A stretch of DNA of 64,000 nucleotides. It comes from Acidobacteriota bacterium (GTDB lineage Bacteria > Acidobacteriota > Blastocatellia > Pyrinomonadales > Pyrinomonadaceae). The stretch is taken from NCBI GenBank assembly GCA_031425275.1, contig JANPJA010000057.1, positions 1 through 64,000 of the forward strand, in the 5' to 3' direction. Made by a program: the position numbers and the translations under genes. The notes beneath the pieces are model-generated. The model did not search any database. It was not told the origin of the DNA and saw only the letters and a program-made list of their open reading frames with translations. The stretch's first letter is position 1. Each line of letters starts with the position of its first letter. Of this stretch, positions 1 to 64,000 are shown piece by piece.

Positions 1-207
1 CACGGGGAAGCAACACAACTCCCCGCACAGCCGCGGAGGCCGCTGAGGGGGCGCAGAGATGCGGCGTGTGCTTTTCGCGGCCCCCCCTCCGCGCCCTCCG
101 CGTCTCTGCGGTGAATCCGGCCGTTCGTGACGCTCAATTGAAAACAGCTCTAACCCATCCCCACTGTTTCGACTACAAAGCGTTTCGAGTTGTTATTGTA
201 AGGACGC

Positions 208-250
208 GCGGGCGTCGTGTTCATCTAACACGACGCCCGCACTTTTTTTG
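208..250 (+). terminator. Rho-independent terminator-like hairpin (14-bp GC stem gcgggcgtcgtgtt/aacacgacgcccgc followed by a T7 run)
   Basis: Perfect inverted repeat followed by TTTTTTT read directly in the sequence. It lies just beyond the 3-prime end of the convergent peptidase gene. Confidence 0.5.
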
Positions 251-251
251 G

Positions 252-2459
252 TCAGAGGTTCTGGACGATGAAGTCGGTCATCATCTGGCGCATGTGCCGG
301 ACGAGGGCCGGGTCGGTGACGCCGTGGCGCGACTTCGGGTAGAGCATGAGCTGGAAGGGCTTGCCCGCTTTCTGTAACTCGTAGGCGAACTGGATGGTGT
401 TCTGGACGTGGACGTTGTCGTCCATCAGCCCGTGAATGAGGAGGATTTTTCCGTGCAGGTCTTTCGCGTAATGGAGCGGCGAAGATTTCTTATAACCCTC
501 GGGATTATTCTGCGGCGTGAGCATGTACCGCTCCGTGTAGATCGAGTCGTAGTCGCGCCAGTCCGTAACGCTCCCGCCCGCGATGCCGAGCTTGAACGAC
601 TTGCTGTGCGTCAGCGCGTAGGAAGTCATGAACCCGCCGTAGCTCCACCCCCAGAGGCCGATCCGCTCGCCGTCGATGTAGGGCTGAGACTTGAGCCACG
701 CCACCCCGTCTTCCAGATCGCGCAGCTCCAACTCGCCAAAATTCTTATAGACCGGCGCGGTCGCGGCGTACCCCTGCCCGCTCGCCGTGCGGTTGTCGAG
801 AATCCAGATGACGTAGCCCTTCTGCGCGAGCATCTGGTGCCAGAGGTAGCCCGTGCCGCCCCAGCCGTTGCGCACCTGCGGCGCGTGCGGGCCGGAGTAG
901 GTGAAGGACATCACCGGGTACTTTTTTGAGGGGTCGAAGTTCGGCGGGCGGATGATCTGAGCGTCGAGGACGAACCCGTCCCGCGCCTTAACCTTGAGGA
1001 ACTCGGCCTTGCCCCACTTGTACTGCCCGACCACTTCGCGTCGGTTCTCATCGACGACCCGAACGAGCTTGCCCTCCGTGTCATAGAGCCGCACCTGAGT
1101 CGGCGTCTGCACGTCGTTCCAATTATCGACGAAGAGATCATGGGTCGGGCTAAAGACCGCGCGGTGCGTGCCGTCGGTTTCGGTCAGCCGCCGGAGCTTC
1201 GTCCCGTCCAGTTGCACGCGATAGACGTTCGCGGTGATGTGGCTGCGCTCCGTCCCGGCGAAGTAGATCGTCTTGCTCCGCTCGTCCACGCCTTCGAGCG
1301 AGCGCACCTCCCATTCGCCTTTGGTGATCTGACGGATGAGCCTTCCGTCGGCGGCGTAGTGATAGAGGTGACGCCAGCCGTCGCGCTCGCTCTGCCAGAC
1401 GAACGTGCCGTCGGCGAGCCAGTGGGGCGGGTCGATGACTTCGACCCACGCCTTGGCCGTCTCCTTGAAGAGCGTCGTGGTCTTGCCGTCGCGCGCGTCC
1501 GCGAGGTTCAGATCGAGCCACGTCTGCTCGCGGTTCTGCGCCTGATACATGACGCGCTTGCTGTCGGGCGTCCAGCCGACGCGGACGATCAGCAAATCTT
1601 CCGGCTTGTATTTGCCCTCCGTGTCGATCCAGCGCGTGTCGCCGCCCGCCGCATCCACGACGCCGAGTTTCACTATCGGGTTCGGGTCGCCCGCCTTCGG
1701 GTACGGCGTCACTTCCAGGGTCTGGTGAAGCGGGATGTGATCGACGACGGTGAACTCCGGCACGGCCGTTTCGTCGATGCGCAGGTAGGCGAGCATCGTC
1801 GAGTCGGGGCTCCACCAATAACCCTCGAAGTTGCCGCGCCCGTAAAGTTCTTCCTGATAGACCCAGTTGAGCCGGCCGTTCAAAATTTTGGGCTTGCCGT
1901 CAGTCGTCAGTGCGCGCTCTTTCTGCGTCCCCACGTCCACGACGTGCAAATTATTCGCGCGGATGAAGGCCACCATCTTGCCGTCGGGGCTGAACGACTC
2001 GCCGACCTCGTCGTCGGCGTTATTGGTCAGCCGCGTGGCGCGCGCGCCGTTGAACTCGTAGTAGAAGAGATCGTTGGCGTGGTTGAGCAGGGCGGCCGTC
2101 TGCGCCTCGTTCATCTGAAACGTGGTCGCGTTGGCCAGCCGCTTGGCGGCGTCGGCCGCGAAGCCGGGCAGGGCCGCGAGCGCGGCTTCCATCTTCGCCG
2201 CGTCGTGGAAGGGCGCGGACTCGCCCGTCCGCGCGTTCACTTTCAGCAGGCGCGCGCCGGGCTTGCCGGGCATGTTGGTGACGAGGTAGTGCTTGCCGTC
2301 GCGCAGCCAGCGCGGGTTGGCCGGCGTGCCCGCGAAATCGACGCGCACGTTTCTGTCGGGCGAGTAAATCTGATCGACGCTCAACTGCTTGTCCTGCGCG
2401 GAGGCGGGGATGGAGAGCAACAGAACGAAGATGGCGAAGAGAATTTGTTTGTGTCTCAC
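252..2459 (-). CDS. Secreted dipeptidyl-peptidase IV / S9B prolyl oligopeptidase family serine peptidase
   Basis: 735 aa. N-terminal signal peptide (LLLSIPASAQD), a beta-propeller-like N-terminal region and a C-terminal alpha/beta hydrolase with the GWSYGG nucleophile motif typical of DPP-IV. Confidence 0.88.
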   Translation of the reverse strand: MRHKQILFAIFVLLLSIPASAQDKQLSVDQIYSPDRNVRVDFAGTPANPRWLRDGKHYLVTNMPGKPGARLLKVNARTGESAPFHDAAKMEAALAALPGFAADAAKRLANATTFQMNEAQTAALLNHANDLFYYEFNGARATRLTNNADDEVGESFSPDGKMVAFIRANNLHVVDVGTQKERALTTDGKPKILNGRLNWVYQEELYGRGNFEGYWWSPDSTMLAYLRIDETAVPEFTVVDHIPLHQTLEVTPYPKAGDPNPIVKLGVVDAAGGDTRWIDTEGKYKPEDLLIVRVGWTPDSKRVMYQAQNREQTWLDLNLADARDGKTTTLFKETAKAWVEVIDPPHWLADGTFVWQSERDGWRHLYHYAADGRLIRQITKGEWEVRSLEGVDERSKTIYFAGTERSHITANVYRVQLDGTKLRRLTETDGTHRAVFSPTHDLFVDNWNDVQTPTQVRLYDTEGKLVRVVDENRREVVGQYKWGKAEFLKVKARDGFVLDAQIIRPPNFDPSKKYPVMSFTYSGPHAPQVRNGWGGTGYLWHQMLAQKGYVIWILDNRTASGQGYAATAPVYKNFGELELRDLEDGVAWLKSQPYIDGERIGLWGWSYGGFMTSYALTHSKSFKLGIAGGSVTDWRDYDSIYTERYMLTPQNNPEGYKKSSPLHYAKDLHGKILLIHGLMDDNVHVQNTIQFAYELQKAGKPFQLMLYPKSRHGVTDPALVRHMRQMMTDFIVQNL

Positions 2460-2628
2460 AGGTCGAAATGCTCCCGGTTAAAGCTCGGATAAAGTTACGG
2501 CGAAAGTTAAAGGCCCGGACGCGGGTCGGGGCCGCGGCGCGGGGCGCGTGACGTAAGGAGAGGGTGACGGGCCGCATCGCACGGCCGCCCGCCACCCTCC
2601 CGCAGACTCATCAAAGGACAAGCAGGCA

Positions 2629-4266
2629 TCAAACGCCGGGCATGGCCTTCTTGAGCGGTCGCAGCAAGAACAGCAGCACGATGGCCATCACGAAGGCCAT
2701 CCCGCCGAGGATGATGAAGAAGGACGACTGCTTCCAGTAAGTCCAATAGACGCCGATGGCCGTCAGCTTGTTGCCGATGGCCGTGGCGACGAACCACCCG
2801 CCCATCAGCAAGCCCCGCATCCTCACCGGCGCGACCTTCGAGACCAGCGACAGCCCCATCGGCGACAGCATCAGCTCGCCGAGCGAGATGACGGCGTAGG
2901 CGAGGATCAGCCAGAAGGGCGAGACGCGGAAGATGTAAGCCCCCTGCATGATCGCCGGCTCGTGGAGCGCGGCGTCGGGGCCGATGGCCGTGGCGAGAGC
3001 CGTCTTCAAATTCTGCTGCCCCGTCACCCCGTCCTCGCCCTTGGAAAACTTCTTGTCGAGGACAACATTCTTGCCCTTCGCGTCCTTCGCCGACTTCAGC
3101 CGCTCGATCACATCGGCCGGGACGCCCTGCGCCGCCATGGTATCGAGCGAGCGTTCCGTGACGCGGAAACTCCCCGCGCCCAACTGATCGGGAGTCGGCG
3201 TTTGTGCCTCGCCCGACTTCGCGGCGAAGTAGAGGATGAAGAACGACAGCGCGGTGAGGAACATCCCCATCGCCATCTTGGTCGGGGTCGCCGGCTCCTG
3301 CCCGCGGCTGTCGAGCCACTTCCAGAACCAGACGAGCGGGAAGGTCAGCGCGATGATCCAGAACGGGTTGATCGCGTTCGAGATGGTGCCGGTCACGTCC
3401 CACGCCGTGTTGTCGTCGGCCCAGTAGGTGAGCGTCGAGCCGTTCTGGTGGAAGACCATCCAGAAGACGATGACGATGGCGAAGATGACGAGCAGCGCGA
3501 CCACGCGTTTCCAGTCGGGCACGCTGTCGACGAGGTTGACTCTGCCCTTCTGCTGGCTCGCCTCGCTCGGCGGCGCGTCCACGGTCACGGCCGCGGCGTC
3601 ACCCAACTGCTTGCTCTTGAGCACTTCCTGCGCCCGCTCGTCCGCCTGCTTCACGTCGGCCTTGAACCGCCAGAGGATGGACACCGAGATGAGCATCCCG
3701 CCCGCCGCCACCGCGAAAGCCGGGTGCACGCCGAACTTCTGCTTGACGAACTCGGCCACCAGCGGCGCGATGAACGCGCCGATGTTAATGCCCATGTAAA
3801 AGATGTTGTAGGCCCGATCCTTGAGGCGACTCCCCTCCGGGTACAAATTACCGACCATCGTCGAGACGTTCGGCTTGAAGAAGCCGTTGCCGATGACGAG
3901 GCAGGTCAGTGCGGCATAGACGGCCGTGACCGACGGGAAGGCGAGCAGCAGGTGGCCGACCATGAAGAAGAAGCCGCCGATCATCACCGAGCGGCGGTAG
4001 CCCAACCCCCGATCCGCGATGAACCCGCCGACGAGCGGACTCAAATAGACGAAAGCCAGATACCACGAATAGACGGTCGTCGCCTTCTCCGCAGTCCAAC
4101 CGAAGCCGTCGGTCGGGTCTTGCAGGTACAGCGTGAAGAGCGCCAGCATCGAGTAGAAGCTGAAGCGCTCCCACATCTCGGTGGCGAAAAGCACGTAAAG
4201 CCCCTTCGGGTGCTTGTCGAGGTCGTGCGCGACGCCGCCTTGTCTGATTGCATCGGCCGTGGCCAT
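2629..4266 (-). CDS. Proton-dependent oligopeptide transporter (POT/PTR2 family di-/tripeptide permease)
   Basis: The PTR2 signature FATEMWERFSFYSM is present with multiple TM helices. Start chosen at the ATG at 4266, preceded by AAGGAG 9 nt upstream. The track ORF extends to 4344. Confidence 0.88.
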   Translation of the reverse strand: MATADAIRQGGVAHDLDKHPKGLYVLFATEMWERFSFYSMLALFTLYLQDPTDGFGWTAEKATTVYSWYLAFVYLSPLVGGFIADRGLGYRRSVMIGGFFFMVGHLLLAFPSVTAVYAALTCLVIGNGFFKPNVSTMVGNLYPEGSRLKDRAYNIFYMGINIGAFIAPLVAEFVKQKFGVHPAFAVAAGGMLISVSILWRFKADVKQADERAQEVLKSKQLGDAAAVTVDAPPSEASQQKGRVNLVDSVPDWKRVVALLVIFAIVIVFWMVFHQNGSTLTYWADDNTAWDVTGTISNAINPFWIIALTFPLVWFWKWLDSRGQEPATPTKMAMGMFLTALSFFILYFAAKSGEAQTPTPDQLGAGSFRVTERSLDTMAAQGVPADVIERLKSAKDAKGKNVVLDKKFSKGEDGVTGQQNLKTALATAIGPDAALHEPAIMQGAYIFRVSPFWLILAYAVISLGELMLSPMGLSLVSKVAPVRMRGLLMGGWFVATAIGNKLTAIGVYWTYWKQSSFFIILGGMAFVMAIVLLFLLRPLKKAMPGV

Positions 4267-4441
4267 AGCTCTCACTCCTTTATCCAATTTGAGTCTGAAC
4301 TGCTTAGGGGGAGTTGCCTGCTGTGTTGCTTGGCATTCAGCCAAAAGTCGGCCGTTCTGTCAAGGGCAACTTTACTTACTCGCTCCGGCCGCAACGGCCG
4401 GAAGTCTCCGGCACGTCCACCGCAAACGTGTCGGCCTATCT

Positions 4442-4540
4442 TGAGAGGGCGACTCTGCCCCTCTCATTCTCTCAACCACTAACCCCGTAACGGAATCTCA
4501 CATCACCAAACGAATCCTGATCGCCGCCGCCCGCCTCAAT
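4442..4540 (+). repeat. Degenerate direct duplicate of the promoter-proximal/5-prime region of the gene starting at 4822 (RBS and ATG lost)
   Basis: About 100 bp at 4442-4540 aligns with 4764-4860 (shared ctctcattctctcaaccac..aaccc.gtaa..gga...cctgatcgc). The first copy has aacgga/atc where the second has aaggag/atg. Confidence 0.45.
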
Positions 4541-4821
4541 CGCCGCCCGTGTCTTCCCGCAATAGCCCGCCTCGGCATCGCGGTCGGTCTCAGGGGCGGC
4601 CGGTAACGGAAGGAAATGATCGGACATAAACAACTGTAGCCCGCAAAAAGGCCCGCCGCCCAGACATACAGCGTAATTTCTAATTCCAGGGAAAACGGGC
4701 CTTTTCGAACATTTCCGGGCGTCCCCCAAAAGCGTTCCAATTTCCTCCGCGTTGGACTATTCTGAGAGGGCATCGTGCTTCTCTCATTCTCTCAACCACC
4801 AACCCTGTAAAGGAGTTTCCC

Positions 4822-5352
4822 ATGACGAAAAGAAACCTGATCGCGGTCGCGCTGTTGTGCGTAGTCGCGCTCGTGGGCTTCGGTCTGCTGCGCACGTCGG
4901 CGACGAGCGCCGGTTTGCAGAAACCTCAGCACGCCGAAGGCGGCCCCGTCATCGCTTTAGACAAGTTACCCGGCGTCGAGATTGTGTCGCGCGAGTACGT
5001 TCCCGACCCGGAGAAATACGGCCACGGCACCCTCAGAATCAGAATCAAGGATACGACGGGCCGGAAGGTCAAGGCGTGGACTTTGACTACGAACACGGGC
5101 AGCAGCAATCGCTCTGTCACCACCTACCCCCGCGACGGTACGAGTGACTACGCCTTCTACACTGAAATCGGGGTGCAGGAAGACGCAACCACCTCACTCG
5201 CCATCGCCTACGAAGACGGGGGCGTCGTTGGTAAGAGTAAAGCGGCTGTCAGGGCGCTAAGGGACAGTCTCAAAAAGGTAGAGGCCAGCGACGCCAAGAT
5301 GGACAAAGAGCGGGCCAAAATCCAAAAGGAGGAAGTAAAGCGGCAGCAATAG
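4822..5352 (+). CDS. Hypothetical secreted/membrane-anchored protein
   Basis: 176 aa. AAGGAG RBS 7 nt upstream, N-terminal signal/TM segment LIAVALLCVVALVGFGLL and a Lys/Glu-rich C-terminus. No recognisable domain. Confidence 0.6.
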   Translation: MTKRNLIAVALLCVVALVGFGLLRTSATSAGLQKPQHAEGGPVIALDKLPGVEIVSREYVPDPEKYGHGTLRIRIKDTTGRKVKAWTLTTNTGSSNRSVTTYPRDGTSDYAFYTEIGVQEDATTSLAIAYEDGGVVGKSKAAVRALRDSLKKVEASDAKMDKERAKIQKEEVKRQQ

Positions 5353-5387
5353 ACTCACGGCCTTTGCTAACCGTATCACGACACTAA

Positions 5388-6608
5388 ATGAGAAAAGCAC
5401 CAGTCAGAATTGCAATCACCCTTGCGGCGTTGTTCCTCATCGCGCCGCTCGCCATCGTCACCATCTTCGTCGACGAGGCGGCTGCCGAGAGTTGCCCGAC
5501 GTGCGCCTTTTCAGCTACGCCCTACACCTTCCCGACCGCCCACGTCACCGCAACACCCACGTCGAACACTTTCAAGTGGGAAGAAAGGTGGTTGTTCTCT
5601 TACAGCAACGGTGGTGGTCATCCGGCCTATGGCCCGTACACGCAAGTTGTGTGGGCTATGGGCGACCGTATCTACAGCAATGCCCAACCGGATGCAGGCG
5701 ACTGCTATCCCATCTTTCCGGCGGCGTCGGTAGTCGTTTCGCAGACCTTGTCAACTTCTAATCAGTACACTCTCAAGTGGAATAAGATTGTCTACGACTC
5801 CTCTCGCTCCCTTCCCCTTCTCAACTGCAACCTGACGACTCCGGCGAGCGGCACGGTAGCGCGCGACTGGTCTATGGAACACTTCTGCGCTCCTTGCACC
5901 TACGGGGACGAGACGACGGAGGAGGGGTGCACGACGGCCGGGTGGTACTGGAACTACACCGGCTCAAACTGCCAACAAGACCCTTGGTACTGTGAAAACG
6001 AGCCTGATTGCGAGGTCGGGTGGAATTGGAATTTCCAGACCTGTAGTTGCTTCTACTCCGCCTCGCCCGTCCTGATCGACACGTCAGGGAACGGCTTCAA
6101 CCTTACGTCGGGGCCACTCGGCGTGGACTTCGACCTCGACGGCGACGGTGTGCGGCAGCGCCTCGCGTGGACGGCCGCCGACTCCGACGACGCATGGCTC
6201 GCCTTAGACCGCGACGGCAACGGCCTGATCACGACGGGCGCGGAATTGTTCGGTAACTTCACCGAGCAGCCCGACCCGCCTCCCGGCGAAGAGAAACAGG
6301 GCTTCCTCGCCCTCGCCCAGTACGACAAGCCTGCCGGCGGGGGCAACGGCGATGGGATGATCAGCAATTTGGATGCGATCTTCTCGAGCCTCCGGCTCTG
6401 GCGGGACGCCAACCACGACGGCTTCTCGCAAGCCTCGGAACTCAAGACGCTGAACGGGCTCGGCCTCAAGTCCATTGACCTCGACCATCGCGAGTCGAAG
6501 CGCACGGACGAGCACGGCAACCAGTTCAAGTACCGCGCGATGGTGCGCGACAAGAACGACGCGCGGCTCGGCCGCTGGGCGTGGGATGTGTTCCTCGTCG
6601 CACCGTAG
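5388..6608 (+). CDS. Secreted Cys-rich hypothetical protein with C-terminal EF-hand/dockerin-like calcium-binding loops
   Basis: 406 aa with a signal peptide and many Cys in the N-terminal half. The C-terminal half carries repeated DxDxDG-type loops (DRDGNGLITTGAEL, GNGDGMISNLDAIF, DANHDGFSQASEL). It is followed by a terminator. Confidence 0.65.
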   Translation: MRKAPVRIAITLAALFLIAPLAIVTIFVDEAAAESCPTCAFSATPYTFPTAHVTATPTSNTFKWEERWLFSYSNGGGHPAYGPYTQVVWAMGDRIYSNAQPDAGDCYPIFPAASVVVSQTLSTSNQYTLKWNKIVYDSSRSLPLLNCNLTTPASGTVARDWSMEHFCAPCTYGDETTEEGCTTAGWYWNYTGSNCQQDPWYCENEPDCEVGWNWNFQTCSCFYSASPVLIDTSGNGFNLTSGPLGVDFDLDGDGVRQRLAWTAADSDDAWLALDRDGNGLITTGAELFGNFTEQPDPPPGEEKQGFLALAQYDKPAGGGNGDGMISNLDAIFSSLRLWRDANHDGFSQASELKTLNGLGLKSIDLDHRESKRTDEHGNQFKYRAMVRDKNDARLGRWAWDVFLVAP

Positions 6609-6625
6609 TCTTAGGCGCGGAAGCG

Positions 6626-6667
6626 GAAAAAGGGGGCGCGGCTCGCAGGCTGCGCCCCCTTATTTGC
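6626..6667 (+). terminator. Rho-independent terminator
   Basis: aaaaagggggcgcg...cgcgccccc stem followed by ttatttg, 18 nt after the stop codon of the 5388..6608 CDS. Confidence 0.6.
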
Positions 6668-6712
6668 TTCCGCGCCTCCGCCGGGTAGTTTGATACCGGC
6701 GCGCGACCCGGC

Positions 6713-6742
6713 TTGACACGCGCTACGGCCGGGGCGTATAAG
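6713..6742 (+). promoter_or_regulatory. Sigma70-like promoter TTGACA-N18-TATAAG
   Basis: Consensus -35 and near-consensus -10 hexamers read directly. It lies about 255 nt upstream of the homocysteine methyltransferase/MTHFR fusion gene. Confidence 0.45.
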
Positions 6743-6851
6743 CCACTTTCGACAAACGTGGTGAGTTAAGGCGACTTGCGGCCACGTAAAATAAACAGCT
6801 AAACAGCTCGGCGCTTCCGCCCCCGCACGAAACTTCCGTCCCCGCAGAAGT

Positions 6852-6883
6852 CCCGCGTTGTTTAGACGCGGGATTTTGTTTTG
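6852..6883 (+). promoter_or_regulatory. Leader hairpin followed by a U-run (attenuator/terminator-like) in the 5-prime UTR of the met gene fusion
   Basis: cccgcgttgtttagacgcggg stem followed by attttgttttg. It sits between the putative promoter and the start codon, as expected for riboswitch or attenuation control of a methionine-cycle gene. No SAM riboswitch consensus was recognised by eye. Confidence 0.35.
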
Positions 6884-6992
6884 TCAGTGGTCAGTTGTCC
6901 GTCGTTCGTGCCGCACGAACGAGTCGCACAAGATCAGCGCGGCAACTTTACCGGCCACAAACAACCGACCACGGACAACTGACCACGGACAG
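6884..6992. repeat. Heptamer-repeat hairpin element, CAGTTGT/CCGTGGT family
   Basis: Inverted arms cagtggtcagttgtccgtcgttcgtg and cacaaacaaccgaccacggacaactgaccacggacag. It ends with gacagcttttATG, directly abutting the start codon at 6998. Confidence 0.8.
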
Positions 6993-6997
6993 CTTTT

Positions 6998-8911
<1,914 letters not shown>

Positions 8912-9007
8912 CTCGCGCCCCGACCGAAACTGGATCATTGGAATTTAGGGGAGACGTATAATGGACTAAAGTCTTGAGCGGGCTTCGGACGTGTGTTAGC
9001 GGCGGCG

Positions 9008-9802
9008 TTATTTATTTTGCCGAGACATGACGATCACCGCTCGGTTATCGCCCCCCGCGATGGTTTTGGATCGCACGCTCAGGGTATAGTTCATAATCTG
9101 CGTGATCCACGCCGTGGTGGGGACGTTGATGCGAACTATCAGGCGCTGTTGCCCGCCGCCGGCCATGAGCCAGTCCGTTTGAGAGATCGCTGACTCCTTG
9201 TCCTGATGTATTCCATCGCCGTTGGTGTCGTCGTAGGTAATGGCAGAGGCCCCGGCCGGTGCATCAACGCGCAATTCAAAGACCCCCGGTTTTTTACAAT
9301 TGTTTTGAACGATTACCCTCACGTAGGCCGTTTCACCCGGCTCCACCTTGATGGGCGTCTTCACCGCGAGTACCGAGAGACACTTGCCGCGCGCACGTTT
9401 GCTCTTCCGAACCGGCTCGTTACTGCTCACCGAACTCTCGTGAATGACGATTGTCTCAACGTCACCTTCCTTCTTTATTTTCACAAATCTTGCGGGAAAC
9501 TGATATGCACTCCCCACACAAGCGTTCACCGTGTAAATATCGGGAGACAAGTTCTCAAACGCAAATGCTGCTCTTCTAGCTGTGAGCTTTTTCTGATTCC
9601 TGGTGCGTTGGTTTGTCAACACGACGACGCAGGGAAAGTACACAGTTCCATCTAATGTCTTGAGCTGCCCGCGGATCGCGCTGCCGCGTTGCGGCGGATG
9701 AGCGAGGAATGTAGCTCCCGCTTGCGCGTTGTATGATTGCAATAATACGGCGGTGAGCAAATAGATCAGGCTGTAATGGACGCGGCGCGAAATTGGGAGC
9801 AT
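9008..9802 (-). CDS. Hypothetical secreted beta-rich protein (island gene C)
   Basis: 264 aa with a signal peptide and no confident domain (a DUF11/CARDB-like stretch PGETAYVRVIVQN is possible). It lies in a roughly 50% GC region, far below the window average. The gene is separated by 4 nt from the upstream gene (stop 9807, start 9802). Confidence 0.6.
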   Translation of the reverse strand: MLPISRRVHYSLIYLLTAVLLQSYNAQAGATFLAHPPQRGSAIRGQLKTLDGTVYFPCVVVLTNQRTRNQKKLTARRAAFAFENLSPDIYTVNACVGSAYQFPARFVKIKKEGDVETIVIHESSVSSNEPVRKSKRARGKCLSVLAVKTPIKVEPGETAYVRVIVQNNCKKPGVFELRVDAPAGASAITYDDTNGDGIHQDKESAISQTDWLMAGGGQQRLIVRINVPTTAWITQIMNYTLSVRSKTIAGGDNRAVIVMSRQNK

Positions 9803-9806
9803 GTGC

Positions 9807-11054
9807 TTAACTCCTGACGATTTGCTGCTTAGACTTTTCGATCACATCGATAGTCGTTGCGATGGCTTCGCTCAGTTTTCCGAGCGCATATTTTAAGTCG
9901 GCCTCTTTTTCGTCGTTCACTTCCTTCAACACTTGCGCTCGGAGGCGCTGTAGCCCACTCAGAGTCTCGTCACGACCTGCGAAGCCCTTGTCCCACTCAT
10001 TCCCTAAGCTAACCACCGCCTGCCTTCGCGCCTCTCCGCAGCTACCCGTCGCAGCGATTTGCAGCAGAAATGCCCTCGTGTCGGCGTCGGGGGAGAGGCC
10101 GAGGAAGTGCGCCGCTTTCTGCATCGCTTTGACCCGCGTGTCGCGGCAGTAAGTCTGAGGCGCGAAGTGCTTTATCAGGTAACCTACTACGACCTGCCTC
10201 CTATTATCGTCATTAAGATCAGGCTCCAATCGGATAAGGCACACCAGCGCCCCTTCTTGTAGGCGCGCGTCTTTCGATTGCATGTATTTAATTAAGTCAT
10301 CGAACAGCTTCTGCCGCATCCCTGCCTTCTTGGAATCAACATCCTCCAAATGGAATAAGTGGTAGACCACTTCGGCCATGTTTTCGTGCAGGTTATCAAG
10401 TTCGATGCTGAGGGCTTGTCCGATGACCGGTAGTGTCTTATCGCCATGTTCGGCCAACGCCATCAACGCGCCACTCTTTTTCCTGATGTCTCCGTCCAGA
10501 ATCTCGCGGAAGATGTCAGCCCGCAATTTACTCAGATCATCCTCATATTGCCGGGCTTGAGTATTCGCTTGGAGTTGCGAGGCTTCGGCTTGAGTTTTTG
10601 AGGCGTCGGCGAGCACCTTCTGGATGTTTCCTTGTTTCCAAATGACGAAGGCTGTTAAAGCCGCCGCGATGGACGTGAACAGCACCGGAATGAAGTTGAG
10701 GAAACGAACTTTTTTCGTCTCGTCCAGCCTAATATTTAATGGCCTGTCTCCGAGTGTTATCGCAACCGGTAGATTTTCGGCGGGGGGGTTGAGGGTCAGT
10801 CTGAGTGGGGGAATACTCAAATTCTCAGGGAGACTTAAAACGAATTTATCCGGCATCGGGGCCGTCTGAGTGAAGTTTTCCGGTAGCCCAATGGAGATTT
10901 TGTCTTGTATTACGAGCCGCAGGGGTGGGTGGCTCTCATTCATGACTCCGAGGGAGGAGTGAATGTAATCTATATCGGGGAAGCTGTCCCTCTTTGTTTG
11001 GTCAGTCGAAGGTTGCTGCCCGTCATGGCCAGCCCCGAATTCGTCAGTGGTCAT
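9807..11054 (-). CDS. Hypothetical single-pass membrane protein with a LPEN-repeat N-terminal region and a HEAT-like helical C-terminal domain (island gene B)
   Basis: 415 aa with one TM helix (FLNFIPVLFTSIAAALTAFVIW). The helical repeat segments (GALMALAEHGDKTLPVIGQAL, RLQEGALVCLIRL) are HEAT/PBS-lyase-like. It is a low-GC gene. Confidence 0.6.
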   Translation of the reverse strand: MTTDEFGAGHDGQQPSTDQTKRDSFPDIDYIHSSLGVMNESHPPLRLVIQDKISIGLPENFTQTAPMPDKFVLSLPENLSIPPLRLTLNPPAENLPVAITLGDRPLNIRLDETKKVRFLNFIPVLFTSIAAALTAFVIWKQGNIQKVLADASKTQAEASQLQANTQARQYEDDLSKLRADIFREILDGDIRKKSGALMALAEHGDKTLPVIGQALSIELDNLHENMAEVVYHLFHLEDVDSKKAGMRQKLFDDLIKYMQSKDARLQEGALVCLIRLEPDLNDDNRRQVVVGYLIKHFAPQTYCRDTRVKAMQKAAHFLGLSPDADTRAFLLQIAATGSCGEARRQAVVSLGNEWDKGFAGRDETLSGLQRLRAQVLKEVNDEKEADLKYALGKLSEAIATTIDVIEKSKQQIVRS

Positions 11055-11305
11055 TCGGGAGGTATCCTTTGTGAGATGAGGTGGAAGAACCTTTGCCGCG
11101 TTCTGGTAGAGTAAAAGGCGTTTCGTAAGGTGGCGATTTTAGATGGCAGCAGACACGGCGAGGGATTTTCTAACTGCGGCCGTCCAGTGAAGTAACCAAT
11201 CTGAGCCGTAACTAATTACTCCCGTAATTAAGTGTTGTCAAGAAAGTTATTCGATTTGCAAGAATTTGCTCCGCTTCGCAGCTAGAACCTGCGGATAATT
11301 TTTCT

Positions 11306-11334
11306 TGCCTTTCTCGCCACCCGCTGTAGAATGG
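11306..11334 (+). promoter_or_regulatory. Candidate promoter TTGCCT-N16-TAGAAT for island gene A
   Basis: The hexamers sit in an AT-rich divergent intergenic region. A long GC-rich leader of about 145 nt follows before the ATG at 11482. Confidence 0.3.
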
Positions 11335-11481
11335 CGCGCGCCGGCGTCCTCAACTCCGCTCGCCGGCACTATTCAAGCGGACACTGTGCGGGTACTCACG
11401 CGCGGGCGACTCGGCCCCGTCGCCTCTCACCACCCGGCTCTCAACTCGCCACCACGGGTTGGCGGAAAGCTGCTTCGCACC

Positions 11482-12369
11482 ATGGCAACCACCGGCAAAA
11501 TCAACATCGGACTCTTCGACGGGGCGGGCAATAAGTGGGACGGCCCCGAGGCGGTCGTCACCCTCCGAGACCCGTTCACCAATTCGGATAACAAGAAACC
11601 GAGGAAGGTGGAGGTTCCGCGCGGCAAGCACACCGTCAGCATCAATGATGTCGCCGCCGACGCGGGACAGAGGTACATCGTCTTCGTTGACGCCGACAAG
11701 CATCGCAGCCACGCGGTCTTCCCCGTCAAACCACGCCCCAACGCTGTCACCTCCGTGCGGATGATGCTCATCCGCAACGACCCCGAGCCGGACTTCTCGA
11801 AATTCAACTACAAAAAACTACTCACCCAAGCGCCGGAGTTTCACGACGCGCTGAGTAAGAACATCACCGAGTCAGACCTGCTCGGCCTCGCCAGGACTGA
11901 CGAGAAATTCGGCCTCATCCGCATCGCCTCGCTGCTCAACATCGAGGCCAAGCTGCGCGCCCAGTCGCTCAGACTGGGATCGGGCGGCAGCTACGTCAAG
12001 TTGGTCGAGAAGATCGAATGCTGCGAGCGCGACCGCATCAAGGTTTTCGTCAAGCCGCAGATGCCCGCCCACGTCGCCGAGATGGACACCTTCAGCGAAC
12101 TTAACGAAGACCTGAACGAGTTGAACCACGCGGGCTTCCCCGTCAGCTACAAAGAAAAAGTCCCGTTCGGCAGCCTCCAGCTTTCGTTCGCCAAAACGGC
12201 CGTCACGAAAGGACTGGAGGCCGACATCGACATCGATCTTTTCACCGACATCGGCCACTTCGGCGAAGTGGTCAAGAATAAGATCACCAAGACCAAGACC
12301 GATCCGTTCAGCATCTACGTCCAGCTCTTCGATCAGAACGTCCGCCCGCTCTACACGCTGAAAGTGTAG
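11482..12369 (+). CDS. Hypothetical cytoplasmic protein (island gene A)
   Basis: 295 aa from the first ATG (MATTGKIN). The longer TTG-started track ORF from 11305 is GC-rich and likely non-coding. No recognisable domain. Intermediate GC. Divergent from genes B and C. Confidence 0.55.
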   Translation: MATTGKINIGLFDGAGNKWDGPEAVVTLRDPFTNSDNKKPRKVEVPRGKHTVSINDVAADAGQRYIVFVDADKHRSHAVFPVKPRPNAVTSVRMMLIRNDPEPDFSKFNYKKLLTQAPEFHDALSKNITESDLLGLARTDEKFGLIRIASLLNIEAKLRAQSLRLGSGGSYVKLVEKIECCERDRIKVFVKPQMPAHVAEMDTFSELNEDLNELNHAGFPVSYKEKVPFGSLQLSFAKTAVTKGLEADIDIDLFTDIGHFGEVVKNKITKTKTDPFSIYVQLFDQNVRPLYTLKV

Positions 12370-12452
12370 GCCCGCGTCGTCGCGCCGAAAATTCTTAATT
12401 CCCTCACCCGCGCGGGCACACTCACCACCCGGCCGGGGGTAGGAGACCAGCC

Positions 12453-15400
12453 GTGCCTCACACTCACCTGAGGCTGACTGCGGCAATCCTCAACGCCGCT
12501 CTCGCCTGTGGCCTCGCGTTCAACTCCGCGCGCACTCAAAACAGCGCGCCGCGCCGCCTGACAATCACACCGGCCCACGCCACGAACCTGAACCCGTCGC
12601 TTAGCGGCGACGGCCTGCGCGCCGCTTTTGAATCGACGGATGACCAGACCGGCGCGGGCGGCTCTCCGCAATTACGCGCTTTCCTCGCTGACTTATCCGG
12701 CGACCCACCCGCACTCGTTCAAATCGCCGCCTCGCGCGCGCCCTCCGCCGCCCTCTCGCAGGACGGCTCGCGCGTCGTCTTCGCGAGCGCCGAAGATTTG
12801 ACGGGCGGGAACCCCGACCGCAACTCCGAAATATTTTATTTCGACGGTACGGCCCTCAGCCAATTTACCGCGACAACGCCGGAAGACGCGGCCACGCGCA
12901 CCCGCGATGGTAACTTCCAGCCGACCCTCTCCGACGACGCTCAGTTCGTCGCCTTCTCATCGAACCGCGACCTCGCCGGCTCAAATTCTGACAGTAACTT
13001 TGAAATCTTCGTCTATGACACGGCCGCTCGCGGCTTCACACAGATCACAAACACCGCCGGTGTGGTGGGCGCGACCGGCGCGAAGTTGAGCGGAGGCGGC
13101 ACGCACGTCGCCTACGTTCGTGACGGCGCGTTAAGTGGTTCAGCCGACGAAACTCGCCGCAATCTGATTCTCTTCGACCGACGCTCGAACAGCGGACGCA
13201 TGATTGTTGAAGACACGCCGGGCCTCGCACTGTCGCCGGGCCGCGCCGTCAGCGACGACGGCACGCGCGTCGCCTATGCTGCGGAGGATGCGGCGGGCGC
13301 AAGTCAGGTGTTCATCTTCGACGGGCGCAACGAGGTGACGCGCCGACTCACGTCTCTCGGCACGCGGGCCGCGGACGTGCCGCTTCATCCCACGATCAGC
13401 GGCGACGGCTCGCGCGTCGCATTCGCCACGCGCCGCACCGTCTTCTCCGGCGAGCCGAGCGGGGGCGTCGATCTTTTCCTTTTTGATCTGCCGAACAATA
13501 AGCTCACGCGCGTGACGGACGCGACATCGCGGGCCACCGCCGAAGTCGTCTCGTCGCTCGACGACGCAGGCTCTGTCGTCGCGTTCAACTTCCCGCGCGT
13601 CCTGATTGACCCGTCAGTGCCGGACGAGTTCGCCAACACCTCCGAGATTTTCCTCGCGCGACTCAGCGGGCGGCTTCCCTTCTCGACTGATCTCGAAATC
13701 CTAAACGGAGCATCGTTAGCCCGTGCGGCCGATAAACCCCTCGCGCCCGGCCAAATCGTCATCGCGCGCGGCGGGAATCTCGCGCTCGTCTCGGCCCGCG
13801 CCCTCCCCGCCGCAGACAAATCTTTCCCGCGTGCCTTCAAGGGTGCAGTCGTCACCGTCAACCATCGCCCCGCGCAAATTTTTTACGTCTCACCAACTCA
13901 AATTAACTTTCAAATCCCGGACGAGACCGAGGCCGGGGTAGCCCAAGTAGTCGTCCGTAACCACGAAGGCTACGAGTCGCGCACCGAAGTCCGCATCGCC
14001 CCTGCCGCGCCCGGCGTCTTCACCGAGAGCGGCGACGGGCGCGGGGCGGCCATCGCCCTCGATGCCGCCTACCAACTCCGCGGCCCGTTCGACCCGGCGG
14101 GAGCAGAGAACACGCCGCGCCGCCTGTCAATTTTCTCGACGGGCCTGCGCCATGCGCGCACCGTCTCGGTCACGGCCGCCGGCTTCACTTTGCCCGTCGA
14201 GACGATTGTCGCTTCACCCGACTTGCCCGGACTAGATGAAATCCACGTCCTGCTGACACCACGGCTCGCGGGTGCGGGTGTCGTGCCGTTGGTGATCACC
14301 GCCGACGGGCAAACGAGTAACGCCACGACGCTTCACTTTGTCGGCTCGCGCCGCCCCGCGCGCCTCGTGCTCACTCCGCCCGACGCCGCGCTCGGCGTCG
14401 GCCGATCTTTGCGCTACTCCGCCGCCGTCTTCGACGCGGACGGATTCGAGATCAACGGCGCGCCGATCACTTTCACATCCACCGACTCAACCGTCGCGTC
14501 GGTCGATACGAACGGACTGACGCGCGGCCTCCGGGCCGGCGTCGCCACGATCCGCGCCGCTTCAGGAGACGTTGACGCGACTTCGAGGCTGCGCGTCCAC
14601 GACCTCTCGCTTGTCATCAATGAAGCGCTCGCCGACCCGCCAGACGGCGCGGACGGCGACGCCAACCGCGACGGCACACGCAACTCTTCGCAAGATGAGT
14701 TTGTCGAGATCGTCAACGCGGCAGCGGCCGACATCGATCTCGGAGGTTACACTCTCGCCACACGCGCACCCGGCGGCGCGCAAACGACCAGACACATATT
14801 CGCGGCCGGCAGCGTTCTCGCTCCCGGCACGTCCGCCGTCGTCTTCGGCGGCGCGACCCAGTCCACTCTCAACCCACGCGACCCGGCATTCGGCGGTGCG
14901 TTCGTCACGACGGCTTCAACCGGCGGTTTGTCGCTCGTAAACGGCGGCGCGACGATCACCCTGTTCGATCCATCCGGCGCGTTCGTCGAAGAACTATCTT
15001 ACGGAGACTCAGGAGGCCCGGAAGGTGATCGCAACCAGTCCCTTACGCGCGCGCCAGACGTGGCGGGCGATTTCGCGCCGCACTTGACAGCCGCGCCCGC
15101 CCCGCCCCGCGCCTACTCGCCCGGCACGAAGTTGGACGGGATGCCGTTTCTGCCAACTGCGCCCATTGCGCGGATCGAGATCACCCCTGCCACTGCTTCC
15201 GTCGAGGTCGGCCGCAACCGACAATTCAACGCGCGCGCGTTCGCTCCTGACGGGCGCGAGCTACAAGGCATCATCTTCCATTGGATATCGAGCGACGCGA
15301 CGGTCGCAACCATTGACGCGAGTGGACACGCACGCGCTCTCAAGTCGGGCACGACGGGTATCGTCGCGCGTGCGCGGGGCGTCGAGTCTCCTTCCGCCTC

Positions 15401-17744
15401 GTTAACAATTGTGACGCCGCCGGCGCGCGTGGTGCGCGTCGAAGTCTCTCCGTCAGCCGTCAGCGTTAACCGCGGCGGCTCGCAGTTGTTGACGGGCCGT
15501 GCCTTCGACCGCGACGGCCAAATCGTTTCGGACGCGGTTTTCAGTTGGGGAACGAGCAACGCATCAATCGCGACGATTGATGCGAGCGGCCTCGCTCGGG
15601 CCGTGGGCTTCGGGCGCGTGACGTTGTCGGCATCCACCCCGGACGGCGCGGGCGGGACTGTCGGCGCGGCGGCGACCCTCGACGTGCTGTTGCCGCTCGT
15701 GCTCAACGAACTGCTCGCGGACGTGCCGCCCGACGACCCGGCAACGGCCGCCGTCGAAGGCGATGCGAACCGTGACGGGGTGCGCCGTTCGGATGACGAT
15801 GAGTTCGTCGAGCTGTTGAATGTTTCAACCGCGCCAGTCGATCTCACCGGCCTGATCCTCTCGGACTCGTCGAACGTTCGCTTCACTTTCCCCGCGGGCG
15901 CGACGCTCGCGCCGGGCCGCGCCGTCGTGGTCTTCGGCGGAGGCGATGCGCCGCCCCACGATCCAAACTTCGGCGACGCGCTCGTCTTCACTGCCTCCGC
16001 GCTCGGACTCAACGACGGCGGCGACACATTGAATCTCAAACTCACCGTCGGTAACGACGACGTGACAATCCTGTCGCAAGGTTACGGCACGCAGGGCGGC
16101 CCGCCCGCTCCCAACAATGCCTCGCTCACGCGCTCGCCGGACGGCGAAGTCAACTCAGCGGGCGGCGGCCTCGTCGCGCACACCTCGGCGCATAATGCGT
16201 CGGGCCGCTTCTTTTCACCCGGCACGCGCGCCGACGGCACTCCCTTCGGCTCGGCAACCCTCACTCGGATCGCCATCTCGCCGCCCGCCGCGACCCTCGA
16301 CATAAATGCCACCCGCGTCTTTACGGCGACGGCTTACGCCGAATCAGGCGGCGCGGAGTTAGCGATTAATAACGTCTCATTTATTTGGGACGTGAGCGAC
16401 ACGTCGAAGGCTTCGCTCGCGCCGACGACCGGTCAGTCAACTTTGCTCACCGCCCTCGACGACGGAACGCTGACACTTCGCGCACGCTCCGGCGGCCGCG
16501 AGGCAACGGCTAGCATCACCATCAAAGCGCCCCCGCCCGTCCTCACGCGCGTCGAACTGTCGCCCGTGTCCGCGAGTATGATTGTCGGCGAGTCACGACA
16601 GTTCAACGCGCGGGCTTTGGATCAATACGGCCAACTATTACCCGTCGAGTCGTTCGACTTCACTTCTAACGCGACGGAGAAAGCGACGGTCTCTGCCGTC
16701 AGTTTCACAACCGGCAGTTTTGAAGCCGTCGCGACCGTGACGGCCCGCGCGGCGGGTGCGGCGCAACTAACGGCCGTCGCCACCGACGGCCCGCGTGGCG
16801 TCACGAGCAACACGGCGACCGTCGCCGTCAACAATCCGCCGCGCGTCGTCACACGCATCAACGTCACGCCAACTTCCGCCACGCTCGGCGTCGCCATGAC
16901 GGGGCAGTTCACGGCGCGGGCCTTCGACCAAAACGATCAGGAGATGAGTAACGTCGCCTTCAACTGGGCGACGAGTGACGCGAACGTGGCCTCAATCGAC
17001 GCGGGCGGGTTGGCGACCGCACACAACCCCGGCGCGGCGCAGATTCGCGCCAACGCGGGGACGGTCGCCAGCCCGCCCGCCGGGTTGAGCGTCACCGCGC
17101 CGCCCGTCCCCGCCGCCGGTCAGGTCGTCCTCAACGAAGCGCTCACCGCCTTCTCCTCATCGACCACGCAGACCCGCGCCGACTTCGTCGAGCTATACAA
17201 CCTGACCGACCGCACGCTCGACATCAGCGGACTTGTCATCTCTTTCCGCCCCGGCGGCAACACGAGCATCGTCCGCACGATCACCCTGCCCGGCGCGGCC
17301 GGCAGCGACACGCTACGCATCCGCCCGCGCGGCTACTTCCTCATCATCAACGGGACGCAGACCTTCGGCGCATCAATCTCGACCCTCGACGGCCGACCCG
17401 ACGGCTTCGACGCGAGCAGGTCGGCCACCGACATTGTCGCGGGCGTCGGCGTGGCTTCGACGTGTGCCGGCACGGCGAACTGTTTTGATCTCAACGGCAC
17501 GAGCGGCGGCATCAAGATCGAGATCGGCGTCGTCAAGCTCGACGGCCTGAGTTACCAGAGCGGCGCGACTCCCCCGGCCGCCCCGTTCAGCTCATACGGC
17601 GAAGGTTCGATCCTGATCTACACGAGCGGCGCGACGAACGATCTTATTCGCACTCCGAACGCCGCCGACTCCAACAACAACGCCACCGACTTCAAACGCA
17701 ACGGCACGACCGGGAGCGTCACGCCCAAGGCGGCTAACCCTTGA
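12453..17744 (+). CDS. Giant secreted/cell-surface protein with PD40 (TolB-like) propeller repeats, multiple Big_2 Ig-like domains and three lamin-tail (LTD) domains
   Basis: 1763 aa with a signal peptide. PD40-like repeats include SxDGSRVVFAS..DRNSEIFYFD. Several Big_2 units have the form ISPxxATLxVGxxxQFxAxAFDxxGxxxxxxxFxWxSSDxxVATIDxxGLARAxxxG. There are three LTD motifs (LVINEALADPP..GDANRDG..DEFVEIVN and two more). Confidence 0.85.
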   Translation: MPHTHLRLTAAILNAALACGLAFNSARTQNSAPRRLTITPAHATNLNPSLSGDGLRAAFESTDDQTGAGGSPQLRAFLADLSGDPPALVQIAASRAPSAALSQDGSRVVFASAEDLTGGNPDRNSEIFYFDGTALSQFTATTPEDAATRTRDGNFQPTLSDDAQFVAFSSNRDLAGSNSDSNFEIFVYDTAARGFTQITNTAGVVGATGAKLSGGGTHVAYVRDGALSGSADETRRNLILFDRRSNSGRMIVEDTPGLALSPGRAVSDDGTRVAYAAEDAAGASQVFIFDGRNEVTRRLTSLGTRAADVPLHPTISGDGSRVAFATRRTVFSGEPSGGVDLFLFDLPNNKLTRVTDATSRATAEVVSSLDDAGSVVAFNFPRVLIDPSVPDEFANTSEIFLARLSGRLPFSTDLEILNGASLARAADKPLAPGQIVIARGGNLALVSARALPAADKSFPRAFKGAVVTVNHRPAQIFYVSPTQINFQIPDETEAGVAQVVVRNHEGYESRTEVRIAPAAPGVFTESGDGRGAAIALDAAYQLRGPFDPAGAENTPRRLSIFSTGLRHARTVSVTAAGFTLPVETIVASPDLPGLDEIHVLLTPRLAGAGVVPLVITADGQTSNATTLHFVGSRRPARLVLTPPDAALGVGRSLRYSAAVFDADGFEINGAPITFTSTDSTVASVDTNGLTRGLRAGVATIRAASGDVDATSRLRVHDLSLVINEALADPPDGADGDANRDGTRNSSQDEFVEIVNAAAADIDLGGYTLATRAPGGAQTTRHIFAAGSVLAPGTSAVVFGGATQSTLNPRDPAFGGAFVTTASTGGLSLVNGGATITLFDPSGAFVEELSYGDSGGPEGDRNQSLTRAPDVAGDFAPHLTAAPAPPRAYSPGTKLDGMPFLPTAPIARIEITPATASVEVGRNRQFNARAFAPDGRELQGIIFHWISSDATVATIDASGHARALKSGTTGIVARARGVESPSASLTIVTPPARVVRVEVSPSAVSVNRGGSQLLTGRAFDRDGQIVSDAVFSWGTSNASIATIDASGLARAVGFGRVTLSASTPDGAGGTVGAAATLDVLLPLVLNELLADVPPDDPATAAVEGDANRDGVRRSDDDEFVELLNVSTAPVDLTGLILSDSSNVRFTFPAGATLAPGRAVVVFGGGDAPPHDPNFGDALVFTASALGLNDGGDTLNLKLTVGNDDVTILSQGYGTQGGPPAPNNASLTRSPDGEVNSAGGGLVAHTSAHNASGRFFSPGTRADGTPFGSATLTRIAISPPAATLDINATRVFTATAYAESGGAELAINNVSFIWDVSDTSKASLAPTTGQSTLLTALDDGTLTLRARSGGREATASITIKAPPPVLTRVELSPVSASMIVGESRQFNARALDQYGQLLPVESFDFTSNATEKATVSAVSFTTGSFEAVATVTARAAGAAQLTAVATDGPRGVTSNTATVAVNNPPRVVTRINVTPTSATLGVAMTGQFTARAFDQNDQEMSNVAFNWATSDANVASIDAGGLATAHNPGAAQIRANAGTVASPPAGLSVTAPPVPAAGQVVLNEALTAFSSSTTQTRADFVELYNLTDRTLDISGLVISFRPGGNTSIVRTITLPGAAGSDTLRIRPRGYFLIINGTQTFGASISTLDGRPDGFDASRSATDIVAGVGVASTCAGTANCFDLNGTSGGIKIEIGVVKLDGLSYQSGATPPAAPFSSYGEGSILIYTSGATNDLIRTPNAADSNNNATDFKRNGTTGSVTPKAANP

Positions 17745-17751
17745 ACGGCCG

Positions 17752-17866
17752 TCAACGGTAAACCGTGACGGGTGACGGGAGAGGACAACCTCTTTCCCGT
17801 CACCCGTCACGGTTCACCCGTCACGGCCTTTCCCCTGTCACCCGTCACGGTTTACTTGTTACGGAT
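17752..17866. repeat. Heptamer-repeat hairpin element, GTCACCC/GTCACGG family
   Basis: aaaccgtgacgggtgacggg ... cccgtcacccgtcacggttcacccgtcacgg...gtcacccgtcacggttt. It lies between the convergent 3-prime ends of the giant protein gene and thiG. Confidence 0.8.
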
Positions 17867-17867
17867 T

Positions 17868-18659
17868 TTATTTGATGACGCCGTGGAGCGGGCTTGACGC
17901 GCTGGCGTATAGGCGGCGGGGCATTCGACCGGCGAGGTAGGCGTGGCGGCCGGCCTCGATGGCGAGACGCATGGCCGTCGCCATCCGCACCGAATCGCGG
18001 GCCTCGGCGATGGCCGTGTTCATCAGCACGGCGTCCGCGCCCAGTTCCATCGCGATGGCCGCGTCGCTGGCCGTCCCCACTCCCGCGTCAACGATGATCG
18101 TCGCGGCGGGCAACTGCTCGCGCATGATCGCGAGGTTAGCGGGATTCTGCACGCCGAGACCGCTGCCGATGGGCGCGGCCAGCGGCATCACGGCGGCGCA
18201 GCCCGCGTCGAGCAGCTTTTTCGCCATGATGAGATCGTCCGAGAAGTACGGCAGCACGACGAAGCCCTCGCGGACGAGTATCCGGGCGGCTTCGAGCGTC
18301 TGCTCGTTGTCCGGGAAAAGCGTCGTCTGGTCGCCGATGACTTCGAGCTTGATGAAGTCCGTGTTCAAAGCTTCGCGCGCGAGCCGCGCCGTGCGCACCG
18401 CCTCCTCGGCCGTGTAGCAGCCCGCAGTGTTCGGCAGAATCGCGAGCGACGGATCGAGATGATCGAGGAAAGACTCGGCGCTCCGATCGAGCGGCACGCG
18501 CCTGACCGCCACCGTCACCATCTCCGCGCCCGAAGCGGCGTGCGCCCGCTTCATCTCGTCGAAGCTGCGATACTTCCCCGTCCCGATGATCAGGCGCGAG
18601 GCGAACACGCGCCCGGCGATTTCGAGTTGCTCGGTTTGTGTTGAGGCGACAGTTGACAT
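17868..18659 (-). CDS. thiG: Thiazole synthase ThiG
   Basis: 263 aa matching ThiG throughout ([47 protein letters not shown]). Confidence 0.9.
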
Positions 18660-18774
18660 GGATGATGACGGTTCTTTCTTCGGCTTTCAATCGAGTATCA
18701 CACAGTTTAATTCTCACGTTTCAAAACCGCCAGCACCCGACGCGCGCCGTGAGAGTTACCGTCCCTGATAACTG

Positions 18775-18909
18775 TAGGGGCGGGGCTTGTCCCTGCCCGT
18801 TGAGCGCGCCAGCGCGAACAACGAATCGCAACCATCGGCGTCGAATGCCGGACGATCTTATGAGCGACCTCGTGGTCGCTTGCGGGCAGGGACAAGCCCT
18901 GCCCCTACA
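18775..18909. repeat. Long near-perfect inverted repeat (26-bp arms, 83-nt spacer with internal hairpins) upstream of thiG
   Basis: gtaggggcggggcttgtccctgcccg ... cgggcagggacaagccctgcccctac with one mismatch. The spacer contains gagcgacc..ggtcgctt and gcgcgccagcgcg sub-hairpins. Confidence 0.7.
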
Positions 18910-18989
18910 AATTTGATGTTTCGTAAAAGGCGAAGCGGCAGCCGCTTCGGGACGGCTACCGCTCCATTCACTCCACCGATGCGTTGCGC

Positions 18990-21191
18990 TTACCCCTTGT
19001 CCGGCTTCTTCGCGCCGTTCGTTCCGTCCGTGATGCCCAGCTTATCGCGGAAGAGGTTGAGCAGCAGGAGCGAGCCGATGCCGCCCGCGCCGTCGCCGTT
19101 GCCGCCCGAAGCCAACACGTCGGGCGTGATGCGGACGTTCTTCTCGCCGATGACCCGGAGCGTTTCGACGAGCGCGACGCCCTGCGCGCCCAGAGCCTTG
19201 ACCTGCTCGTGGTAGGCGACGCCCTGCGCTTCGCCCATCAGCCGCGTCTTCTCGGCCTCGGCGCGCCCCGTGGAGAGGATGTAGTGGGCCTCGCCCTCCG
19301 CCTCGGCCTTGCGCTGCTCGGCGCGCTTGCCCGCGATCTCGACGCCGACCGTCGCCACCATCAGGTCGCGCTGGTTGTCGGCGTGCGCGCTGGTGCGCGC
19401 GAGCTGGATGCGCTTCTCCTCGGCCTCGCGCTGCGCGTCGTACATGTTCTGCCGCTGCTCGGCGAGAATCTTCTCGGTCTGCGTCTTCATCAATTCTTCC
19501 GGCAGATGGATGTGGCAGATGAGGACGTTCACCACGTCAACGTGGTACTTCAGCAGGTGCATCCTGACGCGGGCCTCGGCGCGCTCCTGCTCCTCGTGCC
19601 GGTTTTGCAGGTAGGCCATCGCCGACGACTCGGAAGCCTGATTGCGGAAGATCGAGTCGATGAGCGGGTGCATCACGTTCTGCACCAGCTTCTCCGTGTT
19701 GCCGATCTTGGCGACCATGAAGGGCGCGTCTTCCGGTTTCACGCGGAAGACGACTCTGACTTCGAGCTTCATCGTGAAGCCGTCCTTCGAGATGACCTCG
19801 AACGGGTCGAAGGTGTTGTCCAAATCCTCCGCCGTCCACTCGACCGTCATGTTCGTGGTCGGGATGATGATCGGCGAGACGGCCAGCGTGTTGATGTAGT
19901 AGCGGCCCGGCCCGACGACCGTCTCTTGAATGCCTCGAAAGCCTTCCGGCACGACGTAGGCTTCGTGCGCGCCCTGATCGAGCCGCTGCTCGGCCGGGTC
20001 GCCCGCGATTAGTTCCTCCTGAATCTCGTTGAGGCGGCGGTTCTCGCCCTCCAGTTTGTCGAGCCGCGCGGCGGCCTTCGCCACCTGATTGCGTTCCTCT
20101 GATTCCATCCGCTCGCGCACCTTCGCGGCCATGTTGCGGCGGATGTCTTCGGTCGGGTCTTTGCCGACGTTCGAGACGATGACGGCCACCTCGCCCGGCT
20201 TCACCTCGCGCGCCGTCTCGGGGATCACTTTGAAGACGAGCGGGTTGATGTAGTAAGTGCCGGGCAGCAGGATGTCCTTCTGCGGGCCTCGCTGGCCGCC
20301 GCTGGTGATGAACTCATTGCAGTCCTGAAAATTGTCGTGCCCCTCGACGGGCGTGGCGACGTAGTCGCGCGGGTCGAGCGGCGCGCCGTCGAGGGCTTCG
20401 ACGAGTCCGATGTTGTTCTCGTTGATGACCGTCGCGTCGTAGAGCCGGACGGTCAACAAGCCCGGCTTGAGTTCGTTGGCGTTCTCGATGGAGATCGACT
20501 GGGTGAGGATGCGGTAGGTGCCCGGCGTCAGGATTTCGACCTGCGGGCCTTTCTGTCCGCCCCGGCCGATGAACTGCTCGGCGTCCTGAAAATTAAAGTG
20601 CCCGCCCGTCGCCTTGCCGTGCAGACGGCCCGCGTCGAGCGGCGCGCCGTCGGCCGAAGTGACGACGCCGACCTTGCCCGGCGGGATGACCGTCGCCTTC
20701 CCCACGGAGACGCGAAACAGATACGGGTGGATCGGCCACAGGCCCGGCGGGAGCGTGCGGAGCTGGATGCCTTTGACGCCGCCCCGTTTGATGAACGCGA
20801 TGGGGTCTTGAAAATTGTTGTGCGCGTTCTCGGCGCGGTCGAGGGCGAAGATGCCGTTGGGCGGCATCGGCTCGCCGTCGATGGCTTCGATGACGCCCAT
20901 CTCGTCGGCCCCGATCTCGATAAGCGGCACTTTGCGGACGACCCGCTCGAACGGCCACTTGATCAGGTGAAGGCCCGGCTTGAGCACGTCGGCCTGAATG
21001 CCGACCTCGCCCTCGGTGGCGACCACTCTTCCGGGCGGCATCTTCGCGCCGAAGTAGCGACGCTCCTTGATGGCGATCTCGGTCGCGCTGACGTTGACGA
21101 ACAGGCGCGTCAGAATCACGAGCAAGATGATCAGCAGAATGCCGAAGAGAATCAGCAGGGGGACGCCTGGGAACAGATCGTTGATGTCCAT
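18990..21191 (-). CDS. Flotillin-like SPFH/band-7 domain membrane protein with three internal GHDNFQD..GGQ.GPQ repeats
   Basis: About 733 aa from the ATG at 21191 (MDINDL). It has an N-terminal TM helix, an SPFH domain (KLEVRVVFRVKPEDAPFMVAKIG...) and Glu/Ala/Arg-rich flotillin-type coiled-coil repeats (EKRIQLARTSAH...AEQRKAEAEGEA). Confidence 0.82.
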   Translation of the reverse strand: MDINDLFPGVPLLILFGILLIILLVILTRLFVNVSATEIAIKERRYFGAKMPPGRVVATEGEVGIQADVLKPGLHLIKWPFERVVRKVPLIEIGADEMGVIEAIDGEPMPPNGIFALDRAENAHNNFQDPIAFIKRGGVKGIQLRTLPPGLWPIHPYLFRVSVGKATVIPPGKVGVVTSADGAPLDAGRLHGKATGGHFNFQDAEQFIGRGGQKGPQVEILTPGTYRILTQSISIENANELKPGLLTVRLYDATVINENNIGLVEALDGAPLDPRDYVATPVEGHDNFQDCNEFITSGGQRGPQKDILLPGTYYINPLVFKVIPETAREVKPGEVAVIVSNVGKDPTEDIRRNMAAKVRERMESEERNQVAKAAARLDKLEGENRRLNEIQEELIAGDPAEQRLDQGAHEAYVVPEGFRGIQETVVGPGRYYINTLAVSPIIIPTTNMTVEWTAEDLDNTFDPFEVISKDGFTMKLEVRVVFRVKPEDAPFMVAKIGNTEKLVQNVMHPLIDSIFRNQASESSAMAYLQNRHEEQERAEARVRMHLLKYHVDVVNVLICHIHLPEELMKTQTEKILAEQRQNMYDAQREAEEKRIQLARTSAHADNQRDLMVATVGVEIAGKRAEQRKAEAEGEAHYILSTGRAEAEKTRLMGEAQGVAYHEQVKALGAQGVALVETLRVIGEKNVRITPDVLASGGNGDGAGGIGSLLLLNLFRDKLGITDGTNGAKKPDKG

Positions 21192-21323
21192 CTTCTGTCT
21201 TTCCGCCCGGCGCGGGGGGCCGGGCCTTTCGGTGTGGGCCAACAAAACATTGGTAGGTTAAGTCTGACCCGTCAACTTCCCCTCCCATCGATTGACGCGG
21301 CCGGGGACGGTTGACGAGAATTT

Positions 21324-22007
21324 TTACGGCGCGAGATCGTCGCGCAGGGACGCGAGTCGCTGTTTGAGGACGAAGCCCGCGCCGGTAACGCGCGCGTCCG
21401 TCGTCATCACCCAAAATTCGCTCTCGATCAAAGCACGAAGGTCGGCGGTCGAAACTTGAGGGAGCCGCCCCTCACGCGATGCCGTGACGACCGCATCCAC
21501 GGCGCGGCCGAAGGCGTCGGCGTCGTCGGCGAGCGCGGCGAGGTGGAGCATCCGCGCGGTGGACGTGAGATCGGGTGAGATTTTCCAAAGTTCGATGTAA
21601 GCATCGGAGAGCGCGACGTTCGAGCGCAATTCTTTGTCGGTGGCGATGAATGAGGCCAGCTCGCCGAGGTTATTCTCGGAGCGCGCGGCCCAGTTCATCG
21701 ATTCGCCGAGCAGCGCGCCGTAGAGCGTTGCGTCGTTCGCCCGGTGCGCTTCGACGAGAACCGTGTAATCGCCTTCGCCCGCGCGCGCGAGCAATTGTCC
21801 GCGCCGCTCGGCCTCCGCCCGGCTCAGTTCATCCGGGAGTGGGCGCAGACGGGCGACCGACTCGGGGCTGTCTTCAAAGAGGCTGCGCGGGCGCACCGGG
21901 CCGAGCTCATTGTCCCCGCGGTAGGAGTTTAGCTCCTGCTGCTTGCGGTAGAGCGTGTAGGCGACGGCAGCCAGAAAGATGAGGGTGATGATGAAAACGG
22001 CGCTCAA
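21324..22007 (-). CDS. Hypothetical membrane-anchored protein (N-terminal TM), co-directional with and upstream of the flotillin-like gene
   Basis: 227 aa. The N-terminal helix VFIITLIFLAAVAYTLY is followed by an alpha-helical body. No known domain. Confidence 0.5.
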   Translation of the reverse strand: MSAVFIITLIFLAAVAYTLYRKQQELNSYRGDNELGPVRPRSLFEDSPESVARLRPLPDELSRAEAERRGQLLARAGEGDYTVLVEAHRANDATLYGALLGESMNWAARSENNLGELASFIATDKELRSNVALSDAYIELWKISPDLTSTARMLHLAALADDADAFGRAVDAVVTASREGRLPQVSTADLRALIESEFWVMTTDARVTGAGFVLKQRLASLRDDLAP

Positions 22008-22168
22008 TGTTTACGCCCTGAGAGACTCGCTTGTCGGCCGGCCCTTGCTCCCCATTGGAGTGGCTGGCCGGGGCGAGTGTCGGTTCCGTGTGGTTATACG
22101 TTTGGCTCGGTGCCGGGGTTTTGGAAAACCGCCGGCGTTTGGTCAGCAGGCGCGCGGGATGAATCGAA

Positions 22169-22369
22169 TCAGCCGCCGCCGACGAAGTGGACGACCTCAA
22201 TCTTATCACCATCCGCGAGCGCGGTCGCTTCCCAGCGCGCGCGGCGGACTACCTCGCGGTTCAGCTCGACCGCCAGACGCTCCGGCGGGAGCGCGAGTGT
22301 GCGGACGAGACTGCCCACCGTCGCCCCGGCTTCCACCTCGCGCGGCTCGCCGTTGATCTCGATATGCAA
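22169..22369 (-). CDS. thiS: Sulfur carrier protein ThiS (likely TTG start)
   Basis: The 66 codons end in the diagnostic VGGG C-terminus, with a ThiS-like pattern ([49 protein letters not shown]). The upstream ATG-less frame in the track ORF is probably untranslated. Confidence 0.65.
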
Positions 22370-22380
22370 GGGCGCGGCCT

Positions 22381-23430
22381 TCACGAGTGGCGCACGGCGC
22401 GGCGCAGCTCGGCCGCATAGCCGTCGGCGCTCGCGCGGACGAGGATGGCCGCGCGCCCGCTCGCGAAACGGGGCAGCCAAGCGTGGACGACGGCCACGCC
22501 GTCCTGATCGGTTTTAGAGGTGAGGATCAGCGGGCGGAACTCCGTGCCCAGAACTTTCACCGTCACCGCCGCATCAACCACGGCCTCGCGCGAATCAATC
22601 GGCCCGCGGCTGACCCGGACGCGCAGCGTCACAATCTCGCCCGCGCGGTAGTCGCGCTCCTCCAGCAAATTCACGTACAGCTCGCCGTCGATTTCGACCG
22701 GGATTAATTCCCTCTCCGACGCCTGCGGCGTCTCCGGCCAAGCGTCCGTGAGGGGCGCAGCAGCCGCGACGTGTGCGGCCTCCCGCCCCGACTCCGTCGG
22801 CCCCGCCTCGGCCTCGACGGAAATCGGCTCGGCCGCCCCCGGCGTTGCTTCGACTGCCGGCGACGGCGGCGCTGCCGGCCGGACTTCCTCTCGGGCCGTA
22901 CGAGACTCGACGACAGGCGGCGGCACGGGCGCGAGAACTTCGGCCGGTGGCGGCTGGGGCAGTGACGGCGCGGGAGGAGTCAGGGCCGGGGGCGTTTCCA
23001 CGGCGCGGCGCGCGCGATGGCTGCCCGCGCTTAACGCTTCGTTCTCACGCTTGTTGAGCCGCTTGAGTTCTTCGATACGGCCGGAGGTGATGGCCCGACA
23101 AATCAGTGTGTGCTGACGCTGAAGACGCTCGCCAAGCGCGGCCGAGTCGAAGTCTCCTCCCAGCAGATCGGTGTAAGGCGAACGCTTGCTCGCGAGGATG
23201 GCCCCGCCCACATAGACGAGCGAAAGTATGAAGGGCGTGTCAAGGCCCTTGTCTTCGGTCTGGACGTGATAGACCACGCCTTCGTGCTCTACGTCGGTGT
23301 TGAATCCGGTGATCACGGCGACACGAGATGCGGAAGAAAGCGACGAACGAGAGTGGTAATATCTATAAAAAGTGCGGCGAAAAAAAACAGTAGCACAGCC
23401 CCCCGACACGGTCAATCTCCTTAAAAACAA
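22381..23430 (-). CDS. Hypothetical protein with a Pro/Ala-rich central linker
   Basis: 349 aa ORF with a clean frame. The conserved-looking N- and C-terminal segments are separated by a low-complexity PAPS-rich linker. The true start is uncertain. Confidence 0.45.
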
Positions 23431-23446
23431 TCACTTTGCGCACTGC

Positions 23447-23475
23447 TTGACAGCCCCCAGAGGTTGGCTTAACAT
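23447..23475 (+). promoter_or_regulatory. Sigma70-like promoter TTGACA-N17-TAACAT upstream of nuoA
   Basis: A consensus -35 and a 4/6 -10 with optimal spacing lie about 80 nt upstream of the nuoA start codon. Confidence 0.45.
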
Positions 23476-23554
23476 CCGTTTGTGCCATCATTCTCAAACT
23501 GAATTCGGGTGTTAGAAAAGGCCGCGCCCGGCGCGACGCTGACGGGAGACCTTT

Positions 23555-24043
23555 GTGGGTAACTTTCAGCTCGGGGACTATTTCCCCATCTTGCTCATGT
23601 TCCTGCTGGCGATGGTTTTCGCCGGGGGCAACATCATTCTCTCGCAGCTCGTCGGGCAGAAGAAGCAGACGCGCACGAAGCTGATGCCCTACGAGTGCGG
23701 CAAAGACCCGGTCGGGTCGGCGCGCGAGCGGTTCTCGGTCAAGTTCTATCTCATCGCGATGATCTTCATCCTGTTCGACATCGAGATGATCTTCCTGATG
23801 CCGTGGGCCGTGGTCTTCAAAGATTTGGCGGCGCGGAATTCGCCCGTGCGCGGCGTCATCTTCTGGGAGATGATTTTATTCATCGGGCTGGTGGCCGTCG
23901 GCTTTGTTTACGTCTGGAAGAAGGGCCTGTTCGACTGGGGCCAGCGAGCGCGGCAGGAGGCCGAGGCCGAGGGCCGCGCCCTCGCGCTCGTCGAAAGACG
24001 CGCGAACAAATTGAACCAAGACCGTCTAGGCCGCGCGGCGTAA
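23555..24043 (+). CDS. nuoA: NADH-quinone oxidoreductase subunit A
   Basis: [21 protein letters not shown]...[28 protein letters not shown] matches the NuoA/ND3 family. It has a C-terminal extension of about 40 aa. Confidence 0.9.
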
Positions 24044-24061
24044 GCATTGGGGGCTTGACTC

Positions 24062-24709
24062 ATGGGTCTCGAAAACAAAATCGCGGAGGCGCTGCCGGAA
24101 GTCATCACCACGCGGCTCGACTCGCTGGTCAACTGGGCGCGCAAGTCATCATTGTGGCCCGCCACTTTCGGCCTCGCCTGCTGTGCCATCGAGATGATGA
24201 ACGCGACGAGCGCGCGCAACGACCTCGCGCGCTTCGGCTCCGAGGTCTTCCGCGCCAGCCCCCGACAGGCCGACGTGATGATCGTCTCGGGCCGAGTCTC
24301 GCGTAAGATGGCCCCGGTTCTTCGCCGCATTTACGACCAGATGCCCGAGCCGAAGTGGGTCATCTCGATGGGCGCGTGCGCCACATCCGGCGGCGTTTTT
24401 GACAACTACGCCATCGTGCAGGGCGTCGATAAAATCGTCCCCGTTGACGTGTACATACCGGGCTGCCCGCCGCGCCCCGAAATGCTGATCCACGCCGTGA
24501 TGATGCTCCAGGACAAGGTGATGAAAGAGTCGATGCGCGACCGCCGCGACGTGCCCGCCGAGGAGGCGCGAGAAGCCGTCCCGCCGGGCACGCTGCCCGC
24601 CTCCGGCGTCTCCGCGACCAACGAGGCCGCCGCCGATTCTCCGTCGCAAGTCGAGACTTCGCGGCCCTACACCATCCCGTCGCGCCACGAGCGCCGGCGG
24701 TCGTTTTGA
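24062..24709 (+). CDS. nuoB: NADH-quinone oxidoreductase subunit B (N2 Fe-S subunit) with a Pro/Ala-rich C-terminal tail
   Basis: [36 protein letters not shown] and PGCPPRPE motifs are present. Confidence 0.92.
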
Positions 24710-24713
24710 AAAA

Positions 24714-24832
24714 TTGTCAGTTGTCCGTGGTCAGTCGTTAGTGGTTTGTGACTGACCCGCGAATAGCCAAAGATGATCGTCCGAACTTCATCGGCACTAA
24801 ACAACTGACCACGGACAACTGACAACTGACAA
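24714..24832. repeat. Heptamer-repeat hairpin element, CAGTTGT/CCGTGGT family (nuoB-nuoC spacer)
   Basis: gtcagttgtccgtggtcagtcgttagtgg ... aacaactgaccacggacaactgacaactgacaaATG. It ends at the nuoC start codon. Confidence 0.8.
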
Positions 24833-25378
24833 ATGGCTGACATTGAGCGAGAAAAACAGTTGGCGGAGGGGGCGGCGGGCGACACCGCGGCGGGCGCGGC
24901 CGGAGAGTCGTTGCTCGTGAGCGCGTTGCGCGCGGCGCACCCCGAGTGCTTGGGCGAAGTCATACAGGCGTTTGGCGAGACGACCATTGTTGTGCCGCGC
25001 GAGCAAATTGTCGCGGCGTGCGGCTTTTACAAGACCACGCCCGGTCTTGAGTTCAACCTCCTCGCCGACATCTGCGGCGCGGATCGCGGCCCCGAAGACG
25101 ACCCTCGCTTCGAGGTCAACTATCATCTTTTCTCGACGACCAAGCACCACCGCCTGCGCCTGAAAGTCTTGCTCACGGAGGAAGACCCGCGCGTCGAGAC
25201 GGTCACGACGCTGTGGCGCACGGCCAACTGGCACGAGCGCGAGACCTTCGACATGTTCGGCGTGCGCTTCGACGGCCACCCCGACCTGCGCCGCATCCTG
25301 CTCCCGGACGACTGGCAGGGCCACGCGCTGCGGAAAGACTTCCCGCTGAGAGGGTACGAGCCGTACAGCTTAACTTAG
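24833..25378 (+). CDS. nuoC: NADH-quinone oxidoreductase subunit C (30 kDa)
   Basis: WHERETFDMFGVRFDGHPDLRRILLPDDW is the NuoC signature. Confidence 0.9.
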   Translation: MADIEREKQLAEGAAGDTAAGAAGESLLVSALRAAHPECLGEVIQAFGETTIVVPREQIVAACGFYKTTPGLEFNLLADICGADRGPEDDPRFEVNYHLFSTTKHHRLRLKVLLTEEDPRVETVTTLWRTANWHERETFDMFGVRFDGHPDLRRILLPDDWQGHALRKDFPLRGYEPYSLT

Positions 25379-25456
25379 TGACAGGTCAACCGTGACGGGT
25401 GACAAGTGAAAACCACTTGTCTTGCCTGTCACCTGTCACCCGTCACTTGTCACGCG
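25379..25456. repeat. Heptamer-repeat hairpin element, GTCACCC/GTCACGG family (nuoC-nuoD spacer)
   Basis: gacaggtcaaccgtgacgggtgacaagtg ... cctgtcacctgtcacccgtcacttgtcacgcg. It overlaps the 5-prime end of the track ORF for nuoD, so the later ATG was chosen for nuoD. Confidence 0.8.
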
Positions 25457-25461
25457 AACTT

Positions 25462-26682
25462 ATGAGTGCTTCTTCCGCCAACTTGCCGCCGCAGTTCGAG
25501 GTCGTGGATCGTCCGCTGGATTCGCAGATGACGATCTCGATGGGGCCGCAGCACCCTTCGACGCACGGCGTGCTGCGCATCGAGCTGGTGCTCGACGGCG
25601 AGATGATCGTCAAGGCCACGCCCGACATCGGCTACCTCCACACGGGGATGGAGAAGCTCTTCGAGTACAAGAAGTACCAGCAGGGCATCGTCATCACCGA
25701 CCGGATGGACTACCTCAACCCGCTGGGCAACAACCTCGCCTACGTGATGGCGGTCGAAAAACTGCTGGCTATCGAAATCCCGGAGCGCGCGCAGGTCATC
25801 CGCGTCCTCTTCTGCGAGTTGCAGCGCATCGCCTCGCACATGGTCTGGCTGGGGACGCACGCGCTCGACATCGGCGCGATGTCAGTTTTCTTTTACTGCT
25901 TCCGCGAGCGCGAGAAGATTCTCAACCTGATCGAGGCCGCTTCGGGCGGCCGGCTCACGCCGTCTTACTTCCGCATCGGCGGGCTGATGATGGACTTGCC
26001 GGCGGGTTTCGAGAGCCGCTGCCGCCAGTTCCTCGACAAGTTCCCGGCCGCGCTCTCCGACTTCAACACGCTGCTCACCGGCAACCGGATTTTCCAGAAG
26101 CGCACGCAGGGCGTCGGCCCCATCTCCGCCGAGGACGCCATCGATTGGGGTCTGACGGGGCCGTGTCTGCGCGGCAGCGGCGTTGACATCGACGTGCGCC
26201 GGACAAACCCCTACACGGGTTACGAGACCTACGACTTCGACGTGCCGGTCGAACAGGACTGCGACGTGTGGGCGCGCTACATGGTGCGGATGCGCGAACT
26301 GATGGAGTCGCACAAGATCGTGCGGCAGACTTTGGAGCGGCTCAAACCCGGCCCCGTGAAGGCCGACGCGCCGAAGGTGGTGCTCCCCGAGCGCGAGGCG
26401 ATGAAGACGCACATGGACGCGCTCATCCACCACTTCCTGATCGTCGCCGAAGGCTTCAACGTCCCGGCCGGAGAGGTCTATCACCCCATCGAAGGCTCGA
26501 AGGGCGAACTCGGCTGCTACGTCAAATCCGACGGCGGCCCGAAGCCCGCGCGCGTGCATTTCCGCGGCCCCTCGTTCGTCAACCTCTCGGCCCTGCCGCA
26601 CATGGCCGAGGGCGAGATGCTCGCCGACGTGGTCGCCATCATCGGCTCGATTGACATCGTGCTGGGAGAAATTGATAGGTGA
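25462..26682 (+). CDS. nuoD: NADH-quinone oxidoreductase subunit D (49 kDa)
   Basis: GPQHPSTHGVLR, DYLNPLGNNLAY, IASHMVWLGTHALDIGA and the C-terminal IVLGEIDR are present. The start was moved to ATG 25462 after the repeat element. Confidence 0.9.
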   Translation: MSASSANLPPQFEVVDRPLDSQMTISMGPQHPSTHGVLRIELVLDGEMIVKATPDIGYLHTGMEKLFEYKKYQQGIVITDRMDYLNPLGNNLAYVMAVEKLLAIEIPERAQVIRVLFCELQRIASHMVWLGTHALDIGAMSVFFYCFREREKILNLIEAASGGRLTPSYFRIGGLMMDLPAGFESRCRQFLDKFPAALSDFNTLLTGNRIFQKRTQGVGPISAEDAIDWGLTGPCLRGSGVDIDVRRTNPYTGYETYDFDVPVEQDCDVWARYMVRMRELMESHKIVRQTLERLKPGPVKADAPKVVLPEREAMKTHMDALIHHFLIVAEGFNVPAGEVYHPIEGSKGELGCYVKSDGGPKPARVHFRGPSFVNLSALPHMAEGEMLADVVAIIGSIDIVLGEIDR

Positions 26683-26685
26683 AGC

Positions 26686-26802
26686 CGTCAGTTGTCCGCG
26701 GTCAGTCATCCGTTGTTTGTGGCTGACACGCGGCGCGCTCTAAAGGGACACTCGAGCCTCGACGGCACGAACAACTGACCACGGACAACTGACCACTGAC
26801 AG
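26686..26802. repeat. Heptamer-repeat hairpin element, CAGTTGT/CCGTGGT family (nuoD-nuoE spacer)
   Basis: cgtcagttgtccgcggtcagtcatccgttgtttgtgg ... acgaacaactgaccacggacaactgaccactgacagcttttATG. It has the same 3-prime context as the copy at 6884..6992. Confidence 0.8.
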
Positions 26803-26807
26803 CTTTT

Positions 26808-27374
26808 ATGAGCGCACAGTTCACGCCGAATAACCCGCTGCCGCAGGAAGCGCCCGTGCCCGACGAGATGGCGAAGTTCTCGCCGGAGTTTGAGGCGGAG
26901 GTGGACGCGCACCTCGCGAAGTACCCGGTGCGGCGTTCGGCCATCCTGCCGCTGATGTTTCTCGTGCAGCGCGAGCGCGGCGGCTGGCTCGACCCTCCGG
27001 GCGTGGCTTATCTGGCCGACCGTCTGGGCCTTCGCATCACGGATATCTGGGAGGTCGCCACCTTCTATTCGATGATCAACACGGAGCCGGTCGGCAAGTA
27101 TCACCTGCAAATCTGCCGCACGCTCTCGTGCAAAATCATGGGCGCGGGGACGATCACGGAACACTGCTCGCGGCGGCTCGGCATCAAGCCCGGCGAGACG
27201 ACCGACGACGGGAACTTCACCATCTGGGAAGTCGAATGCCTCGGCTCGTGCGGCACCGCGCCGATGATGCAGCTCGGACTCGACTACCACGAGAACCTGA
27301 CGACCGAGAAGGTCGATGAGATTCTCGACCGCTGCCAGCGCGGAGAATACGAATTTCAAGTTAAGGTCCACTGA
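26808..27374 (+). CDS. nuoE: NADH-quinone oxidoreductase subunit E (24 kDa, 2Fe-2S)
   Basis: YPVRRSAILPLMFLVQRERGGWL, CRTLSC and ECLGSCGTAPMMQ are Cys motifs of the NuoE thioredoxin-like 2Fe-2S fold. Confidence 0.9.
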   Translation: MSAQFTPNNPLPQEAPVPDEMAKFSPEFEAEVDAHLAKYPVRRSAILPLMFLVQRERGGWLDPPGVAYLADRLGLRITDIWEVATFYSMINTEPVGKYHLQICRTLSCKIMGAGTITEHCSRRLGIKPGETTDDGNFTIWEVECLGSCGTAPMMQLGLDYHENLTTEKVDEILDRCQRGEYEFQVKVH

Positions 27375-27427
27375 GTCGCCGCCCGCGCGCGCAGAAATCG
27401 GCGTCGCGTGATTTAAGTTTTCTGTTT

Positions 27428-27460
27428 GGCTGATAGCTAAAAGCTGATAGCTAATAGCTC
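27428..27460. repeat. Short tandem repeat GCTGATAGCTAA / AGCTAATAGCT (related to the AGCTGTT element at 63301..63455) in the nuoE-nuoF spacer
   Basis: gctgatagctaaaagctgatagctaatagctcc read directly. Confidence 0.55.
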
Positions 27461-27478
27461 CTTTACGATTCGCTAATC

Positions 27479-28840
27479 ATGTTCATCGGCGCCATCGGCT
27501 GCGAGCCACTGCAACTTCGCCGCGTCCAACTAGAGGGGTCGCACACGCTCGACGTGTACCGTCAAAACGGCGGCTACGAGGCTTTGAAAAAAGTCCTCGA
27601 AGGGATGTCGCCCGACGAGGTGATCGGAGAGGTCAAGAAGTCCGCGTTGCGCGGGCGCGGCGGCGCGGGGTTCCCCACCGGGATGAAGTGGGGCTTCGTA
27701 CCCAAAGACTCGCCGAAGCCGAAGTACGTCGTCTGCAACGCCGACGAGTCGGAGCCGGGCACGTTCAAGGATCGCTTCCTGATGGAGCGCGATCCGCACA
27801 TGCTCATCGAGGGCATGGCCATCGCCGCCTACGCCCTCGGCTCGAAGACGGGCTACATCTACACGCGCGGCGAGTACCGCTACATCATTAACATCCTCGA
27901 CGCGGCCATCGCGGAGGCGCGCGCGGCCGGGCTGCTCGGCGAGCGTATTCTCGGCGCGGATTTCTCCTTCGAGCTGCACACGCACACCGGCGCGGGCGCG
28001 TACATCTGCGGCGAGGAGACGGCTCTGCTCAACTCGCTCGAAGGCTTGCGCGGCCACCCGCGCATGAAGCCCCCCTTCCCCGCCATCGCCGGACTCTACG
28101 GCTGCCCGACGGTCGTCAACAACGTCGAGACGCTCACCGCCGTCCCCGACATCATCAAGATGGGCGGCGAGGCGTGGCAGAAGTTGGGGACGGAGAAGAG
28201 CGGCGGCACGAAAGTCTGGTCGGTGTCGGGCCACGTCAACCGCCCCGGCGTCTATGAACTGCCGATGGGCTACGTGGACATGGAAAAGTTCATCATGGAG
28301 GACTGCGGCGGGATGCTCGGCGGGCGCAAACTCAAAGCCGTCATCCCCGGCGGCTCGTCCGTTTACATCATGCCCGCGCGCGACATCGAGGGGCGCGGCG
28401 TGAAGATGGATTACGAGGGGCTGGTCGCGGGCGGCTCGATGGTCGGCTCCGGCGGTTTCATCGTGATGGACGAGACAGTGGATATTTTTGAATCGACGAA
28501 GAACCTGACCGAGTTTTACAAACACGAGTCGTGCGGCTGGTGCACGCCGTGCCGGGAGGGCACGGACTGGCTCGTCAAAGTCTTCAAGCGGATCGCGCGC
28601 GGCGAGGGCAAGCCGGAGGACGCGCAACTTTTGCTCGACCTGTGCGACAACATCGAAGGCAAATCTTTCTGCCCGCTGGGCGACGCCGCCGCGTGGCCGA
28701 TCCAGTCGGCGATCAAGAAGTTTCCCGAAGACTTCCGCAAGCATCTCACGCCGATGGTCGAGCGCGTCGTGCGGGAGACGACCACCTCGGCGGCGGCCGT
28801 TCGGTCGGGCGCGGCGGTCGAGAGGCTGCCGACGGCTTGA
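27479..28840 (+). CDS. nuoF: NADH-quinone oxidoreductase subunit F (51 kDa, FMN/NADH binding)
   Basis: [52 protein letters not shown] and [12 protein letters not shown] motifs are present. Confidence 0.92.
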
Positions 28841-28901
28841 GTTAGTCGCGCGTGCTCCCGGCAGGCGTCGCGTTTTTTAAGATTAGTCAGTTGATTACAT
28901 C

Positions 28902-31199
28902 ATGGCAGAGTTAGTCAAAGTTACGGTCAACGGTCAGGACTACAGTGTCGAGAAGGGCGCGCGGCTCATCGACGTGTGCCGCGAGCAGGGTCACGCCGTC
29001 CCGTCGTTCTGCTACTACGCGGACCTCGCGTTACAGGCGTCGTGCCGGATGTGTCTGGTGCGCATCGAGAAGATGCCGAAGCTGCAAACGTCTTGCACCA
29101 TCACCTGCACGGACGGGATGATCGTCACGACCGAGAGCGAGGAGATCGAGAAGGCGCGGCGCGGGATGGTCGAGTTCCTGCTCGCCAACCACCCGCTCGA
29201 CTGCCCCGTCTGCGACCGCGGCGGCGAGTGCGAACTACAAGAGATGGTCTTCGACTGGGGCGGACTCGAAGAACGCTTCACCGAGAAGAAGAACGCCTTC
29301 CCCGAAAAGTTCCTCTCGCCCGTCGTCGCCAACGACCCGCAGCGGTGCATCCTCTGCAAGCGTTGCACGCGCGTCTGCGACGAGTGGATGGGAGAAGACG
29401 CCATCGAGGCGGGCGGGCGCGGCGTCAACACCGTCATCGGGACTTACGAAGGCTGGCTCAACTGCTCGCAGTGCGGCAACTGCATCGAAGTCTGCCCGAC
29501 GGGCACGCTCTTAGACGCCACCTACCGTCATCAGGCGCGGCCGTGGGAGTTGTCGCAGACGATCACGACCTGCACCTTCTGCTCCGACGGCTGCCAGATG
29601 TCCGTCGGCTCGCGCGCGGGCGAGGTGATGCGCGCGGTTGCGCGCGACCGCTATGTCAACGGCCACAACGGCGAATTCTTGTGCATCAAGGGCCGCTTCG
29701 CGCACCCGTTCGTCAACCACGAGGAGCGACTCAAGGGGCCGATGATTCGCTACAAGAAGGGCGGCCGGCTCGTCCCCGCGACGTGGGACGAGGCGATCCA
29801 CCGGATCACCGAAGGCTTCCACGCCGCGCTCGCGGCTTACGGGCCGGAAGGGTTCGGCGTGGTCGGCAGCCCGCGGCTGACCAACGAGGCCAACTGGTCG
29901 CTCTTACGTTTCGCGCGCGAGGTGGCGCAGACGGAGAACTTCGCGGCGGCCGAAGCCTTTTCGCTCGCGCCTTTCTTCCAGCATCTTTCCGCGCCCCTCG
30001 CCACGCACCGCGACATCCGGCACGCCAAGACCATCATCCTCGTCGGCGGCGAACCGGAAGAATTACAGCCGCTGGTCGGCCGTCAGATTCGGCAGGCCGT
30101 GCGGAACGGCGGGGCCAAGCTCGTCATCTTCAACAGCGTGCCGATCCGCTTGCGGGGGCAGGCCGCACACTTCGTCCACATCAACGCGGGGACGGAAGAC
30201 GCGGTCGTCCTCGCGCTTTCCGACGCCGCCGACGCGGGACTCGCGGCGGGTAAAACGGGCGTCGAGGCGCAGGTCATTGCCGACGTGCGCGAGTTGATCG
30301 ACGAGACGGCGGGCGATGTCGTCATCCTCTTCGGCGGCGAGTTGAGCGCGGCCGGGCAAGTCCTGCTCGCGCAACTTCCCGCGACTTGGGGCGGGCGTGA
30401 AGGGCGGCGTTTCCTCCTCCACCCGCTGCCGCTCTACAACAACAGCGTGGGCGTCCACGACGTGGGGCTGATGTCGGGCAAGCTCGACGCCGCCGGGATG
30501 CTCGCGCGCGCTGGCGACGGGATTCACACGCTCTACGTCGCGGGCAGCTTTTTGCCGCAGCACTTTGAAGGACACGCGGACGCACTGTCGAAGCTCGACT
30601 TCCTCGTCGTCCAAGAACTCTTCGAGACCGAGACGACGCGCTTTGCCGACGTGGTACTGCCGGCCGCGTCGTTCGCCGAGGTGGACGGGACTTACACGAA
30701 CAGCGGCGGCCTCGTCCAGCGCGTGCGCCAGTCGATCCCGCCCGTCCACACGGCGAAGCCCGACTGGATGATCACCGATTTGCTCGCGCGCGCGATGGGC
30801 GTCGAGTTCGGCTACGAGATGTCGGCGGGGCGCATCCTGATCGACCTCGCGCGAAACGTCGCGCCTTACGCCGGCCTGCGCTTCCCCGCCCTCAAGGACG
30901 AAACCGCGCCGGTGCAGGCGCGGCACGAAGTGGTCGGCGCGCGCGACGTGGCCGGTCACGCGCAAACTTTGCGCCGCCGCGTCGAGTCGTTCGTCGTGAC
31001 CGGGGAGCGCGAATCACAAACGCCGAGAGTCGGCCACGAGTTGTTCAAGCCCGGAACGCTCACGTCGAAAACGCCGCAGTTCCCGCTCCTCGACGCCGGC
31101 AACCCGAAGCCGCCGAGCGTGCTCATTTCGCCGCTCTACCAGATCACGGTCGATCCCGCTTTGCGCCGCGCGGAAGTCGCGTCCGCGACGGGAGACTGA
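28902..31199 (+). CDS. nuoG: NADH-quinone oxidoreductase subunit G (75 kDa)
   Basis: There is an N-terminal 2Fe-2S ferredoxin motif (CRMCLV), HPLDCPVCDRGGECELQ, CILCKRCTRVC and CSQCGNCIEVCP clusters, then a molybdopterin-oxidoreductase-like C-terminal region. Confidence 0.9.
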   Translation: MAELVKVTVNGQDYSVEKGARLIDVCREQGHAVPSFCYYADLALQASCRMCLVRIEKMPKLQTSCTITCTDGMIVTTESEEIEKARRGMVEFLLANHPLDCPVCDRGGECELQEMVFDWGGLEERFTEKKNAFPEKFLSPVVANDPQRCILCKRCTRVCDEWMGEDAIEAGGRGVNTVIGTYEGWLNCSQCGNCIEVCPTGTLLDATYRHQARPWELSQTITTCTFCSDGCQMSVGSRAGEVMRAVARDRYVNGHNGEFLCIKGRFAHPFVNHEERLKGPMIRYKKGGRLVPATWDEAIHRITEGFHAALAAYGPEGFGVVGSPRLTNEANWSLLRFAREVAQTENFAAAEAFSLAPFFQHLSAPLATHRDIRHAKTIILVGGEPEELQPLVGRQIRQAVRNGGAKLVIFNSVPIRLRGQAAHFVHINAGTEDAVVLALSDAADAGLAAGKTGVEAQVIADVRELIDETAGDVVILFGGELSAAGQVLLAQLPATWGGREGRRFLLHPLPLYNNSVGVHDVGLMSGKLDAAGMLARAGDGIHTLYVAGSFLPQHFEGHADALSKLDFLVVQELFETETTRFADVVLPAASFAEVDGTYTNSGGLVQRVRQSIPPVHTAKPDWMITDLLARAMGVEFGYEMSAGRILIDLARNVAPYAGLRFPALKDETAPVQARHEVVGARDVAGHAQTLRRRVESFVVTGERESQTPRVGHELFKPGTLTSKTPQFPLLDAGNPKPPSVLISPLYQITVDPALRRAEVASATGD

Positions 31200-31212
31200 A
31201 GGAAACGACGAA

Positions 31213-31331
31213 GCAGTTTTCAGTTTTCAGTTTTCAGCGAAGACAAAGGCAATTGGTCAGGGGTCAGGGGTCGGGTTTCGGAGATGACAAGTTTTCTCTC
31301 TGAAAACTGAAAACTGAAAACTGAAAACTGT
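31213..31331. repeat. Heptamer-repeat hairpin element, CAGTTTT family (nuoG-nuoH spacer)
   Basis: cagttttcagttttcagttttcag ... ctgaaaactgaaaactgaaaactgaaaactg flank a central ggtcaggggtcaggggtcggg. Confidence 0.8.
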
Positions 31332-31341
31332 CATCAACGTT

Positions 31342-32394
31342 ATGGAATGGCTGAGTAACATGCTGGGGCCGGACGCCGCGCGGGGCGTGGGGCAGTTTGT
31401 CGGCATCAACATCGCGTTCGTCGTGACGCTGATGATCGTGGCCTACACGGTGCTGGCCGAGCGGCGCATCCTCGGGTTCATACAGGGCCGGCTGGGGCCG
31501 AACCGCGTCGGGCCGGGCGGGATGCTACAGCCCTTCGCCGACCTGTTGAAGTTCATCTTCAAAGAGGAGATCGTCCCCGACAAGGCGACGCGCTTCGTCT
31601 ATTTCCTCGCCCCCATCATCGCCATCACGGCCGCGCTGATGTCGATCATCGTGTACCCGTTCGGCCCTGATGTGAACATCCCGTTCATTGGGACGGTGCG
31701 GCTCGTCGTGACGCAGTTCGACGTGGCCCTGCTTTACGTGTTGGCCGTCACCTCGGTCGGCGTTTACGGCATCGCGCTCGCCGGGTGGTCGTCGAACAAC
31801 AAGTACAGTCTGATGGGCGCGCTGCGCTCGTCGGCCCAGCTCATCTCTTACGAGTTGTCGCTGGGCCTCGGCATCGTCGGCGTCGTGATGCTCTCCGGCT
31901 CGCTCGATCTCTACCAGATCACGGAACAGCAGGGGGGCTACTGGTTCGGGTTCATCCCGAAGTGGAACATCTTCCCGCAGTTCATCGGCTTCGTCGTCTA
32001 TCTGATCTCGGCCATCGCCGAGACGAACCGCGTGCCGTTTGATTTGCCGGAAGCGGAGACGGAGCTGGTCGCGGGATTCCACACCGAGTACTCCGCCCTA
32101 AAGTTCGCGCTCTTCTTCATGGCCGAGTACGTCAACATGTTCACGGTCTCGGTGCTGGCGACGACTCTGTTTCTCGGCGGCTGGAACGGCCCCGGCGTCG
32201 GGACTTTCCCGCTGCTCGGCGTCGTTTACTTCCTGCTCAAAGTCTTTTTCTTTCTGTTCCTCTACATCTGGCTGCGGGGGACGCTGCCGCGCTTCCGCTT
32301 CGACCAGTTGATGAACTTCGGCTGGAAATTCCTGCTGCCGCTCGCCCTCGTCAACGTCGTGGTGACGGCGGCGGTGGTGTTCTACACGATGTGA
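31342..32394 (+). CDS. nuoH: NADH-quinone oxidoreductase subunit H
   Basis: GFIQGRLGPNRVGPGGMLQPFAD, GWSSNNKYSL.GALRS.AQ.ISYE and AETNR.PFDL.E.E.ELV.G are NuoH/ND1 signatures. Confidence 0.92.
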   Translation: MEWLSNMLGPDAARGVGQFVGINIAFVVTLMIVAYTVLAERRILGFIQGRLGPNRVGPGGMLQPFADLLKFIFKEEIVPDKATRFVYFLAPIIAITAALMSIIVYPFGPDVNIPFIGTVRLVVTQFDVALLYVLAVTSVGVYGIALAGWSSNNKYSLMGALRSSAQLISYELSLGLGIVGVVMLSGSLDLYQITEQQGGYWFGFIPKWNIFPQFIGFVVYLISAIAETNRVPFDLPEAETELVAGFHTEYSALKFALFFMAEYVNMFTVSVLATTLFLGGWNGPGVGTFPLLGVVYFLLKVFFFLFLYIWLRGTLPRFRFDQLMNFGWKFLLPLALVNVVVTAAVVFYTM

Positions 32395-32424
32395 GCTTCG
32401 GGGCCGCGCCTTCCGGCCCCCGCG

Positions 32425-33102
32425 TTGGATATGACGACTCTCCTCTTTATCGTGCTCGCCGCGCTCGCCGTCGGCTCCGCCGTCTCGCTCGTCGTACAGC
32501 GCAACCCGCTCTACTGCGCCATCTCGCTCATCTTCGTCTTCATGTCGCTGGCCGGCCTCTACCTGACGCTCGCGGCCCCGTTCATCGCCGCCATCCAGAT
32601 CATCGTCTACGCCGGCGCGATCATGGTGCTCGTCGTCTTCGTCATCATGCTGCTCAACGTCGAAGAGGAGGAGCGCAAGCCTTTACGCCTGCGTGCGCTC
32701 GTGCCGCTAGCCATCGTCGGCGCGGGACTCCTCTTCGCCGAGGCCGCGTTCATCCTCTACTGGGTCAACGAGTCGGGCGCGGATCGCGCGCGCTCCGTCG
32801 GGGCGGCCGACACGGGGCTGACGAAGACCATCGGGGCGGGGTTGTTCACGACTTACCTACTTCCCTTCGAGATCACTTCGCTGCTGATCTTGATGGCCAT
32901 CGTCGGCGCGATGACGCTCGCGCGCCGCGCGTCCGCAATTCGGCCGACGGACTTGGTCGTGCCCGGATCGTCCGTATTGGCGCGTCAAACTCTCACGCCG
33001 GAGCCTGACTCGGACGCGACGCCCGTTTACTCGCGCACGACTGACGAGGCCGAACACGCGCTCGGTCTCGCGGGAGTGCCCCACCGGAGGGAGGAAGATT
33101 AA
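32425..33102 (+). CDS. nuoJ: NADH-quinone oxidoreductase subunit J
   Basis: The NuoJ/ND6-like TM pattern is present ([63 protein letters not shown]). It starts only 30 nt after the nuoH stop, leaving no room for nuoI. Confidence 0.85.
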
Positions 33103-33103
33103 G

Positions 33104-33406
33104 ATGATCCCTCTGTCGTGGTATCTGGCCCTCTCGGCCGTGCTGTTCACCATCGGCGTCGCGGGCGTCGTCATCAAGCGCAACGCCATCGCCATGTTCA
33201 TGTGCATCGAGCTGATGCTCAACGCCGTGAACCTGACGCTCGTCGCCTTCTCCACCTACTTCCACGACGTGACGGGCCAACTCTTCGTCTTCATCGTGAT
33301 GACGGTCGCCGCCGCCGAAGCCGCCGTGGGCTTAGGCATCATCATCACCGTCTTCCGCAACCGCGAATCGCTCGACGTGGACGACGCGAGTGTGCTGAGG
33401 AACTGA
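33104..33406 (+). CDS. nuoK: NADH-quinone oxidoreductase subunit K
   Basis: 100 aa. [34 protein letters not shown] and [12 protein letters not shown] are typical of NuoK/ND4L. Confidence 0.92.
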
Positions 33407-33412
33407 AAACCG

Positions 33413-33536
33413 CCCGTGGTCAGTTGTCCGTGGTCAGTTGTTTGTGCTTCATCAACGGACTTCTTGATCGGGAAGCCGCAGGCCACGACAGCGAAAAAAC
33501 AACGGACCACGAACAACTGACCACGGACAACTGACA
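33413..33536. repeat. Heptamer-repeat hairpin element, CAGTTGT/CCGTGGT family (nuoK-nuoL spacer)
   Basis: ccgtggtcagttgtccgtggtcagttgtttgtg ... cacgaacaactgaccacggacaactgacaATG. It ends directly at the nuoL ATG. Confidence 0.8.
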
Positions 33537-35795
33537 ATGCTCCGCTACATCATCTTCGCCCCGCTCGTCGGCGCGGCCATCAACTGGCTGGTCGGCCGGC
33601 GGCTGCGCAGCGAGGCGTTTTCCGGCGTCGTCGCGTGCGCTTCGGTACTCGTGTCCGCGCTCGCGGCCTTCTACGTCGCCTTCCGACCCGGCGACGGCGT
33701 GCTCGTCTCGCAAGGGACGCAGCCGGTTCTCGATCACTTGTGGACGTGGCTTCAGGTCGGCTCCTTCCGCGCGGACTTCGGGTTCGCGATGGACAGGTTG
33801 AGCGCGATCTACGTCTGCTTCATCACCTTCGTCGGCTTCCTGATCCACCTCTTCGCGACCGGCTACATGCACGGCGACCGAAGCTTCTACAGGTTCTTCG
33901 CTTACCTGAACCTGTTCATGTTCATGATGCTCACGCTCGTGCTGGCCGACAACCTGCTCCTGATGTTCGTCGGCTGGGAGGGCGTCGGACTCTGCTCGTA
34001 TCTTTTAATCGGCTACTACATCGACCGGAAAGAGGCGGGCGACGCGGCGAAGAAGGCTTTCGTCGCCAACCGCGTCGGCGACTGGGGCGTGATCATGGGC
34101 ATCATGCTCGTCTTCACGCTGACGGGATCGATCAGCTTCTTCGACAAGTCGTCCGCGGCGGTCGGGGGCGGCGCGGGCGTCGAGAGCGCGCTGCGACTCG
34201 TCGGGGGCATGGCCGCCGACCCGTTCTCGTGGGGCGCGCTCGTCGCGGGCGGTCTCACCTCGGCCGCCCTGCTCCTGTTCATCGGCGCGACGGGCAAGTC
34301 CGCGCAGATACCGCTCTTCGTCTGGCTGCCCGACGCGATGGCCGGGCCGACTCCGGTCTCCGCGCTCATCCACGCGGCGACGATGGTGACGGCGGGCGTC
34401 TATATGATCGTCCGCTGCTCCGAGATTTACGTCCACGCGCCCGCCGCGATGTTCATCGTCGCCGTCATCGGCGCGGCCACCGCGCTCTTCGCCGCGACCA
34501 TCGGCATCGCCCAGAACGACATCAAGAAGGTCTTGGCCTACTCGACCGTCTCGCAGCTCGGTTACATGATGCTCGCGTGCGGGGTCGGCGCGTTCGCCGC
34601 CGCGATCTTCCCCGTGATGACACACGCCTTCTTCAAGGCCCTGCTCTTCCTCGGCTCCGGCTCCGTCATCCACGGGATGCACCACGAGCAGGACATGCGG
34701 CGGATGGGCGGCCTCAAGAAATACATGCCCATCACCTTCGCCGCGATGGCCGTCGGGTGGCTCGCCATCAGCGGCTTCCCGCTCCTCTCCGGCTTCTTCT
34801 CGAAGGACGAGATTCTCTGGAAGACCTGGAGCGCGGACGTGGCCGGCTACCCGGCGGGTTTGGGTAAGGCCCTTTGGTTCGTCGGCGCGTTGACGGCCCT
34901 CGTCACGGCCGTTTACATGACGCGCCTGATGGTGATGACCTTCTGGGGCGCCGAACGGTTTCGCGAGGCGCACGCGGGCGCACCGGCCGACGAGGCGCAC
35001 GGCCACGGCAGCCCCGTTGATTCCGTCCACGCCGGGGATGACGAGCATGACGAGCACGCGCATCACGGCCCCTTCGAGCCGCGCGAGTCGCCCTGGACGA
35101 TGACCGTGCCGCTAATCGTGCTGGCGGTATTATCGGCCGTCGGCGGACTTGTCGGCGTCCCATACGCATTGAGCGGCGGCAAGATTCCCAACTACTTCGA
35201 GCACGCGCTCGAACCCGTCATCGCCCACGCACCGCAGCAGCACGGCGGCGGCGCGCACGCCGCGCCCGCGACGGCGCACGGCACAGCGGAGACTCTGCAA
35301 ACGCCGCCCGCGCACGGCAACGAGGGTGCCGCTCCGCAGTCCGTCGGCGAGGGCGGGTCCGGGGCCTCCGGCACACACCCGGCCGAACCGGCGCACGACC
35401 CGGCCGAGGTCGCGCAGGAGCGTCTGTTCACGGGCATTTCAGTACTCATCGGACTCATCGGCATCGCCGCCGGCTGGCTCTACTTCAAAAAACACCCGCT
35501 CGCGCGAATGCCCCGCCTGCTGGAAAACAAGTATTACGTTGACGAGGCTTATGACGCGGCCGTCATCAACCCGATCAAGCGCGGCTCGCGCTCGGTGCTG
35601 TGGAAGTTCTTTGATCTGGCCGTCATCGACGGGCTGGTGAACGGCGCGGCGCGTGCCGCCCAAAACTTGGGCGGCGTCGCCCGCCGTCTCCAGTTCGGCT
35701 TCGTGCGCGGCTACGCCGCCGTCATCCTCGTCGGCGCGCTCGCCGTCATCGGCTACTTCGCCTACATGTTCGGCAGCGGAAATTTCGGAAGATAA
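33537..35795 (+). CDS. nuoL: NADH-quinone oxidoreductase subunit L, unusually long (752 aa) with two His/Ala/Gly-rich loop insertions
   Basis: NuoL/ND5 core motifs are present (GWEGVGLCSYLLIGYY, AMAGPTPVSALIHAATMVTAGVY, HAFFKALLFLGSGSV). The insertions are HGHGSPVDSVHAGDDEHDEHAHHG and HAPQQHGGGAHAAPATAHGTAE... Confidence 0.88.
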   Translation: MLRYIIFAPLVGAAINWLVGRRLRSEAFSGVVACASVLVSALAAFYVAFRPGDGVLVSQGTQPVLDHLWTWLQVGSFRADFGFAMDRLSAIYVCFITFVGFLIHLFATGYMHGDRSFYRFFAYLNLFMFMMLTLVLADNLLLMFVGWEGVGLCSYLLIGYYIDRKEAGDAAKKAFVANRVGDWGVIMGIMLVFTLTGSISFFDKSSAAVGGGAGVESALRLVGGMAADPFSWGALVAGGLTSAALLLFIGATGKSAQIPLFVWLPDAMAGPTPVSALIHAATMVTAGVYMIVRCSEIYVHAPAAMFIVAVIGAATALFAATIGIAQNDIKKVLAYSTVSQLGYMMLACGVGAFAAAIFPVMTHAFFKALLFLGSGSVIHGMHHEQDMRRMGGLKKYMPITFAAMAVGWLAISGFPLLSGFFSKDEILWKTWSADVAGYPAGLGKALWFVGALTALVTAVYMTRLMVMTFWGAERFREAHAGAPADEAHGHGSPVDSVHAGDDEHDEHAHHGPFEPRESPWTMTVPLIVLAVLSAVGGLVGVPYALSGGKIPNYFEHALEPVIAHAPQQHGGGAHAAPATAHGTAETLQTPPAHGNEGAAPQSVGEGGSGASGTHPAEPAHDPAEVAQERLFTGISVLIGLIGIAAGWLYFKKHPLARMPRLLENKYYVDEAYDAAVINPIKRGSRSVLWKFFDLAVIDGLVNGAARAAQNLGGVARRLQFGFVRGYAAVILVGALAVIGYFAYMFGSGNFGR

Positions 35796-35799
35796 TTTT

Positions 35800-37362
35800 A
35801 TGGAGCAATATCTGCTCACCATCCTGATTCTGGTGCCCGCCGTCGGCGCGCTCGCCGTCGCGGGCCACGCCCTCGCGCCGTATAAGCGCGAGGCGCATTA
35901 CCGCCTCATCGCGCTCGCCTTCTCGGTCGCGACTTTCCTGCTCTCGCTGCTCCTGCTGCGGGGCGACAGCTCCGCGCCTGGCTTCCGCTTCGAGCAGGAC
36001 ACGAACTGGATCGGGGCCATCGGCGCGCACTACCACGTCGGCGTGGACGGCATCAGTTTGTGGCTCGTGCTGCTGACCACGCTGCTCGTGCCCATCGCGA
36101 TCTTGTCGAGCTGGCACGCGGTCGAGAAGAAACCGGCCGCCTTCTACGCCTTCCTGCTGATACTCGAAGGCGCGATGATCGGCGTCTTCGTCTCGCTCGA
36201 CCTGCTCGTCTTCTACCTCTTCTTCGAGGCGTCGCTGGTGCCGATGTTCTTCCTCATCGGCGTCTGGGGCGGCGAGCGCAGGGTCTACGCCTCGGTCAAG
36301 TTCTTCATCTACACGGCGGTCGGCTCGCTCCTGATGCTCGCCGCGATCATCGCGCTCTGGAGCTACTTCGGCACCTTCGACTACCCGACCATCCTACTCA
36401 AACTAGCCGACGGCGTGCCCTACTCGCCGCGCGTCGAGTTCCTGCTCTTCTTCGCCTTCGCCATCGCCTTCTGCATTAAGGTTCCCGTCTGGCCCCTGCA
36501 CACGTGGCTGCCCGACGCGCACACCGAGGCCCCGACGGCCGGCTCCGTCATCCTCGCGGGAGTGCTGCTGAAGATGGGGACTTACGGGCTGCTGCGTTTC
36601 AACTTCGCGCTCTTCCCCGAGTCCGCGCGCCGCTTCGCGTCGTTCTTCATCGTGCTCGCCGTCATCGGCATCATCTACGGCGCGCTCGTGGCAATGGTGC
36701 AGCCGGACGTGAAGCGACTGGTCGCCTACTCGTCGGTCAGCCACATGGGATTCATCATGCTGGGGCTGTTCTCGTTCACGGACGAGGGGATGCAGGGCGC
36801 GCTCTACCAGATGTTGAATCACGGCGTCTCGACCGGGGCGTTGTTCCTGATCGTCGGGATGATCTACGAACGCCGGCACACGCGGCAGATATCGGATTTC
36901 GGCGGGCTCGCGAAGCCGATGCCGTGGTTCGCCACGTTCTTCGTCATCGCGTCGCTCTCGTCGGTGGGGCTGCCGCTCTTGAACGGCTTCGTCGGAGAGT
37001 TTCTGATCATGCTCGGGATGTGGACTTCGCTGGTCGATTTCGCGGGGTGGATGAACCCGCGCGTGGTGACGATGATTGCGGGCACCGGGGTCATCTGGGC
37101 GGCCGTGTACATGCTCTGGATGTTGCAGCGCGTCCTCTTCGGCCGGGTCAGGAACCCGGCCAACGCCGGGCTGCGCGATTTGTCGGCGCGCGAGATCGGG
37201 TTGCTCCTGCCGCTGCTCGCGCTGATGCTCTACATGGGCGTCTATCCGCGCCCGTTCCTCGGCCGCTCCGAAGGGTCGGTCCGAATGGCGCGCGAGCGCG
37301 TGACTAATTCGGGCGGCGGCGGCACGGCGCAACTCCAGTTGACGCCGGAGTTGAAACGATGA
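35800..37362 (+). CDS. nuoM: NADH-quinone oxidoreductase subunit M
   Basis: Start placed at ATG 35800 (MEQYLLTILILVP), 5 nt after the nuoL stop. The upstream part of the track ORF overlaps nuoL out of frame. ND4-like motifs are present (WLPDAHTEAPTAGSVILAGVLLKMGTYG). Confidence 0.9.
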   Translation: MEQYLLTILILVPAVGALAVAGHALAPYKREAHYRLIALAFSVATFLLSLLLLRGDSSAPGFRFEQDTNWIGAIGAHYHVGVDGISLWLVLLTTLLVPIAILSSWHAVEKKPAAFYAFLLILEGAMIGVFVSLDLLVFYLFFEASLVPMFFLIGVWGGERRVYASVKFFIYTAVGSLLMLAAIIALWSYFGTFDYPTILLKLADGVPYSPRVEFLLFFAFAIAFCIKVPVWPLHTWLPDAHTEAPTAGSVILAGVLLKMGTYGLLRFNFALFPESARRFASFFIVLAVIGIIYGALVAMVQPDVKRLVAYSSVSHMGFIMLGLFSFTDEGMQGALYQMLNHGVSTGALFLIVGMIYERRHTRQISDFGGLAKPMPWFATFFVIASLSSVGLPLLNGFVGEFLIMLGMWTSLVDFAGWMNPRVVTMIAGTGVIWAAVYMLWMLQRVLFGRVRNPANAGLRDLSAREIGLLLPLLALMLYMGVYPRPFLGRSEGSVRMARERVTNSGGGGTAQLQLTPELKR

Positions 37363-38936
37363 GCTTGAGTTTCGCTTTTCAGACGATCCCGGCGCTTTCG
37401 CCCGACGTGAACATGCGGCTGCTGCTGCCGGAATTGATCGTCTCGCTCGCGGGCGTGCTGGTCATGCTGGCCGATGCTTTCACCCGAAAGATCGAGCGGC
37501 GCTGGCTGACCGGCGGGATCGCGCTCGCCGGACTCGGCGCGGCCGCCGCCGCCTGTTTCGCGCTCTGGGGCGACGCCGAGGCCCAAGCCTTCAACGGCAT
37601 GATCGTCTTGAACCGGCTGCGGCTCTCCTTCACGCTCGTCTTCCTCGTCGTCTCCGCGCTCACCGTGCTGGTCTCGATGATCTGGGTCGAGTGGGAGCAT
37701 CTGCCGGCGGGCGAGTTCCATTCGCTGCTCTTGTTCGCCACCGTCGGGATGATGCTGATGGCGTCGGGCGGCGATCTCGTCATTATCTTCCTCGGCCTCG
37801 AACTGCTCTCGATCGCGACCTACGTGATGGCCGGGTTTCGCCGCACCGATCTGCGCTCTAACGAGTCTTCGATGAAATACTTCATCCTCGGCTCGTTCTC
37901 GTCGGCCTTCCTCCTCTACGGCATCGCGCTCGTTTACGGCGGGACGGTGACGGCCGCGGGCGGCGCGGGCACGACCAATTTGCGACTGATCGCCGAGCGC
38001 GTCGGCGAAGGCCCCTACCCCGTGCTGCTCTACGCGGGCGCGGCGCTGTTAATCGTCGGGTTCGGATTCAAAATCGCGACCGCGCCGTTCCACGTCTGGA
38101 CGCCGGACGTGTACGAGGGCGCGCCGACCCCCGTCACGGCCTTCATGGCCGCCGGGCCGAAGGCGGCGGGCTTCGCGGGCTTCATGTCGGTCTTCCTCAT
38201 CGCCTTCCCCTCGGTCGCGGGTAACGCGGCGGCGTCGCAACTCCACGAGGCGTGGCTTAACGCTCTAGTCGTCATCGCGATTCTGACCATGACGGTCGGC
38301 AACCTCGCCGCCCTCGTCCAGTCGAACGTCAAGCGGATGCTGGCCTACTCTTCCATCGCGCACGCGGGCTATGCCCTCGTCGGCTTCATCGCGGCGGGGG
38401 CGGCCAACGGCGGGACGAAACAGCAGGAGGCGACCGGCGCGGTCGTCTTCTACCTGCTCGCATACGCCGTGATGAACCTCGGCGCGTTCGCCGTCGTCAC
38501 CCTCATCGCGCGGGGCGGCGACCGGCGGACGGAAATCGAGGACTACCACGGCATTGGTTTTAGCGCGCCCGCCCTGTCGGCCGCGCTCACGCTCTTCATG
38601 CTCAGTTTGCTGGGCGTGCCGCTGACCGCCGGGTTCATGGGCAAGGTGCTGGTCTTCCGCTCGGCGTTGGGTCAGACCGAGCAGGGGCCGCAGTATGCGT
38701 GGCTCGTCGTCGTCGCCGTCGTCAACACGGCCATCTCGGCTTACTACTACTTGCGGCTCGTCATCGTGATGTTCTTCCGCGAGCGCATGAGCGCGTGGGC
38801 CGCGCCGCGCGTGCCGGCGAGCATCGCGCTCGCGCTCGTGCTGACGGCGGCCGGCGTCCTTTATCTGGGCATCTTTCCGGGGCGGCTCATCGACGCCCTC
38901 CGCGTTGCGGAGACATCGGTCGGTCGGCTAAAGTAG
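37359..38936 (+). CDS. nuoN: NADH-quinone oxidoreductase subunit N
   Basis: The stop/start overlap ATGA with nuoM. It is ND2-like (GLELLSIATYVMAGF, FKIATAPFHVWTPDVYEGAPTPVTAF). Confidence 0.9.
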   Translation: MSLSFAFQTIPALSPDVNMRLLLPELIVSLAGVLVMLADAFTRKIERRWLTGGIALAGLGAAAAACFALWGDAEAQAFNGMIVLNRLRLSFTLVFLVVSALTVLVSMIWVEWEHLPAGEFHSLLLFATVGMMLMASGGDLVIIFLGLELLSIATYVMAGFRRTDLRSNESSMKYFILGSFSSAFLLYGIALVYGGTVTAAGGAGTTNLRLIAERVGEGPYPVLLYAGAALLIVGFGFKIATAPFHVWTPDVYEGAPTPVTAFMAAGPKAAGFAGFMSVFLIAFPSVAGNAAASQLHEAWLNALVVIAILTMTVGNLAALVQSNVKRMLAYSSIAHAGYALVGFIAAGAANGGTKQQEATGAVVFYLLAYAVMNLGAFAVVTLIARGGDRRTEIEDYHGIGFSAPALSAALTLFMLSLLGVPLTAGFMGKVLVFRSALGQTEQGPQYAWLVVVAVVNTAISAYYYLRLVIVMFFRERMSAWAAPRVPASIALALVLTAAGVLYLGIFPGRLIDALRVAETSVGRLK

Positions 38937-38940
38937 GGCC

Positions 38941-39017
38941 GTGAGCCGTCAAACGTCAACCGTGACAAGCGAGCCTTCGGCACTCCCTTGTCACGGTTGA
39001 CGTTTGACGGTTGACGG
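38941..39017. repeat. Hairpin element, GTCAACCGTGACAAG variant of the GTCACGG family (after nuoN)
   Basis: ccgtcaaacgtcaaccgtgacaagcgagccttcggcactcccttgtcacggttgacgtttgacggttgacgg is a near-perfect long palindrome. It probably also acts as the operon terminator structure. Confidence 0.8.
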
Positions 39018-39024
39018 CATTTTT

Positions 39025-39597
39025 ATGGAAGCGGCTATGAGAAGTTTGGCCCGCGACGAGAGGCCGGAAGAGTTGCCGGCGGCACTTGAGGGTGGCCGCG
39101 CGCCGAATCTCGCGGCGCTGGCGGGGGCCGTCCGCGAGGAGTTGGGTGAGGAGTGGCCGCCGCGAATTTACGGCGAGCGGGTGCGCAGTTTACGCACTCG
39201 CTCCCACCCGCTGCCGGCCGCCGCGAAGAATGCGCGGATTGAAATCCATCACACGCTACTCGGCGTCGAGTTGAAAGTCGGGCGAAGGCGCGTCTCGTGC
39301 CCCGATCTCTCCACGGCCCGTTACCTCGCCGTCTTCGCGCGGGCCGGCTGCGTGGCCGTGGCCGTACCCTACGACATCTCGAAAATCTCGCACCTCGCGG
39401 ATCGGCTCGAACAGGGCTTCGAGCGCGCCCTGCTCGTCGGCGAGCACGTGGCGGAGGGCCGCTCCGACGCTTTCCGCAAACGCCTCCGGCGGTTTATAGT
39501 TGAGGAGGTGCGGCGCGAGGTAGAGGCGGCCGGGGCGGGCGAGGCCGTCCCGCAATTCAAACAGAGTACGCGGCAGCGACCGCCGCGAAGTATTTAA
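39025..39597 (+). CDS. Hypothetical protein
   Basis: About 190 aa from ATG 39025. The track ORF start at 39004 lies inside the palindromic element. No recognisable domain. Confidence 0.45.
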   Translation: MEAAMRSLARDERPEELPAALEGGRAPNLAALAGAVREELGEEWPPRIYGERVRSLRTRSHPLPAAAKNARIEIHHTLLGVELKVGRRRVSCPDLSTARYLAVFARAGCVAVAVPYDISKISHLADRLEQGFERALLVGEHVAEGRSDAFRKRLRRFIVEEVRREVEAAGAGEAVPQFKQSTRQRPPRSI

Positions 39598-39611
39598 ATC
39601 CGACCGCGAGG

Positions 39612-40583
39612 TTGATGGAAGACAACAGGATGGAGACGCAGGAACTCATCGCCGCAATAGCGGCCCAAACGCCCATCGATCAGCCCGAACCGCTCCCCTT
39701 CCCCTTCAGCCAACGCACCTATTGTCCGTACGAGCCGATCGAGAAGCGGATCGAGACGTGCCGCGTGCTCATCGTGGACGATTTGTTGCGCGACGAGGGC
39801 GACCTCTCCGAAGTCGCGCGGCGCGATTGGGGCCGCCGCGCGGGAGCGCGACTCAACCGCGAGCGCAAGATCGCGCCGCTGGCGGTCGCCAACATCCGCA
39901 ACAACGTCGAGCGACTAGTCCGCCACCCGCACACGAGCGAAGTGCACCTCTCGGAAGTCGCCGAGGCGGTGAAGGAATACCAACCCGACGCCATCGTCCT
40001 CTCCGGCACGCTCTCCGACTTCGACTATTACAACCCGGAGCTGCTGGAAAACTTCTCGCGCTTCATCCGCGCGACGCGCACGCCCGTCCTCGGCATCTGC
40101 GGCGGACACCAACTCGTCGGCATCTCGTTCGGCTCTCGCGTCGAAACGCTCGACCACAAGGAGCAGCACGAGAACCGCGAGGGCCGCCCCTTCGAATACC
40201 AGTACCGCTTCGTCCGAATTTTGGATCGCGACGATCCGATCTTCGTGGGCGTCAACGAGCGCGACTCGAACGTGTGGCAGGACTACACGGTGGAGGCCGG
40301 CATCCTGCGGGTCTGGCAAAACCACGGCCTCCAGATCAACCTCCCCGACGGCTTCCGCACCATCGCGCACTCCTTCTTCTGCCGCAACCAGATGATGGTC
40401 AGGCGCGACGCGGGCCAGCTCATCTACACGGTGCAATTCCACCTCGAAAAATCTTTCGAGGACTGGGACAGGCGTCAGGCCACGCGCTGGCAACACCCCA
40501 ACGACTCGCGCGACGGCCGCGTCATCTTCGAGAACTTCTTGCGGATCGCGCTGGAACACCGCGGGGGCGGCGAGAGCGTCTAA
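39612..40583 (+). CDS. Class I glutamine amidotransferase-like protein
   Basis: The GATase1 nucleophile elbow VLGICGGHQLVG and the downstream QFHLE (His-Glu of the triad) are present. There is an N-terminal extension of about 120 aa of unknown function. Confidence 0.72.
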   Translation: MMEDNRMETQELIAAIAAQTPIDQPEPLPFPFSQRTYCPYEPIEKRIETCRVLIVDDLLRDEGDLSEVARRDWGRRAGARLNRERKIAPLAVANIRNNVERLVRHPHTSEVHLSEVAEAVKEYQPDAIVLSGTLSDFDYYNPELLENFSRFIRATRTPVLGICGGHQLVGISFGSRVETLDHKEQHENREGRPFEYQYRFVRILDRDDPIFVGVNERDSNVWQDYTVEAGILRVWQNHGLQINLPDGFRTIAHSFFCRNQMMVRRDAGQLIYTVQFHLEKSFEDWDRRQATRWQHPNDSRDGRVIFENFLRIALEHRGGGESV

Positions 40584-40609
40584 TCAGAGTCGGCGAATTT
40601 CAGTACGGC

Positions 40610-40652
40610 AAAGGGATGGGCCGGCGTTTGATAGCGCCGGCCCATCCCTTTT
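40610..40652. terminator. Bidirectional terminator hairpin between convergent genes
   Basis: aaagggatgggccggcg tttgatag cgccggcccatcccttt is a perfect 17-bp stem flanked by A and T runs. Confidence 0.6.
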
Positions 40653-40673
40653 CCGTCGTACGAAGCGCCGCCC

Positions 40674-41783
40674 TTAAGCCACGGGGACGTTCTCCATAGT
40701 CAACTCGATCAGCCGATCGACGACCGGCTTGAGATCGTTCGTCTCGTGAAAGACGCGCAACTGCTCGTCGGCCGAGGTGCCCCGATCCAGTATGGTGTGG
40801 ATGTGCTCCACTTCTTTACGCGAGCCGAGATCGTCGAGCACGTCGTCCACGAAGTCGAGGAGTTCGCGGATGAGGTCTTTCGTCGGGACTTCCTTCTGCT
40901 TGCCGAAGTCGATCATGTTGCCGTCGAGTCCGTAGCGCACGGCCCGCCACTTGTTCTCCTGAATCAGCATCCGGCGGTAGAGGCGGAAGCCGAGGTTGCG
41001 CTCGATCAGGCCGTCGAGCTTGCAGACTATCGCCTGAAAGAGCGCGGCGATGGCGATGGTGTCATCCACTCTGGTCGGGATGTCGCAGACGCGGAACTCC
41101 AGCGTCGGGAAGACCGAGTGGGGCCGCACGTCCCACCAGATTTTCCGCGGGCCGCTGATCGAATTCGTGTCGAGCAGCAGTTGGATGTAATTGTCGAAGG
41201 CTTGGGCGGAGCCGAAGTGGTCGGGGATGTCGGTGCGCGGGAACTTCTTAAAGACCTCCGAGCGGTACGACTTGAGGCCGGAGTTGTTGCCCAGCCAGAA
41301 GGGCGACGAGGTGGAGAGCGCGAGGACGTGCGGCAGGAAGTAGCGCGCCGCGTTCATGATGTGAATCTGCCGCTCGCGATCCTCGATGCCGACGTGGACG
41401 TGGAGGCCGAAAATGAGGAGCGAGCGCGCCACCATCTGCAACTCCTCGATGAGGAGCTTGTAGTGCGGGTCGTCGTAGATGTCCTGCTGCGACCACAAAG
41501 AAATCGGGTGCGTGGAGGCGGCGACGATTTCCATCCCCTGCTTGCGCGCGAGGTGGGAGACGATGGAGCGCAGCCGCGAGATGTCGGCGCGCGCCTCTTG
41601 GATGTTGCTACAGATGCCGGTGCCGACCTCGATCTGGGCCTGAATCATCTCGGGCTTCACCTGCTCGCCGAGCAGCATCCGGCCCTCTTCGAGAATCTCC
41701 TTGACGTGCGACTTCAGCTCGCGCGTCTGCGGATCGACGATCTGAAATTCTTCCTCGATCCCTAACGTGTACTTCTGGAACAT
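40674..41783 (-). CDS. Carboxylate-amine ligase, YbdK / glutamate-cysteine ligase family 2 (GCS2)
   Basis: N-terminal TLGIEEEFQIVD, HVHVGI and conserved YbdK-like length (369 aa) and spacing are present. Confidence 0.85.
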   Translation of the reverse strand: MFQKYTLGIEEEFQIVDPQTRELKSHVKEILEEGRMLLGEQVKPEMIQAQIEVGTGICSNIQEARADISRLRSIVSHLARKQGMEIVAASTHPISLWSQQDIYDDPHYKLLIEELQMVARSLLIFGLHVHVGIEDRERQIHIMNAARYFLPHVLALSTSSPFWLGNNSGLKSYRSEVFKKFPRTDIPDHFGSAQAFDNYIQLLLDTNSISGPRKIWWDVRPHSVFPTLEFRVCDIPTRVDDTIAIAALFQAIVCKLDGLIERNLGFRLYRRMLIQENKWRAVRYGLDGNMIDFGKQKEVPTKDLIRELLDFVDDVLDDLGSRKEVEHIHTILDRGTSADEQLRVFHETNDLKPVVDRLIELTMENVPVA

Positions 41784-41847
41784 GGCCGTCCGCTCTCCTT
41801 ATGCGGGGGACTGACCGGGCCGGCCGGACGGCCCGGATGTGTGCGGC

Positions 41848-42408
41848 CTAACCCGCAACTACTTCTTCGGATTCATTGTTATCGCCCCCGAGCGCGACAC
41901 GGATTTCGCGCCAGTCCGGCGTCCGGCCGCGCACTTTCTCTAAGTAGAAGTGCCGCAGCGCGCTGGCCGGCGTCGCCAGCGGCGAGTGGAGATCGAAGTG
42001 CGCGGCCCAGTGCCAATCTCGCCCGTCGCGCGGCCGGAGGATGTGGAGCGCGGCCCTCGACCTGCCTTTCTCCAAGAACCCTTCCGCGGTGTCGCCGTGC
42101 GCTGCGAAGCGTCGCGTGAACGAAGGGTGGGCGTCGAGCGCGGCCGAGAAATCACCGGCGGCAACGAACTCCAATCCGACGCCGCCCATGCCGTAAACAT
42201 TCGTGACGCGCCGCACCGAATCCCACAGCCCCAAACTCCCGAGACGGCCGACAAAAAGGAGGAGCGCTTGCTGCTTGTCGGCGGCGAGAGAGTCGAACGC
42301 CGCCTCGTCGGACGTGTGCTCGAAAAGCCCCGCGAGCCGCCCCCCCAGCGCGGCGCGCCTGCCCTCCGCGAGCCGCGCCCAACTTAAACTCTCAGCCGCC
42401 GCGCTCAA
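41848..42408 (-). CDS. Hypothetical protein
   Basis: 186 aa. Its start overlaps the stop of the PilZ gene by 4 nt (translational coupling). No recognisable domain. Confidence 0.5.
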   Translation of the reverse strand: MSAAAESLSWARLAEGRRAALGGRLAGLFEHTSDEAAFDSLAADKQQALLLFVGRLGSLGLWDSVRRVTNVYGMGGVGLEFVAAGDFSAALDAHPSFTRRFAAHGDTAEGFLEKGRSRAALHILRPRDGRDWHWAAHFDLHSPLATPASALRHFYLEKVRGRTPDWREIRVALGGDNNESEEVVAG

Positions 42409-42740
42409 CTGCCCGCCAGAGCGCGCTCGATAGTCGCGCGATCCTTCTCCGAGAGGCCGTGGAAGCTGACGCCGACGCCGACGCCGGGGTTGCTGTAAAC
42501 CACTTCGGCGTTAACCACCACGTCGCCCTCGGCGAAGGGCAGACGGAGCGTGAGCAGCCCGCCCTCGGGTAGCTCTTTCTTCGTGTTCATGTAGAGTCCG
42601 CCCGCGCCGATGTCTTTCGTGCTGGCGATGCCGGTCGCGTCCGCCCCGTCAAAGTACACGTCCACGATCATGCGCGAGCGGTCGTGTCGGCGGCGTTCGT
42701 CGGGCGTCAACTCGTCGTCCCGGTCAGTCTCCCTGCTCAT
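42405..42740 (-). CDS. PilZ domain protein (c-di-GMP binding)
   Basis: The RRHDRSR (RxxxR) motif and the D.S.GG-type motif DIGAGGLYM are present in a roughly 110-aa protein. Confidence 0.68.
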   Translation of the reverse strand: MSRETDRDDELTPDERRRHDRSRMIVDVYFDGADATGIASTKDIGAGGLYMNTKKELPEGGLLTLRLPFAEGDVVVNAEVVYSNPGVGVGVSFHGLSEKDRATIERALAGS

Positions 42741-42852
42741 GCGCGCTAATTCCTCGTGTCAGATGTGAAGCGATCACAAACCCTGCCGCCCGGCCCGCGC
42801 CACGGCTTTCGCCGGACAGCCTCGCCTTGGGCCGAACGCGGCCGCGGCCGGT

Positions 42853-44205
42853 TCAGACCCCTTCGATGATGAAGGTCGGCACCATCCCGCCGCCCGAGCT
42901 GACGTTCGCCAGCTCGGAATATGAGAGCCGCGTGAAGCCCGAGCCGACCTTGCCGTAAAAGAGCATCGGGTCGAGATCGACGAGCTGCTCTGCGAACTCG
43001 ATGCGCCCGTCGTCGGTGAGCGCGGGGAAGGTCTCGCGGGCGGTCTTGACCCGCTCCTGAACGATGTAGTCGCCGTCGGCCAGCGCGTGGCGCAGGGCCT
43101 CGGCCCACCCGGCCTCGTCCGCGCTCCACCCGATGTAGATGCCGTGGCCGCCGTAGTCGTCGTTGGGCTTGAGCACGAGGCGGTCGCGGTTGCTTTTGAT
43201 GAAGTCGAGCAGATCGATTTCCGCGCCGTCGTGCGTGGTTTTACGGTCGCGCACCATGCGCGTCCACGGGACGTGGCGGCCGATGGCCTCGCGCTCTTCG
43301 TCCGTGAAAAGTTGCGCGTGCCGCTCGTCGGTGAGCACGGCGAACAACGCCTTCTTGTGGATGAGCTTCGAGCGGAAACTGTTGACCATGCAGACCGCGC
43401 CCGCCCGGCAGGCGTCGAGCAGCGCGGGATGCTCGGCCATGATCGGCAGATACTCGTTGACGAGCAGCCGCTTATAAACGATGTCGATCTCGAAGTCGCC
43501 CGCGCGCAGGCGGCCCCGCGTGAACTCCAACTCGTCGGGCGAACAAACTTGCGCCGGGTGGCCCTGTCCCTCGAAGTACTCGCGGAACAGCTCGAACTCC
43601 TTCTGCGTCGGCAGACCCTTGAGATCGACGATGGCGATGCTCGGCTTGCGCCCCGGCTCGCGGCCGAGATATTCGCGGTAGGCGCGCAGCAAAACTTCGA
43701 GCAGCAGGGGGCGGCCGTGGAACCTGCGCAGCGGGTATCGCTCGGCGAAGCGGCGCATGACGGGGAGGGCGGAGAATATTTCGTAGGCCGCGTCGGCGTA
43801 GGCGATCCCGGCGGGGCTTTCGCCGTTCAGCTCGACGAAGCTGTAGGAGTCTTCGGTGAGAAAGGAGTCGAGCCGCGCGGTGGGCGAGACGGCGCGGTAG
43901 CCGGGGTCGATGGCGACCAGCTCGCGCTCGATATCGGTCAGCCCCAACTCGGCGAGCAGCGACTCGTCCTCGACGGCCGCGTCCTTCACTTTCTGGATCG
44001 CGCCCCAGACGGTCTCGCAAATTTTGGTGACTCGCTCCCAATCGGAGGCGGCGACGAAGTGCGGGCGCAGGTAGGGCGACAAACGGCGTCCGCCGAAGAT
44101 CAGTTTCGCCTCCCCCAGCCCGGCGTCGAGCATGGCGCGGGAAGACTCGGCTAACTCCGCGTCCTCCAGCAGCTCGTGATAGTAAGCGACGGCTTCTTGC
44201 AGCAT
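42853..44205 (-). CDS. Circularly permuted ATP-grasp family protein (COG2308-like)
   Basis: About 450 aa from the ATG at 44205 (MLQEAVAYY). The length and motif order are typical of the circularly permuted ATP-grasp type 2 family (VCMVNSFRSKLIHKKALFAVL, LVLKPNDDYGGHGIYIG). The N-terminal 59 codons of the track ORF are likely untranslated. Confidence 0.68.
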   Translation of the reverse strand: MLQEAVAYYHELLEDAELAESSRAMLDAGLGEAKLIFGGRRLSPYLRPHFVAASDWERVTKICETVWGAIQKVKDAAVEDESLLAELGLTDIERELVAIDPGYRAVSPTARLDSFLTEDSYSFVELNGESPAGIAYADAAYEIFSALPVMRRFAERYPLRRFHGRPLLLEVLLRAYREYLGREPGRKPSIAIVDLKGLPTQKEFELFREYFEGQGHPAQVCSPDELEFTRGRLRAGDFEIDIVYKRLLVNEYLPIMAEHPALLDACRAGAVCMVNSFRSKLIHKKALFAVLTDERHAQLFTDEEREAIGRHVPWTRMVRDRKTTHDGAEIDLLDFIKSNRDRLVLKPNDDYGGHGIYIGWSADEAGWAEALRHALADGDYIVQERVKTARETFPALTDDGRIEFAEQLVDLDPMLFYGKVGSGFTRLSYSELANVSSGGGMVPTFIIEGV

Positions 44206-44378
44206 CTGTCCGGCCCGGATCGTGCTCGGCGTGGGTTTGATTTCGAGAGCTTTGACGCCGGGTAGAGTAACACATTTCGCGCCCGCGCGCGGGGGCAAAA
44301 CTCGCGGCAAAAAAAGAGGCGGGCGCGACCCTCGCCGCCCGCCGACCCCGTCTATATTTCCGCGCCTCGGCCGCAGAC

Positions 44379-46385
44379 TCAACGCACGGGCCGCTTAAGC
44401 TTCAACGTCTGTTTCTTGCCTTCGCGCAGGACGCCGAGCGTCACCTCGGGGCTGGCCGGCCCCGTGCTTTTCCGCCACTCGAAGCTCGGCCGCCCTTCGA
44501 TAGTCTCGACCAGATCGCCGCTCCGCAGCCCGGACTGATCGGCCGCGCTGCCGGGAATGACGGAGTAAACCATCAACCCGTCGAAGCTGATCGTCGCCCC
44601 TTCGGAAGTGTTCGTCCCTACGAAATACATCGCCTCCGCGCCGTAGGGGAAGAGCGGCTGCGCGGCCGGCCCCGTGCGACCCGTGCCCGCCGCGCTCAAG
44701 CGCGCGGCGGCTTCGCCGAGCCGCGTGGTCAAGAGCATGAGGTTGGCGGTGGCGTCGCGCAGTCGCACCCGGTTCTCGTCCACCTGCCGGCGCAGGGCCG
44801 CGACTTGGCTGACGGCCTGTTCATGACGCGCCAGCGCCGCCTTGTCTCCACCCCGGACGGCGAGGGATGTCTGAACTATCGTCTCGTCGAGCGCGCGCAA
44901 ATTCTCATCCACTTGGCGGATGCTTTCGTTGAGCCGTCGCATCAGTAAATCTGCGCGCCGCAACTCCGTCTCGGCGGCGCGGGCCTCGGCGTGCGCGGTC
45001 TCGAACGCGGGGTTTTGCGACTCGCTCAACTCCACCCGCAAAAGCATGGGGGAGTTTCGCGCGCGGAGGATCGAGAACCCGGCGCGTCGGTTCCCTCCCA
45101 CTTCGCGCAAAATCCACGACATGTCTTCGACATCGCGCACCTCGTGGTTCTCGATGCGCTCGATCACGTCGCCGGGCCGGAGTCCGGCGCGCGCGGCCGG
45201 ACTGTTCGGCGCGACCGCGGTCAGAACTACACCCTTCTGACGGCGCATCAATTCCCCGGCCTGTTCGCGGGGCCACCCTTGCGCGAGCAAAAATTTCTGA
45301 TTCGAGTCGGCGACCGAATCGCCGCGCGCGCCGAGCCACGGCTGCGGGACGCTCGCGCGCCGAGACTGCACGCGGGCCGCCGCGGCGCGCACCGCTTCGG
45401 CCGACAGCAGACGGCTCTCGCGCCCCCCGCTACCTTCGACGATGCCGACGAGCGCGCCCGCGTCGCTCAACACCACACCGCCCGCCCACTCCGGCGAGGC
45501 CCGCTCGACTTCAATCGTAAAAGCCGCCGCGCGTCCCGTCGGCGTGCGCCTGACTTCCTTGAGCCGGCCGTCGATCTCGCCGAGGCTCATGTAAAGCACG
45601 CCCGCGTCGCCGACCGGGCCGTCCGGGTTTTCGCTCGCGGCCGGTGCGGGATCGGGCCGCGCCTCGGCAGCCGCGGCGGCGGCGGCCGGCAGAGGCGCGA
45701 CGACGCGGACACGCTGGCCGATGACGAGCGGGGCTGCACTGGTCTCGGCCCCGCGGTCGAAGACGCTGGCGGCGGCTTCGAGTAGGGAGAGGCCGGTGCC
45801 CGCGTCGAAGCCTATGAATCTCGCGCCGATCCGTTCACCGTCCGCCTTGACCAGCACGAGTGTTGATTCGTCGCCGCCCGGCCCCGTGCCCGCCTCGCGG
45901 TAAAGTGCGGGGAGGCTCAGCATCTCCGCCTCCGCGCGCGGGAGTCGCGCCACCACCGAACGGCCGTCGCCGAGGACGAAGCCCGCGACGATGTTGGTGC
46001 GGACGAAACTTTCGTCGAACGTCGCGGCGATGGGGGCGTCCGGCGGCGCGACGAGCGCGCGCAATCTCCACCCGCGCAGGCGGTGGACAACTGCGACGAC
46101 CGGTTGCGGGATGGTCGCGTTGCGGCGCGACGAGCGCGCACCAGCCGGCTGCGAAGATCGGGGGGCCTGAGTCGCGTGGTTGGCCGGCATAGCCACACCC
46201 GGCGGGCTTGCCCCTTGCGCCCGCGCGTCAAGGGCGGTCACGAAGAACGCGGCGAACAGACAAGGGCCGACTCGTAGCGTGAGAGCCGTCAAGCAGTCGT
46301 GCCGCGAACGCCGCGCGCCGGCGGGAACCAACGCGCGGGTCATCCATGCAATTCTGTTTTGTAGCCGCTTAAACACTTTTACCAA
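44379..46385 (-). CDS. Secreted HtrA-like protein with two PDZ domains and a possibly degenerate trypsin-like domain
   Basis: It has a signal peptide and two PDZ motifs (GVVLTAVAPNSPAARAGLRPGDVIERI, GLMVYSVIPGSAADQSGLRSGDLVETI). The trypsin-like region reads VLSDAGALVGIVEG where GNSGGAL is expected. There is a central coiled-coil. Its start overlaps the anti-sigma stop. Confidence 0.7.
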   Translation of the reverse strand: MVKVFKRLQNRIAWMTRALVPAGARRSRHDCLTALTLRVGPCLFAAFFVTALDARAQGASPPGVAMPANHATQAPRSSQPAGARSSRRNATIPQPVVAVVHRLRGWRLRALVAPPDAPIAATFDESFVRTNIVAGFVLGDGRSVVARLPRAEAEMLSLPALYREAGTGPGGDESTLVLVKADGERIGARFIGFDAGTGLSLLEAAASVFDRGAETSAAPLVIGQRVRVVAPLPAAAAAAAEARPDPAPAASENPDGPVGDAGVLYMSLGEIDGRLKEVRRTPTGRAAAFTIEVERASPEWAGGVVLSDAGALVGIVEGSGGRESRLLSAEAVRAAAARVQSRRASVPQPWLGARGDSVADSNQKFLLAQGWPREQAGELMRRQKGVVLTAVAPNSPAARAGLRPGDVIERIENHEVRDVEDMSWILREVGGNRRAGFSILRARNSPMLLRVELSESQNPAFETAHAEARAAETELRRADLLMRRLNESIRQVDENLRALDETIVQTSLAVRGGDKAALARHEQAVSQVAALRRQVDENRVRLRDATANLMLLTTRLGEAAARLSAAGTGRTGPAAQPLFPYGAEAMYFVGTNTSEGATISFDGLMVYSVIPGSAADQSGLRSGDLVETIEGRPSFEWRKSTGPASPEVTLGVLREGKKQTLKLKRPVR

Positions 46386-47179
46386 ACGCCCTGCTTGTGT
46401 GCGGCGTTCACGACGCGCGCGCCTGTCACATTCGGCTCGCGCGATCCGAATGCCACCGGATCGACTCTGACCACGCGCGACGCGCCCCGCATGTCCTTGA
46501 AGGTGACTTGCAGCGGACGCTCCTCGGCAGACACCGGCAGCGCGATGATCGTCCCGCCGATCACGCTGCGAGAATGTTCGGCGAACCGCTCAACCCCACC
46601 CGACTCTGTCGCGATCTCTTCGAGAACGGCGGGCGGCACAATCGTCTGACGCCGCACTCGCCGGTCGCGACGACGATTGTTGACTCTGACCCCCGTCATG
46701 CCCGCCGCCGTTTCAATCGCACCGCCCCTATCCGGCGACATCCCGTCGGGTGAATCGTCCTGCGATTGTTTAACCTCCGGTGATTGTTCACTTCCGCCGG
46801 CCACGGCCGCGACGGTCGGGGTCTGCGAATCGACGGCGGCCACAGCGGGCGTCTCCTGCCGGCGCGGCCGTAGCGAAACCCCGACGGCGATCAGGAGGCA
46901 TAAGGCCGCCGCCGCCCACGCGGCGCGCGGGAAGTATGCCTGCCAGCCGGAACGCTCACGCGGCGTTGCTTCGGTCGCGAGACGCGCGCGCAGGCGGAAC
47001 TCGAAATCGTTCGGCGCGTCCACCCGCGCCAGACCGGCGACCAGTCCGCGCAGCGACGCGCGCTCCGCTTGGAAAGCGCGGCAGGCGTCACAGCCCGCGA
47101 GGTGCGCGCCGGCCGCCCGCCCCGGCGGCGCGTTCGCCCCGGCCACTTCGATCTCGACCCGGCAAAGCTTGCAATCCAT
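46379..47179 (-). CDS. Anti-sigma factor (zf-HC2 zinc finger, single TM)
   Basis: The N-terminal CKLC...HLAGCDAC zinc-finger motif, a TM helix AAWAAAALCLLIAVGVSL and a periplasmic C-terminal region are present. It lies immediately downstream of the ECF sigma gene. Confidence 0.7.
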   Translation of the reverse strand: MDCKLCRVEIEVAGANAPPGRAAGAHLAGCDACRAFQAERASLRGLVAGLARVDAPNDFEFRLRARLATEATPRERSGWQAYFPRAAWAAAALCLLIAVGVSLRPRRQETPAVAAVDSQTPTVAAVAGGSEQSPEVKQSQDDSPDGMSPDRGGAIETAAGMTGVRVNNRRRDRRVRRQTIVPPAVLEEIATESGGVERFAEHSRSVIGGTIIALPVSAEERPLQVTFKDMRGASRVVRVDPVAFGSREPNVTGARVVNAAHKQGVW

Positions 47180-47197
47180 GTCTTCCCTCTACTTCCC

Positions 47198-47881
47198 TTA
47201 CAGGTACTGCACCAACTTGTCGCGCAGGAACGAGCGCGCGCGGCTGATGCGCGACTTGACCGTCCCCTCGCTCATCTCAAGAATCCGCGCGATCTCGTCG
47301 TAGCTGCGCTCCTCAACGTCGCGCAGCACCAGCGGCACGCGATACTTCTCCGGCAACGAGGCAATCGCCCGCGCCACGGCCGCGCGCCTTTCGTCATCGA
47401 CGAGCGTGGCGTCGGCCAGCGGACTCAAATCGGCCGGGTCAAGCTCGCCCTCATCTTCGCCGCCGTCCCGCGACTGGAAAAAGTTCGTGAGCGAGACGAG
47501 CCGGTGCCGCTTGCGCTTGCGCAGCTCCGAGATCGCGAGGTTCGTCGCGATCTTGTAGATGTAAGTCGAGAAGGCGTAGCTCGACTGGTAGCGGTCGGCC
47601 GCGCGGAAGACGCGCAGGAAAGTCTCCTGCGCGAGATCGACCGCCGTGTCGTAGTCGCCGACGATCCGATAGACGTAGTTGGTGATCTGGCCCCGGTAAC
47701 GTCTGACCAGCTCACTAAACGCGGCCTCGTCGCCGTCGCGCGCGGAGAGCAGCAGGCCGTGATCCGACGTGGGATCGATCACGGCCGGCTCAAGCCGCGC
47801 CGCCCCAACCGGAGCCGCCCCGACGGCAGATTCGTCAATGATGATCAGCGCACTCATGCAGGACGGGCGGGCTCGCCACAC
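47198..47881 (-). CDS. RNA polymerase ECF-type sigma factor (sigma-70 regions 2 and 4)
   Basis: Region 2 (FSELVRRYRGQITNYVYRIVGDYDTAVDLAQETFLRVF) and region 4 (LPEKYRVPLVLRDVEERSYDEIARILEMSEGTVKSRISRAR) are present. The start may be the internal ATG at about 47854. Confidence 0.85.
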   Translation of the reverse strand: MWRARPSCMSALIIIDESAVGAAPVGAARLEPAVIDPTSDHGLLLSARDGDEAAFSELVRRYRGQITNYVYRIVGDYDTAVDLAQETFLRVFRAADRYQSSYAFSTYIYKIATNLAISELRKRKRHRLVSLTNFFQSRDGGEDEGELDPADLSPLADATLVDDERRAAVARAIASLPEKYRVPLVLRDVEERSYDEIARILEMSEGTVKSRISRARSFLRDKLVQYL

Positions 47882-48217
47882 TCACACCGCGCGAACCCTC
47901 GCGGGCCTTTCAAACCGCCTCGCGTAACTTCGCGCCGGGGGAACCTCGCGGCCGGATTATACAACGTCCGGGCGCGCCTCCGCCCTGCGACGGTACACGC
48001 GCGGGCTGGCGCTAGGTTCCAAAAAGTGGGGGTCGGACGTGGATGTCTCGGACGGTCGCGGTAAAGCCGCGCGGGCCGCTAACTTCCCTATCTCATCCGG
48101 CGCGGTCGTCTGCTATACTCGCCTCGTCCGACACGACCAGCCACAGGCCCAGACATTTTTCCGTCGTCTCGCGCCACCCTTGAATCTCTACCGTCTTTAG
48201 ATTAAATCGGCGAAAGT

Positions 48218-50737
48218 ATGCCCCGGCAGATCACCAAGCATAGCGACGTTCTCGCGGCCATCGGCAAGGCCGACATCATCTCAGAGCTGATCGAGAAGGA
48301 TGACGGCGGGCACGGCGGCGGCGGCGACTCGGCCGCCAAGAGCGAGGCGTTCAAGTACGAACTCGACCTCGACGTGATCGCTTACGGGCGCAACTACAAC
48401 GGCAAAAAGGTCGGTCCCTACATCCGGCTCCTCGTCTATGAGCCGGGCGAGGAAATCGTCCGCGAGGGCGACTGGGGCGGCAACACATTTTTCATCGCGG
48501 TCGAAGGCGGGCTCGACGTTTTCGTCGCGGACGATTCCGGCGAAGCGAAGAAGGTGGCGGAACTTCCCCAAGGCGTGAGCTTCGGCGAGATGTCGGTGCT
48601 GGCGGGCGTGCCGCGCAACGCGACCGTCAAGGCCCCTCCGGCCGCGCGCGCCACCGTGCTCGAAATCACGCGGCCCGCGCTCCGCCTGCTGCGCAAGCTC
48701 CCCCGGTTCGGCCACGCGCTCGACGTGACCTACCGACAGCACGGCCTCGCCCGCACCCTCGTCGATGTGCAACAGGCCACCGGCTCGGCCTTCGACAAGG
48801 AACTGCTCGGACAACTCGGCGACGCCGCGCGCTTTGTCGTTTACGGCAAGAACCACGTGATGCACGCCGAGGGTGAAACTATCGAGCGCGTCGTCTTCGT
48901 CAAGAACGGCTGGGTGCGGCGCGTGCGCGGCCTGCGCGTCGGCGAAGGCGTCTCCGAGATCGTCCCGGCCCTCGACGAGGGCGTGGACGCGGCCGTTGAC
49001 TTCCTCGGCGCGGGCAACTGTCTCGGCCTCGAAGGCGTGGACGCCGACGTGAGCTGGAAATATACGGCGACGGTGCTGGCGCGCACCGAAGCTCTGGAAA
49101 TCTCCATCGAGCACTTGCGCGACAACCCGAAGCTGCGCGGGATCGTCGCCAGAGAGTTCGCCGAGTTCTCGCTCGCCGACGACGACGTGCTGATGGAGCG
49201 GCGCGAAGACCTCCGCGTGCTTGGCGCGGCCGAAAAAGAGATCACGACCGGGCTGGTCGATGCGACGAATCTGCTCGTCATGGATATGGACTTGTGCATC
49301 CGCTGCGGCAACTGCTCGCTCGCCTGCCACAAGGTTCACGGCCAGTCGCGCCTGCTGCGTCGCGGCATCCACGTCGAACGTCCAGTGCGCCCCGGCTCCT
49401 CGTCGGATCAGCACGTCCTTGCCCCTTCCGTCTGCCTCCATTGCCAAGACCCGGAGTGTCTGACCGGCTGCCCCACCGGGGCCATCGGCCGCTTCCCCGG
49501 CGGGCAAATAGACATCGACCCCAAGACTTGTATCGGCTGCGGCGACTGCGCCGCCCAGTGCCCTTACAACGCCATCTCGATGGTGACGCGCAAAGGCCCC
49601 GCCCCGTCCGCGCCCGTCGGACTCGGCGCGCGCTTCCGCGGCTGGATGAGTCTTGCCCCGCCGCCGGAGCCGCCGCAGGTGACTGAGACCGAGAACCTGC
49701 TCGCGGTCAAATGCAACCTTTGCAACAACACGCCGCTCAACCCGGCCGGCGCGAAGCGCAAGGCTTACTCGTGTGAGGAGAATTGTCCGACGGGCGCGCT
49801 CGTGCGCGTCAACCCCCGCGAGTATTTCACCGAGGTGCGGGGCCGCGTCGGCCTCGTCTTTCAAGATCAGACGCACGCCATCGGCCGCAACATTCACAAG
49901 AGCGATCCCGGCGCGCGACTCGGCCACGCGCTCGGCGTCGTCGGCGCAGTTCTCTTCACCGTCGCGACCCTGTGGGCCATGCGCCGCTATGGCCTCGACG
50001 GACGACTCGGCGGCACGTGGCTTTCGGTGCGTTGGCTGACGGGACTCGTCGGCCTCGTCGGCATCGCCGTCGTGATGGCATATTCGGCGCGCAAGCAAGT
50101 CTATCGCCGCCGGGCGGGCGCGCTCCGCTACTGGCTGCTCGCGCACGTCTATGCGGGCGTCGTCGCGGGTGTGCTGCTCCTGCTCCACGGCGGGACGAGC
50201 ACGGGCGGGCTGTTGACGACCGCGCTGATGATCTCGTTTGATCTCACCATCCTGTCGGGGCTGTTCGGCATCGCGACTTACGTCATCGCGCCGCGCATCA
50301 TGACGAGCATCGAGGGCGAGCCGCTGCTCGTCGAAGACCTCCGCGCCCGGCGCGAGGAGCTGCGTTCGCAACTCGCGGGCGTCACGCAGCGGGCAGACGA
50401 GGCGACGCGCCGGCTCATCGCGCGCGACGTGTCCCGCCGCTTCCTCTCGTTCCGCTTCCTGCTCCGCCAGTACGCGCGGCGGGAAGAGTTATCGGTGTTA
50501 CAGGAACGCGCCCTCGCGGAGATGCGCGGCACGGCGGGCGGCATCACAGACCGGGCCTCGCGTCAGCTACTAACCGAGGCCGTCGAGGCGAGCGTGCTGC
50601 TGCGGCGGGCCGACTCGCTCATCTATTTGCATCAGTTGCTCAAGCTCTGGCTCGCCCCGCACGTCGTCGCCAGTTCGCTGATGCTCGTCCTGATGCTCGT
50701 CCACATCGTTCAGGTCATTTACTTCGCCGTCCGCTAG
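48218..50737 (+). CDS. Membrane protein with two cyclic-nucleotide-binding domains, a poly-ferredoxin (about four 4Fe-4S Cys clusters) and a C-terminal multi-TM domain
   Basis: 839 aa. The cNMP motifs are GD.GG..FFIAVEG...FGEMSVLAGVPRNATVKA and a second GETIERVVFVKNGWVRRV. Cys clusters are CIRCGNCSLACH, CLHCQDPECLTGCP, CIGCGDCAAQCP and CNLCNN..CEENCP. There are 5-6 hydrophobic helices in the last 250 aa. Confidence 0.8.
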   Translation: MPRQITKHSDVLAAIGKADIISELIEKDDGGHGGGGDSAAKSEAFKYELDLDVIAYGRNYNGKKVGPYIRLLVYEPGEEIVREGDWGGNTFFIAVEGGLDVFVADDSGEAKKVAELPQGVSFGEMSVLAGVPRNATVKAPPAARATVLEITRPALRLLRKLPRFGHALDVTYRQHGLARTLVDVQQATGSAFDKELLGQLGDAARFVVYGKNHVMHAEGETIERVVFVKNGWVRRVRGLRVGEGVSEIVPALDEGVDAAVDFLGAGNCLGLEGVDADVSWKYTATVLARTEALEISIEHLRDNPKLRGIVAREFAEFSLADDDVLMERREDLRVLGAAEKEITTGLVDATNLLVMDMDLCIRCGNCSLACHKVHGQSRLLRRGIHVERPVRPGSSSDQHVLAPSVCLHCQDPECLTGCPTGAIGRFPGGQIDIDPKTCIGCGDCAAQCPYNAISMVTRKGPAPSAPVGLGARFRGWMSLAPPPEPPQVTETENLLAVKCNLCNNTPLNPAGAKRKAYSCEENCPTGALVRVNPREYFTEVRGRVGLVFQDQTHAIGRNIHKSDPGARLGHALGVVGAVLFTVATLWAMRRYGLDGRLGGTWLSVRWLTGLVGLVGIAVVMAYSARKQVYRRRAGALRYWLLAHVYAGVVAGVLLLLHGGTSTGGLLTTALMISFDLTILSGLFGIATYVIAPRIMTSIEGEPLLVEDLRARREELRSQLAGVTQRADEATRRLIARDVSRRFLSFRFLLRQYARREELSVLQERALAEMRGTAGGITDRASRQLLTEAVEASVLLRRADSLIYLHQLLKLWLAPHVVASSLMLVLMLVHIVQVIYFAVR

Positions 50738-50766
50738 CGGCGGCGCGCACGCGAGACACGCCCGAC

Positions 50767-52290
50767 ATGGTGCAGCAGATCGGCAGATTCGTCATCACGC
50801 GCGAGGATCGCTCAATTGATCCCGTGACCGTGGTCGCGGAGGGGATGGCCATCGGGCGCGCGCCCGACTGCGAGCTGCACCTTAATCACCCGACCGTCTC
50901 GCGTCTGCACTGCGGGATTCAGCGGCACGGGGCGGAGTTCTACCTCTACCATTTCAGCAAGTCGAACGCGACGACGCTCAACGGCTTGCTCGTCGAAGAC
51001 CGCGCCGCGCTCTCCGAGGGCGATCAGATTCAGCTCGGCCCGTTCGTCGTCACGGTGACTATCCGCGGCCGCGCGCTCCATGCGGAAGTGCGTTACCAGC
51101 CGGCCGTGCGCATCGGCGACGGGGCCGTGGACGGCGAGAACGCGACCGTCGCAATCGCCGACGGCTCCGCGCCGGATGCGTCGGCGGAGCAGTCACAAAT
51201 ATCGATGCGGGAAATCAACCGCGCGGGCTTCGCGCCCGACATCGATCTAACGGAGACGGCGGAAGGCGAGGAGCGGGCGGACGCCTTCGCCCTCTTCTGG
51301 GACAAGCGCAAGCGCGAGGCGGGGAAGATTTCAGCCGCCTCGCCCTTGAGACCGCACGCGCCCCCGCGCCTCGGCAAGATGCGCTACAACTGGAAGCCGA
51401 CGCGCGACCTCGTCCGCCCGTGGCCGCTCGCGCTTTTCACTTGGGCGCTCGTGGTCGTCGGCCTGCTCTCGGCCGCCGCCGCCATCGGTTACACCAATGC
51501 CTTTTCGCCCGCGCCCCTATCCGACGCGCACGCCCGCGCCTCCATGACTTTGACGCCCGCCCTCGCCCGCGAACCGAACGCCAACTCCTGCACGACCTGT
51601 CACACGCTCACCGGGGGAATGGAGCAGGCGTGTGCCTCGTGTCACCAGACACAAGCTTTCTCACCCGCCACGCTCGACGCGCACTCCGCCGCCGGCGTGG
51701 GCTGCGTCACGTGCCACGCCGAACACCGCGGCAATGAGTTTCGCCCCGCCGTCGCCTCGCTCGCGGCTGATTTCCAGCCGGGCGTGAACCGCGAGCAAAC
51801 CTGCGCGGGGTGTCACAACGACGCGAACTCGAAACTCTACAACGGCCGCCGCGTCTCGACCCCGCACGGCGGGACAATCGGCTATCCCGTGTCGGGCGGT
51901 AAGTGGGAGTGGGAGGGTTTGACCGAGGCGGCGTGGGCGGCGAAGCCTGAGGGCCTGCGGAAGCTTCTGACGACGTGGCCCGCCGCGAGCGAGGGGGAGC
52001 GGCGCAGCCAGCAATTCCACGCCCTGCACCTGCACCGGCTCCGCGCCGTCGGCGGGCTGCGCGCCAACGCGGCGGGCGAGCTAACCTGTTCGAGCTGTCA
52101 CACGCGACTCGGCGCGGCCCTCGACCGCGACACGCCGCGCCAGACCTGCGCCGCCTGTCACAACGGTCTGAACGATGTCGAGTCCGGCCGCGCGCTCGTC
52201 TCGGCCGGCGCGCCCAACTGCATCTCGTGTCACGCGCAGCACCCGCGCGTCCGCCGCGACTGGGCCGCCCCGATGCTCGCCGGGAGGTGA
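50767..52290 (+). CDS. FHA-domain / transmembrane / heptaheme cytochrome c fusion protein
   Basis: The N-terminal FHA fold reads GRFVITR...IGRAPDCELHLNHPTVSRLHCGIQ...LNGLLV. One TM helix (LALFTWALVVVGLLSAAAAIGY) follows. Seven CxxCH motifs lie in the C-terminal half (CTTCH, CASCH, CVTCH, CAGCH, CSSCH, CAACH, CISCH). Confidence 0.8.
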   Translation: MVQQIGRFVITREDRSIDPVTVVAEGMAIGRAPDCELHLNHPTVSRLHCGIQRHGAEFYLYHFSKSNATTLNGLLVEDRAALSEGDQIQLGPFVVTVTIRGRALHAEVRYQPAVRIGDGAVDGENATVAIADGSAPDASAEQSQISMREINRAGFAPDIDLTETAEGEERADAFALFWDKRKREAGKISAASPLRPHAPPRLGKMRYNWKPTRDLVRPWPLALFTWALVVVGLLSAAAAIGYTNAFSPAPLSDAHARASMTLTPALAREPNANSCTTCHTLTGGMEQACASCHQTQAFSPATLDAHSAAGVGCVTCHAEHRGNEFRPAVASLAADFQPGVNREQTCAGCHNDANSKLYNGRRVSTPHGGTIGYPVSGGKWEWEGLTEAAWAAKPEGLRKLLTTWPAASEGERRSQQFHALHLHRLRAVGGLRANAAGELTCSSCHTRLGAALDRDTPRQTCAACHNGLNDVESGRALVSAGAPNCISCHAQHPRVRRDWAAPMLAGR

Positions 52291-52295
52291 AGATT

Positions 52296-52457
52296 GTCAG
52301 TGGTCAGTGGTCAGTGGTCAGTTGTTTGTCGTCATTAACCTTGCGCGTTTCTATGCGTGGGTCGAGTTTGCCAAGCACGAACCACTGACCACTGACCACT
52401 GACCACCGACCACTGACCACTGACCACTGACCACTGACCACTGACCACTGACCACCA
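52296..52457. repeat. Asymmetric heptamer tandem repeat hairpin: about 3.5 x CAGTGGT on the left arm, 11 x CACTGAC/CACCGAC on the right arm
   Basis: Read directly. The right arm ends caaccctATG at the start of the next gene. Confidence 0.85.
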
Positions 52458-52462
52458 ACCCT

Positions 52463-54019
52463 ATGAAGAAGTCGCAACTGCTCATCATCATTTCCATGTT
52501 CGGGCTGCTGCTCGCAATTAATTTACTGAGCGGGGAGCACGCGGGCGCGAAGGATTTTTTCGGCGGCTTGCCGTGGTACGGGTGGGCCGGGGTCAGCTTC
52601 TTCCTCGGCGGCTGGGGCGTCGGGTTCATGCTGCGCGACGCCGCGCGCTCGCGCCGCCTGATGGTGGAGCCGCCGCCGCCCGCGCCCGAAGACGCCGACG
52701 CCGGCCGCATCCGGCTCACGCCCGAACAGGTCGAGAAGTATGATCAGGACGGCCCCGACTACCCGCACCCGGTCGTCCTCACGGAGTACTGCATCGGCTG
52801 TCATGCCTGCGTCGAAGCCTGTCCGCATGACGTGCTCGCCGTCATCAACGGCTACGCCACCGTCATCGCGCGCGACATGTGCATGGAGGACACGTCCTGT
52901 CAGGTCGAGTGTCCGGTCAACCCGAAGGCGTGCGTCGTCGTCAACACCTCCAAGCGCATTCCGAAGCGTAAAGTCCCGACGCGCGACGCGAGTTTTATGA
53001 CCAACGTGCCCGGCTGCTTCATCATCGGCGACGTGTCGGGCACGCCCCTGATCAAGAACGCCGCCAACGAGGGCGCGGACGTGATCAAACACATCCTCGA
53101 CGAACTCGCGGCGAGCGGGCCGGAGCCGAAGGCCGAATTAGACGTGGCGATTGTCGGGATGGGGCCGGCCGGACTCTCTGCCGCCGTCGTCGCGCGGCAG
53201 GCCGACCTGCGTTACGTCGGCGTCGAGCAAGACACCGTGCTCGCGACCATCGAGGCTTACCCGGCCAACAAGTACGTCCACTTTAAGCCGACGACGATGA
53301 AGGCGCGCGGCGGCATCGAGGTCGAGGGCGCGGGGATGCAGCGCGAGGCGATTCTCGCGGACTGGAAGCGGGTGATGTTGGAGACCGGCGTTCGGGTCAA
53401 CGAGTTCGAGAGCTGTCGGTCGGTCAAGCGCGCGGAGGACGGCGACTACTTCGTCGTCCAGACCGAGCGCGGCGCGGCCCGCGAGCCGGCGGTCTATCGC
53501 GCCCGTCACGTCGTCCTCGCGCTCGGCAACCGCGGCACGCCGATGAAGCTCGGCGTCCCCGGCGAAGGCTCGCAGATCGTGCGCGACGGCCGCGCCGAAG
53601 AGAAGGTGCAATATCGTTTGAGCGACCCGGAGGCTTACAAGGGCAGGAAGGTCGTCGTCGTCGGCGCGGGCAACTCGGCCATCGAGGCGGCGGTTGACTT
53701 GGTCGCGCGTCGCGAGGGCGACCGGATCGCATTCCGCCCCGAATCGGAGATCAACGAAGTCTCGCTCGTCATCCGCAGCGATCTCAAGAACGATCTGAAG
53801 TTTGGTAATAAGCAGCAGGTTTACCACTGCATCGACGAGGGCAAGATCAAGGTCTATTTCGGCACGGCCGTCAAGGAGGTGCGCGACGCCGAGGTCGTGC
53901 TGATGAACGCGCGGACGAAGGAAGACAAGGGCACGATCCCGAACGACTTCGTCTTCGCCCTGATCGGCGGCGAGCGGCCGACCGAGTTTCTCAAGTCAAT
54001 CGGCATCACCATCGGATAA
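52463..54019 (+). CDS. Membrane-anchored 2x[4Fe-4S] ferredoxin fused to an FAD/NAD(P)-binding oxidoreductase (pyridine nucleotide-disulfide oxidoreductase-like)
   Basis: 518 aa with two N-terminal TM helices. CIGCHACVEACP and CQVECP are the Fe-S motifs. DVAIVGMGPAGLSAAV (FAD GxGxxG) and VVVVGAGNSAIEAAVDL (NAD(P) GxGxxA) are present. It is not NuoI-like in length or architecture. Confidence 0.78.
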   Translation: MKKSQLLIIISMFGLLLAINLLSGEHAGAKDFFGGLPWYGWAGVSFFLGGWGVGFMLRDAARSRRLMVEPPPPAPEDADAGRIRLTPEQVEKYDQDGPDYPHPVVLTEYCIGCHACVEACPHDVLAVINGYATVIARDMCMEDTSCQVECPVNPKACVVVNTSKRIPKRKVPTRDASFMTNVPGCFIIGDVSGTPLIKNAANEGADVIKHILDELAASGPEPKAELDVAIVGMGPAGLSAAVVARQADLRYVGVEQDTVLATIEAYPANKYVHFKPTTMKARGGIEVEGAGMQREAILADWKRVMLETGVRVNEFESCRSVKRAEDGDYFVVQTERGAAREPAVYRARHVVLALGNRGTPMKLGVPGEGSQIVRDGRAEEKVQYRLSDPEAYKGRKVVVVGAGNSAIEAAVDLVARREGDRIAFRPESEINEVSLVIRSDLKNDLKFGNKQQVYHCIDEGKIKVYFGTAVKEVRDAEVVLMNARTKEDKGTIPNDFVFALIGGERPTEFLKSIGITIG

Positions 54020-54036
54020 GCTCCGGCCGGGACATT

Positions 54037-54093
54037 AAAACCGCCGCGGCCGCGCGTGAAGCTCGAAGACTTCACGCGCGGCCGCTGCGGTTT
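54037..54093. terminator. Bidirectional terminator hairpin between convergent genes
   Basis: aaaaccgccgcggccgcgcgtgaag ctcgaagac cttcacgcgcggccgctgcggttt has a 24-bp stem with one mismatch, followed by a U-run on the + strand. Confidence 0.6.
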
Positions 54094-54113
54094 CGTTGAT
54101 CAAAAGGGTGCGC

Positions 54114-54638
54114 CTATTTCTCGTCTAACCCGTTCGTCGGAACCGGCCGTCCCATCGACTGGTAGATGCCGACGATCTCGTCCATCCGCGCGCGGGCCGT
54201 CGCGTTGCCCGGTTCGTAGCGCAAGGCGCGCCGGTAATCGCCGAGCGCGAACTTGTAGAGCTGCGGCTGCCCCGCGTCGCGGTAGGCGTTCCCGCGCTCG
54301 ACGTAGGCGGCTGCGGCGGCCTGTTTCTCGGCCGCGCCCGCGCCCGCCGCCTGCGCCTTGGCCTCCACCAGCTTGATCTTCGCGTCGAGCGCGGCCGTGT
54401 CCATGTCGGGCTTACCGGCCGGCACTGCCGGCCCGTTCGCGGTCGCGGCCGGTGCGCCGCCGCCGTGGGCCGAAGTGACGGGCGGCAACTCCGCGCGGTT
54501 CGCGCCGCCGTTAATCGCGCCGGTTCGCGAACCCGTGGCGTTATCCGCGCGCTGACTGTTTTCCGAAGTGGCGACCGGGCCGCAGCCCGCGAGCGCGGCG
54601 GCGGCGAGGGCGATGATGGCGAAATGTTTTTTCATCAA
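54114..54638 (-). CDS. Lipoprotein with a TPR-like C-terminal region
   Basis: The signal peptide with lipobox LAGCG, an Ala/Gly-rich linker and TPR-like helices (YVERGNAYRDAGQPQLYKFALGDYRRALRYEPGN) are present. Confidence 0.6.
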   Translation of the reverse strand: MMKKHFAIIALAAAALAGCGPVATSENSQRADNATGSRTGAINGGANRAELPPVTSAHGGGAPAATANGPAVPAGKPDMDTAALDAKIKLVEAKAQAAGAGAAEKQAAAAAYVERGNAYRDAGQPQLYKFALGDYRRALRYEPGNATARARMDEIVGIYQSMGRPVPTNGLDEK

Positions 54639-54721
54639 GGTGTCTTAATAATAAATCCGGCCGCCGCAGTACGCAACTAAGGCACTGTTGACGGCCGGAG
54701 AGAGTTATTGGGCGGGAGCGA

Positions 54722-55315
54722 TCAGTCGTTGCCCGATGTGGGTTTGCCCGAATGACAGTCGGCGCACTTGATGGGCGCGAGCGTGTCGGCCTTCGTCTTC
54801 TTCGCCGCCTCGTGGCAGGTGATGCAGTTGCGGTGGTAAGCCTCTTCGTTCGTCAGCACGACTTCGTCGCCGTCCTCGTAAGTCACCTTCGGGTTCTCGG
54901 CCCAGCCCGCCGGCTTCACGTCGACCTGCGCGTGGCACGAGGCGCACGACTTGACCGGCTTCGCGTCGGCCTTCTCCAGCCCGGCCGTGGTCAGCACGTC
55001 TTCACGCTCGGAGGTTTTGAGTATGCCCTTGAGGGCGGACTTGGGCTGATCCGTGTGATGACACTCGGCGCAGCCGATGACGGACTTGAGATCGGCGCTG
55101 TAGTTCTTGAGCGAGTGGGTCTTATGGTTGAAAGGAACCTTCTCCTTGTCAGGACTCTTGGCCGTCTTCGCGCCCTTGTTGAGGACGACGTGCTCGGGCT
55201 GAATTTTGCTGTCGAAAAGAAGGGCGGCGGCGCTCGTCGGCGCGGGGGCGATCCCGGCGAGGGCCAGCGCGGCGTAGGCCGCGGCCGCGCCGATTGCGAT
55301 GCGGATTTTCATCAT
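54722..55315 (-). CDS. Periplasmic tetraheme cytochrome c (cytochrome c3-like)
   Basis: It has a signal peptide and four CxxCH motifs (CAECH, CASCH, CITCH, CADCH) in 197 aa. Confidence 0.85.
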   Translation of the reverse strand: MMKIRIAIGAAAAYAALALAGIAPAPTSAAALLFDSKIQPEHVVLNKGAKTAKSPDKEKVPFNHKTHSLKNYSADLKSVIGCAECHHTDQPKSALKGILKTSEREDVLTTAGLEKADAKPVKSCASCHAQVDVKPAGWAENPKVTYEDGDEVVLTNEEAYHRNCITCHEAAKKTKADTLAPIKCADCHSGKPTSGND

Positions 55316-55495
55316 TCGTGTTCCTTAAACCCTGTCGGCGGCTTGAAAGAGATTAGTGCGGTAAAGTGCGAATCCACGGGGAGTGGCCGCGGCCGTGGCC
55401 GCCGCAGCCGTGGGACTCAGGCGAGGAATGATAGACAGCCCCTCACACCCTTGTCAACATTTTCGCCCGTCAAGTAGTGTCCTACTTTCAGCTTT

Positions 55496-55594
55496 CCTCT
55501 GCGCCCCCTCTGCGGTTCTCTGCGTCTCTGCGGTGAATGATAGTTAATCAGGCGCTCACCGCAGAGACGCAGAGGGCGCGGAGGGGGCGCAGAG
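55496..55594. repeat. Heptamer-repeat hairpin element, CTCTGCG family
   Basis: ctctgcgccccctctgcggttctctgcgtctctgcggtgaat ... tcaccgcagagacgcagagggcgcggagggggcgcagag. A related partial copy lies at 40..118 at the window start. Confidence 0.8.
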
Positions 55595-55623
55595 TACAAA
55601 TCAAATTAGGACACCACCGCCCA

Positions 55624-56592
55624 TCAAGAGCCCATGCGGAAGTTCTGCCGCTTGTGGCAGAGCCGGCAATTGTTGAAATCGGCGTCGCCGAAGACGACCC
55701 GCCCGCCGTTGCCGCGACGGTCGTTGTGACAGGTCATGCAACTCTGCGCGCGACCCGTTTGGAAGTGCTGTGCGACGCGGGGCAATGTCACCTGTCGCGA
55801 CTGCGCGAGGCCGGGCCGGAGCCGGTGGCAGTCGTCGCAGCGCAAACGCTGGCGCGCTCCGTGCGCCGTGTGACTGAAGCTCGCGGCGAAGGCGGCGCGG
55901 TTAACGCTCGTGGGCGAATAGCGCGCGGCCGGAGTGTGACAGACGCCGCACGAACCGATGTCGCGGCCGGCTGACCGGGCCCCCGGCGTGTGGCACGAAT
56001 AGCACTGCGCGTGCGCGCCGAGGCCGGCGGGGATGGTCAGCGCGGCCGGGCGACGCGCGACGGGACGGTGGCACGCGACGCAACCCGCGGCGGGGCGGGC
56101 CGCGCCCGCGTCGTGCTGGGCGTGATCGAAACGCGCGTCGAAGCTGGCGAGGGCGGGGAAATTTTTAACCGGCGGGTCTTGCCCGTCGAGGTTCGTATGG
56201 CAGATGGCGCACATCGGGACGTTCTGCGTGACGAACTGCGGGAGGTGACAATCGGTGCAGGCCTTGTGTCCGGGCAGACGCGGCTGGGTCGAGTTGTCGC
56301 GCCGGTCGTGACAGGCCGCACAGGCGAGCGAGGCGTGGCGCGGGCTGTTGTGCATGAAGCGCGAGAAGTCAGCACCGGCCTGCGCCCGCGAGGCGGCGAA
56401 ACTCACGGCGCGCGATTCAAGGAACTTGGGGCGGGGGTCGGCGGCACGGCCACCAACGAGTGTCGAGGCGAGCGCGAAGACGGCGAAAGCGATTAGCGCG
56501 GCCAGAGACACGCGGGCCCGCGCGTCGCGACCCCGCACGCGGCCGCGTCCGTACATTTTCCCGCCTCTGTTGTGATCGCCTCCGGGCATCAT
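55624..56592 (-). CDS. Multiheme cytochrome c (9 CxxCH)
   Basis: Nine CxxCH motifs were counted in 322 aa, with an N-terminal signal/TM segment. The start is possibly the internal ATG at 56556. Confidence 0.85.
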   Translation of the reverse strand: MMPGGDHNRGGKMYGRGRVRGRDARARVSLAALIAFAVFALASTLVGGRAADPRPKFLESRAVSFAASRAQAGADFSRFMHNSPRHASLACAACHDRRDNSTQPRLPGHKACTDCHLPQFVTQNVPMCAICHTNLDGQDPPVKNFPALASFDARFDHAQHDAGAARPAAGCVACHRPVARRPAALTIPAGLGAHAQCYSCHTPGARSAGRDIGSCGVCHTPAARYSPTSVNRAAFAASFSHTAHGARQRLRCDDCHRLRPGLAQSRQVTLPRVAQHFQTGRAQSCMTCHNDRRGNGGRVVFGDADFNNCRLCHKRQNFRMGS

Positions 56593-56668
56593 TTAGGTTT
56601 TCCGCATCACGCCCCTCGATTCGTCGATCTAAATTCAGGCGGCGCGGGGCTGGCCGGATTGGTCAGGC

Positions 56669-58069
56669 TTACTTAACCACTTCGCGGCAGCGTTCGGGCG
56701 TCGCCGCTTCGATCCCTTTCGTGTTCTTTTTCTCCTTGACCGCGCTGGCGTAAACGGCCGCGTAGTGACCGCACGGTACTTCCGCCGCCGTGCTCACAGG
56801 CGGCGAATGACAGAGGGCGCAATCGAACTTGGCATCCTTGCCGCGCTCGCGCAACTCGCGGAAGACCGAGAGCCGAAGCTGAGCCGTGCCGGAGACCGCC
56901 GTGTGACAAGCCGTCGAAGCGCAGGTCAACAACTGCACGCGGTTCTCTCTCAGGCGAAAGATTTCGAGAGTCGTGGCTTTACGCGCCGAAGCGTGGCACT
57001 GCAAACAAGTGATCGGGACTTCCTTGCCCTCGTCGTTGGTGCGCTTCTTGTGCGGCTCGATTTCGTGAGCGAATTTAGGCGAGACGCGCGGGGGCCACGA
57101 TCTCGATTGCGCCGACAATAAGCGCGAGGCCGACGCCGGAACGATGCGCGGCACGGCCGCGACCGCCGCCGGCCGCGAGTTGGTGTTCGCCCGAGAGTTT
57201 GAGGTTGGCCTTGGTGTGGTCGCGGCAACGGCGGCGGCGGGCAGCGGCTTCAACGCAACGGCCTGATTGCGGTGGCAGCCCGCGCAGTTCGAGGCCAGCG
57301 GCGCTTGCTCGCGCCCGTCAACGTCGTCGCGCCAGTGGCACTGGAAGCACGTGGCGTGGCTCGTCGGCGTCGTCATGAACGTGCCCGGCTCCGGCGCGAA
57401 GTCCGCCGGCCGCGGCGCCGGCTGCTGGCGGAAGTCGCGCGTGTCAACTTTGTGGCAATACTGGCAGGTGGCCGTCGTCGTCGCCTTGTCGCCGAGGATG
57501 CGTTTGAACTGGATCAGCGAGGTGGCTTTGACGTGATTCGAGTGCGGGAACACGTCGGCGAACTCGGCGGGCCGGCCCTCGCGCGGGAACTCGTGGCGGG
57601 CCTCGCCGCGCGGGGCGACGACGGTGTGACAGTTCGAGCAGATGACGGGGCGCGCGCCGCGGAAGAACTGCGGGCGGTGACACTCGACGCACGAAGGGTG
57701 ATCGGGGTAATCGTTGATGTCGGGCCGCTCGAACGACTCGATGCGGTGACAGGCGGCGCAGTCGCGACTCAAGTGCTTGGCCGAAGAGTGCGAGAAGTTC
57801 GAGTAGTCGATGGCGGGACGCCGGGGCGAGCGCCGGCCGCCGGGTTGCGCGCGAATTCTCGCGGGCGTTTGCGCGCCGGAGGCCGCGACGCTAGTGACGG
57901 ACGGAGCGCGCGTCGCGGCGAAAAAACAAGACGCCGTCGCGGCGATCAGCGCGAGGGCGCAGAGTCGCGCGTCAAGGCGCCGCCGCGGCGGCGACCCCTG
58001 GGGTGAACTGTCGGAATTATTGGCGCTTTGAAAAAGACTCACACGGGTGCGCGCGACGTGCCGCCTCAC
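56669..58069 (-). CDS. Multiheme cytochrome c (8 CxxCH plus one CX4CH-like site)
   Basis: CAACH, CVECH, CSNCH, CQYCH, CFQCH, CAGCH, CLQCH and CALCH are present, plus CASTACH. A signal peptide-like N-terminus is present. Confidence 0.85.
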   Translation of the reverse strand: MRRHVARTRVSLFQSANNSDSSPQGSPPRRRLDARLCALALIAATASCFFAATRAPSVTSVAASGAQTPARIRAQPGGRRSPRRPAIDYSNFSHSSAKHLSRDCAACHRIESFERPDINDYPDHPSCVECHRPQFFRGARPVICSNCHTVVAPRGEARHEFPREGRPAEFADVFPHSNHVKATSLIQFKRILGDKATTTATCQYCHKVDTRDFRQQPAPRPADFAPEPGTFMTTPTSHATCFQCHWRDDVDGREQAPLASNCAGCHRNQAVALKPLPAAAVAATTPRPTSNSRANTNSRPAAVAAVPRIVPASASRLLSAQSRSWPPRVSPKFAHEIEPHKKRTNDEGKEVPITCLQCHASARKATTLEIFRLRENRVQLLTCASTACHTAVSGTAQLRLSVFRELRERGKDAKFDCALCHSPPVSTAAEVPCGHYAAVYASAVKEKKNTKGIEAATPERCREVVK

Positions 58070-58290
58070 GGGCGCGGCGGCTCATGCATTCAAGGGCGAA
58101 GAGTTGCTGTCGAGATCGGGCTGATCGATTTCGGTTGTAACACAGAAGGCTGGGGCTGACAACGCGAAACTGTCTGGCGAAACTACGAACTCCGTGGGGC
58201 GCGTCGGGAAGTCTAACTGGCGGGGCCGCGGGCCGAAATTGTCGGGCGTTAAGTCCGGCCGAACAACCGCCACGGCCAGTCGATCACGTT

Positions 58291-59007
58291 TCACCGACCG
58301 CTCTTCCCCGCCCCGGTCGAAGCCGCCGGGGCCGGCGCGGGCGTTTCGATCTCCTGACGAAGCCGCGTGATGGCTTCGTTGGATGGGTTGAGGGCTTCGA
58401 GTTTGGCGAGCGTGGCGCGCGCTTCGTCAATCGCGCCATTTTTCGCGAGGGCGAAGGTGAGCAGTTGGAGCGAAGGCTCGTGGCGCGAGTCGCGCTCAAT
58501 AGCGCGGCGGAGTTCGATGACCGCGCGGTCGTAATCGGGCGGCTGGTTGAGCAGATGGACGCGGGCGAGGTCGGCGCGCACCGACACGTTCTCCGGGTTC
58601 ATCTGGAGCGCGGCCGCGTACCACTTCGCGGCGGTGGTGAAGTTGGCCGCGTCCGAATTGACGTGGCCGAGCGCGACGACCGGCTCGACGTTACTCGGTT
58701 GGATGGTGTTGGCGCGGAGCAGAAACTCGATGGCGTCGTCGAACCGCTCGGCCTCGTAGAGGGCGCGGGCCGCAACCATTTGCGCGTCGAAATTTTGCGG
58801 ACTCTCGCGCGCGCGCTTCAAGGACTCTTCGGCCTCTGTGCGCAGCCGCTCCTGATCCGCGACGGCGTTCGAGGGCAACTGCCGGCTTTGCTCGGGCGTG
58901 CGCGCGCCCGTCGCCGCGCGCTGGTTCGCCCAGCTCGCGAAGGCGAACCCGAAGAACAACCCGAAGCCGATGCCGACGAGCGAGAAAAGGACGGAATCCC
59001 GGTTCAT
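58291..59007 (-). CDS. TPR-repeat membrane-anchored protein (CcmH/CycH-like accessory candidate)
   Basis: An N-terminal TM helix (LFSLVGIGFGLFFGFAFASW) and TPR repeats are present. It is paralogous to the protein at 62536..63300 (shared QPPDY.RAV.E.R.A...R.HE.SLQ motif). Confidence 0.7.
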   Translation of the reverse strand: MNRDSVLFSLVGIGFGLFFGFAFASWANQRAATGARTPEQSRQLPSNAVADQERLRTEAEESLKRARESPQNFDAQMVAARALYEAERFDDAIEFLLRANTIQPSNVEPVVALGHVNSDAANFTTAAKWYAAALQMNPENVSVRADLARVHLLNQPPDYDRAVIELRRAIERDSRHEPSLQLLTFALAKNGAIDEARATLAKLEALNPSNEAITRLRQEIETPAPAPAASTGAGKSGR

Positions 59008-59032
59008 AGTGATCAGTGACGCGACGAGCGGT

Positions 59033-59110
59033 GGTTAACCGTGACGGGTGACAGGTGACAGGTAATACCTCGTCTCATCCTGTCACCCGTCACGGTTTAC
59101 CCGTGACGGC
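59033..59110. repeat. Heptamer-repeat hairpin element, GTCACCC/GTCACGG family
   Basis: ggttaaccgtgacgggtgacaggtgacagg ... cctgtcacccgtcacggtttacccgtgacgg read directly. Confidence 0.8.
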
Positions 59111-59111
59111 T

Positions 59112-60749
59112 TTAGGCATACGAGTGGAGGCCGGGAAGCAGGTAGCTGACGCCTAAGTAAGTGAAGATGACGAGCAGGAATGCGACGATGGCGAAATAGG
59201 CCGAGGGCTTGCCCGTCATGCCGCGCGCGATGCGCGAGTGGAGGAAGCCGCCGTAGGTGAGCCACGCCACGAACGCGCCCGTCTCCTTCGAGTCCCAGCC
59301 CCAGTAGCGGCCCCACGACTCGTTGGCCCAGATCGCGCCCGTGATGAGCAGGATGGCGAGGCCGGCGAAGGCGACGCTCGCCGTGCGGTACATCAGCCCG
59401 TCGAGCTTGTCGGCCGAGGGTAAGGCCGCTCGCAGTTTGTCCGTGCGGAAGCTGAAGAGGAGCGCGAAGAAGGTCGCGGCGAAAGCCGTCACGACGGCCG
59501 AGAATTCGACGGGGTTGGCGTTCAAGCTGAGACGAAGCGAAGACCCGCGCTGGCTCAGAAACTCCTCGGTCGTACCGCGCAGCCGCGAGGCCGGTATGGC
59601 CTTCACCTGATCCGGCGACATGCCCTGCTCGCCGGCCATCCACGCGCCGAAGCCTTCGTACTGCGCCGACTCGTAGCACTTGTTTGTGAAGCTGCTCCCG
59701 CCGGGGCACGGGCCGAATTCCCCGCCCTTGATCTGCGCCGCCATCAGCACGATGGCCAACCCCTGCGCGACGAGCGCGCCCACCAAAAGCCGATGCCCCC
59801 ACGCGCGGGCGGCGGCGTCGCCCTTAAACACGTAGCGCGCGTAGAGGAAAATGACGCCCGCCATCAGCAACGCGGCCGCGACGAGCGCGGGGCCGACATA
59901 AGGAATAATGACACGGAACGGGAGCGACATTCGCGAGCCTTCAAAGACGGTCGAGGCCGCGTAGTTTCCCGTCAAAACAATACGGCCGATCTGTCCGCCG
60001 ATGGTCGCGATGACGGCGATGGAAAAGATACTCGACCAGATCGCCATCGACTCCGGCTTCGTCCCGACCTTGAGCAAATAGAGGACGGCGGCGGCGAAGC
60101 AGACGAGCGCGACGCCGTAGGCGATCGAGGCCGTGCCGACGTGGATCGGCCGCCAGTAGGAGTCGAGCACGGGCGGTAAGTTGATGAACTCGCCGCCGAT
60201 GAAGCGCGCGAGGATCAGGATCAGCGCGGCGATCGGCAGGCTGAGCGCGCCGATGAAACGGAAGCTGCGCCGCCCCGAGATCAGCATGGTCGTCAGGCCC
60301 GCGCCCATCGCGAAGGCGAGCGAGAGATCGTAGAGGTTGGCGAAGGGGATGTAGCGCCACACCCACGGCATCTGGTCGGGGCCGTACCCGTTCTTTTGCA
60401 GGATCGCGAGTTCCCTGTCGTGCGCGGCGACCCAGCGGATGAGCCAGCTCGACAAATTGAAAAAATAGCCGAGTCCCGCGCCCCACAACCCGATCTTCTG
60501 CGCCATCCCCGACGGGGCGTAAAGGTTCGTCAGGAGAAAGGCCGCGCCGACGAGATAGCCCGCGAGCGCGAGCATCATCAGCGCGCCGTCGTCGATGAAA
60601 TTCTCCCCGCCCGCCCAGATGCGCCACAGCGTCAACGCGAACGCGCCGACGATGGGGATGAGGGCCGGCAGGTAGGCGCGCAGCGACCACGCGCCGGCGT
60701 CTAGTTTCGGCGCGGTAATTCGCGCCGGCGTATCCATAACTTCACTCAT
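59112..60749 (-). CDS. ccsA: Cytochrome c-type biogenesis protein CcsA/ResC (system II heme handling)
   Basis: The Trp-rich WWD domain (WANESWGRYWGWDSKETGAFVAWL) and a multi-TM topology are present. Its stop/start overlaps the ResB-like gene by 4 nt. Confidence 0.85.
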   Translation of the reverse strand: MSEVMDTPARITAPKLDAGAWSLRAYLPALIPIVGAFALTLWRIWAGGENFIDDGALMMLALAGYLVGAAFLLTNLYAPSGMAQKIGLWGAGLGYFFNLSSWLIRWVAAHDRELAILQKNGYGPDQMPWVWRYIPFANLYDLSLAFAMGAGLTTMLISGRRSFRFIGALSLPIAALILILARFIGGEFINLPPVLDSYWRPIHVGTASIAYGVALVCFAAAVLYLLKVGTKPESMAIWSSIFSIAVIATIGGQIGRIVLTGNYAASTVFEGSRMSLPFRVIIPYVGPALVAAALLMAGVIFLYARYVFKGDAAARAWGHRLLVGALVAQGLAIVLMAAQIKGGEFGPCPGGSSFTNKCYESAQYEGFGAWMAGEQGMSPDQVKAIPASRLRGTTEEFLSQRGSSLRLSLNANPVEFSAVVTAFAATFFALLFSFRTDKLRAALPSADKLDGLMYRTASVAFAGLAILLITGAIWANESWGRYWGWDSKETGAFVAWLTYGGFLHSRIARGMTGKPSAYFAIVAFLLVIFTYLGVSYLLPGLHSYA

Positions 60750-62281
60750 GATTCCACCTCGATGGGTTCACCGGTGATCGCGCTTTTGAGCCGCTTGAAT
60801 CTGTCTTCGAGCGCGACCTGATTGCGGTTGACGCTCGCGCCCATGGTCACCTCGAAGCCCGCGCCGTCGCGCGGCTCGACGAGAGTCCAGAAGCGTTGGT
60901 GCGAGAAAAAGAAAACCATTGATAGCGTCAGGCAAAGCAACGCGCTCCCGACGTAGAAGACGGTCGCGCCGGGGTCTTTCTGGACGGAGAGGACGTGCGC
61001 GTCGGCCACCTTCTCGAAGCTCGCGAGGCGGAACTTGTACCCGCCGACGGCGCGGCCCACGGGCGCGCCCGTGGGTAACTCCTGCGCGAAGGCGAAGGCC
61101 CGCTCCTGCTTGCCGTCGGGCGTGCGCACCAGCAGTTGCGCCGCCGGGTTGTTGTACTCGCCCGAGGCCGTCGTGATCTGACCGCCCTGCATCGTGAAGT
61201 CGGGCTGAAAGCTCAGCAGCTCGATGCGCGTGCCGTCGGGGAGCGTGGCCGAGCCGTCGCGGGGGATGGCGACTTCGACCGGCTGTGCGCCCGACTCGGG
61301 GCTGGCGCGCAAGTTGATCTGGCGGGCGCGGCCGACGTTGATGAAGCTGGCCTGGAAGAAGCGGTAGCCGCGGTAGTCGTGCGGGTTGTTCATGTGGACG
61401 ACGGCCGTGTGCTCGCCCGTCTCGTCCTTGATCTTAATGTGGGTCAGCCAGTCGATGGTGTTGTCGGCCGTGATCGGGCCGTCCAGACGGATGAGCTTCT
61501 GCTGGATGTCAGTGCAAGTCACTTCAAACGGGAGCGGGAGCGACGAGCGGCCCAACTGCAACCCGCGGTCGTCGAGGTTAAAGACCGTCTCGGATATCTG
61601 GGCCGCGCTGTCGCCGGGGGCGAGCGGCATCTGGCCGTTGTGCTCGAACATGTTGGTCAAAAACCCGCCGAGGAAGATCGTCAGCAGCGCGACGTGGACG
61701 GCGTAGGCCCCGAGCCGGTTCCAAGTGTTGCGCTGCGCGAAGACGACCGCCGCCCCGCCCGGCCGCTCCGTCACGCGCGAATGTTTCAGGCCGACGGCCT
61801 TGTAAGCCTCCTCGATCCGCCGGACAGCCCCGTCGCGCGAGTCGGCCGCGAGGTTGAACGAGTCGTGAACCTCCTGCGTCTTGAGCCACGTCCGGCCCGC
61901 GTTGGCCTTCGGCTTGCGGACGTAGGCGAACGCGCCGGGGAAGCGGTCGATGGAGGCGAGCACGATGTTGAGCGAGAGGACGAGCAGGAGCAGGTTGAAG
62001 TACCAGACGTTGTAGATGTCGAACCAGCCGAGCGTGCCGAAGAGGAGCCGCGTGGCGGGCGTCAGGCCGGCGAAGTACAGGTCGAATTTATCGACCTGCT
62101 TCTGCATGACGAGCATTCCGATCATGCTCAGGGCGACGAGCAGCATCAGCATCGTGACGCCGAAGCGCACGGAGCTGAGCAGGTTCAGGACGCGGGTGAT
62201 GACGGACGCCCCGGCGCGTTCGGACTTCGCGGGGGCGGCCTCGACACGTATCTCGGCCTTGGTTTCTTCGAGTGCGGACAT
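60746..62281 (-). CDS. ccsB: Cytochrome c biogenesis protein ResB/CcsB (Ccs1)
   Basis: The N-terminal RFGVTMLMLLVALSMIGMLVMQ TM segment, a large periplasmic domain and C-terminal TM helices are typical of ResB. Confidence 0.85.
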   Translation of the reverse strand: MSALEETKAEIRVEAAPAKSERAGASVITRVLNLLSSVRFGVTMLMLLVALSMIGMLVMQKQVDKFDLYFAGLTPATRLLFGTLGWFDIYNVWYFNLLLLVLSLNIVLASIDRFPGAFAYVRKPKANAGRTWLKTQEVHDSFNLAADSRDGAVRRIEEAYKAVGLKHSRVTERPGGAAVVFAQRNTWNRLGAYAVHVALLTIFLGGFLTNMFEHNGQMPLAPGDSAAQISETVFNLDDRGLQLGRSSLPLPFEVTCTDIQQKLIRLDGPITADNTIDWLTHIKIKDETGEHTAVVHMNNPHDYRGYRFFQASFINVGRARQINLRASPESGAQPVEVAIPRDGSATLPDGTRIELLSFQPDFTMQGGQITTASGEYNNPAAQLLVRTPDGKQERAFAFAQELPTGAPVGRAVGGYKFRLASFEKVADAHVLSVQKDPGATVFYVGSALLCLTLSMVFFFSHQRFWTLVEPRDGAGFEVTMGASVNRNQVALEDRFKRLKSAITGEPIEVES

Positions 62282-62535
62282 CGTGTTGAAGTCTATCTCG
62301 GCAACTTTAACCGTGAAGTAACGGCGATGAAAAATCCTGCCGGCGCGGGCCCGGGCCGCAGGTCATGTAATGACCAAATCATACCTGAGCGCCAACCCTT
62401 TGCGCAAAGTCGTCACCCTCAGAAAATGTCGCCCAAACTCGCGCGTCAATTACGTAATCGCGTGTGCTATCATTCCCGTTGAAAATAACTTCTGACCCGA
62501 TTCTTAAACATTCCACCAGCGAGCATTTCTCGAAG

Positions 62536-63300
62536 ATGAACATCCGCAACCTACTCTTCTGCGTCGGCGGCCTCGCCCTCGGATTCTTCGCCGGTCTCTA
62601 TCTCGCTAACCAAATTAATGTGCCCGCGCGCCCCGCGCCCGACGCATCCGCGGCGGCCTCCGAGGGTGGAGGCACGGCCGGCCCGCTCGACGCCGAAAAA
62701 TCCGGCGGCCCGCTCCCGCCCGGCCACCCCGACATTAGCTCGACCGCCTCGGACGGCTCGCCCGCCGACCCGAACGGCGCGGCCGCGACCAACGCCGACG
62801 CGCAGAAGGCCATGGAAGCGGCCGACCGCCAGACCGGCGACTTCGATCTCCAACGTGAGGCCGCCCGCACCTTCTTCAACCTCCGCGCCTACGATAAGGC
62901 CGCGCTCTATCTCGACCGCGCGCTCAAGCTCAGGCCGAAGGACGCGGACGCGCTCGTCCTCGCGGGTAACAACAAGTATGACGCGGGCGACTACCCGGCC
63001 GCCGCCGCCTTTTACGAGCGCGCCCTCGCCGTCAAACCCGGCGACGCGGACGTGCTGGGCGATCTCGGCAACACCTACTACCAGCGGCAGCCGCCCGATT
63101 ACGCGCGAGCCGTGGAGGAGTATCGAAAGGCCGTCGCCATTAATCCCCGCCACGAGGTTTCCTTGCAGAACATGGCCTCGGCCTCCGTCAAGTTGGGCGA
63201 CAAGGCGGCGGCACAAGAAGCGGTTGAAAAACTAGCCGCCGCCAACCCCGCTAACCGATTCATCGAGCCACTCCGCGCCGCCGTCGCACAGATGCCGTGA
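62536..63300 (+). CDS. TPR-repeat membrane-anchored protein (paralogue of 58291..59007)
   Basis: Start chosen at MNIRNLLFCVGGLALGFFAG (TM helix). TPR repeats are present in the C-terminal half. Confidence 0.65.
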   Translation: MNIRNLLFCVGGLALGFFAGLYLANQINVPARPAPDASAAASEGGGTAGPLDAEKSGGPLPPGHPDISSTASDGSPADPNGAAATNADAQKAMEAADRQTGDFDLQREAARTFFNLRAYDKAALYLDRALKLRPKDADALVLAGNNKYDAGDYPAAAAFYERALAVKPGDADVLGDLGNTYYQRQPPDYARAVEEYRKAVAINPRHEVSLQNMASASVKLGDKAAAQEAVEKLAAANPANRFIEPLRAAVAQMP

Positions 63301-63455
63301 GTAGCTGTCAGCTATTAGCTGTTAGCTGTTAGCTCAGCAACGAACCAAGAAGTGAATTCAAAAGGCGTTAGGCACTCTGATTCAGAGTGCCTAACGCCAT
63401 TCCTTTTGGCTAACAGCTAACGGCTAACAGCTAACGTCTAACAGTTAACAGCTAG
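63301..63455. repeat. Heptamer-repeat hairpin element, AGCTGTT family, with a nested perfect 16-bp hairpin (bidirectional terminator-like)
   Basis: gtagctgtcagctattagctgttagctgttagct ... ggcgttaggcactctga ttc agagtgcctaacgcc ... gctaacagctaacggctaacagctaacgtctaacagttaacagct read directly. Confidence 0.8.
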
Positions 63456-63462
63456 AAGCTTT

Positions 63463-64000
63463 TCACAAATTCGGGCTGCGCGGAAACTTCACGAACGGCA
63501 GGCGGACGCCGCGGACGAATAATTGATCGGAGCGGATCGGGGCGGGGGCGGCGAAGCCGGTGCTGCCGGCGGCCGCGATCAGGTCGTCCTGATCGATGCC
63601 GTCGCCGCTGATGCCGACGGCCCCGACCAGCTCGCCGTCCTTGTAGAGCGGGACGCTGCCCGCGAAAATTTGTAGCCCGTTCGGCAGACTCGGGATGTTT
63701 GAGCAGGGCACGTTGGCCGGCATCGAGGGCGGGGCCGCGAGAGTCTGCACCAAGTTGTCCCTGATCAGATCGAGTTGCAGGCCGAGATTAAAGATGCTCC
63801 ACCGACTGATGGGCGTGCTGAACGGTCCCGGCGGCTCGCCGTCGATGCCGTCGGGGTAAAATGGGCGGTGCAAAAAGCCGATGGCGCGGTCGCTGTGGGC
63901 TATTGTGCCGTCGAGCGCGAGGCCGTCGGCCGCGGCGCGCTCGGCGTATCCCGCCAGACCAGCGCCGCGCAGCAGCGCGCCCGCGTTGTGGCGCGAGAAG
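63463..64000 (-). CDS. GlcG/HbpS-like (DUF336) heme-binding-domain protein, partial (gene continues past the window end)
   Basis: The open frame is continuous to position 64000. The LYKDGELVGAVGISGDGIDQDDLIAAAG motif resembles the GlcG/DUF336 signature. Confidence 0.45.
   Translation of the reverse strand, partial: FSRHNAGALLRGAGLAGYAERAAADGLALDGTIAHSDRAIGFLHRPFYPDGIDGEPPGPFSTPISRWSIFNLGLQLDLIRDNLVQTLAAPPSMPANVPCSNIPSLPNGLQIFAGSVPLYKDGELVGAVGISGDGIDQDDLIAAAGSTGFAAPAPIRSDQLFVRGVRLPFVKFPRSPNL

Follow-up and report, generated by a model that had tools for sequence, protein, structure and literature searches.

A low-GC membrane/secreted gene pair and a separate conserved gene of an acidobacterium, probably two independent features of the same variable slot

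A low-GC block was investigated in a 64,000-nt stretch of DNA (the window) from an acidobacterium of the Pyrinomonadaceae/Blastocatellia group. This apparent island probably consists of two independent features sharing one variable chromosomal slot, the gene pair M-S and the unrelated gene C (Table 1). The window alone carries all three genes. Gene C is missing from the M-S loci of the metagenomic lineages L001, L016 and L018, and M-S is missing from 13 of 13 other gene C loci. A sequence-only reading had proposed a three-gene module and named failure to co-occur elsewhere as its refutation; M, S and C are together nowhere else, and the module is therefore refuted by that reading's own criterion.

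Table 1 Features of the low-GC block and its anchors (window positions)
Feature	Position	Strand	Basis or remark
Left anchor, homocysteine S-methyltransferase/MTHFR fusion (metF-like), 637 aa	6998..8911	+	Context gene only
Gene S, secreted protein, 264 aa	9008..9802	-	ORF; orthologues directly after M in L001, L016, L018
Gene M, single-pass membrane protein, 415 aa	9807..11054	-	ORF, TM call, AlphaFold model, orthologues
Putative M-S operon promoter, TTGACA (11241-11236), 17 nt, TAATTA (11218-11213)	11213..11241	-	Inferred, read from the sequence
Gene C sigma-70-like promoter, TTGCCT, 16 nt, TAGAAT	11305..11332	+	Only promoter-like site reported by the scan of 8800-12600
Gene C 5' leader, GC 0.67	11333..11481	+	Ends in conserved GGGCGGAAAG ribosome-binding region
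Gene C, 295 aa, no signal peptide	11482..12369	+	Start by homologues; separate from M-S
Right anchor, surface protein of PD40/Big_2/LTD type, 1763 aa	12453..17744	+	Context gene only; Pfam architecture taken from orthologues

In 500-nt windows the GC content fell from 0.65-0.69 at 7000-9000 to 0.50-0.556 at 9001-11250, amounted to 0.58-0.62 over the span of gene C and was at least 0.65 beyond 12250. The GC dip described for about 9000-11300, with an intermediate value over the third gene, was confirmed by these values. For 9008-11054 a GC content of 0.531 was calculated, compared with a mean of 0.650 (sd 0.034) for the remainder of the 64 kb (z = -3.5); this trough is the deepest and longest of the 64 kb, and its minimum window reaches 0.492. 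With GC3 values of 0.623 and 0.638, M and S rank below all other real genes of the window (0.75-0.91). The compositional anomaly assigned to three genes holds for these two; gene C has a host-like GC3 of 0.838, so that deviant codon-position composition is found in M and S only. The lower total GC of gene C results from codon positions 1 and 2, i.e. from its amino-acid composition.

As had been stated, only 4 nt (9803-9806) lie between M and S, and at least four lineages keep their order and spacing. Other features noted previously are present as well: the LPEN motifs, a single TM helix, the HEAT-like region and the GC-rich leader of about 150 nt before the third gene. Residues 1-115 of M form a variable Pro-rich N-terminal tail bearing LP(E/D)N. 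The TM helix spans 121-139; it is followed by a coiled coil rich in Gln and Ala (about 144-186) and by an alpha-solenoid of ARM/HEAT-like type (about 190-415), in which Cys303 and Cys339 are conserved. In the AlphaFold model, pLDDT is below 50 for residues 1-169 and 78-91 for the helical hairpin repeats at 200-415. Foldseek returned generic ARM/HEAT/TOG folds only, with TOG and designed ARM proteins as best matches (E 1.4e-3 to 4e-2, TMq about 0.3), and HEAT_2 (PF13646) scored 21.7 bits at a cut-off of 27.7.

The orthologues of M are P0122, P0124 and P0125, and an exhaustive search yielded a family of 57 representatives. No relatives of M were detected in GTDB species genomes, viral contigs or plasmids. 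The proteins compared have one TM helix each, whose flanks contain on average 3.15 K+R on the N-terminal and 2.31 on the C-terminal side (n = 26), a weak N-in bias. The tail is hypervariable and absent from several members, and a conserved RIPVQVF-EES motif lies immediately N-terminal of the TM helix. The putative M-S promoter would give a leader of about 150 nt. It was not reported by the consensus scanner because its -10 box lacks the final T; TTGACA-N17-TAACTA is also present upstream of the L001 orthologue.

S carries a signal peptide with cleavage after AQA near residue 28, as read from the sequence. Residues of about 40-115 are assigned via the orthologues to an N-terminal beta-sandwich of CarboxypepD_reg type. 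The second domain is beta-rich and contains an EF-hand-like loop (D192-x-N-x-D-G-x-x-Q-x-x-E203); Cys 58, 95, 141 and 169 are invariant. A word-index homologue search with S found the query itself only, and the orthologues were recovered through synteny. PF13620 scored 40.2 bits for the L001 orthologue (above the cut-off of 32.3), and 22.8 and 17.2 bits for those of L016 and L018 (both below). S of the window has no PF13620 match, related sandwich families reaching sub-threshold scores of 14-18.5 bits, and its orthology has E = 1e-65. The statement that none of the three window proteins matches a known domain is correct in so far as no Pfam, NCBIfam or PADLOC match above threshold was obtained. 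To call them entirely unannotatable goes too far: CarboxypepD_reg reaches its threshold in the L001 orthologue of S, gene C begins with a transthyretin-like sandwich and M contains an ARM/HEAT-like solenoid.

The gene following M starts with CarboxypepD_reg in seven of eight informative contexts, which belong to distinct branches among the 57 representatives of the M family. The distance between M and this partner lies within -14 to +14 nt (4, 8, 4, 14, 9, -14 and 1 nt). Three partner architectures were found: short S proteins in four lineages, OmpA-type proteins in L019, L023 and L024 (with an OmpA/Pal-type domain in L019 and L024) and a TonB-dependent receptor in L025, which has the complete Oar-type architecture of three CarboxypepD_reg domains, Plug and barrel. 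L027 is also among the contexts cited for this rule. In the eighth context, L026, an Oar-like barrel follows M; no CarboxypepD_reg head domain was detected in it. About 78 other genes in the neighbourhoods of M and gene C include none with CarboxypepD_reg among the matches listed. A metagenome locus scan with alignment A7 gave only three loci. Proteins of CarboxypepD_reg type are frequent in Acidobacteria (PMC6434023), and some of the adjacency could therefore be due to chance. According to the gene-neighbour rule observed, genes of this unannotated family of solenoid proteins with a membrane anchor almost always precede a gene for a CarboxypepD_reg-headed protein.

The single helix would anchor M in the inner membrane. 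The inferred topology most likely places the short variable tail in the cytoplasm, and coiled coil and solenoid most likely in the periplasm. The two conserved Cys of the solenoid and the four invariant Cys of S are counted in favour of this placement. S is exported via its signal peptide. In the mechanism proposed, the solenoid of M may bind S at its N-terminal CarboxypepD_reg sandwich, and M would be a membrane-anchored adaptor or tether for proteins headed by this domain; this inferred contact is considered plausible, though somewhat short of probable. In distant relatives, the tethered partners would be peptidoglycan-binding proteins of OmpA type and a TonB-dependent receptor of Oar type. 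Alternatively, the adjacency may have no meaning for binding, M acting alone, e.g. as a cytoplasmic scaffold, or merely sharing its regulation with the following gene. ARM/HEAT solenoids are typically cytoplasmic, the evidence on the topology of M is weak and the partner domain is, as mentioned, abundant in the phylum. However, export is unlikely for an N-terminal tail that exceeds 100 residues and has no signal peptide, which counts against this alternative. Furthermore, the frequency of the adjacency, a spacing typical of translational coupling, the range of partner architectures and the lack of the domain in the other neighbouring genes listed argue against mere neighbourhood, and this alternative is judged rather unlikely.

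CarboxypepD_reg (PF13620/PF13715), the domain with which the M-family partners begin, is known as the NTE of Oar/SusC TonB-dependent transporters. The NTE is a periplasmic Ig-like domain, for which an influence on TonB pairing is only hypothesised (PMC7782687; bioRxiv 10.64898/2026.09.16.752182). In the same literature no M-like protein is described with either SusC or Oar. Compared with NTE transporters, S of the window is small and soluble, lacks Plug, barrel and TonB box and stays below the Pfam threshold. On a more speculative level, and with clearly lower confidence than for the contact with S, the M family could be the periplasmic partners of NTE domains, i.e. inner-membrane-anchored coiled-coil/solenoid adaptors docking on Oar receptors, OmpA-type proteins and small S-like proteins. 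If this is true, these adaptors would be a family not recognised before and represent a novel type of trans-envelope coupling in Acidobacteria, with a testable answer to the question of the NTE binding partner. Since partner and role of the NTE in Oar/SusC transporters are open in the literature (PMC7782687; bioRxiv 2026.09.16.752182), the gene-neighbour rule gives a concrete candidate.

The slot in which M-S is found is bounded by the metF-like fusion and the giant surface protein. The former is 82% identical to the orthologues of L001, L016 and L018, which carry PF02574 and PF02219; the latter is 55% identical to that of L001, 74% to that of L008 and 47% to that of L016. The order metF / S M / C / giant in the window corresponds to metF / S M / giant in L001, L016 and L018, where gaps of 737, 494 and 340 nt between M and the giant gene contain no remnant of gene C (tblastn, E <= 1). 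M-S is absent from L005-L008: the order is metF / C / ... / giant in L005, L006 and L007, and metF / patatin protein / 115-aa protein / C / giant in L008. Over the four lineages with M-S, the metF products share 82-84% identity in pairwise comparison, those of M 28-45% and those of S 31-44%, and GC3 is 0.62-0.71 for M and 0.64-0.76 for S versus 0.82-0.91 for metF.

A recent acquisition of M-S alone, as an islet from a donor of lower GC content, would be consistent with the lowest GC3 of the window, with the variability of the slot between relatives and with the lack of the pair in L008, the closest relative with context. Nevertheless, position and orientation are the same in four lineages at 28-45% protein identity, and synonymous sites would be expected to have adjusted over such divergence. 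The low GC3 of M-S persists in every lineage, and recent transfer is therefore not indicated. Signs of insertion are lacking, too: there is no tRNA within the 64 kb and no integrase in the flanks of M-S, and the search for flanking direct repeats gave short, chance-like matches only. M has no relatives in the species genomes, viral contigs and plasmids searched. A recent horizontal origin, as suggested from composition, is not supported, and a recent islet is regarded as quite unlikely. It is conceivable that related M-S pairs were inserted independently into the same slot. An exact 13-nt repeat brackets gene C; local alignment gave no longer similarity around it, and as an insertion mark it was rejected and treated as chance.

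We favour M-S as an old, vertically kept, fast-evolving two-gene operon of the cell envelope. Its low GC would be a lasting trait of the two genes, both poorly conserved, with weakly selected codon usage as the probable reason. A compositional island may thus consist of a resident, low-GC, fast-evolving pair without foreign DNA, which calls for caution with GC-based assignments of horizontal transfer.

M resembles two known trans-envelope systems. As in TonB/TolA-Pal, there is one N-terminal inner-membrane anchor, a long helical and presumably periplasmic part and an OM- or peptidoglycan-bound partner encoded beside it. In contrast to TonB and TolA, M has no TonB_C or TolA domain and no Pro-rich periplasmic linker, and a solenoid takes the place of the small C-terminal globular domain. 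No ExbB/ExbD or TolQ/TolR genes were found near the M loci listed. The likeness is to be read as an analogy of layout only, not as homology. FecR, acting with the STN domain of FecA-type receptors, is likewise a single-pass inner-membrane protein, and in both cases an additional N-terminal domain of the receptor partner would be recognised by the part in the periplasm. M could accordingly be a FecR-like signaller, sensing its periplasmic CarboxypepD_reg partner and signalling via the N-terminal tail. The layout, a single-pass protein encoded beside a receptor (STN precedent in PMC7782687), and the conserved motif before the TM helix fit this possibility. Yet no Pfam match to FecR, zf-HC2 or RskA, nor to TonB_C or TolA, was obtained for M or 10 relatives, no ECF sigma factor gene adjoins any M locus listed, and the cytoplasmic tail is hypervariable and dispensable, being missing in several members. 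Signalling of this type is very doubtful, and the role of adaptor is preferred.

Gene C stands apart as a conserved gene of restricted lineage range that has a promoter and a leader of its own. The reading frame is open from 11305 to 12369 (+). The start at ATG 11482, giving the 295 aa reported before, is supported by an MAxTG N-terminus in 58 of 58 aligned homologues; TTG 11305 was rejected as start codon, being located inside the conserved -35 promoter box. In L005, L007 and L008 the homologues are preceded by the same conserved promoter. Leaders of 11 homologous loci align poorly outside the promoter and the GGCGGAAAG box. Rfam gave no match at E <= 1 in 8800-12600, and with no structure-like conservation over the 11 loci a riboswitch in the leader was rejected. 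At least 156 relatives were found in Pyrinomonadaceae/Blastocatellia, none in viral contigs or plasmids, and gene C also occupies unrelated genomic contexts.

The protein is predicted from its sequence to be cytoplasmic and has no Pfam match. It consists of a transthyretin/CarboxypepD_reg-like beta-sandwich (1-100) and an alpha/beta domain (105-295). The alignment contains 57 invariant columns, among them N153, E155, R159, D184, R185, N212, N215, H216, D248, D250, D252, D256, H259 and E262 in the C-terminal part. This cluster of invariant Asp, Glu, His, Asn and Arg residues suggests an enzyme, which would probably be metal-dependent; neither a ligand, a fold relative nor a conserved neighbour favours a particular activity. 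The structure model is confident, and its C-terminal domain of 190 residues, compared within the whole model, has no neighbour among PDB structures. It may represent a new enzyme fold in a well-conserved family of soil Acidobacteria. The top fold match is SleC (9h68) with a TM of 0.26, comparable matches being beta-sandwich proteins. Only about 108-115 residues are aligned to SleC, so that little of the C-terminal domain can be covered. An assignment as SleC-type spore cortex lytic transglycosylase, which would call for a structural match to the catalytic domain and to a peptidoglycan-binding domain, was rejected. The same applies to a bacterial gasdermin, considered for its size and for S8 protease neighbours in some loci: there was no PADLOC match, and the fold matches listed include no gasdermin. 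A 295-aa protein adjoining gene C in L003 was rejected as tandem paralogue (hhalign probability 0.1).

A joint action of gene C with a neighbour, either the metF-type enzyme or the giant surface protein of LTD/Big_2 type, might be considered: in L005-L007 metF immediately precedes gene C, and in the window and L008 the giant gene immediately follows it. Against this stand its own promoter and leader, the other genes interposed in L005-L007 and the lack of a signal peptide in gene C, while the giant protein is exported. Moreover, neither neighbour was found in 8 of 13 other loci (flanks of up to 8-10 kb, four contigs being much shorter), and a joint function is hardly to be expected.

That M, S and C were acquired horizontally as one accessory module for defence, stress response or toxin immunity, as their adjacency, the divergent orientation of M-S and C, the lack of curated annotation and the low GC over the block might suggest, is extremely improbable in view of their co-occurrence in the window only, the host-like GC3 and own conserved promoter of gene C, the absence of any match at E <= 1 to PADLOC-DB 2.0 or above threshold to PHROGs for the three proteins, and searches for phage and plasmid relatives that found none. 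The reading as a mobile defence cassette fails, and the claim of a new mobile three-gene system is not upheld, which removes a false lead. The neighbouring genes are of housekeeping type, namely the metF-type fusion, ThiG, a PTR2 transporter and an S9 peptidase.

The sequence-only reading had proposed three genes as a candidate defence-like module gained by horizontal transfer: S for a secreted protein, M for a membrane/solenoid protein, and gene C. The three ORFs and their spacing were found as it had described them (see table). The interval holding them, between a metF-type gene (6998-8911, +) and a giant surface-protein gene (12453-17744, +), was compared with loci carrying homologues of M-S or gene C (L001 to L027). 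Among these loci M-S and C occurred together in the window alone. In the loci of the other three M-S lineages (L001/L002, L016/L017 and L018), traces of gene C were absent from the gaps between M and the giant gene. The closest relative with context, L008, shares 74% identity with the window in the giant protein and 69% in gene C. Furthermore, gene C was placed in unrelated surroundings in eight further loci, e.g. after Peptidase_S8 and GMC oxidoreductase genes. Since the contents differ across loci, the interval between the metF-type and the giant gene is a variable slot, which M-S and C occupy independently of each other; the three genes do not belong together. Hence, the defence-like three-gene reading fails in the co-occurrence comparison that it had itself proposed.

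Features of the window, layouts of the slot (window orientation) and genes downstream of M
Feature	Position	Strand	Description
S	9008-9802	-	ORF, 264 aa
M	9807-11054	-	ORF, 415 aa; followed by S after 4 nt
Gene C	start ATG 11482	+	ORF, 295 aa
Promoter of gene C	11305-11332	+	TTGCCT-16-TAGAAT; sole promoter-like site in 8800-12600
GGGCGGAAAG	11459-11470		10-20 nt before the start of gene C
CTCACCACCCGGC	11426-11438 and 12421-12433		exact 13-nt repeat bracketing gene C
Slot, window			metF, S M, C, giant
Slot, L001/L002, L016/L017, L018			metF, S M, giant; 737, 494 and 340 nt between M and giant
Slot, L005, L006, L007			metF, C, other genes, giant; without M-S
Slot, L008			metF, 990-aa Phosphonate-bd/Patatin protein, 115-aa ORF, C, giant
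L008, in place of M-S	846-4223		990-aa protein (periplasmic phosphonate-binding and patatin phospholipase domains) and 115-aa ORF
Partner of M, four window-type lineages			short S protein
Partner of M, L019/L020/L022, L023, L024			about 550 aa; CarboxypepD_reg, DUF5666, alanine-zipper and OmpA domains; L023 copy partial (contig end)
Partner of M, L025			1290 aa; three CarboxypepD_reg domains, Plug, TonB-dependent barrel
Partner of M, L027			at least 429 aa; CarboxypepD_reg at start
Partner of M, L026 (exception)			Oar-like barrel, 195 nt after M; head domain not detected

On the other side of the metF-type gene, two more unannotated ORFs of 176 aa and 406 aa of lower GC (0.57-0.61) were observed at 4822-6608. 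The longer product carries several DxDxDG loops, of EF-hand or dockerin type, as well as a signal peptide. Both ORFs are missing from the equivalent interval of L001; it is a second variable slot.

The low-GC trough is real. In 500-nt windows the GC content was 0.65-0.69 upstream of 9000, 0.50-0.556 at 9001-11250, 0.58-0.62 across gene C and at least 0.65 past 12250. With 0.531 (z = -3.5), against a mean of 0.650 ± 0.034 outside, 9008-11054 is the deepest and longest low-GC stretch of the 64 kb. The expected deviation in codon composition was present in M and S (GC3 0.623 and 0.638), compared with 0.911 for the metF-type gene and 0.783 for the giant gene. These two were the sole outliers; the other window ORFs with a coding-frame signature ranged from 0.75 to 0.91. 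In contrast, gene C is host-like (0.838), and its reduced total GC arises at codon positions 1 and 2 from a composition rich in Lys, Asn, Phe and Asp. Thus, the compositional island stands for two genes, not for three. The second-deepest dip of the window (23001-23900, minimum 0.542) spans the 5' end of an ORF at 22381-23430 (-), a 124-nt gap and the start of an ORF at 23555 (+).

Low GC had been taken as a sign of horizontal acquisition. Among the four M-S lineages, which share the same slot, the metF-type protein was 82-84% identical, versus 28-45% for M and 31-44% for S; M-S has therefore long been present in this slot and evolves quickly. The GC3 deficit was found in every lineage (M 0.62-0.71, S 0.64-0.76 vs metF 0.82-0.91). 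As a foreign signature would not outlast such divergence, low GC is a persistent feature of M and S, behind which weak codon selection or low expression may lie. No tRNA was found in the 64-kb window and no convincing flanking repeats were detected; the repeat CTCACCACCCGGC is probably due to chance, since local alignment found no longer similarity. Recent acquisition of M-S is thus unlikely. The proposed defence-like setting was not borne out either: PADLOC and PHROGs scans gave zero matches, no relatives were found in viral contigs or plasmids, and the neighbours are housekeeping genes. The locus is not a defence island.

M has one transmembrane helix (residues 121-139). Upstream of it lies a hypervariable Pro-rich tail with LP(E/D)N motifs, downstream a Gln/Ala-rich coiled coil followed by a helical-repeat domain, in which two Cys are kept across the family. 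The predicted structure was confident for residues 200-415 only (pLDDT 78-91) and matched generic TOG/ARM/HEAT solenoids in Foldseek (best E 1.4e-3); a HEAT_2 match was below threshold. An exhaustive HMMER search of 1.84 billion representatives with M plus the family member P0122 gave 57 proteins at E <= 1e-3, of which 29 reached E <= 1e-10. With two exceptions, the 57 are 132-456 aa long, and the layout was common to 24 aligned sequences. Lys and Arg residues flanking the helix (3.15 vs 2.31, 26 sequences) point slightly toward N-in/C-out. Lacking a signal peptide, a tail longer than 100 residues would probably not be exported.

S begins with a signal peptide, as read by eye, followed by a sandwich of the CarboxypepD_reg type. 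The L001 orthologue reached 40.2 bits for this Pfam domain (cut-off 32.3), while S of the window stayed below the cut-off. An EF-hand-type loop, D-x-N-x-D-G-x-x-Q-x-x-E, is invariant in a second beta-rich domain, as are four Cys of the protein. Loop and Cys would fit an exported protein that possibly binds Ca and has disulfide bonds. A word-index search returned one relative of M and, for S, only the query itself; synteny recovered more, including public orthologues of S at 31-44% identity. Classifying S as an ORFan from the word-index search alone would be wrong.

In every family member with readable downstream DNA, the gene after M was on the same strand, mostly at a distance of -14 to +14 nt. 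L021 was left out of the partner comparison, as its M-like gene runs to the contig end. CarboxypepD_reg was not among the matches listed for about 78 other genes of these neighbourhoods, with partial Pfam lists for the giant proteins. The partner rule ties M to the CarboxypepD_reg domain itself and not to one partner architecture. With its informative neighbour rule, the M-S pair is a genuine envelope module of two genes, so far undescribed. M may be an inner-membrane-anchored adaptor extending into the periplasm, whose solenoid would bind its cognate partner at that protein's N-terminal CarboxypepD_reg sandwich; we consider this tentative reading somewhat more likely to be wrong than right. 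The layout resembles TonB-receptor, TolA-Pal and FecR-STN couples, but M lacks both the domains that define these couples and their accessory genes, so the likeness is one of analogy, not of membership.

CarboxypepD_reg is named NTE at the head of SusC- and Oar-type transporters, where it is Ig-like and periplasmic (PMC7782687; bioRxiv 10.64898/2026.09.16.752182). One SusC system depends on it for growth (PMC7782687), but Oar can secrete PopC without it (PMC6434023). The papers name no partner for the domain, and a role in TonB pairing is hypothesised only (PMC7782687; bioRxiv 10.64898/2026.09.16.752182). The M family provides a concrete candidate for such a partner. A DDE transposase and two Effector-associated domain 7 proteins, one also with DUF4062, are encoded next to a distant M-like/OmpA-type pair in L019 (1538-8703) and L020; both domains serve as adaptors in conflict systems.

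For gene C at least 156 homologues with 55-85% identity were found, nearly all of 294-296 aa; the closest are P0002 (85%) and P0003 (81%). The gene is carried by seven GTDB species, six titled as Pyrinomonadaceae or Blastocatellia MAGs and one as Acidobacteriota only. The MAxTG start at ATG 11482 is shared by all 58 aligned homologues; the alternative start TTG 11305 falls within the conserved -35 box. Gene C thus has a promoter of its own, which is conserved in L005, L007 and L008. The 150-nt leader is GC-rich and shows no conserved RNA structure. The motif GGGCGGAAAG, conserved in L003, L005, L007, L009 and L014, is likely an extended ribosome-binding region.

The structure of the gene C protein was predicted with confidence (pLDDT 90.2, pTM 0.89). 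Fold matches, including the top one, SleC, covered about 80-115 residues with TMq <= 0.27, and a profile search of PDB sequences was empty. Invariant polar residues of the C-terminal domain are N153, E155, R159, D184, R185, N212, N215, H216, D248, D250, D252, D256, H259 and E262. The protein has no signal peptide. Tentatively, a cytoplasmic and probably metal-dependent enzyme is suggested. Gene C is a conserved hypothetical gene unrelated to M-S, possibly with a new domain. An ORF of exactly 295 aa directly upstream of gene C in L003 (9047-9934) was rejected as tandem paralogue (profile comparison probability 0.1). In three lineages, L009 (2092-11453), L014 and L015, gene C follows genes for a 1231-aa Peptidase_S8 protein and a GMC oxidoreductase, while two ATP-grasp genes are oriented convergently to it. 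Genes for an S8 peptidase and an animal-type peroxidase lie near gene C in L003. These neighbourhoods could give a hint to the function of gene C.

Follow-up and report, generated by a model that had tools for sequence, protein, structure and literature searches.

The window analysed here is the whole 64,000-nt stretch of DNA from a soil acidobacterium of the Pyrinomonadaceae. It contains a respiratory complex I (nuo) operon whose gene identities were confirmed, and we observe in this operon six hairpins built from tandem 7-nt repeats (in the B-C, C-D, D-E, G-H and K-L gaps and after nuoN), together with a one-armed array in the E-F gap that a sequence-only reading had counted as a seventh hairpin. 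Of the 11 heptamer hairpins that the window contains, the other five are outside this operon. The elements are listed below with folding energies (dG, in kcal/mol) and fold z values.

6881..6992, plus strand: CAGTGGT/CAGTTGT/CCGTCGT ... ACAACCG/ACCACGG/ACAACTG hairpin (arrays, inverted repeats; dG -55.2, z -6.9) within the leader of a homocysteine S-methyltransferase/MTHFR gene, with a SAM-II riboswitch (6748-6823) upstream and the ATG (6998) downstream
17743..17866, no strand assigned: GTGACGG ... CCGTCAC hairpin (inverted repeats; dG -72.2, z -8.7) spanning the gap between convergent genes, a 1763-aa gene (stop 17744) and thiG (stop 17868), with an additional second 3'-arm copy at 17831-17864
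24714..24832, plus strand: nuoB-nuoC hairpin, CAGTTGT/CCGTGGT 5' arm and ACAACTG/ACCACGG 3' arm (dG -56.0, z -7.9), beginning 4 nt past the nuoB stop and reaching the nuoC ATG (24833)
25377..25456, plus strand: nuoC-nuoD hairpin, GTGACGG/GTGACAA ... CTGTCAC/CCGTCAC (dG -37.5, z -4.8), adjoining the nuoC stop and ending 5 nt short of the nuoD ATG (25462)
26681..26807, plus strand: nuoD-nuoE hairpin, CAGTTGT/CCGCGGT ... ACAACTG/ACCACGG (dG -55.3, z -4.6), paired from the stop codon through to the CTTTT ahead of the ATG at 26808
27428..27460, plus strand: one-armed direct array GCTGATA GCTAAAA GCTGATA GCTAATA (period 7/14 in Tandem Repeats Finder), 18 nt 5' of the nuoF ATG
31213..31331, plus strand: nuoG-nuoH hairpin, (CAGTTTT)3.4 ... 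(CTGAAAA)4.4, with 24-nt arms 100% complementary (dG -53.5, z -6.75) and an unpaired G-rich heptamer array in the loop (GGTCAGG GGTCAGG GGTCGGG, 31252-31276)
33413..33536, plus strand: nuoK-nuoL hairpin, alternating CCGTGGT/CAGTTGT (period 14) ... ACAACTG/ACCACGG (dG -63.5, z -7.3), running up to the nuoL ATG (33537)
38938..39018, plus strand: post-nuoN hairpin, CCGTCAA/ACGTCAA/CCGTGAC ... GTCACGG/TTGACGT/TTGACGG, with 36-nt arms 92% complementary (dG -64.7, z -10.7), directly 3' of the nuoN stop and leading into the CATTTTT-ATG of the next ORF
52296..52457, plus strand: (GTCAGTG)4 ... (ACCACTG)10.7 hairpin, the largest element (dG -78.9, z -8.2), its 3' arm far longer than its 5' arm, between an FHA/multihaem cytochrome gene (stop 52290) and a ferredoxin/pyridine-nucleotide oxidoreductase gene (ATG 52463)
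59033..59110, minus strand: GTGACGG/GTGACAG ... CTGTCAC/CCGTCAC hairpin (dG -51.9, z -5.3) flanked by two minus-strand genes, cytochrome c assembly (stop 59112) and TPR (start 59007)
63301..63455, no strand assigned: TAGCTGT ... GCTAACA hairpin filling a convergent-gene gap (dG -75.3, z -9.9), its loop holding a nested perfect 16-bp hairpin and then a U-rich run (terminator-like)

Fourteen heptamer hairpins had been proposed, and 11 of these sites (at 6884, 17752, 24714, 25379, 26686, 31213, 33413, 38941, 52296, 59033 and 63301) are stable RNA hairpins with period-7 or period-14 arms. Their dG ranges from -37.5 to -78.9 kcal/mol and z from -4.6 to -10.7, and for each of them none of 200 shuffles folded as well as the native sequence. 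Tandem Repeats Finder places period-7 or period-14 arrays at 6950, 17796, 24716/24801, 25425, 26766, 27429, 31214/31300, 33414/33498, 38993, 52296/52381, 59041/59085 and 63302/63409, and an inverted-repeat search of the window shows that array pairs form arms of 18-41 nt with 82-100% complementarity. The best autocorrelation lag is 7 or 14 in 11 of the 20 window hairpins whose arms reach 18 nt or more. The window has 11 strict period-7 tracts, whereas 50 first-order Markov simulations gave 0.54 (maximum 2).

The remaining three sites fall outside the pattern. A hairpin at 27428-27460 was ruled out, as the site is a direct array only and its gap folds with z = -0.9. Period-7 structure was rejected at 40-118 and 55496-55594, where the best lag is 9 or 11; these are palindromes on a CTCTGCG motif with irregular 8-11 nt spacing and constitute a separate family, also present in locus L035. 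The E-F and F-G gaps carry classical GC-rich hairpins with U-runs, without heptamers.

Placement between genes

We compared the window with 84 Pyrinomonadaceae/Blastocatellia loci (1.29 Mb). The best lag is 7 or 14 in 179 of 282 long hairpins, and 162 of 174 period-7 hairpins are intergenic in DNA that is 87.5% coding. Intergenic tandem tracts are concentrated at a period of 7 (297 tracts, versus 12, 12 and 5 for periods 6, 8 and 9). With hundreds of copies in relatives, the elements are a dispersed family as had been proposed, and not operon-specific terminators.

The elements fit closely between genes, with a median of 2 nt from the stop codon to the 5' arm and 4 nt from the 3' arm to the start codon. 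Arm order is constant, a G/T-rich arm first and a C/A-rich, G-poor arm second (G>C in 72 of 78 5' arms; C>G in 71 of 75 3' arms). Because a perfect palindrome is identical on both strands, this G-first order is no evidence of sense-strand function. The longer arm is the 3' one in 42 elements versus the 5' one in 25, one-armed arrays just 5' of an ORF start show the C/A-rich reading in 16 cases versus 4 for the other reading, and 3' arms repeatedly contain ACTG/CTGA and TCAC/ATCA cores. Leaders of the lineage are depleted in G and contain a Shine-Dalgarno-like motif in 14% of cases versus 7% in a control window; T makes up 32% of positions -10 to -1 of start codons without elements and 35% of those with elements.

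Within nuo, the junctions are occupied very unevenly. Taking fold z < -3 as a strong hairpin, 54-69% of species have one at B-C (31/57), C-D (39/66), D-E (45/68), G-H (34/49) and K-L (31/48), versus 0-12% at A-B (0/58), E-F (7/61), F-G (6/49) and H-J (3/49). The E-F and H-J gaps are frequently at least 40 nt long, yet seldom contain a strong hairpin. Element density is 2.2 per kb of spacer in nuo gaps versus 0.14-0.30 in flanking spacers. About a third to half of species have no strong hairpin at the preferred junctions, some of these gaps being shorter than 40 nt, so the hairpin must be dispensable. In more distant Blastocatellia, unrelated palindromes occupy the same nuo gaps.

Turnover and paired change of the units

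The repeat units are diverse, with 66 among 149 elements, and they differ even between close relatives. The window and L004 share 94% identical nuoD, yet their units differ in all three shared gaps; L011 and L019 are 96% identical, yet their elements at D-E and G-H bear no relation to each other and their K-L gap is 107 nt (filled) in one and 11 nt (empty) in the other. The D-E gap of L067 is just TGAATG, while in L068 and L030 an element fits precisely between the stop codon and the ATG. Comparison of related nuo operons gives both replacement and presence/absence differences, the latter having been proposed as a sign of mobility, between genomes with 94-96% identical nuoD.

Other elements are shared across gaps and genomes. 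The hairpin at 6881..6992 and the D-E element have common arms and a common 3' end (...GGACAGCTTTT-ATG), and one family with a common ~55-nt interior (81% column identity) is found at C-D and G-H of L023, D-E of L036 and L046, and H-J of L060. The family of the window's C-D element, with a similar centre (GTGACAAGT-loop-ACTTGTCTT), recurs in L008, L009, L010 and L013; the D-E loop is orthologous with those of L001 and L002 (TCGAG core), and one-armed GCTAACA arrays of L002 and L006 are orthologous to the array at 27428..27460. The B-C alleles are incongruent with nuoD/NuoC similarity: the window family is orthologous with that of L001 and L014 and not with that of the closest relative, L004, which shares another family (AGCTGTT) with L002 and L006. 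Of the MITE-like character suggested earlier, the copy-and-paste behaviour holds up, while neither a transposase nor a conserved terminal motif nor a target-site duplication came to light for the heptamer elements.

Arm complementarity is maintained while the units change. Among 18 orthologous G-H elements, both sides changed in 14 of 30 pairs, and 84% of cells are paired versus 35-55% when the partner is slid 1-3 columns (0 of 500 shuffles match the observed value). In a series of G-H units with the same 3' flank (GAGGGAT, GAAGGAT, GAACGAT, GAATGAT), the other arm has changed to match. An RNA stem under purifying selection is expected to be enriched in G.U, and we found no G.U excess over A.C among sense-strand stem mismatches (97 versus 104). 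A process at the DNA level, either copying or quasi-palindrome correction, may therefore be what preserves the complementarity, and it would account for the G-H covariation as well. Length differences among related elements show no enrichment for multiples of 7 (9 of 63).

Proposed operon punctuation and its rivals

It is well supported that these are STRR-type palindromic heptamer elements of 80-160 bp of non-coding DNA; that they consist of a G/T-rich 7-nt array, a 3-85 nt loop and a complementary C/A-rich, G-poor array; that they occupy short spacers, mostly within operons; and that they change fast, with units altering in both arms together and whole elements appearing, disappearing, giving way to others and being copied into different gaps. 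As a whole, the explanation that we favour, with slightly less than an even chance of being right, is that such elements also serve as operon punctuation. The element would be co-transcribed in the polycistronic mRNA and fold into a 20-40 bp stem, whose base would join the upstream stop to the downstream start so that, for ribosomes passing from one cistron to the next, a spacer of 80-130 nt acts as though it were very short. The start-side arm, G-poor and without Shine-Dalgarno-like motifs, would fit the leaders of a lineage that rarely uses Shine-Dalgarno. The long duplex could block exonucleases, and possibly be an RNase III site, at the fixed junctions AB / C / D / EFG / HJK / LMN. The 7-nt period most likely stems from array generation by slippage, known to favour heptamers in bacteria, and probably not from a factor that reads 7-nt units.

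Palindromes that are purely selfish or neutral, copied by themselves or by host recombination and replication into harmless spacers, made harmless by folding and finding safe havens, rather than functional sites, at the nuo junctions, are an unlikely explanation that nevertheless deserves serious weight. Presence/absence and wholesale replacement between genomes with 94-96% identical flanking genes, paralogous copies (loops included) at different gaps, the same array in several phyla and viral contigs, the diversity of units without a conserved sequence motif, the lack of G.U excess and the unrelated palindromes of more distant Blastocatellia all point this way, as does the copy that separates a riboswitch aptamer from its start codon, where it has no obvious role. 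However, gaps of similar length are occupied very unevenly, nuo density is eightfold that of neighbouring spacers, and the pattern persists over about 80 species despite fast turnover, which a benefit or a strong site-specific filter explains more easily; the missing transposase, terminal motif and target-site duplication also speak against it.

Non-mobile growth in place is doubtful. Here a seed would expand by 7-nt-biased slippage, hairpin-templated quasi-palindrome correction would carry each change over to the other arm, and species would differ through rapid local evolution and homologous recombination of alleles among lineages. The graded G-H series with its matched other arm, the symmetric G.U and A.C mismatches, the incongruent alleles and the heptamer slippage proposed for bacteria generally are consistent with this, but it accounts poorly for gaps of 0-11 nt in one genome that hold complete elements in a close relative, for one family with the same interior at four different gaps and for the lack of excess multiple-of-7 length differences, and it leaves identical arrays in different phyla unexplained.

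We give little chance to transcription attenuators or terminators, in which a hairpin and frequent U-rich run would stop some polymerases, set a descending operon gradient and end transcription between convergent genes. CTTTT or TTTT does lie between element and ATG at 6992, 26802, 39017 and in many relatives, two window elements (17743 and 63301, the latter with its nested terminator-like hairpin) lie between convergent genes, and Xanthomonas heptamer pairs average 28 nt past the upstream ORF. However, complex I subunits are needed equally and up to six successive terminators would starve the distal genes, U-richness before start codons is general in the lineage, and the classical motifs at E-F and F-G are already present without heptamers. 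A consensus scan did not report the heptamer hairpins as terminators, since the loops exceed the usual length and in many the U-run is short or missing (...ACTGACA-ATG, ...CACGCGAACTT-ATG). Multivalent sites for a protein whose domains would each read ~7 nt of single-stranded RNA or DNA (such as a cold-shock protein or ribosomal protein S1), with the complementary arm as a gating competitor, are improbable: the strict period across very different units, the C/A-rich arrays (one-armed ones included) directly 5' of start codons, the recurrent 3'-arm cores and a like proposal for TAACTGA repeats (PMC4679880) favour them, but the units are too diverse for a sequence-specific reader within a genome and even within an operon, no candidate protein was identified, and period 7 has an alternative, mutational explanation.

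Known heptamer repeats

Operon punctuation, in its start-codon rationale, is not the whole story, since two window elements lie between convergent genes with no start codon and the convergent inverted pairs of heptamer arrays described in Xanthomonas (PMC4692102) lie about 160 nt ahead of the next start. The sequence-only reading did not recognise the elements as a described family, which was too strong a statement, as heptamer SSRs/STRRs, these Xanthomonas pairs and the TAACTGA repeats, found just 5' of start codons in a setting poor in Shine-Dalgarno sites (PMC4679880), are described. In the literature searched, we found no report of any of these repeats from Acidobacteriota. According to the summary of Mrazek 2007 given in PMC4679880, no long simple-sequence repeat is commoner than the heptamer, and polymerase slippage is the proposed cause.

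The exact CAGTTGT/CCGTGGT array, followed through a 23-mer contained in the nuoK-nuoL hairpin, was found in at least 120 metagenome contigs, Latescibacterota-like and Desulfobacteraceae-like ones among them, and also in viral contigs. (CAGTTGT)n also occurs in Nostoc PCC 7120, where (TTGTCAG)n is a 44-copy repeat and the hupS-asr0689 spacer has (TTGTCAG)n followed by a complementary-type array, ccactgactactgac (PMC2408588 Table 3); the hupS-hupL spacer of Nostoc holds STRR/heptamer arrays and a hairpin (PMC2408588, PMC2661322). The resemblance to cyanobacterial STRRs is thus real and closer than first thought: the CAGTTGT unit of the window elements is that of the Nostoc (TTGTCAG)n repeat, and the elements, which keep their positions throughout one bacterial family and also occur in other phyla, are a fast-evolving, copy-and-paste relative of the cyanobacterial STRR heptamer repeats.

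Heptamer hairpins in the window

Most of the sites listed by the sequence-only reading consist of two arrays of tandem 7-nt units that are mutual reverse complements with a loop between them, as found by Tandem Repeats Finder and an inverted-repeat search. Some arrays in the window alternate two units and so have a period of 14 in Tandem Repeats Finder. Using a hairpin scan that required arms of ≥18 nt with ≥80% complementarity, we observe 20 long hairpins in the window, and in 11 of these the autocorrelation peaks at lag 7 or 14; there are also 11 strict period-7 tracts, where 0.54 would be expected. The RNA folds of these eleven heptamer hairpins have ΔG values of -37.5 to -78.9 kcal/mol (z -4.6 to -10.7) and 0/200 shuffles fold equally well, which bears out the proposal that the arms form stable hairpins. 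Altogether, the 64-kb window holds 12 heptamer sites. Fourteen elements had been claimed, seven of them in the nuo operon; eleven stand as stable period-7/14 hairpins, six of which lie in nuo gaps (B-C, C-D, D-E, G-H, K-L and post-N), while 27428-27460, 40-118 and 55496-55594 do not fit. The first of these, between nuoE and nuoF, was rejected as a hairpin because it is a one-armed direct array in a gap that folds at z = -0.9. The CTCTGCG palindromes were also rejected as members, with irregular spacing and a best lag of 9 or 11.

These CTCTGCG/CGCAGAG palindromes are a different family without a period of 7, in which the motif recurs at irregular spacings of 8-11 nt. For the copy at 55484-55615, the fold has a ΔG of -86 kcal/mol (z -10.5).

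CTCTGCG-family palindromes, all carrying GCGTCTCTGCGGTGAAT
23-111, window
55484-55615, window
1807-1902, related nuo locus L035

Among the heptamer hairpins, the copies at 6884, 24714, 26686 and 33413 are alike in arms and length, and those at 6884 and 26686 also have a common 3′ end, ...GGACAGCTTTT-ATG. Two heptamer elements of the window sit between convergent genes. Nested elements were seen at 63301-63455 of the window, in the C-D gap of locus L063 and in L103, suggesting that the loops themselves serve as insertion sites. L063 carries a complete AGCTGTT/AACAGCT hairpin within the loop of a GTGATGA/TCATCAC hairpin, and L103 has a GGTTTTT/AAAAACC hairpin within a CAGTTGT hairpin.

The operon runs from nuoA to nuoN with no nuoI between nuoH and nuoJ (window 32394-33102), as in the relatives inspected; one relative, L001, has an extra 148-aa ORF between nuoF and nuoG (16890-18686). 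A sigma-70 promoter scan of the nuo region found its sole site upstream of nuoA and none in the element loops. At gathering thresholds no Rfam family covers the elements, and the only Rfam match in the window is a riboswitch:

6748-6823, + strand, SAM-II (SAM_alpha, RF00521) riboswitch aptamer, 42 bits against a gathering score of 36

Downstream of it lies a homocysteine S-methyltransferase/MTHFR fusion gene (6998-8911), and a 112-nt heptamer hairpin separates the aptamer from the start codon, which leaves ~175 nt between aptamer and ATG if the hairpin does not fold out.

Among other features of the window, a non-heptameric inverted repeat at 18773-18909, between thiG and a Band-7 gene, has 27-nt arms that are 96% complementary (TGTAGGGGCGGGGCTTGTCCCTGCCCG ... 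CGGGCAGGGACAAGCCCTGCCCCTACA) around an 83-nt spacer. The nuoE-nuoF (27375-27425) and nuoF-nuoG (28845-28880) gaps contain GC-rich hairpins followed by U-runs, e.g. GUCGCGCGUGCUCCCGGCAGGCGUCGCGUUUUUU; they amount to classical terminator-like motifs within the operon, at two junctions where heptamer hairpins are rare in any species. The region 8000-12000, which may be acquired DNA, has a GC of 0.55-0.60 against ~0.65 elsewhere, and Pfam has no match for its ORFs at 9008-9802(-), 9807-11054(-) and 11305-12369(+).

Junctions, anatomy and polarity across the family and beyond

The relatives of the window's NuoC are Pyrinomonadaceae/Blastocatellia (Acidobacteriota), the top match being 91% identical. 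We compared 84 orthologous nuo loci (1.29 Mb) from Pyrinomonadaceae, in which 282 long hairpins occur, 179 of them with a best lag of 7 or 14. Although 87.5% of this DNA is coding, the 174 period-7 hairpins include 162 in intergenic positions and 3 in coding ones. Intergenic tandem tracts with period 7 number 297; those with periods 6, 8 and 9 number 12, 12 and 5. The elements are thus dispersed rather than restricted to one operon, with 5 of the 11 window hairpins outside nuo and period-7 hairpins throughout the related loci. Within the loci, element density is 2.2 per kb of spacer in nuo gaps against 0.14-0.30 in flanking regions, and the structured gaps are concentrated at five junctions.

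Structured gaps (fold z < -3) at nuo junctions of the related loci
A-B: 0/58
B-C: 31/57
C-D: 39/66
D-E: 45/68
E-F: 7/61
F-G: 6/49
G-H: 34/49
H-J: 3/49
K-L: 31/48

The E-F and H-J gaps are often ≥40 nt, yet hairpins are rare there. The occupied junctions divide the operon into AB | C | D | EFG | HJK | LMN. Different hairpin types hold the same nuo junctions: several distant Blastocatellia (L080, L082, L083, L084, L053 and L042) carry non-heptamer composite palindromes, e.g. ...GGCTTCGCCGCCTGATGTGCGGTAAGGC..., in gaps E-F, G-H and K-L, and L035 and L039 carry a period-9 variant (TCTGGAGAG).

For anatomy, we took the 78 elements with clean pairing that lie between genes of the same direction. Median distances are 2 nt from the upstream stop codon to the 5′ arm and 4 nt from the 3′ arm to the downstream start codon; the loop has a median of 21 nt (range 3-85). 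An element therefore takes up almost the entire spacer, and its stem base sets stop beside start. In composition, the 5′ arm is G/T-rich (G 29%, C 9%), which the 3′ arm mirrors (C 29%, G 9%), and the G-rich arm comes first in 72 of the 78 elements. Order relative to transcription (116 vs 33, with no unit in both arms) was rejected as strand-specific evidence: a palindrome reads alike on both strands, so G-first order characterises the element itself, whichever way it is oriented. One-armed arrays have the C/A-rich reading facing an ORF start 16 times vs 4, and the longer arm is the 3′ arm in 42 elements vs 25. G-first order might come from a strand-specific C/A-rich leader array that gained its complement on the sole free side, upstream; a second conjecture is that it avoids exposing a C-rich, G-poor (Rho-loading-like) arm before its partner is made. 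Leaders in the Pyrinomonadaceae lineage are G-depleted, and Shine-Dalgarno (SD)-like motifs are rare in them, at 14% vs 7% in a control window.

The unit repertoire is large, with 66 canonical repeat units among 149 elements (examples are CAGTTGT, AGCTGTT, GTGATGA, GTGACGG, TTGCGGA, TTTTAGA, TTTCAAG, CAGTAAG and GAAGGAT). Units are shared within one mismatch at 17% in the same genome and at 8% for the same gap in other genomes, against a background of 4.6%. Since units differ between the gaps of one operon, a single sequence-specific binding factor was rejected as a general explanation. Most units lack G-runs; the exceptions are GGGGTCA in the 31252-31276 loop and in the L011 D-E element. The first is an unpaired array, GGTCAGG GGTCAGG GGTCGGG, within the loop of the window's G-H element, and resembles the G-quadruplex-prone heptamers of Xanthomonas and Nostoc; in L011 a GGGGTCA-based hairpin fills the D-E gap. 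The period of seven most likely reflects slippage, which is described as favouring heptamers in bacteria in the account of Mrazek 2007 given in PMC4679880. Three-frame stop codons were rejected as the reason for a period not divisible by 3, their enrichment being mild (36 of 77 3′-arm units, with an expectation of 28.5) and not universal. In 3′-arm units ATG shows a mild depletion (2 vs 5.6 expected).

The same units are found far outside the family. A 23-mer of the K-L element, GTCAGTTGTCCGTGGTCAGTTGT, has exact matches in at least 120 metagenome contigs with GC of 0.38-0.67. On contig L088 the neighbouring gene has its nearest proteins in Latescibacterota, and on contig L091 QueA shares 84% identity with a protein from a Desulfobacteraceae MAG. 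IMG/VR viral contigs carry the same arrays too, at times several per contig. Among the metagenome matches listed, 57 hairpins are G-first and 0 C-first; in viral contigs the counts are 12 vs 0, and both the hupS-asr0689 spacer of Nostoc and the 'convergent' Xanthomonas pairs show the G-first order. The predicted viral contigs L205-L239 (GC 0.36-0.70) carry (CAGTTGT)n arrays, including G-first hairpins; the 42.5-kb contig UViG_3300043379_000009 has at least 5 such arrays, the array context is identical among members of a low-GC phage group, and in L239 an array adjoins TAACTGA repeats.

Turnover, copying and proposed working

The two arms evolve together. In a series of G-H orthologues with a common 3′ flank, the unit goes from GAGGGAT via GAAGGAT and GAACGAT to GAATGAT, and the other arm changes to match. 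In an 18-species alignment of this gap, 14 of 30 stem pairs have changed on both sides, and 84% of cells are paired vs 35-55% with the partner slid by 1-3 columns, a value that 0/500 shuffles reach. Whole elements turn over even between close relatives: in the window and L004 all three shared gaps differ with nuoD 94% identical, and between L011 and L019 (96%) the elements in D-E and G-H are unrelated and the K-L gaps measure 107 nt vs 11 nt. The D-E junction of L067 is simply TGAATG, where L068 and L030 carry an element exactly between the stop codon and ATG. Orthologous nuo operons are polymorphic for presence and absence of the element, which the sequence-only reading had named as a sign of mobility. 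Allele distribution is incongruent with gene similarity, suggesting homologous exchange between lineages.

Elements are also copied between gaps. A TTTTGGA/TTTTAGA family occupies C-D and G-H of L023, D-E of L036 and L046, and H-J of L060, with a common interior of ~55 nt at 81% column identity in four different gaps; further paralogues lie in B-C and C-D of L010 and in B-C and D-E of L069. The earlier suggestion of MITE-like mobility holds as far as these homologous interiors at different gaps are concerned; on the other side, we found no target-site duplication at the filled/empty pairs (K-L of L011/L019, D-E of L068 and L030 vs L067, H-J of L060/L036) and no transposase domain or RAYT among the 30 window proteins scanned (64 kb of genome). 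No conserved terminal motif was found at element ends, length differences between related elements are multiples of 7 in 9 of 63 cases, which is chance level, and a loop-only BLAST for insertion orientation returned too few matches to score.

How might such elements work? A stem in the polycistronic mRNA would juxtapose stop and start, so that ribosome hand-over could be kept across a long spacer, and would leave a G-poor leader without a Shine-Dalgarno motif. Additionally, with a long duplex at fixed junctions, the mRNA could be shielded from exonucleases or cut by RNase III. That the elements are STRR-type palindromic heptamer arrays is well supported; we tentatively regard this functional model as the most likely of several. 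Three observations count against a purely RNA-level reading: stem mismatches are almost equally G.U (97) and A.C (104), giving no signal of selection on the sense-strand RNA; even the preferred junctions lack a strong hairpin in ~1/3 to 1/2 of species, some of these gaps being <40 nt; and two window elements lie between convergent genes. The near equality of G.U and A.C means that complementarity of the arms may be maintained at the DNA level. The main rival, a purely selfish or neutral element, agrees with the copying between gaps and has the retention of fixed junctions to account for; we consider it somewhat unlikely. The elements do not fit the pattern of intrinsic terminators, whose short stem is rich in GC and has a loop of 3-8 nt and an immediate U-run: the loops here span 3-85 nt with a U-run in some only, and a terminator consensus scan flags only small sub-hairpins within 33414-33433 and 33507-33526.

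A broader reading, which we think improbable as a whole, is that heptamer-array hairpins are a sequence-free, structure-defined operon punctuation kept at AB | C | D | EFG | HJK | LMN family-wide, with identical units and a universal G-first polarity common to Acidobacteriota, Cyanobacteria, Desulfobacterota, Latescibacterota-like bacteria, Xanthomonas and phages. If it were true, either a conserved machine (ribosome, RNA polymerase, Rho, or a replication/repair enzyme) would generate or read 7-nt periodic CAGTNNN/NNNACTG arrays, or a non-coding element would spread between phyla without its own transposase.

Heptamer repeats have been known since 1990, when the STRRs were described, and are the commonest long simple repeats in bacteria; their role and the reason for a period of seven are an old puzzle. 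One essential operon in ~80 species is an unusually clean comparative system for it, since the same five junctions, free sequence, complementary arms, G-first polarity and stop-to-start span are seen together. The comparison separates what is constrained (architecture, position, polarity and the G-poor arm by the start) from what is not (sequence), and turns the puzzle into testable hypotheses of translational coupling, mRNA segment stability and Rho avoidance in SD-poor bacteria. Identical arrays across phyla and viruses also pose the question by what route a non-coding element of 100 bp can spread or arise anew. In practice, the hairpins will break short-read assemblies and mislead gene callers, because start codons are pulled into the arrays.

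Comparison with known systems

The closest system is the STRRs of heterocystous cyanobacteria, which like the elements here are intergenic tandem heptanucleotides, often in multi-subunit operons and in many copies per genome. The comparison with cyanobacterial repeat units covered (CAGTTGT)n, and this one unit is identical: (TTGTCAG)n = (CAGTTGT)n = csR1.1 ttgtcagttgtcagttgtca, a 44-copy repeat of Nostoc PCC 7120 (PMC2408588). In the Nostoc hupS-asr0689 spacer this repeat is followed by ccactgactactgac (PMC2408588), the G-first arrangement seen here, and a hairpin has been reported in the N. punctiforme hupS-hupL spacer (PMC2661322). These arrays and the hup-spacer hairpin make the sequence-only comparison with STRRs correct and the class a known one. 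The differences are the host, here a GC-rich acidobacterium, a far larger unit repertoire (66 or more), and the paired hairpin form, which is the rule here and an occasional remark for STRRs. To our knowledge, and in the STRR literature searched, there is no account of family-wide positional conservation with unit turnover.

TAACTGA direct repeats occur in marine Beggiatoaceae, some Cyanobacteria and Bacteroidetes, patchily across phyla (MacGregor 2015, PMC4679880). In both systems arrays end a few nt before the start codon in sense orientation, and SD sites are rare in the genomes or at least in these leaders. Unlike the elements here, TAACTGA repeats have a single unit and are almost all one-armed, with 169 direct sets and one indirect (PMC4679880). 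Some 3′ arms here differ from TAACTGA at one position (CAACTGA, AAACTGA), and neither the window nor the 84 related loci contain TAACTGA itself as an exact tandem.

Xanthomonas genomes each have 70-75 convergent (G-first) inverted pairs of GGGAATC arrays that can form stem-loops (Rehm et al. 2015, PMC4692102); the arrays are ~90% intergenic, mostly between co-directional genes, are transcribed and vary in length between species (PMC4692102). Two same-unit arrays in convergent G-first inversion within one spacer is also the plan of our elements. However, the Xanthomonas unit is single and G-quadruplex-prone, whereas units here mostly lack G-runs; its arrays lie nearer the end of the preceding ORF, at 28 nt, than the following start, at 160 nt, and their positions are largely conserved between Xcc and Xac without the unit replacement seen here.

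Other systems are more distant. REP/REPIN/BIME elements are likewise short non-coding spacer palindromes, often in operons, with ~100-nt inverted doublets, within-genome families and proposed roles in mRNA stabilisation and termination. REPs are palindromes of 20-40 nt and are tied to the RAYT (Y1) transposase. According to PMC3733652, a REP is a single imperfect palindrome with a conserved GTAG or CGTC head. The arms here are tandem arrays whose ends vary by family, with no GTAG/CGTC head and no RAYT seen in the window. MITEs such as Correia elements share small size, a non-coding hairpin-forming sequence, presence/absence polymorphism and paralogues with a common interior; the elements here differ in showing no target-site duplication in filled/empty pairs and in arms that are internally repetitive and more conserved than the interiors, and we know of no parent insertion sequence. 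Phage T7 RNase III sites and chloroplast intercistronic hairpins, experimentally shown and sequence-conserved, segment transcripts and protect or process their ends. They are a functional analogy only: in both cases a long duplex lies exactly between cistrons, with sequence free here.

The literature searched yielded no repeats of this kind in Acidobacteria/Pyrinomonadaceae, and no description of the hairpin form as the rule, of positional conservation with unit turnover or of universal polarity. Where the sequence-only reading recognised no described element family, the elements are part of the known bacterial heptamer-repeat world of STRRs, TAACTGA repeats and Xanthomonas GGGAATC pairs. They add to it a new host phylum, a strict architecture, position-specific retention with free sequence, concerted evolution of the two arms, copy-and-paste, and units shared across phyla.
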